Shown: positions 1-46,113 of the stretch, piece by piece
How positions within the stretch are numbered: position 1 is the first letter of the stretch
How the letters are laid out: each line of letters begins with the position of its first letter
Origin: Candidatus Altimarinota bacterium
GTDB lineage: Bacteria > Patescibacteriota > Gracilibacteria > BD1-5 > UBA2023
Length of the DNA stretch: 46,113 nucleotides
Direction of reading: 5' to 3'
Assembly: GCA_043780775.1 (NCBI GenBank)
Contig: JAYWCE010000131.1
Coordinates: forward strand, 1 to 46,113
Program-made: the position numbers and the translations under genes
Notes under the pieces: generated by a model
Told to the model about the DNA's origin: nothing
What the model saw: the letters and a program-made list of their open reading frames with translations, nothing else
Databases searched by the model: none

Positions 1-1
1 G

Positions 2-164
2 AGAGTACTCCTGGCCAGTTCTCGACACAGTGACTGGTGGCGAGGGCTCCACCTGGGAGCTCACCGATGATGAGATTCGAGAGCTTGTATCGGCTTGCGT
101 ACATCCCAGCTGGGAGTCATGCAGATCCTGCACCGATGATGATTGTGTCGTAGACTTGAGACAT
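2..164 (-). CDS. trxB: Thioredoxin-disulfide reductase, N-terminal 54 codons only (gene runs off the window edge)
   Basis: ATG at 164 (minus). MSQVYDTIIIGAGSA[TGA]LPAGMYASRYKLSNLIIGELPGGALATSHCVENWPG. This is the FAD GxGxxG fold, with its third Gly encoded by the TGA at 117..119, plus the TrxB-typical VENWPG motif. Confidence 0.8.
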
Positions 165-215
165 AGAAATTAGGATAAAAAATAATGAGAATGAGTCTCA
201 TTATATGAAAAAGAG

Positions 216-242
216 AAAAAAGACAAGTTTTTTGTCTTTTTT
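216..242 (-). terminator. Rho-independent terminator-like hairpin downstream of the bPH-like gene (A/T-flanked, potentially bidirectional)
   Basis: AAAAAAGACAA-gtttt-TTGTCTTTTTT: an 11-bp stem, 5-nt loop and a T-rich tail on the minus strand. Lies between the bPH gene stop (284) and the trxB start (164). Confidence 0.55.
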
Positions 243-283
243 CTTTCCAAGATGGCTTTATAATGGTCGATATGACAACTCTA

Positions 284-832
284 CTATAGAGTTGGTGTTT
301 TTGCTGGGACATTGTGATGGGCTCGATACTCGCTGATGATTGTATTGATACGATTTCCATTCTCTACGGGATTCGGAGCATAGCTGATTATCATATCTGA
401 GTTCTCACTCGCCGTATGAATATGTATATGTCCATAGTGGAGAATTGTTTGCAGTATTCCATTAACTTCAGCATTAACCTCTTGGACTCGGTCCAGACCA
501 CACTCACTCACTCTCCTTGAGAGTGATGAAATTTGATCAATACCAATGATCCGTTGATCAGTGATAATAAGGAGGTCGAGCTCATTGTTGATCCATGATA
601 AGAGAATAAATGTGAGAAATAGCATCCAGTATACGCTCAATCAGCCCCAGAATATCGCAGTACCAAATATTGTAATGAGAGTCACATTCATTGTTAGAAC
701 AATGAATGTGGTTACTATGAGCATCAATAGATATCCTATTTTGAATACAAAAACGATCCAATGACGATGAAGTAACATAAGGAGATGTTCACCTGCTCGT
801 ATTTGCGATGGGATTTTTAGGTTTTCGAACAT
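284..832 (-). CDS. Membrane protein with bacterial PH-like (bPH_2 / YdbS-YdbT-like) domain
   Basis: 183-codon frame, open only if the TGA at 638..640 is read (it joins track ORFs 641..832 and 284..640); real stop is TAG. GEHLLMLLHRHW, then two hydrophobic helices, then ITDQRIIGIDQ...GILQTILHYGHIHIHTA. This is the layout of bPH_2 membrane-flanked domain proteins. Family call is from motif memory only. Confidence 0.55.
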
Positions 833-1368
833 GTGATATGGGGTGGTTTGAAGTATATAGGAGAGATACGATTCTCTATTTGTTTGACGGCAAATAGACG
901 AGTTATATTGACTCTATCCTCTCTGTATTGTATGGATTTTGTATCTTCTGTCGAGATCATATCTGAGAATATCCCTTCATAGGCTCATATTGGAAGGAGC
1001 TCCTTCGCTATGCTGATAACTGAGTCACCCTGTCTGATGAGATATTCTCGTGGATTGGCCTCGATGATTGGTAGGTTCTCACTCGTGATGAGATCAAAAA
1101 AATGACACGACTTCACGATGATAGCTCTTGTATAGGTGAGACTATTGATCGAGAGTGTGACAACTCGCATGAGTGTGAATGGACCTGGCCCCGTGACGCA
1201 CCAGATCTCATCGATCCCATATTCATCGACAATATCGACAACTATCCGTGGAAATGTCGACGCCGTGTCGAGATTTTTAGCGAGAGTTTTTGTGATAGTT
1301 TGTTCTCAATCAAAAATTAGAAAGTTGATCTCAGGAGTGAGTGGATTGATATAGAGGATGGATGACAT
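817..1368 (-). CDS. tsaB: tRNA threonylcarbamoyladenosine (t6A) biosynthesis protein TsaB/YeaZ-like
   Basis: ATG at 1368. ...IDEIWCVTGPGPFTLMRVVTLSINSL matches the TsaB GPG(S/P)FTG(L)R motif. One internal TGA. The standard-code stop (TGA, 985..987) is read through to TAA at 817..819, adding 56 residues. Overlaps the next gene start by 16 nt. Confidence 0.7.
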
Positions 1369-1377
1369 AATTTTTAT

Positions 1378-2892
1378 TTAGCTACCACGATAGGAGAGTG
1401 CCTCGAGAATATGGCGAACTTCGACAGTTGGCGAACTATCAATATCGGCGATGGTACGGGCAACGCGGAGTATACGATAATATACTCGAGTCGATAGCTT
1501 TAGCTTTTCTGTCGATGATATGGCGATCTTGATTCCATCTTGGCTGATATCTGCGAGCTGCTCGATCTCGACATTCGACATCTCAGCATTGGAGTGGATG
1601 CGTTTTCCTGCGAATCTGGTATGTTGCATTTCTTTGGCTTTCATGACTCTCTCCTTGAGCTCTCGACTCGTTTGTCCAGATCGTTTTTCTCAGAGTTCAC
1701 CTGTCTTGACCCGTGGCACCTGGATGAATATATCGACACGATCGAGGATGGGCCCAGAGAGACGAGATCGATATTTGTCGATCGCCATTGGCGAACAAAC
1801 ACACGGCTTCTCAGGATCACCCATATACCCACAAGGACATGGATTCATCGCACCTACGAGGGAAAAACGAGCTGGATATCGACAGGATTGATTGACACGG
1901 TTGATCGTGATCTCGCCATCTTCGAGAGGCTGGCGAAGTGTTTCGAGTATAGATTTGCTGAATTCGAGGAACTCATCGAGAAATAGTACTCCCTTGTGTG
2001 CGAGTGATATCTCACCAGGTCTCGCCTCTCTACCACCACCGATGATCGATGCCTCACTCGCTGTATGGTGGATCACTCGGAATGGACGATCGACAATGAG
2101 TGGGAGATCCCGAGTCAGGAGCCCTGCTACGGAATATATTTTCGACAGTTCGATCTGTTCCTCGAGTTCCATATCTGGGAGGATTCCTGCCATGGCTTTT
2201 GCTAGCATTGTTTTACCACTTCCTGGTGGTCACTGCATCAAGATATTGTGTCCGCCAGCAGCAGCGATGAGGAGGGCTCGCTTCGCATGTTCCTGTCCGA
2301 TGATGTCTGAGAAGTCGGGTGAATAGATTCATTTCTCATTTTCTACAGGGTCTGGTCGGACTACTCATGCTGGGATAGGGGTATCTCCAGTTAGGATATC
2401 GACTGCATCGGCGAGACAGGCAATGCCAATCACATCGATATTAGGGATCACTGATGCCTCGAGGGTGTTATCGATGGGGAGGAATATTCGCTTCATTCAT
2501 AGTTCTCTCGCGAGTATCGCTGCTGGGAGGGCTCACTGGATCGGTCTCACGAGTCCATCGAGAGCGAGCTCCCCGAGAAAGAGCGATTCTAAAACTATAT
2601 CTGTCCGAAAATCTATATCCTTGCCCAATATACCGAGGGCAATCGGAAGATCATAGATGGGTCACTTCTTCCTCAGATCAGCTGGTGCGAGGTTCACCGT
2701 GATACGGGCCCCAGCCGGGAAGCTATATCCAGAATTCTTCACCGCACTGCGTACTCGCTCTCGACTCTCCTGTATTGCTGCATCACCGAGTCCGACGACC
2801 GTGAACTGTCCCATCCCTGTGATGACATCAACCTCGACCTCTACGAGATGACCAGATATGCCGTAGATGGATGAGGAGAAGAGTTTTTGCAT
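1378..2892 (-). CDS. comM: Mg-chelatase-like AAA+ ATPase ComM/YifB (competence-associated)
   Basis: 505 codons with 7 in-frame TGA. N-terminal Lon-like/ChlI domain ([29 protein letters not shown]). Walker A [TGA]PPGSGKT, with the TGA at 2230..2232 on the minus strand. Walker [25 protein letters not shown] zinc-ribbon-like motif. C-terminal [14 protein letters not shown]. Ends in TAA. Confidence 0.9.
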
Positions 2893-3043
2893 AGTGTACG
2901 AGTTAGGATTTCCAGAGCATTGTAGATATCCAACCATGAAATGCAAGTGACTCCTCGGATTTTCATTTTCTTTTGCACGATTTTGTTCTGTTGTAAAGCA
3001 AAAAGTTGGGTTTTTTTTTGTGAAATGCACTGTATCTGCTAAT

Positions 3044-6028
3044 ATGGGCAGTATGAACAGATTCTTCCTCAGTATCGTTGCGATATTCACTACATTCCAG
3101 CCTGTTCTCGCGATCAGTGTGAGAACAGCTACTCGCTCAGAAAAGGCGACTCCATCACTCTGGTCTACGCTCTGGGAGAGTTTCATGTATATTGCTGAGA
3201 ATATCGTCAATATCCTCCTCGCGGTCATCATCATCTGGATTTGTATCCGACTGATGCGACTCACCTATGAGGTGATGATGACTCCCCGTATGCGATATAT
3301 GAAGGTGACCCTTCCTCGTGCCGACTCCAAGCTGGATAAGGAGCAAGATACTAAAAAAGACTTCAAAGAGAAGATCGGTATCATGACGCTCTTCTATAAG
3401 AGTGTTCACAAGATATCGACGATCAGTGCGTGGAATACGATCCTCAACTTCATCTTCGCTCATGCGAAGATCTCCCTTGAGATGATCTACGCCAATGGTC
3501 AGGTTCATTTTTATCTGGCGGCGTATCAGGAGCATATGACGCTGATCACGCAACAGGTGACCTCGAACTATCCCGATGCTGAGGTAAAACTGATCGCGAA
3601 AGCCGATCTCCCAGAAATCAAGCCACGATGATATGCGCTCGAGGCTGCGTCTATAAGCAAACGCAATGATGATATCTATCCACTCAAGACCTACAAGTAC
3701 TTCGAGGATGATCCACTCTCGTCATTTACCAACAACTTCGGTTCACTCAAAAAAACCGATGTTGCAGCCATCCAGATAGTGATGAAGCCACTCGGGCACA
3801 GTTGGAATCGCAAGGCTAAGAAGGCGGCCGGCCTCGTCGCGAAGGGAGAATACAAAAAAGGACTCAAGAATGGATTTTTTATGAGTGCTATTGGATTTCT
3901 CCTCACGCCGATTTCTTGGTTTTTCTCTCGATTTATCGCCAATGAGGAAACCGCATCGAACGCACCAGGGGCGAGTAGTGGTGACTCGTACAAGATATTC
4001 AATCAGGCAGAGACTGAGGCACAAAAGATGGTGGGGGAATCGGCTGGACAACCAGGATTCGAGGCATCGATCCGCATATTGGTTTCATCCGATACCCGTG
4101 AGTCGGCTCATCAGGGGCTCCAGTCCCTCGTGGCTGCGACCTCTATTTTTACTGATGAATACAATAATCAGCTCGACAATCCGCAGATGATAGAGGATAT
4201 CTTGCGTATCCTATTCACGCCGCTTCGTTATTTTGCATTTGGGTATCGCCTCATCGGGATTTTCCAGAAGATCTCTCGATTCTCCTCTGATGAGATGTCG
4301 ACGATATTCCATTTCCCTGATATCAAGTATAACAAGTCCCCGATCATCGCGTGGCTCGACTACAAGATGCTCTCGATCCCACAGAATCTGAAGTTCCCAA
4401 AAATCCCACTCATCCTCAAGGACTATAAGCGGGATGCGTCGGGCTCCATTTTCACCTCTGATGGATCGCTCTTGCGGGTAGATAAAAATAAAAACCTCTA
4501 TCGAGATGAGAACAAGAATCTCCAACTCACGGGTGGTATGCCTATCTCTGTATTCTCAGAGGGAGCCGATATGGGCAAGCCGGTCGATGCGGGCAAGACC
4601 CCTGTACAGATCGATGCTCAACGAATGCTCGGGGGATTTCCTCTCTATAAAGAGGCAGTTTTGATGGGATGGAATGAATATCGCAATATGAAGACGCCGA
4701 TATATTTTGATCGCAAGGATCGCGGACGACATCACTATATCATCGGTAAGTCAGGAGGATGAAAGTCAGTACTCATCGGATACCTGGCTCGTCAGGATCT
4801 CTGGAATGGGGATGGACTCTGTGTGATCGATCCGCATGGGGATCTTGTTGAGGATATCCTCGCCTTCACGCCCAAGGAACGGGCTCAAGATATGATCATA
4901 TTCGATCCATCAGACTACGAGCGACCACTCGGACTCAATATGCTTGACCTCATCGCGACCGAACCAGCACTGCAGGCAATAGAAAAAGATCGAGCGGCAC
5001 TCGATGCCACCTCGATATTCATCAAGATGTATGGGGATGAGATATTCGGTCCTCGAATCCAACATTATTTCCGCAATGGATGTCTCACGCTCATGGATGA
5101 TTCGGAGGATGGTGGTACACTCATCGATGTACCACGACTCTTTGTGGATGAAGCATTTATGAAATATAAAGTCTCAAAAATCAAAAATGTGATGGTAAGA
5201 GCGTTCTGGGAACATGAGTACGCTCAGACTGGAGATCGTGAGAAGCAGGAGATGATACCATTTTTCTCTGCGAAATTCGGACCATTCATCACCAATACGA
5301 CGATGCGAAACATCATCGGTCAGACGAAGTCAGCATTTAACCTGCGGAAGGTGATGGACGATCAGAAGGTACTCATGGTAAATCTCTCCAAGGGAAAAAT
5401 CGGAGATCTCAATGCTCAGCTTCTCGGTTTGATAATGGTTTCCAAGATCAATATGGCGGCGATGAGTCGAGCGGATATGCCGGAGGAGCTCCGCAAGGAC
5501 TTTTATCTCTATGTAGATGAGTTCCAGAACTTTGCAACGGATACATTCGGGGAGATCCTCTCCGAGGCTCGCAAGTATCGACTCGCACTCATCATGGCCC
5601 ATCAGTTCATCGCCCAGATCGGTGGCAATGGAGCCAAAAAATGAGATAAACCGTCGATCAAGGATGCAGTATTCGGGAATGCGGGGACGATCATGTCGTT
5701 CAAGGTTGGAGCGGATGATGCAGAGTATCTGGAAAAAGAATACGCACCGCTCCTCTCGCAACAGGATATCATCGGTATCGCGAACTTCACCACCTACTGC
5801 AAGCTCAACATCGACAATGCGACCACCAGGCCATTCGATATGAAAACGCTCTGGGACAATACCTATAAGAATGCTGAGGTCTCAAAGATCATCAAGGAAT
5901 ACTCTCGAAAAATGTATGGGCGTAAAAAAGAATATGTTGATATGGAACTCGAGGCTCGCATGGGGATAGTCCGTGAAGAAGCAGACTCAATAGTTCCAAT
6001 CACTGATACCAATAAATCAACTCAATAA
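3044..6028 (+). CDS. Type IV coupling protein-like ATPase (VirD4/TraD/TraG family, DUF87/HerA-like P-loop) with long N-terminal membrane-associated region
   Basis: One frame of 994 aa joins track ORFs 3020.., 3779.., 4823.. and 5693.. through TGAs at 3629, 4760 and 5642. N-terminal hydrophobic segments. [11 protein letters not shown][TGA]KS is Walker A GxxGx[11 protein letters not shown]. Walker [29 protein letters not shown] is a TraD/TraG-type C-terminal motif. Start could be GTG 3020, ATG 3044 or ATG 3053. Confidence 0.7.
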
Positions 6029-6039
6029 TTCCCATTATT

Positions 6040-7248
6040 ATGCTTCACCAAATCCTCCCCATTATTGTTTCACTTCTTGTTATTGTGGATGGCTTTATTC
6101 TTTTTTGATTTTGAGAATATGGATTTATGAGTGACTATGTAAATTCAAATACGATTCTTGCCTCGATTCTGATTATTATTCAATTTCCAATACTTTATAC
6201 TATCCTGTATAAGGCGTATATCGGCCCCATTCAGCTATTAACAAGGGATATTGCTCGTTTTATGACGGGTATCCAAGAGGAGCCACAAATACAACCAAAT
6301 GCATGGAGCGGAGGAATGAATCAGGTTATTATATTTTTTATTAAATCACTTCAGATTCTACGAGTATTCAAACAAGAACTCCGTGATGGTCGCAAGCTCC
6401 GATCTGAGGTTGAGATCGCGAGTGAGATCCAGAAGCAGACACTTGATTACCAGAATATTATAGTACCAGGACTCACCATCGCTATGGCGACAACTCCAGC
6501 ATCAGAGGTTGGTGGAGACTCGCTCGATATTATCCCTGGTCGTGATAATAATCACTATATCTATATTGGTGATGTCACTGGACATGGGGTACCATCAGGA
6601 TTCGTCATGATGATGGTCAATGCTCTGGTATCTGCATTCTCCCTCTCTGAATCCAATGGCGCAAACATCCTTGCACAGACAAATCTGATTCTCAAACCTC
6701 GTATCAAACAGAATATGATGATGACGGCAGTGATGCTCCGTTGGGATGCTACAGCCAAAAAAATGTACTATACAGGTGCAGGACATGAATTTCTCCTCGT
6801 ATATAAGACTAAGGAAAATAAGGTTTATAAAGTTAAAAGTGGTGGTGTTGCACTTGGTATGGTTAAAGATTCTACTAAAATTCTCAAAGAACAACAGATT
6901 GCTTTTGATCCCGGAGATATCATCGTACTCTATACTGATGGTATCAGTGAGGCAAGATATCGCTCTGAACAGACAGGTAGACTCTTTGGTGTTGATCATA
7001 TTATAGATTCGCTCATGTCTATAAATATCAAAAATCCAGAAAATATATTTCGCCAACTTACTATCGATCTCTCTGCATGGATGGGGTATAAACATAAACA
7101 GTATGATGATATCTCTCTCGCTGTTGTGGGATATAATAGTGATTGACAAGAAGCACAAACTCTCCTCGATATCTATAAGCATATAGATAGCACCAATATA
7201 ACTGAATGGAACTGGTGACTCAAAAAAATAGAACAATCTGTAACATAA
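6040..7248 (+). CDS. Membrane-anchored PP2C-type (SpoIIE/RsbU-like) serine phosphatase
   Basis: GGDSLDIIP...HYIYIGDVTGHGVPSGFVMMMVNALV...IIVLYTDGISEA are the SpoIIE/PP2C metal-binding motifs. Hydrophobic N-terminus. The standard-code stop TGA at 7144..7146 is read through to TAA at 7246..7248 (+34 aa). ATG 6040 adds a hydrophobic helix through two TGAs; alternative start is ATG 6127. Confidence 0.8.
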
Positions 7249-7260
7249 CATATACCACCC

Positions 7261-9210
7261 ATGTCTCTCCCTACTCTCACAGAACTCATCACCAAAAACT
7301 ATACCTGAGATGTTGAATGACTCGAATCACTCACTCCAGTATCTTTTTCTGGATCTCATAATACCGTTATATCGCCAACTTCGACACCTTCGCCAAATCT
7401 ATCAGTATCACCGAGTACTGCTGTATCAGTGCCATCATATATCGATGCTGGAGATCGCAAGCTGACGCGAGAAGAGGCGATGGAACTCAAGGATACTGAG
7501 AGGGAATACAATGAGTCACTGGCATTCATCAAGGATGCGATTGCTCCTGCGATGATGCGGATTGACCCAACCAAGCTCCAAATCGGAGATACCTATGTTC
7601 GGACAATATTCACCTATGCCTATCCTGATGTGCTCGAGGGGAATTGGCTCTCACCGCTCATCAACTGGGATGTGAAGTTTGATATCTCTATGTATATCTA
7701 TCCAGTTGATTCAGCTCGTGTGATGAAGTTTCTCCGTAAGCGACTCACTCAACTCGGATCACAGCGAGCTATGAATAATGGCAAATGACTCATCGGAGAT
7801 CCCCATCTCGATGCTCAGATCCAAGATGTTGAAGAACTCCAGCAATATCTCACGCGTGGTCAGGAGAAGTATTTTCACTTCTCACTCTATATCACGACCT
7901 ATGCAGAGAGTGAAGATGAGATGAAAAAACTGACGAATATGCTCGATATGATGCTCGCAGGCCGCAATATCCTCACAAAGCAAACATTTCTCAGGGCAGA
8001 GCAAGGATTCATTGCGACGGGTCCATTTGCTCGTGATGAAGTCAATGTGTTCCGCAATATCTCAACAAAGGGTCTCTCTACTACATTTCCATTTAGCTCC
8101 AACTCTCTCTCTCAGGATGATGGGATATTCTATGGTATAAATACTCATAATAAGTCACTCATCATATTCGACCGATTCCGTTCTGAGAACGCCAATATGT
8201 GTGTATTTGCCAAGTCAGGATGATGAAAATCGTTCGCCGTGAAACTCGAGATCCTCAGGGCCCTCATGATGGGGACAGATGTCATCGTCCTCGATCCAGA
8301 GAATGAGTACAAAGCACTCGTAGATACGGTCTGAGGTACGTATCTCAATATTTCCCTGAATTCCAATGAGAAGATCAATCCGTTCGATCTCCCACGTTCA
8401 CTCAAAGATAGTGAAACCCATATTGGGGATCTTCTCCGCTGAGCTATCGTGAATATGATCGGACTCCTCAGGCTCATGCTCGGTATCATCACTCCGAATG
8501 AAGAAGCACTCCTCGAGAAGGCGATCATCACGACCTACTCACTCAAGGGCATCACGATGGAGGATGACTCTATCGATGGCAAAGAGATACCACTCCTGAA
8601 GGATCTCTACTCGGTTCTCGAAACGATGGATGGAGCTGTTTGACTCGTAAATCGACTCGAGAAGTATATATTCGGAGTGTTTTCTGGAGTATTCTCTCGA
8701 CCGACGAATGTCGACCTCAAGTGATGACTCGTCGTCTTCTCTGTACGAGACCTCGATGATATTCTCCGCCCGATCGCTATGTATATCCTCCTTACCTACG
8801 TGTGGAATGTAGCGAGATCGAGTGAGAAGAAGCGATTCCTCGTCGTCGATGAGGCATGGAATATCATGCAATATGAGGACTCAGCGAAATTTCTTTTTGG
8901 TCTTGTAAAAAGAGCTCGAAAATATGGACTCGGGGTCACGACGATCACCCAGGATGTCGAGGACTTCATGGGATCATCATATGGCAAGGCGATCGTGACT
9001 AACTCATCGATCCAACTCCTTCTCAAGCAGTCACCTGCATCCATCGATGTCCTGCAGAACGTATTCAAACTCACCGAACAAGAGAAATATATCCTCCTGA
9101 ATGCCTCGGTTGGTACAGGACTCTTCTTCGCGGGAGGTGAACATGTGGGTATCGAAATACTCTCATCCTATTTCGAAGAGAAAATCATTACCACCAAACC
9201 AAATGTATAA
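7261..9210 (+). CDS. VirB4/TrbE/CagE-like type IV secretion ATPase
   Basis: 649 aa assembled from 5 track ORFs through 10 in-frame TGAs. Walker A CVFAKSG[TGA][TGA]KS = GxxGGGKS (TGA doublet at 8221..8226). VIVLDPENEY...INPFDL. Walker B RFLVVDEAWNIM. RKYGLGVTTITQDVEDF. Ends in TAA. Confidence 0.8.
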
Positions 9211-10108
9211 TCCTACTCAATCACATAGGGGCTCTGCCCTTATCGTCGGGCTCATTATCGTCGTGTTACTGACGATCTTGACGACCAGTTTTCTCGAGAA
9301 AATCCTGAATCTTGGGAAGACGAGTGGTGGTATCGGTAACTCTGCTCAGTCCTATTATCTCGCTACAGGACTCATCGAGGAACAACTGATGGATGGCCTG
9401 ATGACCAGAGCAGAACCATGGAAGATACCTACAAAAATAGAATGAACTGCTGCTACATGACGGACACTCACAGCATATACGGGTGGCACGATGATGCCTG
9501 AACAGTGAGCATGAGGACTTCCATGAAAATGAAATAGCTCATTTGACTCTAACTGGAATATTATCGGTATAGGTGAACCAGTTCAGATCGTTATTCCTGC
9601 TGGAATTATTGATTGGAGTACTGTGATTTTTCATTTTAGAGTTCCTAGTATCCTAGGTGCAGTTAGCAATACTGGGAGTTCTAGTAGCTCAGGAGTTATC
9701 CTTTGGACTTTTGGATATTCATGAGCATCACTCTACGCAAGTGGAGAAACAGAGATTTTTCAATGAATCCATATCACAAACAATACACCGCTTCCTACAC
9801 TTACTAGTAAAAATGGACTTACAAATACTGGAGTATCGATGCAATTTTGAAACTTTTATAGTGCGTATGGATCAAATTGTGCCTGATTTCAATGTACCCT
9901 GAAGTTATCAATGATACGCTCATTTGTGACAGATTTATGACAATCATTCCCATTTCTTGAATACCAGATTAGTTTTCCTGTAACAATACCGAGTCAATAT
10001 ATGATCATTGACTCGTCAGCCTATGTGCTCGGATACCTCCGCTCTCGCCAGGTGCGTATACCACAGATTACAACCAACACTGCTACTGACTTCGCTATTC
10101 TCCAATAA
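9203..10108 (+). CDS. PilX-like / pseudopilin-type protein (N-terminal hydrophobic pilin-like helix)
   Basis: 301-codon frame, open only under code 25 (11 in-frame TGA). MYNPTQSHRGSALIVGLIIVVLLTILTTSF...AQSYYLATGLIEEQL resembles the PilX_N motif (QRG-aL-hydrophobic helix ... A-yyhAEaGle). ATG overlaps the VirB4 stop by 8 nt. Stop TAA at 10106..10108. Confidence 0.5.
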
Positions 10109-11139
10109 TGATCTCTCTAGTTATCTCTCATCCTGCTGATGCTGGACAACGGCTCGACCGATTTGTCCGCAAATATCTCCCTGGTGCTCCACTCGGTGGT
10201 ATTTTCAAGATGCTACGGACTGGCAAGATCAAGGTAAATACAAAACGAAAAGATCAGACCTATAAATTGGAACTCTGAGATGAGGTATCGTTCTGGCTCA
10301 CGGATATCGAGATGGAGGGATTCGTGGCTGATATCAAATGAAAGAGTGATAGTGTCACAATGGAAACCCGAGAAAAACAAAAAGAGATAGTTGAGCTCGA
10401 TATCCTCTATGAGGATGAGTATCTGATGGTGGTGAACAAACCCGCTGGAATCAATGTCCATGCTGGAGATCATAAGACGAAGGAATCCAATATCATCGAT
10501 CAGGTGCAAGACTATCTCCAAGGACGATATGACAGTCTCACATTCCGCCCTGCTCTCGTGCATAGGATCGATCGTGATACGAGTGGTTGTCTCCTCATTG
10601 CCAAGGATAAGTCAGTACTCGAAACGCTATTGACCGAGCTCCAGGCCCATGATATGGAGAAGGTCTATCACACGATCGTGCTCGGTATCCCTACCAAGCG
10701 ACAGGATACGATCCGAGCCCGACTCCTGCGGATCGACAATGCCAAAAATGAGGCAAAAGTCCGAGTCGATGGGGCAGGACAGAGTGCCATAACTCATTAT
10801 ACTGTACTCCAGACATTCATTGCTCATCAGTCCTTCTCTCTCCTCGAGTGTCGTATCGAGACGGGCCGCACACACCAGATCCGTGTCCATATGGCGTATA
10901 TCGGACATCCAGTCCTCGCTGATCGGGCATATGGTGACAAGAGTATCAACTCATATATCCGCCGTGATCTGGGTATCACTCGTCAGCTCCTCCATGCTCA
11001 GTCTCTGACCTTTGTGCACCCTCGAACTCATAAAAAACTCATGATCCAGGCACCATATCCGCCCGATTTCCTGAGTATTCTCGGTTCTCCTAAAAAAGAT
11101 TTGCAACAAATGGGCTCTCCTGGTATACTAGACACATAA
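10108..11139 (+). CDS. rluD: RluA-family 23S rRNA pseudouridine synthase with N-terminal S4 domain (RluD-like)
   Basis: S4-like N-terminus (GQRLDRFVRKYLPGAPLGGIFKMLRTGKIKVN...L[TGA]DEV). Catalytic HRIDRDTSG. ...ETGRTHQIRVHMAYIGHPVLAD. 2 in-frame TGA. ATG shares one base with the preceding TAA (TAATG). Confidence 0.85.
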
Positions 11140-11152
11140 TAACTCATCATCT

Positions 11153-11638
11153 ATGGACTGGAAAAAACTCACAGAAACAATGACACCATATATCTCCAAG
11201 ATGGATCCGTATCTCGACCGAGCAAAACAATATGGAAAAAAGGCTGCAGAATTCACAGAAGAACAGATACAGATGACACCTCTTTTTATCAAAACACAAG
11301 CTGAGTACGATACGCTCATCACTGAGAAGCGAGTTATACTCATTGCCTATGATGAGACGCAGCCTATAGCTCAGGAGATCCGACTCCTCTCTCTTCTCTG
11401 GTTGACTCGAGCATTCATGGATACAGCTCGACTCCGGTATGTCTCACTCGTCGAGTCGCGAGATCTTGCGACTCATCTGGGACTCATGAGTCCACTCGAT
11501 ATGCGAGTTATATTCCAGTGAGAAGAGACGTTTCACTCTACTGATATCACGGCAATCAAGCAGTGGTGGCAAGCTCCAGTATACATAAAAATAGAACCAA
11601 AAGACCAACCGATACTGGACCCACTCCAATCACTCTAG
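11153..11638 (+). CDS. Hypothetical protein, possibly thioredoxin-fold without CxxC
   Basis: 161 aa; TGA at 11519..11521 read through to TAG at 11636..11638. ...RVILIAYDE...DMRVIFQ[TGA]EETFH...IKQWW loosely resembles the thioredoxin strand / G-E / helix layout, but no redox cysteines are present. Weak call. Confidence 0.4.
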
Positions 11639-11665
11639 TCTCATAACTAACTAATATTCTCTACC

Positions 11666-11872
11666 ATGTTCAACGCCCTCGACATCCTCTATATGGTCCT
11701 CGCGATCATCCTGCTCCCGATTGGCACACTTATCTCGATGATCCTCTATAGAGTCTACAAGACGATGGATCGTATCGAGCGGATTCTCGGTTTCGCTGAT
11801 CGTGTTGTTGGCTATGCATCAGAGTTTGAGAAGATTCCATTGATGATTATACAGAAATTTATGGGGAAATAA
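11666..11872 (+). CDS. Small hypothetical membrane protein (68 aa, one TM helix)
   Basis: ATG..TAA ORF in the same direction as its neighbours. N-terminal hydrophobic helix ILYMVLAIILLPIGTLISMILY. No recognisable family. Confidence 0.4.
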   Translation: MFNALDILYMVLAIILLPIGTLISMILYRVYKTMDRIERILGFADRVVGYASEFEKIPLMIIQKFMGK

Positions 11873-11880
11873 TTTTTCAT

Positions 11881-12261
11881 ATGATTGCATTAATCAACAA
11901 ACAACCAGATATAAAAATATACATTTCAGAAGCACAAGTCTGATCTCTTTTGACTTGAGATACTATCACAGGCATGTCATGGTCTCATATACATAAAGTT
12001 GCCTCAGAGCTTTCATTAAAAATAAACACAACTATAAAAGATCCAACTCGAAATCTTGAATGGACAGAAATTGAAATATCTTCTGATAATGGACAAGAAA
12101 TACGCAAAGAATGAGCAATACTGTGACTGCGGTTCGGAGGAGCACCCAAACTCAGTATCGTTGTACGAGAGAGAATATCGGAACTCAATATTTGAAAGGA
12201 TGATAAAGATCAATTACAGTGGTGATTAGAGAGCTTAGAAAGCGCATTTCAAAATGACTAA
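11881..12261 (+). CDS. Hypothetical protein (126 aa, visible only under code 25)
   Basis: ATG at 11881; 6 in-frame TGA; TAA at 12259..12261. Fills the gap between co-directional genes, whereas the standard-code ORFs here (11985..12188-, 12016..12213-) are antisense to the operon. No family recognised. Confidence 0.4.
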
Positions 12262-12267
12262 CTATTT

Positions 12268-13458
12268 ATGTATTCGCTTCGTGTTCTTTTTTTCTCACTT
12301 CCACTCTACTTCTCTCATGTATTCTCACCACTTGGTCTGACTATAGGAGAGAGTTATTCGTTCGAGCGATACAAGGTATATTTCTTCCTGATCCTACTCT
12401 TCATTGCATGTATAGAGTGACTGATACGTTATCCATGTCGTATTTGGGATATCGTACGCAAATATGCTCATACTATTGCTCTCTTGCTCGTTATTCCCAT
12501 TGTATCGGCACTCTATTTTAACTGATCTATCGATATGGCCTGGTTGCTTGGAAGTTATGAAAAACACCATGGGTACCTCTTCTATAGTAGTATTCTCTGG
12601 CTCATTCTCCTCCTGATAGCGAGCCCGAGAGAGCAACTGAGACAATATATCTCATGGAGCACTGCAAGTGCTATTCTTGTTGCCCTGATCGCTCTCTGAG
12701 AGCATATGGGTGGCATATTCGATATCTATGGGAGATCGGATATGCTATCGATGTATCCTGGGCGATCATCGAGCACGCTCGGCAACCCGAACTATGTAGC
12801 TGGGTACCTACTTCTTTTTATTCCATTGCTTGCTTGGATTCGTTCTCCTGAGAGATGGATCGTACTCGGACTCCTATCACTCGCCATAGTGACAACAGGG
12901 AGCTATATTGCCATTGCTCTACTCGGACTCTATTTACTCTACTCTCTGCTTCGTTATGTTGGTATTTCAGCTGTGATTTCGCTCGTTGGGGTTCTGGTTT
13001 TTGCTCTAGTTGGTAGCTATATCGGGAGCCTCTATCTCGATTCTGAGAAGATACTATCACTCACGAGTCGGTTCGTCCTGATGCGAGAGAGTATTTCTAT
13101 GATGCTGCGAGAGCCGATTTCATTTTTGATCTGATTCGGTCCTGATTCAATAGTATCTCATTTTACTACTGCTCGCTCGCTCATCGTAGATGCCTATTTT
13201 CCTCCTACAGGCCTGATCGATTCCTCTCACAATGTATTTCTCGATATACTATTCCAGTATGGGATATTGCCACTTACTCTACTCGGATATACTCTGGTTA
13301 GTCATTGGAAAAACCAAAAAGAAGAACTGCAGACTGCAATTCTTCTTGGAGGAGCATTTCTCGCACTCAATGTATTCGTATTGGTACATCTCATGGTGTT
13401 GGGTTTGATCGTGATAATATCTGCTGATTACCGTTGACCTCGCAAAAAGTCGATATAG
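12268..13458 (+). CDS. Wzy_C / O-antigen-ligase-like polytopic membrane protein (possible protein or cell-wall glycan ligase/polymerase)
   Basis: 396 aa, 5 in-frame TGA, many hydrophobic helices. SSSTLGNPNYVAGYLL and SSHNVFLDILFQYGILPL match the conserved GNPN-hA and HN-hL-h--E-G motifs of the Wzy_C family. TAG at 13456..13458. Confidence 0.6.
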
Positions 13459-16400
13459 TTGCGTAGGGTAGCCTGCTCGAGTGATATGTATGTGTGATAT
13501 TTCCCTGTGTTTCATCTTACTTGCCTCTTTTGTTGTTCCATCGAACGCAAGATAACAGCATACTCTATTTTCCTTGTTTCGATACTATTTTTGTCAGATC
13601 GGATTTGCATGATGAGTGGGAGAATCTGCTGATCAAAAATTGACTCAGAAGAGAGACTCAGATCTATATTTTTTAAAAACTTGGTAATCGATGATGTAGT
13701 AAGTCGAGCTGGAATGAGTACCGGTACCTGTAGCTGTTGTATGGTTACTCAGGTTTTTGCTGGTACCCCTAGAGTCAAGCTAGCTGTGACGGGACTAAGA
13801 AAGGATACACTACTATTTCCTCCTCAGCCACCACCTGGTCCACTCGATGACCCTCATGATGTAGGAGGTATGACAATTGGCACTAGCGGTGCCCCTACAG
13901 CAAAAAGTGAGAAGTGATCTGTCGTGAATGTACAGGTTTCGCCTGTTACGATACAGATAGCAATCTGAGTAAATGGAGTCGATGAATCAGGTGATCGATA
14001 GACAGGAAGTGTAGATCCATTCGTCCCACTGACCCGTATCGAGATCGTAGCGAGTCCTCCAGAGAGTATGAGAGAAGTAGTCTCATTACCGATCATATAG
14101 ATCGATTGGACTCTTGTACTCGTTGCTCCTAGTGTGATCCCTGTTGCTGATGAAATGAAGATCGGTGACTGGATGATCCCATCCCATGCACCAGAGCTCG
14201 TGATCGTGAGTCATCAGAGAGGTATCGTAGCTGTAGCTCGACTCGCACCGCTCTCTGTGAGGATGATCGTCTGAACTCCAGTACCATAGGTCACACCGCT
14301 CATAGTACTCCCAGAGAGATAGACTGATCCAGATGATGATACATTGCCCGTCCCCGTCTGTGGGATGAGACGAGGAATACGGAAGGAGTAGGTAGGAGAC
14401 TCTGGAGACGAAAAGAGTCGTCCATGAGATTGCATCCTGAAATAGTATGTCGTATCTGGTGTAAGATGAGTGAACTCAAATTGATTAGCACCAATTCCAT
14501 CTTGTTGGAGATAGTATCATTGAGTCTGAGATATATCCCCCAGTCATCCCATACACATAGCAAATCAATACATATGTCATCTTGAGGTGTATTGGTCAAG
14601 TGGGGTACTTATACTACACCCTAGTTCAATAGCTCTCCGAGCATACTGGGCCAATACCCCAGTTTCAGTGATAATATTGCTATTACTGCCAGTATCTGTG
14701 CTTGCTATTTCTCCTATGCTACTGAGGAGTATAGCATAGATCTCACCATGAGTTGCAACACTACTGGGACGGAATGTACTTGTTGTTGTCGTTATTATAC
14801 CAGCTTCAGCGAGAGCCTCGATATAGCCACAATTATCTCAAAGATTGGATCTTACGTCAGCAAATATATTTCATTGACATCATGTGGGAGTATATCATCA
14901 TATTTTTGCTGCGATCATGGCAAGTTCTGCCCGAGTGATAGTGTTTTCGAGGAGGTATCAGTTCTCCGTCGCTTGTACAGAGATGATTCCATTGGCTGCG
15001 AGCGTCTGTGCCGCTCAGAGGTATCCTGATGCTCATTGGAAATCAGCATTCTTTGAGATCGAGAGATATTGTGAGGCATCCATATTGGCAGGATTTGTTT
15101 TGACCTTGATCTTGACTCCAGATTCACCTGAAAGAGTGAGTTTATCGAGAGATATAGTAGGATGTTCGAGGGCTTTGAGTATTCCTATGATATTGAGTCG
15201 TTTACCTCCATATATCTGGCTTATAAGTTGAGGCTTATCGTCAGCTCCATAGAGGATCGCATTCTTGATATCCTGCACACTCGCTGTCGGTGAATAGCTC
15301 CATGCGAGAGCCGCAGCACCAGCGACATGTGGTGAAGCCATGGAGGTGCCATCATAGCTATCATAGCCACCTGAAATAGACCGATCTATCTGGATATCTT
15401 TTACAAAACATCCATAGTTTGGTATTCCACTTTCTGTAGTATCTACACTATCTGTGACCCATTTGAGTCTGATATCAAATGATCCTGTAGCATTATAGAG
15501 ATCTGTGTTGGCGGTGACACGATATTGTGCGATAGCTCCAGTGTGTCCATCGATATTGAGCCATCGACCCGATGGCTCATAGTAGTTGAATCATTCATTG
15601 ATCCAATCCACTCGACTATAGAGACCTCCGTTGTTACTGAGGAGTATATCAATCTGATCATCTGTAGAGGGTGTATCACACCAAGTTGTGATGAGTACCT
15701 TAGCGACATCTCGATTGGGGTTGGCGATAGTTTTCTCGATATATGATGACTCTCATGATACATACGGCGTACGCACATCCGCCCAGAGCACAGAAGATAT
15801 ATCCATCACTTCACCTGATACGACAGCATGGGGTCGTGTGGTCCAGGTATTTGGACTGGATCAAGCTTTCCTCGTCCATCCATTGGCATAACTGATGAGT
15901 TCTGGGGCACCTACAATACTCCTAATAGGGACACTACTATAGATATTGACTCCTGGTGCTGCGATCTGGACTGATTTTGTCCCATAGTTAGAGAATGATG
16001 CGAGGTTATCATTTTGATCAGTAGCTCCTACAGAGATGACATTCTGCAGAGCAGGGATGATGTCTTCTCATGAGAGTACAGCTCGCTCTCTATCGATAAT
16101 AGTTTCTCATGATACGACCGTATCACTTCCGAATCCTGCAGGGAATGATTTATATGTACCATCACTATTCATACCGCTATTACCTGCTGCTGCCACGAAA
16201 AGTCCAGGAAAATCTTGTATAGCCCCATACATGAGATAGTCAAAATCTGACTTTGTATGTGTCGATCTCATGATACCGAGACTTGCATTGATAACTCTGG
16301 CTCCATTTTTGGCAGCAAAATTGATACCACGGATGATATCGGAGGTTGTACCTCCATATGGACTGAGTACCTTTACTGCCATGATCTGTACATTGAGTGC

Positions 16401-17501
16401 AACACCTGTTACACCATCACTATTGCTCACTCCTCCGATAGTACCAGCAACATGTGTCCCATGTCTCATATCATCCATTGGATCGAGATCATTGTTTGTG
16501 AAGTCATACCCATGGATACATCCTCCGAGGGTTGCCCCAGTATCTGAGAGACAGTTGGCACCATCCCACATATGTGGTGCGAGATCAGGATGACGATATG
16601 CGACACCCGTATCGAGTACCGCTACGATCACTCCAGATCCGATCTTGTTCCCCGCATAGGTGATCGCCTCAGGATAGTCGATATCGGCATCAGGAGTACC
16701 AGTGATACCATTGACAGATTGTCCTTGATTATCCAGAGCCCAGAGTTGAGGAAATCCAGAATTGACAGTTGCTTGTGTCTGATAGACAAAGTTTCGTTGT
16801 ACATGTTCAACTCGAGGATCTGTTTTGAGTTCTTCGATCTTGTCATCGATAGCTTGCTCGAGTACTGGATCTACGGAACCAGTATGAACAAAAGAATCTG
16901 CAATACTCATTGATGAGACCATATCGATGGTAGCAGGATTGTCGATCTCCATAACGGCGATATTTTGCTCACTGATCGTCTCAGTCGTCTTGAGATCATG
17001 TGTATTTTCAACCTGATCGACCTGATATTGTCCAATATATCCATCAATATCTGTCTTGAACTGTACGAGGATCTGTGCCTCAGGATGGGTATCTGTCGGG
17101 TGTGAGGACATCTTCAGAGATGGATCCGAGAGGTCCAGTTCACTCTCTCGATCATTGATCGATCCAGTAGTAGTGATGCTCTCTGTATCTATGGGAGGAG
17201 TTATTGAAGAGATGATATTCTCTAGTATCGTAGTGCCACTACTAGTGGCACTATAACCAGAGCTTGTGATTGATCCTGTGTCTGTCGTTACATCTTCACT
17301 TCTCATGGAGCCGTCTTTCGAGGGAAGATGGCTCGTAGTACCAGAGTCCGTGATAGCTACTGGTAGAATCTCTGTGATCACTACTGGCACATCGATGTGG
17401 GGAATATCCTCTGCGAAGATGATCTGTGATGGAACGAGGATAGTAGAGACAAATGCTGTGAGTAGGATCTCAGTTGTTAGGATATGATAGATATTTGGCA
17501 T
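13428..17501 (-). CDS. Secreted subtilisin-like serine protease (peptidase S8) with SLH-like repeats, FN3-like module and C-terminal extension (1357 aa)
   Basis: Signal-like N-terminus. Catalytic triad motifs VIVAVLDTGV (Asp), HGTHVAGTIGG (His) and GTSMASPHVAGAAALAWS (Ser). Then ...ITRAELAMIAAKI.. / ..FADV...GYIEALAEAGII...THGEIYAIL, which are SLH-like. FEFTHLTPDTTYYFRMQS is FN3-like. A Gly run is partly encoded by TGA. 23 in-frame TGA, all after codon 464. Frame checked codon by codon on the mirror copy 28614..32687. Stop is TAA. Confidence 0.8.
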
Positions 17502-17509
17502 GGGGGGGG
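17502..17509 (-). repeat. C8 homopolymer (G8 on the plus strand) abutting the S8 protease start codon
   Basis: catGGGGGGGGt on the plus strand; on the coding strand it reads ...attaCCCCCCCCATGcca. A G/C homopolymer of this length stands out in AT-rich sequence. Confidence 0.9.
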
Positions 17510-17562
17510 TAATATGTAGATATATAGTCTTATCCTGCCATATTTATTCACTTTATACAATA

Positions 17563-17594
17563 AAAATCACTTGACTATTAGATCAAGTGATTTT
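17563..17594 (-). terminator. Rho-independent terminator downstream of the sigma-r4/HARE-HTH gene
   Basis: AAAATCACTTGA (17563..17574) pairs with TCAAGTGATTTT (17583..17594): a 12-bp stem and 8-nt loop. On the minus strand the hairpin is followed by TTTTTATT. It sits 17 nt past the stop codon at 17611. Confidence 0.7.
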
Positions 17595-17610
17595 ACGGAT
17601 AGTATGATTC

Positions 17611-18651
17611 CTATTTTGATTGGTAGAGATTGCGTCCAACTCGTTCCACATATTTCTTGTTCTGGAGATTCATATAGATCGTAGTGATCTTAACTTGACG
17701 AACCTTGAGCACACGATCGGTGATCTCTTCTGTTGAGAGGGCAGCACCTGCCTTTTTGAAGATCTCGAGGATAACATCGAGCACAGTCCCATCCTTATAT
17801 CCCCACTCTTTGAGTACATAGATACCACGACCGATAAGTACAAATTCATTATTACGAATGAGTTCATTATGAATTGTAGATGTTTTTACTGGTTCATTGA
17901 ATCTTTCTGTTATAGCTTCCGCAATATCGAGAAAGTGCAGAGGCTCTTTTTTCTTTTTGAGGACATAGATAGCCTTATCTTTCAGGGTTGCTGGATTGAG
18001 AATTTTCCATTTTTCGAGACCGATATATTTCTCCTCTCCTTTCACGATATCGAGGAATATATCCATGATTGAATCGAGGATGATATTCGAGAGATTGCCG
18101 AACTGGGCAAAGAGAGCGAGGTGGATGGTATCGTAGAGCACTACTGCTTCCATTATATCTCCCTTCTTTTTGAGAATCTTGAGAGCCTCTTTGTGTACTG
18201 CTTCTACCATTTTCTTGGTCACTTCTGCGAAGTGAAAATAGGTATTCGTTCCAAGCTGGGGCTTGGATCTCTGGAGGTTGTAGTCAGCCTGGAGAAGTAC
18301 ATCGATGATATTATAGTTGAGTGATCACTCAATGCCGATATCAGCGATTATGGCAGATATGAGCCGCTCTCGAGTCATGATACCGCCATGAATCTGGAGA
18401 ATCTTTTCTCCAGATTCTTGGATCTTCATGAGGGGGCTCGTTCGCATGATGCGACCGATTTTTTTGATACCGACATCCTCGATTTGACGAACTCGTTCAC
18501 GGGTGATACCATAGGTATCACCGATCTCTTGGAGTGTCTCTCGTTCTCACTTGAGCCCGATACGACGGATTATCACAGAGCGTTCTTTCTCAGCGAGAGA
18601 GGAGAGAATCGTCTCGAAAGTATTCTGGATCTCGGTTGCTACTGTAGACAT
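17611..18651 (-). CDS. Sigma-70 region-4-like HTH fused to HARE-HTH (RNA polymerase delta-like) domains
   Basis: 346 aa, 2 in-frame TGA. N-terminus LAEKERSVIIRRIGLK[TGA]ERETLQEIGDTYGITRERVRQIEDVGIKKI is a sigma-70 r4 HTH. Later LHFLDIAEAITERF...TIHNELIRNNEFVLIGRGIYVLKEWGY and LSTEEITDRVLK...YMNLQNKKYVERVGRNLY are HARE-HTH-like. Stop is TAG. Confidence 0.6.
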
Positions 18652-18736
18652 ATTGAGTGAATTAATTGGATACTTTTTCGATTCCACCGAGAGCTATTAC
18701 TTGACTAATAATATAGTTTTTCACACAAAGTCAAGT

Positions 18737-19249
18737 TTAAATTGGGAGGCTCATATTCTTTTTATTTTTTTCATCATCAGTAAGTATTCAACGATATTCG
18801 AGGAGTTCATCATGAGTTTGATGGTCTATATAATATATATCTGTATTGGTAGCCTTGTTTGACTGAGAAAAAAAATGGGCAGAAATAAGAATACAAATCA
18901 CGGATGAGAAGGCTATCTTGTAGCCTATTCCTAGTGTCGCTCAGTGGGCAGCTATTTGTGTATTATATATAGTATTGATAATGATCAGATTAATAAGCGT
19001 CGAGAGAAGTATGCTCGTAATAAAAACAATGGCTTGAGTATCGGAGAGCCTAAACGGCACAAGCGTCCTTATATATTCTTTTTTAGTATGAGAAAGCAGA
19101 CAAAAAGGAATTATGACCATAGCAGTGACTATGAGATATCCAATATAGAGTGAATATGATGAAAATGCGTAGTATTGTTCAATGGCCCCATCAAGATACG
19201 CTAAACGGAACCATGGAAAGAAAATGGATGCAAAAAGTATACACTCCAT
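18737..19249 (-). CDS. Hypothetical polytopic membrane protein (170 aa)
   Basis: ATG at 19249. Several hydrophobic helices. TGA at 18941..18943 and one further TGA are read through to TAA at 18737..18739. No family recognised. Confidence 0.45.
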
Positions 19250-19540
19250 TAAGATGATTGCACGTCCTGAAAGGGGAAGTTTTCCAGCTCAAATATTGAT
19301 ACGTGATAAAAACAAAAGAATTTTTGTTTTTAATTTTCGATTTTTGGAATTTGTAATATAATCAGACATAGGCGTTAGGATATATATATTTTCTTTTTTT
19401 TCAAGAGATATGTTACAAAACATATGGATACATATTGGTTTAGTTTTTTTTTGATATATTCATAGGTCTTCTAGTGGACTTATGTCCATTTTTTTCGGTA
19501 AAAAAATCCCGATAATATCAGAACAATACTCCATTACACA

Positions 19541-19549
19541 TGATATAAT
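19541..19549 (+). promoter_or_regulatory. Extended -10 promoter element candidate upstream of the prepilin-type gene
   Basis: TGaTATAAT (TG at 19541..19542, TATAAT at 19544..19549), about 90 nt upstream of ATG 19642. Poor -35 (gaacaa). Confidence 0.3.
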
Positions 19550-19641
19550 CTCTATTGGCCCTGCTTCATTCGTTCAGAAGCCAAATGCCATAAAGCTTGG
19601 ACGAGCCTTATTTGTTCCACTACTTCTCATTTCTCAGCTCT

Positions 19642-20844
19642 ATGCTCGCAAAACAAAAGACCCAGAATAATCGTGGATTCACAATCCTTGAGCTGATGAT
19701 TTCTATGACACTCTTTGCGATGATTATCACAAGCGTGATTCTCGCTGTCGAGAATTTGTCGATTGCTCGTATTAAGACTTTGAATCGAGTTGCACTCCTT
19801 GAGGAGCTTTATTTTTTCTCTGAAAAGATTTTCACGAGTATTAAAGATGGTGGAACCCTTGATTATGAGGAATACTGGAATCGTCAGGCGGTATGAACTA
19901 TAACCGGGAGTTGACACTATCGGGATCCTACAGGGATAGGAAACTATGGGAAGAATGGTATTCTTGCTACTACAACATACGGTACCGGAATATATCTCTG
20001 TAGGTCGAATAGTGCGGCAAGCATGGGAACAGGATGATGCCTCAGAGATAATAACAATGGAGGCAATGGGTATCTCTCTGGAGTAGTGTTGCCACCCAAT
20101 TTTAGTTGATCATATCAACGATATGGAGAGTATCTCACTCAGTTCACCGACTACAATGGGAATGCGGATGATGATCTCTGAAACGAGGATAGCGATGCGA
20201 GTGGATCTATCATCGGAGATGATGATGATCGAGCTATCGGAGATGTTCCGGGTATTCTCACGGGTTTTATGCAAGAGCTCTATCTCATAGACAAGACAGC
20301 CAAAAAACGAACCTATCTGCGTTGGAATATCCAGCAAGATCCGAATAATACAAGCGTCCCTTGTGCTATCACTACATCTGCAAGTGGTAAGACAATTACA
20401 GGAAGTGGGTGTGTCGGCAATATCCAGGTACTCAAGCTCAAGTGACTCGATATCGGTTATTCCCATTCGGGAGGTACAAACGATATTACTGCCTATGATG
20501 GAATCATTGATACCTGGGTCTGTATAGAAGATGCTCAGTGCAAATGACCATCTGTATGAACTACTGATGAGATCGCAACTGGATCTGGCGATGAGTGGCT
20601 CGATCTCTTTCCGAGTACGATCAATGTTAAAAATCTCTCCTTCCAGATTTATCCGATCAAGGATCCATGGCTCTCTTGGGCTGCTCAAGATTGCAGCGGA
20701 GCTACCTGTATCAGTCCATTCATTCACCCGTATGTTCGGATGAACCTAGAGATGGGTTTTTCTTGGTGAAAAAGACGTACTCTTCGCAATGAAGACCCAA
20801 CAATATCGATAGCAACGAGTATTTCGCTCTCGGACTTTGAATAA
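19642..20844 (+). CDS. Prepilin-type N-terminal cleavage/methylation domain protein (large type IV pilin / pseudopilin-like, 400 aa)
   Basis: MLAKQKTQNNRG|FTILELMISMTLFAMIITSVILAV is a class III (prepilin peptidase) signal, G-F-T-hh-E. 9 in-frame TGA. Several Cys pairs. Asp-rich insert NADDDL[TGA]NEDSDASGSIIGDDDDRAIGD. TAA at 20842..20844. The track ORF start at 19597 is a TTG upstream of the signal. Confidence 0.75.
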
Positions 20845-20858
20845 ATTACACAAATTGG

Positions 20859-20886
20859 TTGACAAGATCACACTTTTCTATACAAT
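20859..20886 (+). promoter_or_regulatory. Sigma-70-type promoter candidate for rpmH-rnpA-yidC
   Basis: TTGACA (20859..20864), 16-nt spacer, TACAAT (20881..20886). Lies 33 nt upstream of the rpmH ATG. Confidence 0.45.
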
Positions 20887-20918
20887 CCCGAAGCTTTTTT
20901 CATAAAAAATAATCTCAT

Positions 20919-21176
20919 ATGATAGGAAAACTCAAAAAAAGAAAACGACTCCGTGTACACGGATTCCTCGCTCGTAAAAATACAGTAGACGGACAAAAGG
21001 TCCTCCGTGCACGTCGCCGCAAAGGTCGTCATGTGCTCACTGTTAGCTACCTCAATCGATACAAAAATATCAGGGGAAAGAGCAAGCATCATAATGTTGC
21101 TGGTGGTACTGCTCGTATTGTGACTGTTCCTGGACTCACAGAGCGATTTCGTGGTTCCAATAAAACAGCGAAATAA
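20919..21176 (+). CDS. rpmH: Ribosomal protein L34 with an unusual ~40-aa C-terminal extension
   Basis: [43 protein letters not shown] matches the L34 core (KRKR-HGFR-R..T..G..VL..RR.KGR..LTV). The ORF continues to TAA at 21174..21176, giving 85 aa. Canonical position upstream of rnpA-yidC. Confidence 0.85.
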
Positions 21177-21266
21177 TTTTGAGTGATTTTGTTTCTCTGG
21201 TTATAGTATAACTGGATCCGATTATTCGGATTACAGAGTAAGATACAGTATTTGCTATTCCAAAGT

Positions 21267-21632
21267 ATGATCTCTAAAGAATATCGTCTCACAGAACACG
21301 AACTCAGAAAGGTTTTATCTCGAAAGAAACCTTTCTTTTCGTATGTCTGGATCGCGAATACGATGGAGAATAAGGCGTCACATGGGAGATGTGGTATCTT
21401 GCTCTCATCCAAGTGTACAAAGGGAAGTGTGAATCGTAATTACTGGAGACGCAAGTTCTATGATATATCTCTATCTAGTCTAGTTAGACTCCCCATGGAT
21501 ATCGTCCTTGTGCCCAAAAAATGAACTGTTCTCGATTATAAAAACCAAGAACATATTATGGAATTCGAGAAGCATATACGCTTTCTCTATCGAAAAATAG
21601 AAGATGGATACGGCCCGAAAACAAAAAAATAG
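21267..21632 (+). CDS. rnpA: Ribonuclease P protein component
   Basis: MISKEYRLTEHELRKVLSRKKPFFS...GILLSSKCTKGSVNRNYWRRKFYD matches the RnpA pattern (G-h-VSKK-G-AV-RN--KR). Lies between rpmH and yidC. TGA at 21522..21524 is read through to TAG at 21630..21632. Overlaps yidC by 29 nt. Confidence 0.75.
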
Positions 21633-22851
21633 TTTCATTTATTCATTTTCGCTCAAACTCATGGACAAACTCCGTATTATCAATCTCTTTGCTATCGCGT
21701 TCCTCATATCACTGGCTGTGCAATATTGGTTCTTCCCAAGGCCAACGACTACAGCTATCCTCCCTGACGTCTATATGTCCGTGGAGTCTGAGAGTATCGT
21801 CGTGCCAAATATCCCTAAAATCACCCTTCATAATACTACAACGGGCGCCATCACTATCAATCCTTGTGATGATGTCAGTATATCGATAGACTCTCGTCCA
21901 CTCGCAGGAATCAGAGAGACGGCAGCAGCATTTTGTACACCAATTGTAGTTGATTCTAGTAAAACAGCTCATCTCTCATTCAATTCACTCTACAAGGTGT
22001 TCTCGACCCAACCAGGTAAATATATCATAACTATGAAGACATCTGGTGGAGATCGTACTGTGGGATTCATCCTCTCGAGTCCTGGATCACTCCGATCCAT
22101 GCTTTCCACAATCGTGTATGAGCCAATCTATAACCTCTTCGTTGCACTCCTCACTTGGATTCCTGGACACTCACTTGGCTGGGCAATCATCATCATCACA
22201 CTCATCATCCGACTTGTCCTCCTCGTCCCACAGCAACATATGCTCGAGAGCCAGAAAAAACTCCAAAAGATCCAACCAAAAATCAAATCAATCCAAAAAG
22301 AATATAAGGCAGATCAGGTAGTGCTCGGACAGAAGATGATGGAACTCTATAAAAAAGAATGAGTCAATCCGATGGGATCATGTCTCCCACTCCTCATCCA
22401 GATGCCGATCCTCATCGGACTCTATTGGGTGATATCTGGAATCACCGATCCGTCGAATTTGTATCATCTCTATCGTGTATTTGTCAACTTCCAGCCGAGT
22501 AGTATCGTGACGAGCTTTCTCGGACTCAATCTCTCTCAGGTGGGTGGTATTACGGCTGTAGTATTCGGTCTCATACTCGGATTCACCCAGTGGATCCAGG
22601 CCTATATGTCGTTCCACTATACAACCAAGGCAAAAGATCCAAAAGAACCAAAAAAAGAAATCGAACCTGGTTCCGTAGAGGCAGTTCTCGATCCAGAATT
22701 AATGCAGAAAATGATGCTCTATATGCTTCCAGTGATGCTCGCGGTATCCGCATATTTTTTCCCACTTGGTGTCGGACTCTATTGGTTCATTGGAACCCTC
22801 TTTGTGATTGCTCAACAGTGGTATGTGAATAACAAAAAGGATATGAAATAA
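21604..22851 (+). CDS. yidC: Membrane protein insertase YidC/Oxa1 family
   Basis: 415 aa. One TGA (22360..22362) joins the two track ORFs inside ...LYKKE[TGA]VNPMGSCLPLLIQMPILIGLYWVI, the signature YidC motif (NP..GCLP.L.Q.PI...LY). Ends in TAA. Confidence 0.9.
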
Positions 22852-22857
22852 TATATA

Positions 22858-23035
22858 GATTTCTGAAAAACTACGAATCTCTCCGCTCTCAAAAATTTAT
22901 TTCTTAGTGTCCCGAAACGAAGTGAATGAAATACCTTTGGGGTACATTTACTTAGGTGTATACTCTTTCGAATACTTAGACGTATACTCTTTCGAAAACA
23001 TTTTCCTGTCTCGATACTCTTATTTTTCAGAAATC
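22858..23035. repeat. 178-bp segment bounded by a 13-bp inverted repeat (within one arm)
   Basis: GATTTCTGAAAAA (22858..22870) and TTTTTCAGAAATC (23023..23035) are exact reverse complements. They flank the tandem repeats. This pair is independent of the whole-window palindrome. Confidence 0.6.
22952..22999 (+). repeat. Two tandem 24-nt repeats in the non-coding tail after yidC
   Basis: TTAGGTGTATACTCTTTCGAATAC / TTAGACGTATACTCTTTCGAAAAC (21/24 identical). Each unit carries the small palindromes GTATAC and TTCGAA. A third partial ATACTCT follows at about 23014. Confidence 0.8.
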
Positions 23036-23040
23036 CCAAT

Positions 23041-23074
23041 AAAAATCTCTTCCAAGTACTTGGAAGAGATTTTT
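23041..23074. terminator. Terminator-like A-tract / stem / T-tract palindrome exactly at the symmetry axis
   Basis: AAAAATCTCTTCCAAGT|ACTTGGAAGAGATTTTT. Only the left half is independent sequence, so whether a native hairpin existed here cannot be told from this window. It lies 190 nt downstream of the yidC stop. Confidence 0.3.
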
Positions 23075-23079
23075 ATTGG

Positions 23080-23257
23080 GATTTCTGAAAAATAAGAGTA
23101 TCGAGACAGGAAAATGTTTTCGAAAGAGTATACGTCTAAGTATTCGAAAGAGTATACACCTAAGTAAATGTACCCCAAAGGTATTTCATTCACTTCGTTT
23201 CGGGACACTAAGAAATAAATTTTTGAGAGCGGAGAGATTCGTAGTTTTTCAGAAATC
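23080..23257. repeat. Mirror copy of the 13-bp-IR-bounded segment
   Basis: Exact reverse complement of 22858..23035. Confidence 0.6.
23116..23163 (-). repeat. Mirror copy of the 24-nt tandem repeats
   Basis: Exact reverse complement of 22952..22999. Confidence 0.8.
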
Positions 23258-23263
23258 TATATA

Positions 23264-24511
23264 TTATTTCATATCCTTTTTGTTATTCACATACCACTGT
23301 TGAGCAATCACAAAGAGGGTTCCAATGAACCAATAGAGTCCGACACCAAGTGGGAAAAAATATGCGGATACCGCGAGCATCACTGGAAGCATATAGAGCA
23401 TCATTTTCTGCATTAATTCTGGATCGAGAACTGCCTCTACGGAACCAGGTTCGATTTCTTTTTTTGGTTCTTTTGGATCTTTTGCCTTGGTTGTATAGTG
23501 GAACGACATATAGGCCTGGATCCACTGGGTGAATCCGAGTATGAGACCGAATACTACAGCCGTAATACCACCCACCTGAGAGAGATTGAGTCCGAGAAAG
23601 CTCGTCACGATACTACTCGGCTGGAAGTTGACAAATACACGATAGAGATGATACAAATTCGACGGATCGGTGATTCCAGATATCACCCAATAGAGTCCGA
23701 TGAGGATCGGCATCTGGATGAGGAGTGGGAGACATGATCCCATCGGATTGACTCATTCTTTTTTATAGAGTTCCATCATCTTCTGTCCGAGCACTACCTG
23801 ATCTGCCTTATATTCTTTTTGGATTGATTTGATTTTTGGTTGGATCTTTTGGAGTTTTTTCTGGCTCTCGAGCATATGTTGCTGTGGGACGAGGAGGACA
23901 AGTCGGATGATGAGTGTGATGATGATGATTGCCCAGCCAAGTGAGTGTCCAGGAATCCAAGTGAGGAGTGCAACGAAGAGGTTATAGATTGGCTCATACA
24001 CGATTGTGGAAAGCATGGATCGGAGTGATCCAGGACTCGAGAGGATGAATCCCACAGTACGATCTCCACCAGATGTCTTCATAGTTATGATATATTTACC
24101 TGGTTGGGTCGAGAACACCTTGTAGAGTGAATTGAATGAGAGATGAGCTGTTTTACTAGAATCAACTACAATTGGTGTACAAAATGCTGCTGCCGTCTCT
24201 CTGATTCCTGCGAGTGGACGAGAGTCTATCGATATACTGACATCATCACAAGGATTGATAGTGATGGCGCCCGTTGTAGTATTATGAAGGGTGATTTTAG
24301 GGATATTTGGCACGACGATACTCTCAGACTCCACGGACATATAGACGTCAGGGAGGATAGCTGTAGTCGTTGGCCTTGGGAAGAACCAATATTGCACAGC
24401 CAGTGATATGAGGAACGCGATAGCAAAGAGATTGATAATACGGAGTTTGTCCATGAGTTTGAGCGAAAATGAATAAATGAAACTATTTTTTTGTTTTCGG
24501 GCCGTATCCAT
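23264..24511 (-). CDS. yidC: YidC/Oxa1 membrane insertase (mirror copy)
   Basis: Exact reverse complement of 21604..22851. Confidence 0.9.
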
Positions 24512-24848
24512 CTTCTATTTTTCGATAGAGAAAGCGTATATGCTTCTCGAATTCCATAATATGTTCTTGGTTTTTATAATCGAGAACAGTTCATTTTTTG
24601 GGCACAAGGACGATATCCATGGGGAGTCTAACTAGACTAGATAGAGATATATCATAGAACTTGCGTCTCCAGTAATTACGATTCACACTTCCCTTTGTAC
24701 ACTTGGATGAGAGCAAGATACCACATCTCCCATGTGACGCCTTATTCTCCATCGTATTCGCGATCCAGACATACGAAAAGAAAGGTTTCTTTCGAGATAA
24801 AACCTTTCTGAGTTCGTGTTCTGTGAGACGATATTCTTTAGAGATCAT
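24483..24848 (-). CDS. rnpA: Ribonuclease P protein component (mirror copy)
   Basis: Exact reverse complement of 21267..21632. Confidence 0.75.
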
Positions 24849-24938
24849 ACTTTGGAATAGCAAATACTGTATCTTACTCTGTAATCCGAATAATCGGATC
24901 CAGTTATACTATAACCAGAGAAACAAAATCACTCAAAA

Positions 24939-25196
24939 TTATTTCGCTGTTTTATTGGAACCACGAAATCGCTCTGTGAGTCCAGGAACAGTCACAATAC
25001 GAGCAGTACCACCAGCAACATTATGATGCTTGCTCTTTCCCCTGATATTTTTGTATCGATTGAGGTAGCTAACAGTGAGCACATGACGACCTTTGCGGCG
25101 ACGTGCACGGAGGACCTTTTGTCCGTCTACTGTATTTTTACGAGCGAGGAATCCGTGTACACGGAGTCGTTTTCTTTTTTTGAGTTTTCCTATCAT
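24939..25196 (-). CDS. rpmH: Ribosomal protein L34 with C-terminal extension (mirror copy)
   Basis: Exact reverse complement of 20919..21176. Confidence 0.85.
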
Positions 25197-25228
25197 ATGA
25201 GATTATTTTTTATGAAAAAAGCTTCGGG

Positions 25229-25256
25229 ATTGTATAGAAAAGTGTGATCTTGTCAA
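25229..25256 (-). promoter_or_regulatory. Mirror copy of the rpmH promoter candidate
   Basis: Exact reverse complement of 20859..20886. Confidence 0.45.
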
Positions 25257-25270
25257 CCAATTTGTGTAAT

Positions 25271-26473
25271 TTATTCAAAGTCCGAGAGCGAAATACTCGT
25301 TGCTATCGATATTGTTGGGTCTTCATTGCGAAGAGTACGTCTTTTTCACCAAGAAAAACCCATCTCTAGGTTCATCCGAACATACGGGTGAATGAATGGA
25401 CTGATACAGGTAGCTCCGCTGCAATCTTGAGCAGCCCAAGAGAGCCATGGATCCTTGATCGGATAAATCTGGAAGGAGAGATTTTTAACATTGATCGTAC
25501 TCGGAAAGAGATCGAGCCACTCATCGCCAGATCCAGTTGCGATCTCATCAGTAGTTCATACAGATGGTCATTTGCACTGAGCATCTTCTATACAGACCCA
25601 GGTATCAATGATTCCATCATAGGCAGTAATATCGTTTGTACCTCCCGAATGGGAATAACCGATATCGAGTCACTTGAGCTTGAGTACCTGGATATTGCCG
25701 ACACACCCACTTCCTGTAATTGTCTTACCACTTGCAGATGTAGTGATAGCACAAGGGACGCTTGTATTATTCGGATCTTGCTGGATATTCCAACGCAGAT
25801 AGGTTCGTTTTTTGGCTGTCTTGTCTATGAGATAGAGCTCTTGCATAAAACCCGTGAGAATACCCGGAACATCTCCGATAGCTCGATCATCATCATCTCC
25901 GATGATAGATCCACTCGCATCGCTATCCTCGTTTCAGAGATCATCATCCGCATTCCCATTGTAGTCGGTGAACTGAGTGAGATACTCTCCATATCGTTGA
26001 TATGATCAACTAAAATTGGGTGGCAACACTACTCCAGAGAGATACCCATTGCCTCCATTGTTATTATCTCTGAGGCATCATCCTGTTCCCATGCTTGCCG
26101 CACTATTCGACCTACAGAGATATATTCCGGTACCGTATGTTGTAGTAGCAAGAATACCATTCTTCCCATAGTTTCCTATCCCTGTAGGATCCCGATAGTG
26201 TCAACTCCCGGTTATAGTTCATACCGCCTGACGATTCCAGTATTCCTCATAATCAAGGGTTCCACCATCTTTAATACTCGTGAAAATCTTTTCAGAGAAA
26301 AAATAAAGCTCCTCAAGGAGTGCAACTCGATTCAAAGTCTTAATACGAGCAATCGACAAATTCTCGACAGCGAGAATCACGCTTGTGATAATCATCGCAA
26401 AGAGTGTCATAGAAATCATCAGCTCAAGGATTGTGAATCCACGATTATTCTGGGTCTTTTGTTTTGCGAGCAT
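25271..26473 (-). CDS. Prepilin-type N-terminal methylation domain protein (mirror copy)
   Basis: Exact reverse complement of 19642..20844. Confidence 0.75.
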
Positions 26474-26565
26474 AGAGCTGAGAAATGAGAAGTAGTGGAA
26501 CAAATAAGGCTCGTCCAAGCTTTATGGCATTTGGCTTCTGAACGAATGAAGCAGGGCCAATAGAG

Positions 26566-26574
26566 ATTATATCA
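26566..26574 (-). promoter_or_regulatory. Mirror copy of the extended -10 candidate
   Basis: Exact reverse complement of 19541..19549. Confidence 0.3.
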
Positions 26575-26865
26575 TGTGTAATGGAGTATTGTTCTGATAT
26601 TATCGGGATTTTTTTACCGAAAAAAATGGACATAAGTCCACTAGAAGACCTATGAATATATCAAAAAAAAACTAAACCAATATGTATCCATATGTTTTGT
26701 AACATATCTCTTGAAAAAAAAGAAAATATATATATCCTAACGCCTATGTCTGATTATATTACAAATTCCAAAAATCGAAAATTAAAAACAAAAATTCTTT
26801 TGTTTTTATCACGTATCAATATTTGAGCTGGAAAACTTCCCCTTTCAGGACGTGCAATCATCTTA

Positions 26866-27378
26866 ATGGAGTGTATACTTTTTGCATCCATTTTCTTTCC
26901 ATGGTTCCGTTTAGCGTATCTTGATGGGGCCATTGAACAATACTACGCATTTTCATCATATTCACTCTATATTGGATATCTCATAGTCACTGCTATGGTC
27001 ATAATTCCTTTTTGTCTGCTTTCTCATACTAAAAAAGAATATATAAGGACGCTTGTGCCGTTTAGGCTCTCCGATACTCAAGCCATTGTTTTTATTACGA
27101 GCATACTTCTCTCGACGCTTATTAATCTGATCATTATCAATACTATATATAATACACAAATAGCTGCCCACTGAGCGACACTAGGAATAGGCTACAAGAT
27201 AGCCTTCTCATCCGTGATTTGTATTCTTATTTCTGCCCATTTTTTTTCTCAGTCAAACAAGGCTACCAATACAGATATATATTATATAGACCATCAAACT
27301 CATGATGAACTCCTCGAATATCGTTGAATACTTACTGATGATGAAAAAAATAAAAAGAATATGAGCCTCCCAATTTAA
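26866..27378 (+). CDS. Hypothetical polytopic membrane protein (mirror copy)
   Basis: Exact reverse complement of 18737..19249. Confidence 0.45.
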
Positions 27379-27463
27379 ACTTGACTTTGTGTGAAAAACT
27401 ATATTATTAGTCAAGTAATAGCTCTCGGTGGAATCGAAAAAGTATCCAATTAATTCACTCAAT

Positions 27464-28504
27464 ATGTCTACAGTAGCAACCGAGATCCAGAATACTTTCG
27501 AGACGATTCTCTCCTCTCTCGCTGAGAAAGAACGCTCTGTGATAATCCGTCGTATCGGGCTCAAGTGAGAACGAGAGACACTCCAAGAGATCGGTGATAC
27601 CTATGGTATCACCCGTGAACGAGTTCGTCAAATCGAGGATGTCGGTATCAAAAAAATCGGTCGCATCATGCGAACGAGCCCCCTCATGAAGATCCAAGAA
27701 TCTGGAGAAAAGATTCTCCAGATTCATGGCGGTATCATGACTCGAGAGCGGCTCATATCTGCCATAATCGCTGATATCGGCATTGAGTGATCACTCAACT
27801 ATAATATCATCGATGTACTTCTCCAGGCTGACTACAACCTCCAGAGATCCAAGCCCCAGCTTGGAACGAATACCTATTTTCACTTCGCAGAAGTGACCAA
27901 GAAAATGGTAGAAGCAGTACACAAAGAGGCTCTCAAGATTCTCAAAAAGAAGGGAGATATAATGGAAGCAGTAGTGCTCTACGATACCATCCACCTCGCT
28001 CTCTTTGCCCAGTTCGGCAATCTCTCGAATATCATCCTCGATTCAATCATGGATATATTCCTCGATATCGTGAAAGGAGAGGAGAAATATATCGGTCTCG
28101 AAAAATGGAAAATTCTCAATCCAGCAACCCTGAAAGATAAGGCTATCTATGTCCTCAAAAAGAAAAAAGAGCCTCTGCACTTTCTCGATATTGCGGAAGC
28201 TATAACAGAAAGATTCAATGAACCAGTAAAAACATCTACAATTCATAATGAACTCATTCGTAATAATGAATTTGTACTTATCGGTCGTGGTATCTATGTA
28301 CTCAAAGAGTGGGGATATAAGGATGGGACTGTGCTCGATGTTATCCTCGAGATCTTCAAAAAGGCAGGTGCTGCCCTCTCAACAGAAGAGATCACCGATC
28401 GTGTGCTCAAGGTTCGTCAAGTTAAGATCACTACGATCTATATGAATCTCCAGAACAAGAAATATGTGGAACGAGTTGGACGCAATCTCTACCAATCAAA
28501 ATAG
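27464..28504 (+). CDS. Sigma-70 r4-like HTH / HARE-HTH protein (mirror copy)
   Basis: Exact reverse complement of 17611..18651. Confidence 0.6.
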
Positions 28505-28520
28505 GAATCATACTATCCGT

Positions 28521-28552
28521 AAAATCACTTGATCTAATAGTCAAGTGATTTT
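28521..28552 (+). terminator. Mirror copy of terminator 17563..17594
   Basis: Exact reverse complement. Confidence 0.7.
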
Positions 28553-28605
28553 TATTGTATAAAGTGAATAAATATGGCAGGATAAGACTATATATCTACA
28601 TATTA

Positions 28606-28613
28606 CCCCCCCC
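28606..28613 (+). repeat. Mirror copy of the C8 homopolymer, immediately 5' of ATG 28614
   Basis: Exact reverse complement of 17502..17509. Confidence 0.9.
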
Positions 28614-31600
28614 ATGCCAAATATCTATCATATCCTAACAACTGAGATCCTACTCACAGCATTTGTCTCTACTATCCTCGTTCCATCACAGATCATCTTC
28701 GCAGAGGATATTCCCCACATCGATGTGCCAGTAGTGATCACAGAGATTCTACCAGTAGCTATCACGGACTCTGGTACTACGAGCCATCTTCCCTCGAAAG
28801 ACGGCTCCATGAGAAGTGAAGATGTAACGACAGACACAGGATCAATCACAAGCTCTGGTTATAGTGCCACTAGTAGTGGCACTACGATACTAGAGAATAT
28901 CATCTCTTCAATAACTCCTCCCATAGATACAGAGAGCATCACTACTACTGGATCGATCAATGATCGAGAGAGTGAACTGGACCTCTCGGATCCATCTCTG
29001 AAGATGTCCTCACACCCGACAGATACCCATCCTGAGGCACAGATCCTCGTACAGTTCAAGACAGATATTGATGGATATATTGGACAATATCAGGTCGATC
29101 AGGTTGAAAATACACATGATCTCAAGACGACTGAGACGATCAGTGAGCAAAATATCGCCGTTATGGAGATCGACAATCCTGCTACCATCGATATGGTCTC
29201 ATCAATGAGTATTGCAGATTCTTTTGTTCATACTGGTTCCGTAGATCCAGTACTCGAGCAAGCTATCGATGACAAGATCGAAGAACTCAAAACAGATCCT
29301 CGAGTTGAACATGTACAACGAAACTTTGTCTATCAGACACAAGCAACTGTCAATTCTGGATTTCCTCAACTCTGGGCTCTGGATAATCAAGGACAATCTG
29401 TCAATGGTATCACTGGTACTCCTGATGCCGATATCGACTATCCTGAGGCGATCACCTATGCGGGGAACAAGATCGGATCTGGAGTGATCGTAGCGGTACT
29501 CGATACGGGTGTCGCATATCGTCATCCTGATCTCGCACCACATATGTGGGATGGTGCCAACTGTCTCTCAGATACTGGGGCAACCCTCGGAGGATGTATC
29601 CATGGGTATGACTTCACAAACAATGATCTCGATCCAATGGATGATATGAGACATGGGACACATGTTGCTGGTACTATCGGAGGAGTGAGCAATAGTGATG
29701 GTGTAACAGGTGTTGCACTCAATGTACAGATCATGGCAGTAAAGGTACTCAGTCCATATGGAGGTACAACCTCCGATATCATCCGTGGTATCAATTTTGC
29801 TGCCAAAAATGGAGCCAGAGTTATCAATGCAAGTCTCGGTATCATGAGATCGACACATACAAAGTCAGATTTTGACTATCTCATGTATGGGGCTATACAA
29901 GATTTTCCTGGACTTTTCGTGGCAGCAGCAGGTAATAGCGGTATGAATAGTGATGGTACATATAAATCATTCCCTGCAGGATTCGGAAGTGATACGGTCG
30001 TATCATGAGAAACTATTATCGATAGAGAGCGAGCTGTACTCTCATGAGAAGACATCATCCCTGCTCTGCAGAATGTCATCTCTGTAGGAGCTACTGATCA
30101 AAATGATAACCTCGCATCATTCTCTAACTATGGGACAAAATCAGTCCAGATCGCAGCACCAGGAGTCAATATCTATAGTAGTGTCCCTATTAGGAGTATT
30201 GTAGGTGCCCCAGAACTCATCAGTTATGCCAATGGATGGACGAGGAAAGCTTGATCCAGTCCAAATACCTGGACCACACGACCCCATGCTGTCGTATCAG
30301 GTGAAGTGATGGATATATCTTCTGTGCTCTGGGCGGATGTGCGTACGCCGTATGTATCATGAGAGTCATCATATATCGAGAAAACTATCGCCAACCCCAA
30401 TCGAGATGTCGCTAAGGTACTCATCACAACTTGGTGTGATACACCCTCTACAGATGATCAGATTGATATACTCCTCAGTAACAACGGAGGTCTCTATAGT
30501 CGAGTGGATTGGATCAATGAATGATTCAACTACTATGAGCCATCGGGTCGATGGCTCAATATCGATGGACACACTGGAGCTATCGCACAATATCGTGTCA
30601 CCGCCAACACAGATCTCTATAATGCTACAGGATCATTTGATATCAGACTCAAATGGGTCACAGATAGTGTAGATACTACAGAAAGTGGAATACCAAACTA
30701 TGGATGTTTTGTAAAAGATATCCAGATAGATCGGTCTATTTCAGGTGGCTATGATAGCTATGATGGCACCTCCATGGCTTCACCACATGTCGCTGGTGCT
30801 GCGGCTCTCGCATGGAGCTATTCACCGACAGCGAGTGTGCAGGATATCAAGAATGCGATCCTCTATGGAGCTGACGATAAGCCTCAACTTATAAGCCAGA
30901 TATATGGAGGTAAACGACTCAATATCATAGGAATACTCAAAGCCCTCGAACATCCTACTATATCTCTCGATAAACTCACTCTTTCAGGTGAATCTGGAGT
31001 CAAGATCAAGGTCAAAACAAATCCTGCCAATATGGATGCCTCACAATATCTCTCGATCTCAAAGAATGCTGATTTCCAATGAGCATCAGGATACCTCTGA
31101 GCGGCACAGACGCTCGCAGCCAATGGAATCATCTCTGTACAAGCGACGGAGAACTGATACCTCCTCGAAAACACTATCACTCGGGCAGAACTTGCCATGA
31201 TCGCAGCAAAAATATGATGATATACTCCCACATGATGTCAATGAAATATATTTGCTGACGTAAGATCCAATCTTTGAGATAATTGTGGCTATATCGAGGC
31301 TCTCGCTGAAGCTGGTATAATAACGACAACAACAAGTACATTCCGTCCCAGTAGTGTTGCAACTCATGGTGAGATCTATGCTATACTCCTCAGTAGCATA
31401 GGAGAAATAGCAAGCACAGATACTGGCAGTAATAGCAATATTATCACTGAAACTGGGGTATTGGCCCAGTATGCTCGGAGAGCTATTGAACTAGGGTGTA
31501 GTATAAGTACCCCACTTGACCAATACACCTCAAGATGACATATGTATTGATTTGCTATGTGTATGGGATGACTGGGGGATATATCTCAGACTCAATGATA

Positions 31601-32687
31601 CTATCTCCAACAAGATGGAATTGGTGCTAATCAATTTGAGTTCACTCATCTTACACCAGATACGACATACTATTTCAGGATGCAATCTCATGGACGACTC
31701 TTTTCGTCTCCAGAGTCTCCTACCTACTCCTTCCGTATTCCTCGTCTCATCCCACAGACGGGGACGGGCAATGTATCATCATCTGGATCAGTCTATCTCT
31801 CTGGGAGTACTATGAGCGGTGTGACCTATGGTACTGGAGTTCAGACGATCATCCTCACAGAGAGCGGTGCGAGTCGAGCTACAGCTACGATACCTCTCTG
31901 ATGACTCACGATCACGAGCTCTGGTGCATGGGATGGGATCATCCAGTCACCGATCTTCATTTCATCAGCAACAGGGATCACACTAGGAGCAACGAGTACA
32001 AGAGTCCAATCGATCTATATGATCGGTAATGAGACTACTTCTCTCATACTCTCTGGAGGACTCGCTACGATCTCGATACGGGTCAGTGGGACGAATGGAT
32101 CTACACTTCCTGTCTATCGATCACCTGATTCATCGACTCCATTTACTCAGATTGCTATCTGTATCGTAACAGGCGAAACCTGTACATTCACGACAGATCA
32201 CTTCTCACTTTTTGCTGTAGGGGCACCGCTAGTGCCAATTGTCATACCTCCTACATCATGAGGGTCATCGAGTGGACCAGGTGGTGGCTGAGGAGGAAAT
32301 AGTAGTGTATCCTTTCTTAGTCCCGTCACAGCTAGCTTGACTCTAGGGGTACCAGCAAAAACCTGAGTAACCATACAACAGCTACAGGTACCGGTACTCA
32401 TTCCAGCTCGACTTACTACATCATCGATTACCAAGTTTTTAAAAAATATAGATCTGAGTCTCTCTTCTGAGTCAATTTTTGATCAGCAGATTCTCCCACT
32501 CATCATGCAAATCCGATCTGACAAAAATAGTATCGAAACAAGGAAAATAGAGTATGCTGTTATCTTGCGTTCGATGGAACAACAAAAGAGGCAAGTAAGA
32601 TGAAACACAGGGAAATATCACACATACATATCACTCGAGCAGGCTACCCTACGCAACTATATCGACTTTTTGCGAGGTCAACGGTAA
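28614..32687 (+). CDS. S8 subtilisin-like surface protease with SLH-like and FN3-like modules (mirror copy)
   Basis: Exact reverse complement of 13428..17501. This is the copy on which the full reading frame was traced (23 TGA, TAA at 32685..32687). Confidence 0.8.
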
Positions 32688-33847
32688 TCAGCAGATATTA
32701 TCACGATCAAACCCAACACCATGAGATGTACCAATACGAATACATTGAGTGCGAGAAATGCTCCTCCAAGAAGAATTGCAGTCTGCAGTTCTTCTTTTTG
32801 GTTTTTCCAATGACTAACCAGAGTATATCCGAGTAGAGTAAGTGGCAATATCCCATACTGGAATAGTATATCGAGAAATACATTGTGAGAGGAATCGATC
32901 AGGCCTGTAGGAGGAAAATAGGCATCTACGATGAGCGAGCGAGCAGTAGTAAAATGAGATACTATTGAATCAGGACCGAATCAGATCAAAAATGAAATCG
33001 GCTCTCGCAGCATCATAGAAATACTCTCTCGCATCAGGACGAACCGACTCGTGAGTGATAGTATCTTCTCAGAATCGAGATAGAGGCTCCCGATATAGCT
33101 ACCAACTAGAGCAAAAACCAGAACCCCAACGAGCGAAATCACAGCTGAAATACCAACATAACGAAGCAGAGAGTAGAGTAAATAGAGTCCGAGTAGAGCA
33201 ATGGCAATATAGCTCCCTGTTGTCACTATGGCGAGTGATAGGAGTCCGAGTACGATCCATCTCTCAGGAGAACGAATCCAAGCAAGCAATGGAATAAAAA
33301 GAAGTAGGTACCCAGCTACATAGTTCGGGTTGCCGAGCGTGCTCGATGATCGCCCAGGATACATCGATAGCATATCCGATCTCCCATAGATATCGAATAT
33401 GCCACCCATATGCTCTCAGAGAGCGATCAGGGCAACAAGAATAGCACTTGCAGTGCTCCATGAGATATATTGTCTCAGTTGCTCTCTCGGGCTCGCTATC
33501 AGGAGGAGAATGAGCCAGAGAATACTACTATAGAAGAGGTACCCATGGTGTTTTTCATAACTTCCAAGCAACCAGGCCATATCGATAGATCAGTTAAAAT
33601 AGAGTGCCGATACAATGGGAATAACGAGCAAGAGAGCAATAGTATGAGCATATTTGCGTACGATATCCCAAATACGACATGGATAACGTATCAGTCACTC
33701 TATACATGCAATGAAGAGTAGGATCAGGAAGAAATATACCTTGTATCGCTCGAACGAATAACTCTCTCCTATAGTCAGACCAAGTGGTGAGAATACATGA
33801 GAGAAGTAGAGTGGAAGTGAGAAAAAAAGAACACGAAGCGAATACAT
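32657..33847 (-). CDS. Wzy_C / O-antigen-ligase-like membrane protein (mirror copy)
   Basis: Exact reverse complement of 12268..13458. Confidence 0.6.
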
Positions 33848-33853
33848 AAATAG

Positions 33854-34234
33854 TTAGTCATTTTGAAATGCGCTTTCTAAGCTCTCTAATCACCACTGTA
33901 ATTGATCTTTATCATCCTTTCAAATATTGAGTTCCGATATTCTCTCTCGTACAACGATACTGAGTTTGGGTGCTCCTCCGAACCGCAGTCACAGTATTGC
34001 TCATTCTTTGCGTATTTCTTGTCCATTATCAGAAGATATTTCAATTTCTGTCCATTCAAGATTTCGAGTTGGATCTTTTATAGTTGTGTTTATTTTTAAT
34101 GAAAGCTCTGAGGCAACTTTATGTATATGAGACCATGACATGCCTGTGATAGTATCTCAAGTCAAAAGAGATCAGACTTGTGCTTCTGAAATGTATATTT
34201 TTATATCTGGTTGTTTGTTGATTAATGCAATCAT
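33854..34234 (-). CDS. Hypothetical protein, code-25-only ORF (mirror copy)
   Basis: Exact reverse complement of 11881..12261. Confidence 0.4.
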
Positions 34235-34242
34235 ATGAAAAA

Positions 34243-34449
34243 TTATTTCCCCATAAATTTCTGTATAATCATCAATGGAATCTTCTCAAACTCTGATGCA
34301 TAGCCAACAACACGATCAGCGAAACCGAGAATCCGCTCGATACGATCCATCGTCTTGTAGACTCTATAGAGGATCATCGAGATAAGTGTGCCAATCGGGA
34401 GCAGGATGATCGCGAGGACCATATAGAGGATGTCGAGGGCGTTGAACAT
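34243..34449 (-). CDS. Small hypothetical membrane protein (mirror copy)
   Basis: Exact reverse complement of 11666..11872. Confidence 0.4.
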   Translation of the reverse strand: MFNALDILYMVLAIILLPIGTLISMILYRVYKTMDRIERILGFADRVVGYASEFEKIPLMIIQKFMGK

Positions 34450-34476
34450 GGTAGAGAATATTAGTTAGTTATGAGA

Positions 34477-34962
34477 CTAGAGTGATTGGAGTGGGTCCAG
34501 TATCGGTTGGTCTTTTGGTTCTATTTTTATGTATACTGGAGCTTGCCACCACTGCTTGATTGCCGTGATATCAGTAGAGTGAAACGTCTCTTCTCACTGG
34601 AATATAACTCGCATATCGAGTGGACTCATGAGTCCCAGATGAGTCGCAAGATCTCGCGACTCGACGAGTGAGACATACCGGAGTCGAGCTGTATCCATGA
34701 ATGCTCGAGTCAACCAGAGAAGAGAGAGGAGTCGGATCTCCTGAGCTATAGGCTGCGTCTCATCATAGGCAATGAGTATAACTCGCTTCTCAGTGATGAG
34801 CGTATCGTACTCAGCTTGTGTTTTGATAAAAAGAGGTGTCATCTGTATCTGTTCTTCTGTGAATTCTGCAGCCTTTTTTCCATATTGTTTTGCTCGGTCG
34901 AGATACGGATCCATCTTGGAGATATATGGTGTCATTGTTTCTGTGAGTTTTTTCCAGTCCAT
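34477..34962 (-). CDS. Hypothetical, possibly thioredoxin-fold protein (mirror copy)
   Basis: Exact reverse complement of 11153..11638. Confidence 0.4.
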
Positions 34963-34975
34963 AGATGATGAGTTA

Positions 34976-36007
34976 TTATGTGTCTAGTATACCAGGAGAG
35001 CCCATTTGTTGCAAATCTTTTTTAGGAGAACCGAGAATACTCAGGAAATCGGGCGGATATGGTGCCTGGATCATGAGTTTTTTATGAGTTCGAGGGTGCA
35101 CAAAGGTCAGAGACTGAGCATGGAGGAGCTGACGAGTGATACCCAGATCACGGCGGATATATGAGTTGATACTCTTGTCACCATATGCCCGATCAGCGAG
35201 GACTGGATGTCCGATATACGCCATATGGACACGGATCTGGTGTGTGCGGCCCGTCTCGATACGACACTCGAGGAGAGAGAAGGACTGATGAGCAATGAAT
35301 GTCTGGAGTACAGTATAATGAGTTATGGCACTCTGTCCTGCCCCATCGACTCGGACTTTTGCCTCATTTTTGGCATTGTCGATCCGCAGGAGTCGGGCTC
35401 GGATCGTATCCTGTCGCTTGGTAGGGATACCGAGCACGATCGTGTGATAGACCTTCTCCATATCATGGGCCTGGAGCTCGGTCAATAGCGTTTCGAGTAC
35501 TGACTTATCCTTGGCAATGAGGAGACAACCACTCGTATCACGATCGATCCTATGCACGAGAGCAGGGCGGAATGTGAGACTGTCATATCGTCCTTGGAGA
35601 TAGTCTTGCACCTGATCGATGATATTGGATTCCTTCGTCTTATGATCTCCAGCATGGACATTGATTCCAGCGGGTTTGTTCACCACCATCAGATACTCAT
35701 CCTCATAGAGGATATCGAGCTCAACTATCTCTTTTTGTTTTTCTCGGGTTTCCATTGTGACACTATCACTCTTTCATTTGATATCAGCCACGAATCCCTC
35801 CATCTCGATATCCGTGAGCCAGAACGATACCTCATCTCAGAGTTCCAATTTATAGGTCTGATCTTTTCGTTTTGTATTTACCTTGATCTTGCCAGTCCGT
35901 AGCATCTTGAAAATACCACCGAGTGGAGCACCAGGGAGATATTTGCGGACAAATCGGTCGAGCCGTTGTCCAGCATCAGCAGGATGAGAGATAACTAGAG
36001 AGATCAT
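34976..36007 (-). CDS. rluD: RluD-like pseudouridine synthase (mirror copy)
   Basis: Exact reverse complement of 10108..11139. Confidence 0.85.
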
Positions 36008-36912
36008 TATTGGAGAATAGCGAAGTCAGTAGCAGTGTTGGTTGTAATCTGTGGTATACGCACCTGGCGAGAGCGGAGGTATCCGAGCACATAGGCTGAC
36101 GAGTCAATGATCATATATTGACTCGGTATTGTTACAGGAAAACTAATCTGGTATTCAAGAAATGGGAATGATTGTCATAAATCTGTCACAAATGAGCGTA
36201 TCATTGATAACTTCAGGGTACATTGAAATCAGGCACAATTTGATCCATACGCACTATAAAAGTTTCAAAATTGCATCGATACTCCAGTATTTGTAAGTCC
36301 ATTTTTACTAGTAAGTGTAGGAAGCGGTGTATTGTTTGTGATATGGATTCATTGAAAAATCTCTGTTTCTCCACTTGCGTAGAGTGATGCTCATGAATAT
36401 CCAAAAGTCCAAAGGATAACTCCTGAGCTACTAGAACTCCCAGTATTGCTAACTGCACCTAGGATACTAGGAACTCTAAAATGAAAAATCACAGTACTCC
36501 AATCAATAATTCCAGCAGGAATAACGATCTGAACTGGTTCACCTATACCGATAATATTCCAGTTAGAGTCAAATGAGCTATTTCATTTTCATGGAAGTCC
36601 TCATGCTCACTGTTCAGGCATCATCGTGCCACCCGTATATGCTGTGAGTGTCCGTCATGTAGCAGCAGTTCATTCTATTTTTGTAGGTATCTTCCATGGT
36701 TCTGCTCTGGTCATCAGGCCATCCATCAGTTGTTCCTCGATGAGTCCTGTAGCGAGATAATAGGACTGAGCAGAGTTACCGATACCACCACTCGTCTTCC
36801 CAAGATTCAGGATTTTCTCGAGAAAACTGGTCGTCAAGATCGTCAGTAACACGACGATAATGAGCCCGACGATAAGGGCAGAGCCCCTATGTGATTGAGT
36901 AGGATTATACAT
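36007..36912 (-). CDS. PilX-like / pseudopilin-type protein (mirror copy)
   Basis: Exact reverse complement of 9203..10108. Confidence 0.5.
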
Positions 36913-38854
36913 TTGGTTTGGTGGTAATGATTTTCTCTTCGAAATAGGATGAGAGTATTTCGATACCCACATGTTCACCTCCCGCGAAGAAGAGTCCTGT
37001 ACCAACCGAGGCATTCAGGAGGATATATTTCTCTTGTTCGGTGAGTTTGAATACGTTCTGCAGGACATCGATGGATGCAGGTGACTGCTTGAGAAGGAGT
37101 TGGATCGATGAGTTAGTCACGATCGCCTTGCCATATGATGATCCCATGAAGTCCTCGACATCCTGGGTGATCGTCGTGACCCCGAGTCCATATTTTCGAG
37201 CTCTTTTTACAAGACCAAAAAGAAATTTCGCTGAGTCCTCATATTGCATGATATTCCATGCCTCATCGACGACGAGGAATCGCTTCTTCTCACTCGATCT
37301 CGCTACATTCCACACGTAGGTAAGGAGGATATACATAGCGATCGGGCGGAGAATATCATCGAGGTCTCGTACAGAGAAGACGACGAGTCATCACTTGAGG
37401 TCGACATTCGTCGGTCGAGAGAATACTCCAGAAAACACTCCGAATATATACTTCTCGAGTCGATTTACGAGTCAAACAGCTCCATCCATCGTTTCGAGAA
37501 CCGAGTAGAGATCCTTCAGGAGTGGTATCTCTTTGCCATCGATAGAGTCATCCTCCATCGTGATGCCCTTGAGTGAGTAGGTCGTGATGATCGCCTTCTC
37601 GAGGAGTGCTTCTTCATTCGGAGTGATGATACCGAGCATGAGCCTGAGGAGTCCGATCATATTCACGATAGCTCAGCGGAGAAGATCCCCAATATGGGTT
37701 TCACTATCTTTGAGTGAACGTGGGAGATCGAACGGATTGATCTTCTCATTGGAATTCAGGGAAATATTGAGATACGTACCTCAGACCGTATCTACGAGTG
37801 CTTTGTACTCATTCTCTGGATCGAGGACGATGACATCTGTCCCCATCATGAGGGCCCTGAGGATCTCGAGTTTCACGGCGAACGATTTTCATCATCCTGA
37901 CTTGGCAAATACACACATATTGGCGTTCTCAGAACGGAATCGGTCGAATATGATGAGTGACTTATTATGAGTATTTATACCATAGAATATCCCATCATCC
38001 TGAGAGAGAGAGTTGGAGCTAAATGGAAATGTAGTAGAGAGACCCTTTGTTGAGATATTGCGGAACACATTGACTTCATCACGAGCAAATGGACCCGTCG
38101 CAATGAATCCTTGCTCTGCCCTGAGAAATGTTTGCTTTGTGAGGATATTGCGGCCTGCGAGCATCATATCGAGCATATTCGTCAGTTTTTTCATCTCATC
38201 TTCACTCTCTGCATAGGTCGTGATATAGAGTGAGAAGTGAAAATACTTCTCCTGACCACGCGTGAGATATTGCTGGAGTTCTTCAACATCTTGGATCTGA
38301 GCATCGAGATGGGGATCTCCGATGAGTCATTTGCCATTATTCATAGCTCGCTGTGATCCGAGTTGAGTGAGTCGCTTACGGAGAAACTTCATCACACGAG
38401 CTGAATCAACTGGATAGATATACATAGAGATATCAAACTTCACATCCCAGTTGATGAGCGGTGAGAGCCAATTCCCCTCGAGCACATCAGGATAGGCATA
38501 GGTGAATATTGTCCGAACATAGGTATCTCCGATTTGGAGCTTGGTTGGGTCAATCCGCATCATCGCAGGAGCAATCGCATCCTTGATGAATGCCAGTGAC
38601 TCATTGTATTCCCTCTCAGTATCCTTGAGTTCCATCGCCTCTTCTCGCGTCAGCTTGCGATCTCCAGCATCGATATATGATGGCACTGATACAGCAGTAC
38701 TCGGTGATACTGATAGATTTGGCGAAGGTGTCGAAGTTGGCGATATAACGGTATTATGAGATCCAGAAAAAGATACTGGAGTGAGTGATTCGAGTCATTC
38801 AACATCTCAGGTATAGTTTTTGGTGATGAGTTCTGTGAGAGTAGGGAGAGACAT
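36905..38854 (-). CDS. VirB4-like type IV secretion ATPase (mirror copy)
   Basis: Exact reverse complement of 7261..9210. Confidence 0.8.
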
Positions 38855-38866
38855 GGGTGGTATATG

Positions 38867-40075
38867 TTATGTTACAGATTGTTCTATTTTTTTGAGTCAC
38901 CAGTTCCATTCAGTTATATTGGTGCTATCTATATGCTTATAGATATCGAGGAGAGTTTGTGCTTCTTGTCAATCACTATTATATCCCACAACAGCGAGAG
39001 AGATATCATCATACTGTTTATGTTTATACCCCATCCATGCAGAGAGATCGATAGTAAGTTGGCGAAATATATTTTCTGGATTTTTGATATTTATAGACAT
39101 GAGCGAATCTATAATATGATCAACACCAAAGAGTCTACCTGTCTGTTCAGAGCGATATCTTGCCTCACTGATACCATCAGTATAGAGTACGATGATATCT
39201 CCGGGATCAAAAGCAATCTGTTGTTCTTTGAGAATTTTAGTAGAATCTTTAACCATACCAAGTGCAACACCACCACTTTTAACTTTATAAACCTTATTTT
39301 CCTTAGTCTTATATACGAGGAGAAATTCATGTCCTGCACCTGTATAGTACATTTTTTTGGCTGTAGCATCCCAACGGAGCATCACTGCCGTCATCATCAT
39401 ATTCTGTTTGATACGAGGTTTGAGAATCAGATTTGTCTGTGCAAGGATGTTTGCGCCATTGGATTCAGAGAGGGAGAATGCAGATACCAGAGCATTGACC
39501 ATCATCATGACGAATCCTGATGGTACCCCATGTCCAGTGACATCACCAATATAGATATAGTGATTATTATCACGACCAGGGATAATATCGAGCGAGTCTC
39601 CACCAACCTCTGATGCTGGAGTTGTCGCCATAGCGATGGTGAGTCCTGGTACTATAATATTCTGGTAATCAAGTGTCTGCTTCTGGATCTCACTCGCGAT
39701 CTCAACCTCAGATCGGAGCTTGCGACCATCACGGAGTTCTTGTTTGAATACTCGTAGAATCTGAAGTGATTTAATAAAAAATATAATAACCTGATTCATT
39801 CCTCCGCTCCATGCATTTGGTTGTATTTGTGGCTCCTCTTGGATACCCGTCATAAAACGAGCAATATCCCTTGTTAATAGCTGAATGGGGCCGATATACG
39901 CCTTATACAGGATAGTATAAAGTATTGGAAATTGAATAATAATCAGAATCGAGGCAAGAATCGTATTTGAATTTACATAGTCACTCATAAATCCATATTC
40001 TCAAAATCAAAAAAGAATAAAGCCATCCACAATAACAAGAAGTGAAACAATAATGGGGAGGATTTGGTGAAGCAT
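38867..40075 (-). CDS. Membrane PP2C/SpoIIE-type phosphatase (mirror copy)
   Basis: Exact reverse complement of 6040..7248. Confidence 0.8.
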
Positions 40076-40086
40076 AATAATGGGAA

Positions 40087-43071
40087 TTATTGAGTTGATT
40101 TATTGGTATCAGTGATTGGAACTATTGAGTCTGCTTCTTCACGGACTATCCCCATGCGAGCCTCGAGTTCCATATCAACATATTCTTTTTTACGCCCATA
40201 CATTTTTCGAGAGTATTCCTTGATGATCTTTGAGACCTCAGCATTCTTATAGGTATTGTCCCAGAGCGTTTTCATATCGAATGGCCTGGTGGTCGCATTG
40301 TCGATGTTGAGCTTGCAGTAGGTGGTGAAGTTCGCGATACCGATGATATCCTGTTGCGAGAGGAGCGGTGCGTATTCTTTTTCCAGATACTCTGCATCAT
40401 CCGCTCCAACCTTGAACGACATGATCGTCCCCGCATTCCCGAATACTGCATCCTTGATCGACGGTTTATCTCATTTTTTGGCTCCATTGCCACCGATCTG
40501 GGCGATGAACTGATGGGCCATGATGAGTGCGAGTCGATACTTGCGAGCCTCGGAGAGGATCTCCCCGAATGTATCCGTTGCAAAGTTCTGGAACTCATCT
40601 ACATAGAGATAAAAGTCCTTGCGGAGCTCCTCCGGCATATCCGCTCGACTCATCGCCGCCATATTGATCTTGGAAACCATTATCAAACCGAGAAGCTGAG
40701 CATTGAGATCTCCGATTTTTCCCTTGGAGAGATTTACCATGAGTACCTTCTGATCGTCCATCACCTTCCGCAGGTTAAATGCTGACTTCGTCTGACCGAT
40801 GATGTTTCGCATCGTCGTATTGGTGATGAATGGTCCGAATTTCGCAGAGAAAAATGGTATCATCTCCTGCTTCTCACGATCTCCAGTCTGAGCGTACTCA
40901 TGTTCCCAGAACGCTCTTACCATCACATTTTTGATTTTTGAGACTTTATATTTCATAAATGCTTCATCCACAAAGAGTCGTGGTACATCGATGAGTGTAC
41001 CACCATCCTCCGAATCATCCATGAGCGTGAGACATCCATTGCGGAAATAATGTTGGATTCGAGGACCGAATATCTCATCCCCATACATCTTGATGAATAT
41101 CGAGGTGGCATCGAGTGCCGCTCGATCTTTTTCTATTGCCTGCAGTGCTGGTTCGGTCGCGATGAGGTCAAGCATATTGAGTCCGAGTGGTCGCTCGTAG
41201 TCTGATGGATCGAATATGATCATATCTTGAGCCCGTTCCTTGGGCGTGAAGGCGAGGATATCCTCAACAAGATCCCCATGCGGATCGATCACACAGAGTC
41301 CATCCCCATTCCAGAGATCCTGACGAGCCAGGTATCCGATGAGTACTGACTTTCATCCTCCTGACTTACCGATGATATAGTGATGTCGTCCGCGATCCTT
41401 GCGATCAAAATATATCGGCGTCTTCATATTGCGATATTCATTCCATCCCATCAAAACTGCCTCTTTATAGAGAGGAAATCCCCCGAGCATTCGTTGAGCA
41501 TCGATCTGTACAGGGGTCTTGCCCGCATCGACCGGCTTGCCCATATCGGCTCCCTCTGAGAATACAGAGATAGGCATACCACCCGTGAGTTGGAGATTCT
41601 TGTTCTCATCTCGATAGAGGTTTTTATTTTTATCTACCCGCAAGAGCGATCCATCAGAGGTGAAAATGGAGCCCGACGCATCCCGCTTATAGTCCTTGAG
41701 GATGAGTGGGATTTTTGGGAACTTCAGATTCTGTGGGATCGAGAGCATCTTGTAGTCGAGCCACGCGATGATCGGGGACTTGTTATACTTGATATCAGGG
41801 AAATGGAATATCGTCGACATCTCATCAGAGGAGAATCGAGAGATCTTCTGGAAAATCCCGATGAGGCGATACCCAAATGCAAAATAACGAAGCGGCGTGA
41901 ATAGGATACGCAAGATATCCTCTATCATCTGCGGATTGTCGAGCTGATTATTGTATTCATCAGTAAAAATAGAGGTCGCAGCCACGAGGGACTGGAGCCC
42001 CTGATGAGCCGACTCACGGGTATCGGATGAAACCAATATGCGGATCGATGCCTCGAATCCTGGTTGTCCAGCCGATTCCCCCACCATCTTTTGTGCCTCA
42101 GTCTCTGCCTGATTGAATATCTTGTACGAGTCACCACTACTCGCCCCTGGTGCGTTCGATGCGGTTTCCTCATTGGCGATAAATCGAGAGAAAAACCAAG
42201 AAATCGGCGTGAGGAGAAATCCAATAGCACTCATAAAAAATCCATTCTTGAGTCCTTTTTTGTATTCTCCCTTCGCGACGAGGCCGGCCGCCTTCTTAGC
42301 CTTGCGATTCCAACTGTGCCCGAGTGGCTTCATCACTATCTGGATGGCTGCAACATCGGTTTTTTTGAGTGAACCGAAGTTGTTGGTAAATGACGAGAGT
42401 GGATCATCCTCGAAGTACTTGTAGGTCTTGAGTGGATAGATATCATCATTGCGTTTGCTTATAGACGCAGCCTCGAGCGCATATCATCGTGGCTTGATTT
42501 CTGGGAGATCGGCTTTCGCGATCAGTTTTACCTCAGCATCGGGATAGTTCGAGGTCACCTGTTGCGTGATCAGCGTCATATGCTCCTGATACGCCGCCAG
42601 ATAAAAATGAACCTGACCATTGGCGTAGATCATCTCAAGGGAGATCTTCGCATGAGCGAAGATGAAGTTGAGGATCGTATTCCACGCACTGATCGTCGAT
42701 ATCTTGTGAACACTCTTATAGAAGAGCGTCATGATACCGATCTTCTCTTTGAAGTCTTTTTTAGTATCTTGCTCCTTATCCAGCTTGGAGTCGGCACGAG
42801 GAAGGGTCACCTTCATATATCGCATACGGGGAGTCATCATCACCTCATAGGTGAGTCGCATCAGTCGGATACAAATCCAGATGATGATGACCGCGAGGAG
42901 GATATTGACGATATTCTCAGCAATATACATGAAACTCTCCCAGAGCGTAGACCAGAGTGATGGAGTCGCCTTTTCTGAGCGAGTAGCTGTTCTCACACTG
43001 ATCGCGAGAACAGGCTGGAATGTAGTGAATATCGCAACGATACTGAGGAAGAATCTGTTCATACTGCCCAT
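40087..43071 (-). CDS. VirD4/TraD-like coupling ATPase (mirror copy)
   Basis: Exact reverse complement of 3044..6028. Confidence 0.7.
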
Positions 43072-43222
43072 ATTAGCAGATACAGTGCATTTCACAAAAA
43101 AAAACCCAACTTTTTGCTTTACAACAGAACAAAATCGTGCAAAAGAAAATGAAAATCCGAGGAGTCACTTGCATTTCATGGTTGGATATCTACAATGCTC
43201 TGGAAATCCTAACTCGTACACT

Positions 43223-44737
43223 ATGCAAAAACTCTTCTCCTCATCCATCTACGGCATATCTGGTCATCTCGTAGAGGTCGAGGTTGATGTCATCACAGGG
43301 ATGGGACAGTTCACGGTCGTCGGACTCGGTGATGCAGCAATACAGGAGAGTCGAGAGCGAGTACGCAGTGCGGTGAAGAATTCTGGATATAGCTTCCCGG
43401 CTGGGGCCCGTATCACGGTGAACCTCGCACCAGCTGATCTGAGGAAGAAGTGACCCATCTATGATCTTCCGATTGCCCTCGGTATATTGGGCAAGGATAT
43501 AGATTTTCGGACAGATATAGTTTTAGAATCGCTCTTTCTCGGGGAGCTCGCTCTCGATGGACTCGTGAGACCGATCCAGTGAGCCCTCCCAGCAGCGATA
43601 CTCGCGAGAGAACTATGAATGAAGCGAATATTCCTCCCCATCGATAACACCCTCGAGGCATCAGTGATCCCTAATATCGATGTGATTGGCATTGCCTGTC
43701 TCGCCGATGCAGTCGATATCCTAACTGGAGATACCCCTATCCCAGCATGAGTAGTCCGACCAGACCCTGTAGAAAATGAGAAATGAATCTATTCACCCGA
43801 CTTCTCAGACATCATCGGACAGGAACATGCGAAGCGAGCCCTCCTCATCGCTGCTGCTGGCGGACACAATATCTTGATGCAGTGACCACCAGGAAGTGGT
43901 AAAACAATGCTAGCAAAAGCCATGGCAGGAATCCTCCCAGATATGGAACTCGAGGAACAGATCGAACTGTCGAAAATATATTCCGTAGCAGGGCTCCTGA
44001 CTCGGGATCTCCCACTCATTGTCGATCGTCCATTCCGAGTGATCCACCATACAGCGAGTGAGGCATCGATCATCGGTGGTGGTAGAGAGGCGAGACCTGG
44101 TGAGATATCACTCGCACACAAGGGAGTACTATTTCTCGATGAGTTCCTCGAATTCAGCAAATCTATACTCGAAACACTTCGCCAGCCTCTCGAAGATGGC
44201 GAGATCACGATCAACCGTGTCAATCAATCCTGTCGATATCCAGCTCGTTTTTCCCTCGTAGGTGCGATGAATCCATGTCCTTGTGGGTATATGGGTGATC
44301 CTGAGAAGCCGTGTGTTTGTTCGCCAATGGCGATCGACAAATATCGATCTCGTCTCTCTGGGCCCATCCTCGATCGTGTCGATATATTCATCCAGGTGCC
44401 ACGGGTCAAGACAGGTGAACTCTGAGAAAAACGATCTGGACAAACGAGTCGAGAGCTCAAGGAGAGAGTCATGAAAGCCAAAGAAATGCAACATACCAGA
44501 TTCGCAGGAAAACGCATCCACTCCAATGCTGAGATGTCGAATGTCGAGATCGAGCAGCTCGCAGATATCAGCCAAGATGGAATCAAGATCGCCATATCAT
44601 CGACAGAAAAGCTAAAGCTATCGACTCGAGTATATTATCGTATACTCCGCGTTGCCCGTACCATCGCCGATATTGATAGTTCGCCAACTGTCGAAGTTCG
44701 CCATATTCTCGAGGCACTCTCCTATCGTGGTAGCTAA
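43223..44737 (+). CDS. comM: ComM/YifB Mg-chelatase-like ATPase (mirror copy)
   Basis: Exact reverse complement of 1378..2892. Walker A TGA at 43883..43885. Frame checked codon by codon on this copy. Confidence 0.9.
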
Positions 44738-44746
44738 ATAAAAATT

Positions 44747-45298
44747 ATGTCATCCATCCTCTATATCAATCCACTCACTCCTGAGATCAACTTTCTAATT
44801 TTTGATTGAGAACAAACTATCACAAAAACTCTCGCTAAAAATCTCGACACGGCGTCGACATTTCCACGGATAGTTGTCGATATTGTCGATGAATATGGGA
44901 TCGATGAGATCTGGTGCGTCACGGGGCCAGGTCCATTCACACTCATGCGAGTTGTCACACTCTCGATCAATAGTCTCACCTATACAAGAGCTATCATCGT
45001 GAAGTCGTGTCATTTTTTTGATCTCATCACGAGTGAGAACCTACCAATCATCGAGGCCAATCCACGAGAATATCTCATCAGACAGGGTGACTCAGTTATC
45101 AGCATAGCGAAGGAGCTCCTTCCAATATGAGCCTATGAAGGGATATTCTCAGATATGATCTCGACAGAAGATACAAAATCCATACAATACAGAGAGGATA
45201 GAGTCAATATAACTCGTCTATTTGCCGTCAAACAAATAGAGAATCGTATCTCTCCTATATACTTCAAACCACCCCATATCACATGTTCGAAAACCTAA
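44747..45298 (+). CDS. tsaB: TsaB/YeaZ-like protein (mirror copy)
   Basis: Exact reverse complement of 817..1368. TGA at 45128..45130 is read through to TAA at 45296..45298. Confidence 0.7.
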
Positions 45299-45831
45299 AA
45301 ATCCCATCGCAAATACGAGCAGGTGAACATCTCCTTATGTTACTTCATCGTCATTGGATCGTTTTTGTATTCAAAATAGGATATCTATTGATGCTCATAG
45401 TAACCACATTCATTGTTCTAACAATGAATGTGACTCTCATTACAATATTTGGTACTGCGATATTCTGGGGCTGATTGAGCGTATACTGGATGCTATTTCT
45501 CACATTTATTCTCTTATCATGGATCAACAATGAGCTCGACCTCCTTATTATCACTGATCAACGGATCATTGGTATTGATCAAATTTCATCACTCTCAAGG
45601 AGAGTGAGTGAGTGTGGTCTGGACCGAGTCCAAGAGGTTAATGCTGAAGTTAATGGAATACTGCAAACAATTCTCCACTATGGACATATACATATTCATA
45701 CGGCGAGTGAGAACTCAGATATGATAATCAGCTATGCTCCGAATCCCGTAGAGAATGGAAATCGTATCAATACAATCATCAGCGAGTATCGAGCCCATCA
45801 CAATGTCCCAGCAAAAACACCAACTCTATAG
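45283..45831 (+). CDS. bPH-like membrane protein (mirror copy)
   Basis: Exact reverse complement of 284..832. Confidence 0.55.
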
Positions 45832-45872
45832 TAGAGTTGTCATATCGACCATTATAAAGCCATCTTGGAAAG

Positions 45873-45899
45873 AAAAAAGACAAAAAACTTGTCTTTTTT
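45873..45899 (+). terminator. Mirror copy of the terminator-like hairpin 216..242
   Basis: Exact reverse complement. Confidence 0.55.
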
Positions 45900-45950
45900 C
45901 TCTTTTTCATATAATGAGACTCATTCTCATTATTTTTTATCCTAATTTCT

Positions 45951-46113
45951 ATGTCTCAAGTCTACGACACAATCATCATCGGTGCAGGATCTGCATGACT
46001 CCCAGCTGGGATGTACGCAAGCCGATACAAGCTCTCGAATCTCATCATCGGTGAGCTCCCAGGTGGAGCCCTCGCCACCAGTCACTGTGTCGAGAACTGG
46101 CCAGGAGTACTCT
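45951..46113 (+). CDS. trxB: Thioredoxin-disulfide reductase N-terminal fragment (mirror copy)
   Basis: Exact reverse complement of 2..164. ATG at 45951; TGA(Gly) at 45996..45998 inside GxGxxG. Confidence 0.8.

Follow-up and report, generated by a model that had tools for sequence, protein, structure and literature searches.

Contigs that are palindromic over their whole length are a known output of SPAdes, also from isolates with ordinary circular genomes, and 81 such contigs in M. bovis were judged to be assembly errors (PMC9455707). Palindromic (k-1)-mers make inverted loops in the assembly graph, which SPAdes and MEGAHIT traverse to give palindromic contigs (Rahman & Medvedev, bioRxiv 10.1101/2022.01.20.477068). 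Inverted joins are also frequent in multiple displacement amplification (MDA), where more than 85% of the chimeras are inversions, primed on a complementarity of 2–21 nt (Lasken & Stockwell 2007, PMC1855051).

The window analyzed here, an entire NCBI contig of 46,113 bases, shares with the palindromic contigs from de Bruijn graphs (PMC9455707; bioRxiv 10.1101/2022.01.20.477068) that the whole contig is one exact palindrome, but it carries one extra 5' base, unlike a pure palindromic unitig. With the MDA and library chimeras (PMC1855051), it shares an inverted join primed on short self-complementarity; for priming by snap-back, a terminator hairpin is ideally suited. Those chimeras, however, usually carry an intervening deletion and are not exactly symmetric at the join; if the window is of this type, its exact symmetry requires priming within the natural dyad. 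Hairpin telomeres (Borrelia ResT, Agrobacterium TelA, phage N15 TelN, and phiKO2 TelK) also appear upon sequencing as a spacer-less perfect inverted repeat at the replicon end, as seen here, but no resolvase gene was seen in the arm, the relatives have no chromosome end at the locus, and the site is terminator-like. Bidirectional rho-independent terminators between convergent genes share with the axis of the palindrome an A-tract, a 10-bp stem (4 G-C pairs), a 4-nt loop, and a T-tract, as well as the location downstream of yidC, which is the same in five relatives. They differ in that the right half of the axis is also the mirror image created by the fold-back, and in that the convergent partner, DUF5665, is not visible in the contig. 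The analyses described below led us to conclude that the contig is very probably an artefact, namely a fold-back chimera of one 23-kb chromosomal piece, folded at a natural terminator hairpin.

Geometry of the palindrome

In an offset comparison of the window with its reverse complement, the sequence from position 2 to 46113 was identical to its own reverse complement, with 0 mismatches in 46,112 bases, and every other offset gave more than 32,000 mismatches. A perfect 46-kb palindrome cannot have arisen by chance. The symmetry axis lies at 23057/23058, between CTCTTCCAAGT and ACTTGGAAGAG. The base composition (A = T = 13020, G = 10037, and C = 10036) reflects the same symmetry, the surplus G being position 1, which lies outside the palindrome. 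The NCBI contig that carries an exactly matching protein (P0021) is 46113 bases long, as is the window. The palindrome thus occupies the entire contig, without unique flanks and with a single unpaired base.

These results bear out the exact reverse-complement halves and the axis reported in a preliminary description of this DNA. Its statement that the axis has no loop is literally true, although the GTAC centre is self-complementary and can act as a natural hairpin loop. It also held that both ends stop at the same base in trxB; the gene is indeed cut, but the ends differ by one base, the G at position 1. This extra G, and with it the odd size of the contig, is unexplained by a pure palindromic unitig.

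Such a geometry could also come from a real inverted duplication, in which a break near the terminator hairpin, intrastrand annealing, and replication produced two head-to-head 23-kb arms in vivo. The assembler would then have collapsed the arms, leaving a contig that ends at the outer boundary in trxB; such a collapse would make the arms identical and have both ends stop at one and the same base. Short inverted repeats also serve as starting points of fold-back inversions in vivo, and a terminator-like axis is therefore no argument against a real duplication. In bacteria, however, SbcCD/hairpin processing and replication slippage make long spacer-less palindromes unstable or inviable. The duplication must also be so recent as to show 0 differences in 23 kb, yet be dominant in the sampled population. 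In addition, the outer boundary falls within VENWPG, a conserved motif of trxB where a metagenome graph would typically branch, and assemblers are known to produce contigs that are palindromic from end to end (PMC9455707).

Gene content and genetic code of one arm

The arm runs from trxB through VirD4/VirB4-like, RluD, Wzy, sigma-factor, and pilin genes to rpmH-rnpA-yidC (Table 1). The trxB gene starts at position 164 on the minus strand, runs off the left contig end, and is cut within the conserved VENWPG stretch. The best protein matches are named Candidatus Gracilibacteria, and the YidC of the window is 77–85% identical to the Gracilibacteria YidC matches. When TGA was taken as a sense codon, the total ORF length in the window increased threefold; TGA stood opposite glycine in 17 of the 24 non-TGA cases and opposite tryptophan in none. 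The earlier assignment of genetic code 25, in which TGA encodes glycine, is thus supported. A Pfam scan of the 18 large ORFs of the arm detected no telomere-resolvase, integrase, or phage domain.

Table 1. Features of the palindromic contig
Feature	Position	Strand	Evidence or remark
Lone extra base G, outside the palindrome, making the contig odd-sized	1..1		0 mismatches at offset 1 only
Left arm, read as the single genuine copy of a chromosomal segment of Gracilibacteria, 23,056 bp, code 25	2..23057	+	Palindrome test, code, domains, synteny with L001, L002, and L005
trxB 5' end, 54 codons, thioredoxin-reductase-like, MSQVYDTIIIGAGSAGL…VENWPGVL	1..164, mirror 45951-46113 (+)	-	Pyr_redox_2
ComM/Mg-chelatase-family ATPase	1378..2892 (start approximate)	-	Mg_chelatase, 5e-92
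VirD4/HerA-like coupling ATPase	3044..6028 (start approximate)	+	DUF87, TrwB_AAD_bind
SpoIIE/PP2C-type phosphatase	6040..7248	+	Domain scan
VirB4/TraG-type P-loop ATPase	7261..9210	+	Domain scan
RluD-type pseudouridine synthase	10108..11139	+	Domain scan
Wzy_C / O-antigen-ligase-like membrane protein	12268..13458	+	Domain scan
S8 subtilase, 1357 aa, with SLH domain	13428..17501	-	Missing from the same position in L001
Sigma70_r4 / HARE-HTH protein	17611..18687	-	Domain scan
Type IV pilin-like protein, N-terminal methylation motif	19640..20844	+	N_methyl
rpmH, L34-like with extension	20919..21176, mirror 24939-25196 (-)	+	Translation; syntenic L001 gene matches Ribosomal_L34
rnpA, RNase P protein	21267..21632, mirror 24483-24848 (-)	+	Ribonuclease_P, 2.3e-8
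yidC, membrane insertase, final gene before the axis	21604..22851, mirror 23264-24511 (-)	+	60KD_IMP, 6.6e-50
Non-coding tail 3' of yidC	22852..23034	+	Repeats; without homologue in relatives
Axis hairpin CCCAATAAAAA-TCTCTTCCAA-GTAC-TTGGAAGAGA-TTTTTATTGGG, bidirectional intrinsic-terminator architecture	23035..23080		Sequence; -30.2 kcal/mol; relatives' terminators
Right arm, exact reverse complement of 2..23057, read as an artefactual second pass	23058..46113	-	0 mismatches; mirrored yidC translates identically

Synteny in relatives

The comparison covered five relatives in which the spacer after yidC is complete: L001 (95-kb contig), L002 (167-kb), L004 (6.4-kb), L005 (34-kb), and L006. Their YidC proteins are 77–83% identical to that of the window (82% in the assembly holding L006). 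The upstream gene order from VirB4 to yidC in L001, L002, and L005 is the same as in the window, and the closest relative, L005, shows 85% nucleotide identity over rpmH-yidC. Past yidC, the next gene in all five is DUF5665 on the minus strand, followed by CNNM; the L004 contig stops inside the gene after DUF5665. Further on lie NusA, RarA/MgsA, and EF-G in L001, L002, and L006, and NusA and RarA/MgsA in L005. Since the relatives run on past yidC, chromosomes of the lineage do not end at this locus. P0123 was considered as the "other side" of the axis and rejected, as its contig comes from a different assembly (GCA_014377245.1) and belongs to a relative in which yidC and DUF5665 are adjacent.

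The yidC/DUF5665 spacer of all five relatives contains a hairpin made of an A-tract, a stem, and a T-tract, that is, a bidirectional terminator. In L005 it is a 56-bp palindrome with a loop of 0 and one mismatch, the right arm of which overlaps the DUF5665 stop codon. The spacing is similar too: the dyad of L005 lies about 168 bp beyond the yidC stop, and the axis of the window 206 bp. By analogy with these genomes, a DUF5665-like gene presumably follows the axis in the true sequence. The synteny argument is drawn from the relatives, the closest of which has 85% DNA identity, rather than from the organism of the window, because the tail after yidC is non-homologous and a DUF5665 remnant went undetected. 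An axis-adjacent 30-mer was absent from the GTDB-representative genomes and the JGI metagenome contigs, the YidC of the window organism was in no other public assembly, and exact-protein look-ups of two table-11 YidC fragments returned nothing on record.

No duplication of these genes was found in L001, L002, or L005, which, together with the points given above, makes a real inverted duplication improbable.

The synteny also bears on a suggestion of the preliminary description, namely that the contig is a read-through of a covalently closed hairpin telomere. A linear chromosome or replicon would then end about 206 bp after yidC. A denatured hairpin end, once sequenced, would give a perfect spacer-less palindrome without unique DNA past the axis, and such an inverted repeat is what we found; it is, however, common to the telomere and artefact readings. 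The tail after yidC is non-homologous to the relatives, and its short repeats could be protein-binding sites. On the other side, all five relatives pass through the locus into DUF5665-CNNM, and four of them on to NusA-RarA, on contigs of up to 167 kb; at the position equivalent to the proposed replicon end, contigs of 34–167 kb continue without a break in synteny. The axis resembles a conserved transcription terminator that is internal in the relatives, and the Pfam scan of the 18 large ORFs revealed no resolvase-like domain. Moreover, circular closure has been achieved for Gracilibacteria genomes of about 1.0 Mb (PMC8172020), and a literature search found no report of a linear chromosome in Gracilibacteria, the two papers that contain both terms using them in unrelated contexts. 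The telomere suggestion is therefore unsupported, and we regard it as highly unlikely.

Axis hairpin

The axis has the architecture AATAAAAA-TCTCTTCCAA-GTAC-TTGGAAGAGA-TTTTTATT, with 7 A residues in 8, a 10-bp stem containing 4 G-C pairs, the GTAC centre, and a mirrored T-tract (-30.2 kcal/mol). Of all the points in the arm at which a fold-back could occur, only 1.1–5.1% have comparable terminator-like features. The left half of the hairpin and its site downstream of yidC fit an intrinsic terminator; the right half is indistinguishable from the mirror image of the left one, which also masks the convergent gene. A terminator scan with a limit of 20 stem pairs did not call the axis hairpin, probably because the mirrored stem exceeds this limit. 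The arm contains no other perfect spacer-less palindrome of at least 20 bp; a 13+2+13 hairpin at positions 683–710 has an AG spacer that is not self-complementary. From the architecture and the terminators of the relatives, we infer that the axis hairpin is a natural palindrome from which the fold-back started, and its right half is presumably present in the real genome. A natural terminator hairpin is a place where inverted loops of the graph or snap-back chimeras are expected.

The position of the axis also bears on whether a palindromic long read seeded the contig, either through a missed SMRTbell adaptor or through nanopore template-complement read-through. Both kinds of read are palindromic and have no spacer, as observed for the contig. 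An artefact of this kind, however, predicts an axis at a random fragment end, whereas the actual axis falls on a terminator-type dyad (1–5% by chance), and two noisy passes seldom polish to 0 differences in 23 kb. We consider an origin from such a read to have very little probability. The preliminary description had favored an artefact and offered three routes to it; the preference stands, but the missed hairpin adaptor is the least likely of the three, since the axis would then fall at a random fragment end and not at a natural dyad.

Non-coding tail after yidC

The tail between yidC and the axis hairpin holds a 24-bp tandem repeat in two copies (22949–22996), three copies of ATACTCTT, and a 13-bp inverted repeat (22858–22870 and 23023–23035). 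When the 206 bp up to the axis were compared with the 700 bp that follow yidC in four relatives, no homology appeared (z ≤1.8 against shuffles; blastn). A repeated mobile element was rejected, as the repeats are absent from the rest of the arm, and so was a known RNA, as the tail has no Rfam family and no tRNA. No promoter-like site was found in the tail.

A minus-strand peptide at the axis, LEEIFIGISEK-stop (23055–23020), resembled the C-terminus of DUF5665 (MEKVLLEIRDSLKK-stop), raising the possibility of a DUF5665 remnant. This candidate was rejected: no DUF5665 protein ending in a similar manner was found on public record, and the peptide scored -1.8 bits with an HMM built from 120 DUF5665 homologues, far below the top six-frame match. 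The plus-strand counterpart, LDTLIFQKSQ-stop, was also missing from the HMM matches.

Proposed origin and consequences

The artefact had already been called in the preliminary description, with every gene to be counted once, and our analysis upholds this because the arms show 100% identity, the palindrome takes up the entire contig, the relatives continue past yidC, and the axis lies on a terminator-type hairpin. The real DNA would be a single stretch of 23 kb, reaching from trxB to rpmH-rnpA-yidC in a Gracilibacteria chromosome of circular type. Downstream of yidC there would be a bidirectional intrinsic terminator, a perfect dyad of about 40 bp or more that reads approximately AATAAAAA-stem-GTAC-stem-TTTTTATT. 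Because the dyad is its own reverse complement, one of two routes has probably acted. In the first, the de Bruijn k-mers at the dyad centre would join their own reverse complements in an inverted loop and, with the true continuation missing, pruned, or mis-resolved, the assembler would retrace its path in the opposite orientation. In the second, a single strand ending in the hairpin would snap back and be extended during an amplification or library step, giving chimeric reads that the assembler followed. If the second arm comes from reading one graph path a second time, in reverse, the 0 mismatches, the lack of a spacer (GTAC being self-complementary), and the two ends at the same place in trxB would all follow. 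An in-vivo fold-back would likewise start at such a hairpin.

It is unlikely that the fold-back is physical, whether as a linear chromosome whose hairpin telomere coincides with the yidC terminator or is derived from it, or as a genuine 46-kb spacer-less palindrome in vivo. To our knowledge, neither a hairpin telomere nor a giant in-vivo palindrome has a precedent in the Candidate Phyla Radiation, and a physical structure would be the first of either kind in a bacterium of this group.

As an artefact, the contig carries no biological weight and matters as data hygiene. Each of its genes is almost certainly to be counted once. The contig contains 23 kb twice, in a genome of about 1 Mb, which would inflate the genome size, create false paralogues of approximately 20 genes, including the single-copy markers rpmH, rnpA, and yidC, and raise "contamination/duplication" scores. 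It is best reduced to positions 2..23057, to which no more than the right half of the hairpin may be added. The fold-back point is non-random, lying on a spacer-less palindromic bidirectional terminator of a type that is common in the clade (56 bp in one relative), and such terminators should therefore be predictable hot-spots for palindromic contigs in metagenome assemblies.

The palindrome spans the entire contig

Positions 2–46113 of the window match their reverse complement without a single mismatch (all registers were compared, and any other gave >32,000 mismatches). The axis lies between positions 23057 and 23058, reading …AAAAATCTCTTCCAAGT|ACTTGGAAGAGATTTTT…, and the sole unpaired base in the window is a G at position 1. 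The perfect palindrome claimed in the preliminary description was thus borne out, and its mirror ends were confirmed; the two ends are, however, not entirely identical as claimed there, since the unpaired G leaves a difference of one base. This extra G, which also accounts for the odd number of bases in the window (a pure palindromic unitig must be even), is probably a detail of the assembler or of trimming. A protein identical to the YidC fragment of the window (P0021) is recorded on one single NCBI contig, which has 46113 bases, indicating that the window is the entire contig and hence that the palindrome is the entire contig. The outer end of the window falls within the conserved …HCVENWPGVL stretch of trxB. 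We read the …VENWPG… stretch as a typical branch point of a metagenome graph, plausibly arising from k-mers common to several metagenome genomes.

Locus downstream of yidC in related genomes

Contigs of relatives were chosen by their closest YidC proteins. From the VirB4-like gene through yidC, the window's genes follow the same order as in L001 (GCA_014377305.1, 95 kb), L002 (JGI, 167 kb), and L005 (ENA, 34 kb), the last of which is the closest relative. Past yidC, these three contigs carry the genes for DUF5665 (-), CNNM (+), NusA (-), and RarA/MgsA, and L001 and L002 run further, to EF-G. The yidC/DUF5665/CNNM junction is also found in two other relatives' contigs, L004 and L006. The fact that the relatives continue past yidC indicates that the site after this gene is located mid-chromosome in the lineage. 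No second assembly of the window's organism was found in the searched collections, and a similar continuation beyond 23057 would be expected by comparison with the relatives, the closest of which (L005) is 85% identical to the window in nucleotide sequence across rpmH-rnpA-yidC.

The preliminary description had also raised, as a secondary idea, a hairpin telomere that was sequenced through. Such a telomere would likewise yield a mirror image without a spacer, but in every relative this locus has an internal position, the axis is built like the conserved terminator of this spacer (described below), and a Pfam scan of the 18 large ORFs of the arm revealed no resolvase, integrase, or phage domains. 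We therefore consider a telomere extremely unlikely. Metagenomes have yielded two circularised Gracilibacteria genomes of ~1.0 Mb (PMC8172020). Searching the literature for linear Gracilibacteria chromosomes gave nothing relevant; the two terms co-occurred in two papers, one of which was consulted, and only in unrelated places.

A further relative contig, L003 (JACMPX010000028.1), and L006 (JACMPX010000004.1), both of GCA_014377245.1, end within yidC from opposite sides, indicating that this assembly broke inside that gene.

A terminator-type dyad at the axis

In each of the five relatives whose yidC/DUF5665 spacer is complete, this spacer contains a hairpin consisting of an A-tract, a stem, and a T-tract; in four of them, the hairpin directly borders or overlaps the stop codon of DUF5665. 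In L005, CAAGAAATAAAAATAATCCCTCTGAAAT|ATTTCAGGGGGATTATTTTTATTTCTTG forms a 56-bp near-perfect palindrome without a spacer, the right arm of which overlaps the DUF5665 stop codon. The axis of the window, CCCAATAAAAA-TCTCTTCCAA-GTAC-TTGGAAGAGA-TTTTTATTGGG, is composed of an A-rich octamer (7/8), a stem of 10 bp (four of them G-C), GTAC as a self-complementary centre, and a T-tract. Folding of 23035–23080 gave -30.2 kcal/mol. When every arm position on both strands was treated as if the contig had folded back there, only 1.1–5.1% of the points would yield a comparable A-tract and stem. The built-in terminator scan did not call the axis site, probably because the mirrored stem exceeds the 20-pair limit and thus no T-tract follows "the stem". 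We infer that the contig folded back at a natural bidirectional terminator of palindromic sequence, the right half of which is indistinguishable from the mirror image.

The yidC stop codon and the dyad are separated by 206 non-coding bases in the window, compared to ~168 bp in L005. The tail (22852–23034) contains a 24-bp tandem repeat in two copies (22949–22996, 92% identical), three copies of ATACTCTT, and a perfect 13-bp inverted repeat (22858–22870 and 23023–23035, with 152 nt between the copies). These motifs have no further occurrence in the arm, the tail has no Rfam match, and no homology was found between the 206-bp tail and the relatives' spacers or DUF5665. The tail may possibly be a small regulatory or MITE-like element. 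A stretch of 11 residues at the axis initially seemed an attractive "remnant" of DUF5665 but did not pass an HMM test (-1.8 bits) and was dropped.

Proposed mechanism of the fold-back

A fold-back would be expected where a sequence equals its own reverse complement, through either the assembly graph or a chimera. In the graph route, with odd k, a k-mer with a palindromic (k-1)-suffix would be linked by an edge to its reverse complement; were this inverted loop the sole way onward, the doubled graph would have a palindrome as its maximal unitig. If the natural dyad is ~40–46 bp, small k (21–39) would satisfy this condition, and thin coverage, pruning, or mis-resolution of the true continuation would suffice. 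Palindromic edges are traversed by SPAdes and MEGAHIT and broken at by ABySS (bioRxiv 10.1101/2022.01.20.477068). In the chimera route, a single strand with the hairpin at its end would snap back and undergo extension; inversions primed on 2–21 nt of complementarity make up more than 85% of MDA chimeras (PMC1855051). By either route, the 0 mismatches would result from one path read twice, the absence of a spacer at the axis from the self-complementary GTAC, and the identical outer ends from a path that stops where the graph stops, inside the …VENWPG… stretch. On this reading, the true sequence would leave the hairpin around AATAAAAATCTCTTCCAAGTACTTGGAAGAGATTTTTATT and, within ~10–30 bp, enter the 3' end of a DUF5665-type gene on the minus strand, with CNNM and NusA beyond it. 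Assembly of Mycobacterium bovis isolates with SPAdes 3.14 gave 81 whole-contig palindromes, reported as assembly errors (PMC9455707), and in the window, too, the palindrome is the whole contig.

A real in vivo inverted duplication, with its two arms collapsed into one contig by the assembler, would look the same, and its nucleation at a hairpin would be expected as well. This explanation, however, needs a very recent, population-dominant, spacer-less 46-kb palindrome, and long spacer-less palindromes are normally not tolerated in bacteria (SbcCD, palindrome instability); we regard it as quite improbable. With a missed adaptor in long-read sequencing, the axis would lie at an arbitrary end of a fragment and two error-free arms would be rare, leaving this artefact with hardly any likelihood.

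The palindrome is real and exact as an observation but very probably not a biological feature. The analyses support a fold-back artefact, the genes of which should be counted once, as the preliminary description had proposed, and the location of the fold-back point on a terminator-type dyad sharpens that proposal. We recommend cutting the contig at the axis. The long palindromic terminators, bidirectional and flanked by A/T, that lie between yidC and DUF5665 in the Gracilibacteria relatives are predictable hot-spots for assembler fold-back.

Gene content and genetic code

The standard code gave fragmented ORFs, and reading TGA as sense increased the total ORF length threefold, with ORFs of up to 1357 aa. 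At in-frame TGA codons of the window or relatives, the partner codon encoded Gly in 17 of the 24 non-TGA cases and Trp in none. The top protein matches carry the name Candidatus Gracilibacteria. These sequence comparisons together support the use of code 25 in the window. Neither a tRNA nor an Rfam family was found on the arm.

Genes of the arm and terminator-type hairpins of the relatives
Feature	Sequence	Position	Strand	Remarks
trxB 5' end	window	1-164	-	
bPH_2 membrane protein	arm			
ComM/Mg-chelatase ATPase	arm			
VirD4/HerA-like ATPase	arm	within 3044-9210		~994 aa
SpoIIE phosphatase	arm	within 3044-9210		
VirB4/TraG-like ATPase	arm	within 3044-9210		
RluD	arm			
Wzy-like protein	arm			neighbour of S8 subtilase gene
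S8 subtilase with SLH domain	arm	13428-17501 (mirror 28614-32687)	-	1357 aa
Sigma70_r4/HARE-HTH protein	arm			neighbour of S8 subtilase gene
pilin-like protein	arm			
rpmH	arm			
rnpA	arm			
yidC	arm	21604-22851		
hairpin	L001	~11223-11269		arms 23 nt, loop 1 nt
hairpin	L002	~11209-11243		arms 17 nt, loop 1 nt
hairpin	L004			A-tract/stem/T-tract, larger loop
hairpin	L005	11341-11396		arms 28 nt, 1 mismatch, loop 0
hairpin	L006	~10440-10475		arms AAAAAAACGTA…TACGTTTTTTT

The S8 subtilase gene sits between the Wzy-like and sigma-like genes, which adjoin each other in L001 (Wzy_C, 5312–5935; sigma, 5978–7018), suggesting that the 4-kb subtilase gene is a lineage-specific insertion or was lost in L001. 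The VirD4/HerA-like, SpoIIE, and VirB4/TraG-like genes form a conserved chromosomal cluster, at least the VirB4-like end of which is syntenic in L001, L002, and L005, indicating that the cluster is core to the clade and is not a mobile element.

Follow-up and report, generated by a model that had tools for sequence, protein, structure and literature searches.

The window is the whole stretch of DNA that was analysed, 46,113 bases in length, and it is an entire NCBI contig. Positions 23058..46113 are the exact reverse complement of 2..23057, with 0 mismatches over 23,056 bp, and mirror copies of all the genes below lie in the second half (position x becomes 46115 - x). The 23-kb unique arm contains 19 genes at a coding density of 95% when TGA is read as a sense codon. 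These genes and their in-frame TGAs are:

3..164, minus strand: trxB, truncated at the contig end to its N-terminal 54 codons (Pyr_redox_2); 1 TGA (117-119)
284..832, minus strand: membrane protein with a bacterial PH domain, 182 aa (Pfam bPH_2); 1 TGA (641)
817..1368, minus strand: conserved 183-aa protein in the tsaB position, without a Pfam match; 2 TGAs (985, 1306)
1378..2892, minus strand: comM/yifB, Mg-chelatase-like AAA ATPase, 504 aa (Pfam match); 7 TGAs (1690, 2230, 2329, 2365, 2497, 2533, 2662)
3044..6028, plus strand: VirD4/TraG-like coupling ATPase, 994 aa (Pfam DUF87, TraG-D_C); 3 TGAs (3629, 4760, 5642)
6040..7248, plus strand: SpoIIE/PP2C-type phosphatase, 402 aa (Pfam match); 4 TGAs (6106, 6112, 7144, 7216)
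7261..9210, plus strand: VirB4-like ATPase, 649 aa (Pfam P-loop_TraG, AAA_10); 10 TGAs (7306, 7318, 7786, 8221, 8224, 8332, 8440, 8641, 8722, 8725)
9203..10108, plus strand: pilin-like protein, 301 aa, with an N-terminal hydrophobic helix and no Pfam match; 11 TGAs
10108..11139, plus strand: RluA/RluD-type pseudouridine synthase, 343 aa (PseudoU_synth_2); 2 TGAs (10276, 10339)
11153..11638, plus strand: conserved hypothetical protein, 161 aa, present in relatives L002 and L003 at 65-71% identity; 1 TGA (11519)
11881..12261, plus strand: doubtful ORF, 126 aa, low confidence; 6 TGAs
12268..13458, plus strand: O-antigen-ligase-like (Wzy_C) membrane protein, 396 aa (Pfam match); 5 TGAs
13428..17501, minus strand: large secreted subtilisin-type (S8) protease with an SLH-like segment, 1357 aa (Pfam match); 23 TGAs
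17611..18651, minus strand: Sigma70-region-4 and HARE-HTH protein, 346 aa (Pfam match); 2 TGAs
18737..19630, minus strand: membrane protein, 297 aa; 5 TGAs
19642..20844, plus strand: pseudopilin-like protein, 400 aa, with a prepilin N-terminal methylation motif (N_methyl); 9 TGAs
20919..21176, plus strand: rpmH (ribosomal protein L34), 85 aa; the sole complete gene without a TGA
21267..21632, plus strand: rnpA (RNase P protein), 121 aa (Ribonuclease_P); 1 TGA (21522)
21604..22851, plus strand: yidC membrane insertase, 415 aa (60KD_IMP); 1 TGA (22360)

Several of these genes differ in how well they are matched elsewhere. L002 and L003 carry the Sigma70-region-4/HARE-HTH protein at 93-94% identity. 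The rpmH product has a conserved C-terminal extension of ~40 aa, and the exact protein occurs on 14 public contigs, where it is tagged Ribosomal_L34. The S8 protease gene is missing at the corresponding position in every relative examined (L002, L003, L161-L163); its best homologues, from Gracilibacteria, reach only 42-47% identity. The ORF at 11881..12261 is a low-confidence gene because it has no homologue in the relatives, and nucleotide homology to them is broken over 11876-12267.

The arm has 94 in-frame TGAs in 7316 codons, spread over 18 of the 19 genes, and no in-frame TAA or TAG in any of the 19. The 18 complete genes end in TAA (13) or TAG (5). An earlier note made from the letters alone, which claimed that TGA is a sense codon for Gly, had stated that the long frames all end in TAA or TAG. 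That note also held that reading TGA as sense fuses the fragmented frames, and the longest open frame does increase from 478 to 1371 aa once only TAA and TAG are stops; no comparable gain follows when TAG or TAA is the codon set free. Its gene sizes were reproduced exactly (1357 aa with 23 TGAs, 994 aa with 3 and 649 aa with 10), and the TGAs it quoted are in place in the right frame and strand (TGATGA at 8221-8226; 4760-4762; 2230-2232 and 117-119 on the minus strand; 22360 in YidC). Under table 11 the 19 genes would fall apart into 113 fragments, the median fragment being 35 aa long. The predicted fragmentation under standard-code annotation is also seen in the public records of relatives, and on this same contig YidC is recorded as a 252-aa protein ending at its TGA.

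The many short ORFs that table-11 calls yield on the contig and its relatives would be expected if the code were standard, the TGAs were true stops and the region consisted of pseudogenes or sequencing errors. This reading is already refuted and is left with next to no chance, since protein identity of 89-93% to relatives runs on across many TGAs, the Pfam domains are complete, the 94 in-frame TGAs contrast with zero TAA or TAG in frame, and dozens of independent assemblies carry either TGA or GGN at the same positions. In ComM the domains cover Mg_chelatase 1-206 of 207 and ChlI 1-121 of 121 without a break at the TGAs, and the Peptidase_S8, 60KD_IMP and SpoIIE domains are likewise uninterrupted. 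In rnpA, L002 uses TGA at two other sites where the arm gene has GGN.

With TGA as a sense codon, the amino acid was assigned by comparing codons at the DNA level across 80 related loci, from 53 recoded and 27 standard-code relatives. Opposite arm TGAs, the recoded relatives have GGN in 40% and TGA in 30% of cases (Gly codon or TGA, 70%), and the standard-code relatives have Gly in 43%. The relatives' own TGAs fall opposite arm GGN codons at 15-21%, versus at most 3% on TCA. A BLOSUM likelihood was also calculated with one vote per column, and the relatives' own TGAs were excluded from the 54 recoded-relative columns. Gly is the best amino acid on those 54 columns by a margin of 38.9 nats, so that the assignment to Gly in the earlier note is by far the best supported one. 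Gly leads Trp by 15.8 nats and Ser by a small margin of 2.7 nats when the 11 standard-code columns are scored, and the standard-code support consists of these 11 columns and a handful of PDB alignments. In the alignments with relatives, TGA acts like a synonymous codon for GGN.

A TGA codon read as Trp (table 4), the code used by Mycoplasmatales and by several insect endosymbionts, seems to be favored by the public protein databases, in which 90 of 120 ComM homologues have W at the Walker A TGA column. This W is an artefact of table-4 gene calling; the NCBI ComM entries for which table 25 was used show G there, and Trp makes up 0% of the whole protein. Column counts at the protein level from the large protein database are contaminated by table-4 mistranslation and were discarded as evidence. 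At the DNA level, TGG is opposite an arm TGA in just 1 of 1061 cases, while arm TGG codons are opposite Trp in 68-83%. Among the 20 amino acids, Trp comes last when the standard-code columns are scored and 18th, or third from last, when the recoded-relative columns are. The total Trp content would double to 2.3% under this reading; Gly amounts to 7.5% with TGA counted and 6.3% without. A Walker A motif of the form WPPGSGKT or GKSGGWKS, as a Trp reading would produce here, would be non-functional by what is established about P-loops. The DNA-level columns indicate that Trp is already refuted, and it retains hardly any probability. The same columns show UGG remaining Trp, and CGA, CGG, AGA and AGG remaining Arg, with CGA (76 columns) and CGG (21 columns) assigned to Arg by 48.6 and 11.7 nats.

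The TGA codon accounts for ~17% of the glycine codons in the arm, at a GC content of 43.5%. This share is moderate and lies inside the range of 2-92% seen in the relatives. CGA is abundant.

The claim that the TGAs sit on invariant glycines holds for part of the quoted sites. In ComM, the first Gly of Walker A (GPPGSGKT) is encoded by TGA 2230 (relatives' column x7 G4), and this site and site 77 are G in the ComM structure 8rxd, BchI and Lon. TGA 4760 of the VirD4-like protein is the invariant Walker A Gly (relatives' column G12 x1), and the GatGtGKS of the TrwB structure 1e9r aligns to its GksGgxKS. The trxB TGA at 117-119 is the third Gly of GxGxxG; the site is G in four of the five best thioredoxin reductase structures and A in one. 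In the VirB4-like ATPase, the second TGA of the Walker A pair (8224) and site 358 (8332) are G in PDB 4ag5 and TrwK. All 27 standard-code relatives have G at 7786 and 8224, and 26 of the 27 have it at 8332. Solved structures confirm the ComM, VirD4-like, second VirB4 and TrxB sites. The claim is overstated for the first TGA of the VirB4 pair (8221), which is A in 27/27 standard-code relatives, and for YidC. The YidC column at 22360 has K 44, G 24, N 6 and D 3 among 80 homologues, with K in E. coli YidC and G in Bacillus halodurans YidC2; since it mixes K and G, there is no invariant Gly at this site.

Other TGA columns are less conserved. The column of TGA 641 in the PH-domain protein is G4 A2 S1 F1 in relatives, the two columns of the 183-aa protein are x3 G2 K1 E1 and x5 S2 G1 E1, and that of TGA 11519 in the 161-aa hypothetical protein is x2 G2. 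The SpoIIE/PP2C columns are variable, with G or TGA commonest at 2 of the 4 sites, and those of the pilin-like protein at 9203..10108 are mostly x or G. Most of the 23 TGAs in the S8 protease are in variable regions, where homologues carry little information; at sites 465, 478, 547, 583 and 1226, G (or the mistranslation W) is commonest in close homologues.

No tRNA or release-factor genes were found within the window. A relative with 79% VirB4 identity (L005) has a tRNA(UCA) at 14873-14948, which scores 40.8 bits with the Rfam tRNA model and folds as a cloverleaf with the acceptor stem GCGGGGG/CCCCCGC and U73. All four Gly identity elements, G1:C72, C2:G71, G3:C70 and U73, as listed in PMC8629427, are present in this tRNA. 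ARAGORN labels it 'tRNA-SeC', which could suggest that the TGAs are selenocysteine codons or programmed read-through sites in a standard-code genome. In the L005 tRNA, the acceptor stem is 7 bp long, the variable arm is short and base 73 is U, where a tRNA-Sec has an 8-bp stem, a long arm and G73. The 94 sites in 18 of 19 genes are also well beyond any selenoproteome, and the residues aligned to TGA are Gly, not Cys; the selenocysteine reading is therefore vanishingly improbable.

Under the Gly assignment, and judging from the lineage rather than the window, a dedicated tRNA with the anticodon UCA would read UGA; as this tRNA would retain the Gly identity set, GlyRS would be expected to charge it with Gly. 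RF2, the factor that otherwise reads UGA, has probably been lost in the lineage, with RF1 presumably serving UAA and UAG. Termination occurs at UAA and UAG only, as is shown by the gene ends in the window. A search of 1.9 Mb of loci revealed no release-factor genes in any recoded locus; RF-like ORFs are found in four standard-code loci only and are closest to RF1, and these have no bearing on RF2.

The closest relatives place the contig in the Gracilibacteria. The best-matching ComM entries are named Candidatus Gracilibacteria, with up to 92% identity, and the VirB4-like gene is 90-93% identical to that of the Gracilibacteria MAGs GFS_2902, GFS_6367 and GL75_DN_metabat_86. Synteny from trxB to yidC is complete with the closest Gracilibacteria MAGs, and all named close relatives are Gracilibacteria/Altimarinota. 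In-frame TGAs occur in all relatives with at least 61% VirB4 identity except L010, and in none of those with at most 55% (Peregrinibacteria, Saccharibacteria). Lineage by itself is no proof of the code, since UGA reportedly remains a stop in two species labelled Gracilibacteria (PMC8629427).

The earlier note left the lineage as either Gracilibacteria or Absconditabacteria (SR1), and the first part of this proposal stands on relatives and synteny. UGA = Gly is common to both groups (PMC8629427), so that code 25 could be right and the organism still belong to SR1. Absconditabacteria, however, are reported to read CGA and CGG as Trp (PMC8629427), and in the contig these codons are still Arg, which speaks for Gracilibacteria and against SR1. 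The GC content, the abundance of CGA and the names of the close relatives also argue against SR1, making this origin highly improbable. The source is almost certainly an uncultured member of the Gracilibacteria (BD1-5/GN02, NCBI 'Candidatus Altimarinota'), with the contig representing chromosomal DNA read with genetic code 25.

The UGA = Gly assignment is already known and ordinary for this lineage, and the contig adds nothing new on the code itself. The code change has been known for the lineage since 2013 and is NCBI table 25; Rinke et al. 2013 reportedly described genetic code 25 (UGA = Gly) in Gracilibacteria (BD1-5/GN02), and Campbell et al. 2013 are said to have described the SR1 code. 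Code 25 in Gracilibacteria is also documented by Hanke et al. 2014 (PMC4032931) and a Codetta screen (PMC8629427), and the change from UGA to Gly is established in Gracilibacteria and Absconditabacteria (PMC8629427, PMC4032931). The contig shares with Gracilibacteria code 25 the in-frame TGAs at Gly positions, the exclusive use of TAA and TAG as stops, closest relatives from the same lineage, and the tRNA(UCA) with a Gly identity set, here in a relative. There is no difference of substance, with TGA use of 17% falling within the relatives' range. The SR1 code shares UGA = Gly with the contig but differs at CGA/CGG, and the contig's relatives are not SR1.

Code 4 (UGA = Trp) is used by Mycoplasmatales, Entomoplasmatales and insect endosymbionts. 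Like the code here, it makes UGA a sense codon and RF2 dispensable, and gene callers that try table 4 give full-length ORFs. It differs in the amino acid, which is Gly here, and a table-4 translation plants false Trp residues in catalytic motifs, as at the catalytic glycine of ComM in 90 of 120 homologues. The contig and many of its relatives are mistranslated in public resources, where table 11 shatters the genes and table 4 inserts Trp; therefore, table 25 should be used for annotation, homology search and structure prediction in this lineage.

The perfect fold-back palindrome of the contig is most likely an assembly artefact. Its symmetry centre lies between 23057 and 23058, 206 bp past the yidC stop. 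It is very unlikely that the palindrome of 2 x 23,056 bp exists in the Gracilibacteria genome itself, whether as a chromosome end closed by a hairpin or as a giant inverted duplication whose pivot would be a terminator hairpin 206 bp past yidC. In relatives L161-L163 the arm sequence is followed by a DUF5665-like gene on the minus strand and then by CNNM and NusA. A consensus terminator scan gave no match at the centre because the hairpin is loop-less by construction. An exact 33-mer from the arm beside the symmetry centre had no match in metagenome contigs, and a metagenome scan based on YidC found a nearest relative that is only 76% identical, too distant to reveal the sequence beyond yidC in this species. 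Sequencing run SRR23617225 contains a 1.5-kb contig with 100% identity. The Rfam matches on the arm are miRNA precursors at the palindrome centre only, and these are trivial because the centre forms a long perfect hairpin.

Restricting stops to TAA and TAG extends the longest open frame in the window from 478 to 1371 codons, and the share of the window covered by ORFs of 100 aa or more rises from 83% to 99%. No comparable gain in open frames was found when TAG or TAA was freed in place of TGA. The unique arm (2..23057) was tiled into 17 genes, and the addition of rpmH and rnpA upstream of yidC brings the number to 19. These genes comprise 7316 codons with 94 in-frame TGA and zero in-frame TAA or TAG. 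Gene re-calling with TGA as a sense codon, which the earlier note had proposed as a check, yields longer ORFs, a coding density of 95% and stops at TAA and TAG only (13 and 5 of the 18 complete genes, respectively). The standard bacterial code (table 11) breaks the same genes into 113 pieces, whose median length is 35 aa. The Pfam domains Mg_chelatase, ChlI, Peptidase_S8, SpoIIE, PseudoU_synth_2, 60KD_IMP and P-loop_TraG run full-length across TGAs. Every TGA coordinate quoted from the first reading is a TGA in the frame assigned to it, and the gene sizes agree exactly (1357 aa with 23 TGA, 994 aa with 3 and 649 aa with 10). Three features of the arm are referred to individually:

13428..17501 (region 13380..17611), minus strand: S8 protease, 1357 aa, with an SLH-like segment
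20919..21176: ribosomal protein L34, 85 aa, with a C-terminal extension of about 40 aa
11881-12261: doubtful ORF with 6 TGA, without a homologue

Omitting the doubtful ORF alters no result. Every complete gene on the arm has a TGA except the one for L34.

The residue encoded by TGA was examined in 80 genomic loci with relatives of the VirB4-like ATPase. Codons were compared in the DNA and protein databases were not relied on, because table-4 mistranslation (UGA as Trp) contaminates the protein entries. Loci with at least 61% VirB4 identity have 0-35 in-frame TGA in the VirB4-like gene (only L010 has none), and table 11 breaks up their long ORFs. Loci with at most 55% identity, labelled Peregrinibacteria or Saccharibacteria, lack in-frame TGA, and the two codes give them similar ORFs. 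Against the recoded relatives, window TGA is aligned to GGN in 40% and to TGA in 30% of cases; against the standard-code relatives it is opposite Gly in 43%, with Ala, Gln, Asn and Ser next in frequency. In the reverse direction, TGAs of the relatives are opposite window GGN in 15-21% of cases versus at most 3% opposite TCA. A BLOSUM-based amino-acid likelihood with one vote per column places Gly on top by 38.9 nats over 54 columns, from which the relatives' own TGAs were left out to avoid circularity. Gly is also on top over 11 standard-code columns, by 2.7 nats versus Ser and 15.8 nats versus Trp. The likelihood, the codon alignments and solved structures all favor Gly, as the earlier note had proposed. 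UGA is translated and equivalent to GGN, and termination is by UAA and UAG.

The table-4 reading, TGA as Trp, has the apparent backing of public protein records. At the ComM Walker-A TGA column, Trp is found in 90/120 homologues (P0001-P0120), a result of table-4 translation; the NCBI table-25 ComM entries are the only ones with Gly at this column, and they have no Trp anywhere in the protein. Most public protein entries of the lineage likewise show Trp where the DNA has TGA (P0001-P0120, P0121-P0131). A naive check at the protein level therefore falsely suggests UGA=Trp and would have led to a wrong rejection of the Gly assignment. The DNA-level columns contradict Trp and exclude this reading: TGG is opposite window TGA in 1/1061 cases, window TGG is opposite Trp in 68-83% of cases, and Trp has the lowest rank on the standard-code columns and one of the lowest on the remaining ones. 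Reading TGA as Trp would also double Trp to 2.3% of residues, and reading it as Gly gives 7.5% Gly.

A standard code with pseudogenised genes is also excluded, since protein identity of 89-93% carries on past the TGAs and the TGA sites are common to, or replaced by GGN in, dozens of independent assemblies. The predicted fragmentation of genes by standard-code annotation is seen in public records of close relatives and of the window itself. VirB4 is called in about five pieces and YidC in two to three (233 + 162 aa in one relative) in L161 (ENA k141_2686539) and L163 (GCA_031393905.1), and the window's own YidC is on record as a 252-aa stump (P0261) identical to YidC residues 1-252; these shattered calls are due to standard-code calling. 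In L162 (GCA_014377305.1) the genes are called intact.

The proposal that TGAs sit on invariant glycines holds for four sites and was overstated for two. The ComM Walker A TGA corresponds to Gly in the solved structures of ComM (8rxd), BchI and Lon, and the VirD4-like Walker A TGA to Gly in the TrwB structure 1e9r. The second Walker-A TGA of the VirB4 pair is an invariant Gly, and this position and site 358 are Gly in 4ag5 and TrwK. The TrxB TGA, the third Gly of GxGxxG, is Gly in 4/5 thioredoxin reductases. At the first position of the VirB4 TGA pair the residue is not an invariant Gly: 27/27 standard-code relatives have Ala there, and the structures show Ala or Ser. Nor is the YidC site an invariant Gly; its column contains K 44, G 24, N 6 and D 3 among 80 homologues, and the residue is K in the E. 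coli protein and G in YidC2 of Bacillus halodurans. In the S8 protease, most of the 23 TGAs are in variable or lineage-specific regions, so the support there is reading-frame continuity and not column identity.

No tRNA gene and no release factor gene was found in the window, so we infer its UGA decoding machinery. The relative L005 (79% VirB4 identity) has a tRNA(UCA) gene at 14873-14948, some 2.7 kb upstream of yidC; no tRNA is present in the corresponding region of the window. ARAGORN calls it 'tRNA-SeC', which is merely the default label for a UCA anticodon. The gene scores 40.8 bits against the Rfam tRNA model and its product folds into a cloverleaf; the acceptor stem is GCGGGGG/CCCCCGC and the discriminator base is U73. 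It has all four identity elements of tRNA-Gly(UCA) in the lineage, namely G1:C72, C2:G71, G3:C70 and U73 (PMC8629427). Selenocysteine is excluded as the meaning of TGA, since site number, aligned residues and tRNA shape all contradict it. Loss of RF2 has been reported for the lineage (PMC8629427), and RF-like ORFs in 1.9 Mb of loci occur only in four standard-code loci and are closest to RF1.

Gracilibacteria and Absconditabacteria share the UGA=Gly code, which was already known in 2013 and is NCBI table 25. Proteomics has confirmed it (PMC4032931), and automated screens recover it (PMC8629427). The first reading is therefore correct yet already known, and the window is one more genome of the recoded lineage.

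The earlier note left the lineage between Gracilibacteria and Absconditabacteria; best matches, synteny and Arg codons favor the former. The best ComM matches are named Candidatus Gracilibacteria (up to 92% identity), and the nearest loci are the Gracilibacteria MAGs GFS_2902, GFS_6367 and GL75_DN_metabat_86, with 90-93% protein identity. NCBI now classifies these Gracilibacteria as Candidatus Altimarinota, Patescibacteria group. The window and these MAGs share the gene order trxB, PH-domain protein, tsaB-like, comM, virD4-like, spoIIE, virB4-like, pilin-like, rluD, Wzy-like, sigma-like, pilin-like, rpmH, rnpA and yidC. The housekeeping genes and the synteny with 88-95 kb contigs argue for chromosomal DNA and not phage or plasmid. 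According to the Codetta study, Absconditabacteria also read CGA and CGG as Trp, and some Gracilibacteria may decode CGG as Trp (PMC8629427). In the window, Arg is clearly the residue at both CGA (76 columns) and CGG (21 columns); the organism is therefore a member of the Gracilibacteria with plain table 25.

The window is the entire deposited NCBI contig of 46,113 bp, and 23058..46113 is the exact reverse complement of 2..23057 (0 mismatches / 23,056 bp). The symmetry centre lies between 23057 and 23058, and a feature at x is mirrored at 46115 - x. Because the palindrome is perfect, every ORF length is found twice and the first reading ends at 23057; every gene count is doubled in annotation. 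The fold-back point is 206 bp past the yidC stop, about where the end of a convergent gene is expected from relatives, in which yidC is followed by a convergent DUF5665 gene, CNNM, NusA and others. Both window ends fall on the same base within trxB. Palindromic contigs are a reported error of short-read assemblies (PMC9455707), and an unrelated metagenome contig in a public assembly (Ga0100385_1000037, 165,078 bp; L106, L108) is a second case, with two identical mirrored segments of 12,690 bp. For these reasons the palindrome is most likely a fold-back assembly artefact. A 1469-bp Logan contig (L170, SRR23617225_10222669) is 100% identical to window 20885..22353, so the same organism is present in sequencing run SRR23617225.

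The S8 protease gene was not found at the corresponding site in 5/5 syntenic relatives spanning it (L002, L003, L161-L163), where the Wzy-like gene directly adjoins the sigma-like gene. Its nearest homologues have only 42-47% identity. It appears to be a fast-evolving surface protease, specific to the strain, that was inserted between these two genes. In L002 the L34 extension has 96% identity, and 14 public contigs carry it unchanged; Saccharibacteria L34 lacks it and stops at the usual place.

The virD4-like, spoIIE phosphatase, virB4-like and pilin-like genes form a cluster (window 3044..10108) that is present in 9/9 Gracilibacteria relatives with gene order examined. Peregrinibacteria and Saccharibacteria also have VirB4-like orthologues, with 47-55% identity, and about half of loci L001-L080 have SpoIIE homologues. 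This distribution suggests a secretion or uptake apparatus common to Patescibacteria. In the virB4 orthologues of the recoded relatives (L001-L050), TGA makes up 2% to 92% of Gly codons, and this share drops with higher locus GC (Spearman -0.78, p = 2e-10). In the window, TGA is 17% of Gly codons at 43.5% GC.

Follow-up and report, generated by a model that had tools for sequence, protein, structure and literature searches.

Does a tightly packed gene cluster that encodes two type IV secretion system (T4SS) ATPases, a phosphatase, a pilin-like protein and a pseudouridine synthase constitute a machine of its own, or one part of a larger system? The cluster lies in the window analysed here, a stretch of 46,113 nucleotides from a Gracilibacteria genome (contig JAYWCE010000131.1). 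An initial annotation had proposed an orphan, minimal type-IV-like machine in which a pilin-type protein is coupled to VirB4. Here, we argue that the region is probably the cytoplasmic-membrane ATPase module of a chromosomal T4SS without a relaxase: the Gracilibacteria form of the Patescibacteria system, which derives from monoderm MPF-FATA conjugation machinery.

Genetic code, assembly and gene order

Table 11 breaks the region into fragments, and reading TGA as a sense codon gives long open reading frames. At conserved VirB4 columns, TGA codons of the window align with Gly in 26/26, 26/26 and 25/26 of the standard-code homologues and never with Trp. This identifies code 25 (TGA = Gly) and bears out the proposed table-25 translation. 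Positions 2..46113 form a perfect palindrome, with 0 mismatches against their own reverse complement (x maps to 46115-x), which is probably an assembly artefact and leaves only ~23 kb of unique sequence.

Table 1 Features of the window, with coordinates, strand and supporting evidence
Feature	Coordinates	Strand	Evidence
ComM/YifB Mg-chelatase-like ATPase	1378..2892	-	Mg_chelatase E 5e-92; divergent from D4-like gene
994-aa membrane-anchored DUF8128 + VirD4/TraG-type ATPase (D4-like)	3044..6028	+	Pfam DUF87, motifs, hydrophobic helices
402-aa membrane-tethered SpoIIE/PP2C (PPM) phosphatase	6040..7248	+	SpoIIE E 3.5e-38, 131.9 bits
649-aa VirB4, monoderm MPF-FATA CD1110 type	7261..9210	+	NF045971
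P301, 301-aa prepilin-like protein, uncharacterised Gracilibacteria family	9203..10108	+	N-terminus, AF2 model of homologue
RluA-family (RluC/RluD-like, S4 domain) pseudouridine synthase, 343 aa	10108..11139	+	TIGR00005 244 bits, cut-off 193
g161, 161-aa protein, family-less	11153..11638	+	ORF call; 13-nt gap after rluA
sigma70_r4/HARE-HTH gene	17611..18687	-	behind ~210-aa membrane-protein gene
~210-aa polytopic membrane protein, no family	18737..19369	-	conserved divergent partner of prepilin gene
400-aa N_methyl prepilin-type protein (…NRG|FTILEL…)	19642..20844	+	N_methyl E 1e-6, 28.4 bits, cut-off 21.2
Mirror of six-gene cluster	34477..43071	-	exact copy, window-wide palindrome (0 mismatches)
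Mirror of five-gene locus	34976..43071	-	exact copy, window-wide palindrome

Re-deriving the open reading frames and junctions reproduced the annotated layout exactly: five same-direction genes within 3044-11139, intergenic gaps of 11 and 12 nt, an 8-nt overlap of virB4 and the P301 gene (ATGTATAA, 9203..9210) and a 1-nt overlap of the P301 gene and rluA (TAATG). A sixth co-directional gene follows, g161, with which the transcription unit probably ends; its product had no Pfam match in a profile search and its position is kept in three relatives (L002, L003 and L084). The packing had been taken to imply co-transcription and translational coupling. However, other same-strand neighbours in the window are spaced by -16, +9 and -29 nt, and because tight packing is normal in this genome it does not by itself define the five genes as a unit; what stands is that the virB4/P301 overlap would permit coupling.

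To the left, the divergent ComM(-)|D4(+) arrangement is kept in the relatives' loci L002-6, L008, L013, L022, L026 and L083-85, and comM is the conserved border of the module. The neighbourhood is housekeeping and origin-proximal (comM, rpmH-rnpA-yidC), and over 22.8 kb the window runs collinear with both L002 and L003. The module is thus chromosomal, origin-proximal and vertically inherited across Gracilibacteria species.

Two ATPases and a phosphatase between them

VirB4 exceeded the cut-off of the NCBIfam family NF045971 (349.1 versus 325 bits, residues 75-631) and also matched P-loop_TraG and AAA_10 in Pfam, with a variable, Ser/Thr/Pro-rich N-terminal stretch. Its best solved relative in the PDB is the Gram-positive VirB4 4AG5 (E 9e-45), compared with 8e-6 for TrwK. 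We found 573 VirB4-related loci, and all those kept are from Patescibacteria.

The 994-aa ATPase begins with two hydrophobic, predicted transmembrane helices (8-26 and 50-68), followed by a DUF8128 region (about 70-530) and a P-loop domain with intact Walker A (GKSGGGKS at 568) and Walker B (YLYVDE at 821) motifs. Only DUF87 is above its Pfam cut-off, with TrwB_AAD_bind and TraG-D_C slightly under theirs, and homologues that are 60-96% identical carry precomputed PF26449 and PF02534 assignments and the NCBI name T4SS conjugative DNA transfer family protein. A sequence search of the PDB matched TrwB alone (E 4e-5), over a stretch that spans Walker A and B. Like type IV coupling proteins (T4CPs; TrwB of R388, VirD4, TraG/TraD), the protein has an N-terminal membrane anchor, a P-loop domain whose Walker regions align with TrwB, a predicted helical stretch between Walker A and B (in a low-confidence model) and a gene position near virB4. 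It differs from them in the DUF8128 region of about 460 residues between anchor and ATPase, and the module has no relaxase or relaxosome to couple. Because T4CP family cut-offs are missed and the best structural matches are VirB4 proteins, the coupling-protein label is uncertain; the earlier identification of two hallmark T4SS ATPases holds in that both are of T4SS type.

It is conceivable, though unlikely, that the 994-aa protein is instead a second membrane-anchored VirB4-like assembly ATPase, with an N-terminal alpha/beta domain and a C-terminal ATPase, which would give a two-VirB4-type energy centre and leave the main explanation otherwise unchanged. R388 TrwK/VirB4 takes the first 14 places among the Foldseek matches of its AF2 model (E 4e-7 to 5e-5, probability 1.0, 590-1017 aligned columns), with DotL as the best T4CP at only E 0.02, and the missed T4CP cut-offs point the same way. 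Most Patescibacteria T4CP homologues are also distant from virB4, and that of Southlakia is not essential (PMC12102498). Yet TM-scores of these matches are only about 0.2, and confidence in the model is low (mean pLDDT 61, mostly <50 in the ATPase half). Profile-profile comparison aligns the D4-like protein with VirB4 only around Walker A, and DUF8128 with the VirB4 N-terminal domain at E 0.057 and a probability of 1%, while the sole PDB sequence match and the PF02534 scores of homologues favour a coupling protein.

A CD1110-family VirB4 and a membrane-anchored DUF8128 VirD4/TraG-type ATPase are encoded together, with a membrane-tethered, motif-intact PP2C between them. The phosphatase has two N-terminal transmembrane helices, separated by a loop of about 10 residues, and a cytoplasmic catalytic domain in which the GDVTGHG, TDG and DD motifs, predicted to bind metal, are intact. 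Its gene lies directly upstream of virB4 in 38/47 informative Gracilibacteria (code-25) loci and 0.6-4.5 kb off in 4 more, compared with 0/27 loci of other classes (Peregrinibacteria or Saccharibacteria). Neither this arrangement nor the DUF8128 ATPase is mentioned in the text or the available supplements of PMC12102498. No kinase, FHA or STAS partner for the phosphatase is present in the window. Type VI secretion in Pseudomonas aeruginosa is controlled by threonine phosphorylation through PpkA, PppA and Fha1, with a PP2C-family phosphatase encoded in the secretion cluster. The feature in common is the phosphatase gene inside a secretion-system cluster; the present case differs in the secretion system, in having no kinase or FHA gene, in the membrane tether and in that adjacency is the one pointer to a role. 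By analogy with PppA, the PP2C may be a regulator of the T4SS: on the same membrane as the ATPases, it would dephosphorylate a Ser/Thr-phosphorylated component and so gate assembly or activity.

The prepilin-like protein and its neighbours

The basic leader of P301 (128 homologues; 413 representative clusters) has Gly at -1, and its hydrophobic helix, about 20 residues in length, lacks Glu+5; alpha-1 is long, the head is a beta-sandwich and the C terminus carries a conserved ...PQITTNTAxDFAxLQ segment. For a homologue that is 70% identical, the AF2 model (pLDDT 85) is a lollipop of helix 9-62 and a beta domain, without a fold match in the PDB, and P301 itself matched no Pfam or NCBIfam family. 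Matches to PilX_N are weak and occur in 11/59 family members. Minor (pseudo)pilins such as GspK, PilX and ComGG also lack Glu+5. P301 resembles them in its short basic Gly-ended leader and hydrophobic segment, in its long alpha-1 helix and beta-rich head, and in that its gene, in most lineages, immediately follows that of a canonical N_methyl prepilin. It differs in that no pilin matches it significantly in sequence or fold, in its novel beta-sandwich head and in lying outside a recognisable pilus-assembly operon.

Direct coupling of this protein to VirB4, as first annotated, does not hold across relatives. The two genes adjoin in only 10/15 places examined, all in one clade, whereas rluA directly follows the P301 gene in 14/15. 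In the remaining 5/15 an N_methyl prepilin gene immediately precedes the P301 gene and virB4 is not in the vicinity, and the order g297-like(-)|Nmeth(+)-P301(+) was found in L081, L082 and L086-L089. The virB4 gene is present without P301 in L004-6 and L008, four close relatives, and in about 35 other loci; beside virB4, canonical prepilin genes show no enrichment (3/98 neighbours versus 13/633 genes overall). P301 also evolves faster than the module, since it is 70% identical to its L002 counterpart and the ATPases are 92-93% identical.

The N_methyl prepilin gene, which in other Gracilibacteria directly precedes the P301 gene as its partner, is present in the window in a block with the ~210-aa membrane protein and sigma70_r4/HARE-HTH genes that also occurs in L081, L083 and L086-L088. 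A rearrangement in one clade probably placed P301 and rluA behind virB4, at a distance of 9.5 kb from the ancestral prepilin partner. The rluA product is an RluA-family enzyme (PseudoU_synth_2 E 1e-32), and the RluC and RluD equivalog models fall under their cut-offs. It is a housekeeping gene, the usual downstream neighbour of P301 and a passenger of the ATPase module, whose co-transcription with the module would follow only from the compactness of the genome. P301, a prepilin-type, minor-pseudopilin-like protein, is likewise a passenger, although the 8-nt overlap kept in the clade makes translational coupling possible and may reflect a functional link.

Partner genes and rival explanations

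Profile scans of the ~23 kb of unique sequence, which cover the window and not the genome, found no VirB2/3/6/8/9/10/11-like gene and no relaxase, as first annotated. The machine is nevertheless not an orphan in related genomes. In L008, which has the ComM|D4-PP2C-VirB4 arrangement, and in L017, PrgI/VirB3-like and TraC-like/TrsD genes are located 5-7 kb from virB4, and PrgI, TraC-like and VirB2-like T4SS_pilin genes are grouped at a separate locus in L088 and the complete genome CP042461.1. Matches to the TraC-like family number 1277 in Gracilibacteria. The layout agrees with the report that PrgI, TraC-like and VirB2-like pilin genes are not near virB4 in this class (PMC12102498).

A self-contained reduced device, in which VirB4 and a coupling protein energise a P301 fibre or channel replacing VirB2/3/6/8, is accordingly very unlikely. 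It would account for the overlap of the virB4 stop with the P301 start, for a five-gene order that, when compared among relatives as first suggested, is kept within one clade down to 43% P301 identity, and for the lollipop model; large prepilin genes sit between PP2C and virB4 in L038 and L048, and VirB6 homologues are reported to be undetectable in Gracilibacteria (PMC12102498). The separate occurrence of P301 and virB4, the missing prepilin enrichment and the partner genes of relatives all stand against it. Less credible still is an origin in an integrative conjugative or other mobile element, as its remnant or cargo. Conjugative elements have VirB4 and VirD4-type genes as hallmarks, the VirB4 here fits the ICE-type CD1110 family and the D4-like ATPase half matches the phage family phrog_5156, but phage matches are only 22-25% identical, window scans found no relaxase, integrase, repeats or tRNA at the borders, many species share the housekeeping flanks and their proteins diverge in step, and the Patescibacteria VirB4 clade is reported to be monophyletic and class-specific (PMC12102498). 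Least probable of all is anti-phage defence in which HerA/FtsK-type ATPases act with a PP2C as effector or regulator: both ATPases have weak PADLOC matches to mad8, HerA and DndH, but these reach 39-72 bits over the P-loop core only, compared with 349 bits for the VirB4 family, PP2C, P301 and g161 have no PADLOC match, and the locus is universally conserved and slow-evolving, unlike defence islands.

Relaxase-free chromosomal T4SSs in Patescibacteria are already published (PMC10633639, PMC12102498; review PMC12857230), as in Southlakia epibionticum (SEML1_0006-0019). The ATPase module described here shares with them a monoderm MPF-FATA-type VirB4, the origin-proximal chromosomal setting without a relaxase, the partner gene families present in the class and a presumed non-conjugative role in an epibiotic lifestyle; essentiality is shown only in Saccharibacteria. 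In Saccharibacteria a TraC-like gene and pilin arrays are directly upstream of virB4, whereas in most Gracilibacteria, and in this window, they are not found there, and PP2C is fixed upstream of virB4, often preceded by the DUF8128 ATPase. This Gracilibacteria-specific PP2C placement may be new, as may the modelled structural similarity of the DUF8128 ATPase to full-length VirB4. The two ATPases would form the energy centre, with PrgI/VirB3-like, TraC-like/TrsD and VirB2-like pilin proteins, encoded elsewhere in the genome, as partners. The non-conjugative character first proposed fits the chromosomal housekeeping setting and the absence of a relaxase from the window, and instead of conjugating DNA the machine would exchange protein or other cargo with a host cell.

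Genetic code, gene layout and the palindromic contig

Translated with table 11, the region breaks up into short ORFs, and reading TGA as a sense codon yields long ones. At conserved VirB4 columns the TGA codons of the window face glycine in 26/26, 26/26 and 25/26 standard-code homologues, one of them being a Walker A glycine, and tryptophan never stands opposite them. On this comparison the genetic code is assigned as 25 (TGA = Gly), not 4. The initial annotation had described five tightly packed co-directional genes, and all of its coordinates, including both gaps and both overlaps, were reproduced exactly (see table). It had also taken the packing to imply co-transcription. The packing is compatible with this but is by itself no mark of functional unity, given that tight spacing is usual in this genome, where other same-strand pairs of the window are spaced by -16, +9 and -29 nt. 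A consensus promoter and terminator scan showed no excess over shuffled sequence and hence was uninformative, and Rfam and tRNA scans of the unique half of the window returned nothing.

Read 5' to 3', positions 2..46113 of the window are identical on the two strands (0 mismatches), with no loop at a centre between 23057 and 23058; this leaves approximately 23 kb of unique sequence, each feature being present twice. The two closest relatives among the related loci and genomes compared (L001-L090), L002 and L003, are collinear with window 1..22851, and neither folds back there. The likeliest origin of a 23-kb inverted repeat so perfect and without a loop is a chimera formed during amplification or assembly, and we flag the contig as a probably artificial palindrome. 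Absences from the window therefore apply to 23 kb and not to a genome.

The other genes of the window include ComM, a Wzy-like protein, a subtilase with an SLH domain, rpmH, rnpA and yidC, and the likes of ComM, rpmH, rnpA and yidC confirm a chromosomal, origin-proximal setting, which is also described for other classes in PMC12102498. The subtilase (Peptidase_S8) is inserted in the window with respect to L002 and L003, which are otherwise collinear with it. The rpmH product carries the L34 domain at residues 6-42 and a C-terminal extension of ~40 aa ending in ...TERFRG, also found in L002 and L083; being conserved at the protein level in relatives, the extension therefore appears to be translated. 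A short ORF downstream of the sixth gene encodes a small single-pass membrane protein with no family match; L008 encodes a similar protein of 79 aa.

Features of the window and insertions between the PP2C gene and virB4 at related loci
Feature	Sequence	Position	Strand	Remark
ComM	window	1378..2892	-	left border
Gene 1, D4-like ATPase	window	3044..6028	+	ORF, 994 aa
Gene 2, PP2C	window	6040..7248	+	ORF, 402 aa; 11-nt gap before
Gene 3, virB4	window	7261..9210	+	ORF; 12-nt gap before
Gene 4, P301	window	9203..10108	+	ORF, 301 aa; 8-nt overlap ATGTATAA with gene 3
Gene 5, rluA	window	10108..11139	+	ORF; 1-nt overlap TAATG with gene 4
Sixth co-directional gene	window	11153..11638	+	13 nt after gene 5
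Small membrane protein	window	11666..11872	+	ORF, 68 aa
Subtilase with SLH	window	13428..17501	-	1357 aa
Long ORF	window	17500..18708	+	antisense artefact of TGA-as-sense; the real gene is the next row
sigma70_r4 + HARE-HTH protein	window	17611..18687	-	
Prepilin block	window	17611..20844		
N_methyl prepilin-type gene	window	19642..20844	+	
rpmH	window	20919..21176	+	
Six tandem paralogous genes	L040	5738..9678	-	~200 aa each
Prepilin-type protein	L038	8397..9797		466 aa
Prepilin-type protein	L048	1109..3886		925 aa

Two ATPases and a membrane-tethered phosphatase

Over residues 75-631 the virB4 product scores 349.1 bits on NF045971 (CD1110 family; cut-off 325), and on TIGR00929 (VirB4_CagE) it reaches 115 bits, under the cut-off of that model. 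Among solved structures the closest is 4AG5, a Gram-positive VirB4 domain (E 9e-45), and both Walker A (AKSGGGKS at ~317-324, with two of its glycines encoded by TGA) and Walker B (FLVVDE at 526) are intact. Judged by its sequence, the protein is a VirB4 ATPase of the monoderm CD1110 / MPF-FATA type. A VirB4 query of species-representative genomes gave 573 related loci, and all window proteins were mapped in code 25 onto the best 80 of them. These best 80 of 573 are all from Patescibacteria and graded by class, with VirB4 identities of 93-61% in Gracilibacteria, ~55% in Peregrinibacteria and ~50% in Saccharibacteria.

The D4-like protein consists of two N-terminal hydrophobic helices (8-26 and 50-68), which supply the N-terminal transmembrane anchor typical of a T4CP, an unassigned region of ~460 residues and a P-loop domain. 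In a Pfam scan DUF87 alone was above its cut-off, with TrwB_AAD_bind (18.7 vs 20.5) and TraG-D_C (18.8 vs 22) falling short and the TraD NCBIfam models far under. Homologues at 60-96% identity have DUF8128 (PF26449) and T4SS-DNA_transf (PF02534) among their precomputed domains and are named T4SS conjugative DNA transfer family proteins by NCBI, and the one solved structure matched by sequence in the PDB is TrwB (E 4e-5), a coupling protein. Structure models were made from close database homologues, P0121 (96% identical) for the D4-like protein and P0002 (70% identical) for P301, the 301-aa gene 4 product. The AlphaFold model of P0121 has a mean pLDDT of 61, mostly 70-90 in the N-terminal region and poor in the ATPase half, where the helices that the model places between Walker A and B (638-769) fall below 50. 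The top 14 Foldseek matches of this model are full-length TrwK/VirB4 proteins (E 4e-7 to 5e-5, with TM-scores of only ~0.2), and the best coupling-protein match is DotL (E 0.02). Profile-profile comparison aligned the D4-like protein and VirB4 around Walker A only, and hhalign of DUF8128 against the VirB4 N-terminal domain gave no significant match, so the VirB4-like fold suggested by Foldseek stays a hint from a predicted model. Given these mixed sequence, Foldseek and hhalign results, we label the protein a DUF8128 plus VirD4/TraG-type ATPase, which may be a coupling protein proper or else a second ATPase resembling VirB4. Neither the window nor the flanking regions of syntenic relatives hold a relaxase for it to serve, and DUF8128 is not mentioned in the literature searched.

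The PP2C gene product scores 131.9 bits against SpoIIE (PF07228, cut-off 25) and retains its metal-binding motifs (GDVTGHG at 181, TDG at 303 and DD at 360); we assign it to the SpoIIE-family PPM/PP2C phosphatases. Its two N-terminal transmembrane helices are connected by a loop of only ~10 residues, and the phosphatase is therefore membrane-tethered without an external sensor. Among the best 80 of 573 loci, the gene lies immediately 5' of virB4 in 38 of the 47 informative Gracilibacteria loci and near virB4 in 0/27 loci from other classes; it is found 0.6-4.5 kb upstream of virB4 in 4 further Gracilibacteria loci. The arrangement of a ComM gene on the opposite strand followed by D4, PP2C and VirB4 occurs in about a dozen species, and L011 and L019 have D4 with radA and rpmE inserted ahead of PP2C. 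The terms SpoIIE, PP2C and phosphatase are absent from the text and supplements searched of PMC12102498, the figures of which could still show the family.

Some relatives carry additional genes between PP2C and virB4. All six tandem paralogues in L040 possess an anchor at the N-terminus and share a conserved ...GAVMAFN..CP(S/T)GW motif at the C-terminus, and the insertions in L038 and L048, which belong to two separate lineages, encode canonical prepilin-type proteins (...FTLVELIVV...).

P301 and its gene neighbourhood

In the window, the N-terminus of P301 (...SHRG^SALIVGLIIVVLLTIL) combines a short basic leader, a glycine and then ~20 hydrophobic residues, the single hydrophobic segment lying at 13-31. 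Distant members read ...KKG^FS(I/L)... once TGA is translated as glycine, and the glycine before the helix is encoded by GGC in the window and by TGA in relatives. Position +5 is Val or Leu rather than Glu, and there is no N_methyl (PF07963) match in P301. Minor pilins of the GspK, PilX and ComGG type also lack Glu+5, and the P301 signal is prepilin-type, of the minor-pseudopilin kind. Neither Pfam nor NCBIfam matched the window P301, and Pfam found nothing in 10 distant members. The family of ~300-aa proteins comprises 128 close homologues and, by exhaustive profile search, 413 representative clusters, in which named members are solely hypothetical proteins of Gracilibacteria. The model of the 70%-identical member (pLDDT 85) predicts a 54-residue helix (9-62) followed by a beta-sandwich, for which a fold search of the PDB returned no chain at E<=0.001 (TM ~0.15). 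PilX_N (PF14341) does not match the window P301 or any of 10 distant members, and is detected weakly in 11/59 family members (best E 0.0071). The label 'PilX-like' given in the initial annotation is thus fair for the N-terminus, with its leader, glycine and hydrophobic helix, but does not extend to PilX_N membership. Many database members (P0002, P0037 and others) are translated in code 4, so that the glycine at the predicted cleavage site is shown as tryptophan; in code-25 lineages, errors of this kind may conceal pilin signals from profile searches.

P301 is next after virB4 in ten places (L001-3, L007, L013, L022, L026 and L083-85). In L081, L082, L086, L087, L088 and L089 it directly follows an N_methyl prepilin gene with no virB4 nearby. 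There the prepilin gene is paired with a divergently oriented membrane-protein gene, and a sigma70_r4/HARE-HTH gene lies behind. The window retains the same prepilin block 9.5 kb downstream, and the sigma70_r4 + HARE-HTH gene adjoins this block in many Gracilibacteria. RluA is next after P301 in 14/15 places examined. The proposed coupling of a pilin to VirB4 is not supported, given that P301 stands elsewhere with the N_methyl gene, that virB4 occurs without P301 in the close relatives L004-6 and L008, and that canonical prepilin genes are not enriched at virB4 (3/98 neighbours vs 13/633 genes overall). The simplest account is that prepilin-P301-RluA is the older order and that a rearrangement in one clade then put P301-RluA behind virB4. 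P301 also evolves much faster than the ATPases (70% vs 92-93% identity to L002), which would fit a surface-exposed protein. The rluA product matches the RluA-subfamily model TIGR00005 (244 vs cut-off 193) and misses the equivalogs for RluD (NF008385, 154 vs 351) and RluC (198 vs 378); we accordingly replace the earlier name RluD by RluA-subfamily pseudouridine synthase.

Relation to the Patescibacteria T4SS

That the window holds no relaxase or channel genes was correctly noted in the initial annotation as far as the 23 kb of unique sequence go, in which VirB3/PrgI, TrsD/TraC-like, VirB2-like pilin and VirB6 genes are all missing. The further step to an 'orphan', channel-less minimal machine, although attractive, is unsupported and we remove it, given that PrgI, TraC-like and VirB2-like pilin companions occur in relatives (L008, L017, L088 and L090). 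Tracing by tblastn placed PrgI (VirB3-like) and TraC-like (TrsD-type) genes 5-7 kb from virB4 in L008, which shares the ComM, D4, PP2C, VirB4 arrangement, and in L017, and both L088 and the complete Gracilibacteria genome CP042461.1 have a PrgI + TraC-like + T4SS_pilin cluster at a separate locus. The TraC-like protein has 1277 homologues, the top 120 being all at least 65% identical. In Saccharibacteria loci the TraC-like gene lies directly 5' of virB4, with pilin arrays close by, whereas in most Gracilibacteria it is elsewhere. These separate loci agree with PMC12102498, which describes the Patescibacteria T4SS as monophyletic, MPF-FATA-related and relaxase-poor and reports that in Gracilibacteria virB4 lacks any association with homologues of TrsD and VirB3 and VirB6 goes undetected. 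In the one Saccharibacteria species tested, the T4SS is essential for epibiotic growth (PMC10633639); both studies are reviewed in PMC12857230. The module is probably a class-specific variant of this known Patescibacteria T4SS, and of the initial interpretation the T4SS-type, non-conjugative part stands and the orphan, pilin-based part does not.

Mobile and defence readings were rejected. A conjugative element (ICE or plasmid) is at odds with the 23 kb of unique sequence, in which there is no relaxase, oriT, integrase or mobile-element border, and with the housekeeping flanks, which are conserved across species in a window syntenic with the chromosomes of relatives. For a phage or mobile element speaks the match of the D4 ATPase half (residues 538-969) to phage family phrog_5156, of function not known (E 1e-68); in annotated phage genomes this comes down to just 22-25% identity, to hypothetical proteins of the large Bacillus phages G, CP-51 and SP-10. 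Defence-system libraries yielded superfamily-level P-loop matches only.

Taking the protein identities, the membrane anchoring, the conserved gene order and the separate T4SS loci in relatives as established, VirB4 and the DUF8128 ATPase would energise a machine for secretion or uptake at host contact, built with PrgI, TraC-like and VirB2-like proteins. PppA, a phosphatase in type VI secretion, is a model for gating by dephosphorylation, and by analogy the membrane-tethered PP2C may gate this machine. P301 and the N_methyl protein might serve a type IV pilus or pseudopilus, and RluA would be a housekeeping passenger. A bolder combination, in which a VirB4-like two-domain DUF8128 ATPase replaces the classical coupling protein, the virB4-linked tethered PP2C makes this the first phospho-regulated T4SS, and P301 and the N_methyl protein were recruited as a surface fibre (a T4SS/T4P hybrid) in the clade of the window, strikes us as very improbable when taken jointly.

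The DUF8128 ATPase emerges as an uncharacterised, highly conserved partner ATPase that merits follow-up, and the P301 family probably adds a minor pseudopilin whose head fold is new. The linkage of PP2C and virB4 is likewise worth following up: a phosphatase gene that most Gracilibacteria species keep immediately 5' of virB4 offers, on the basis of adjacency only, a testable hypothesis of a switch.
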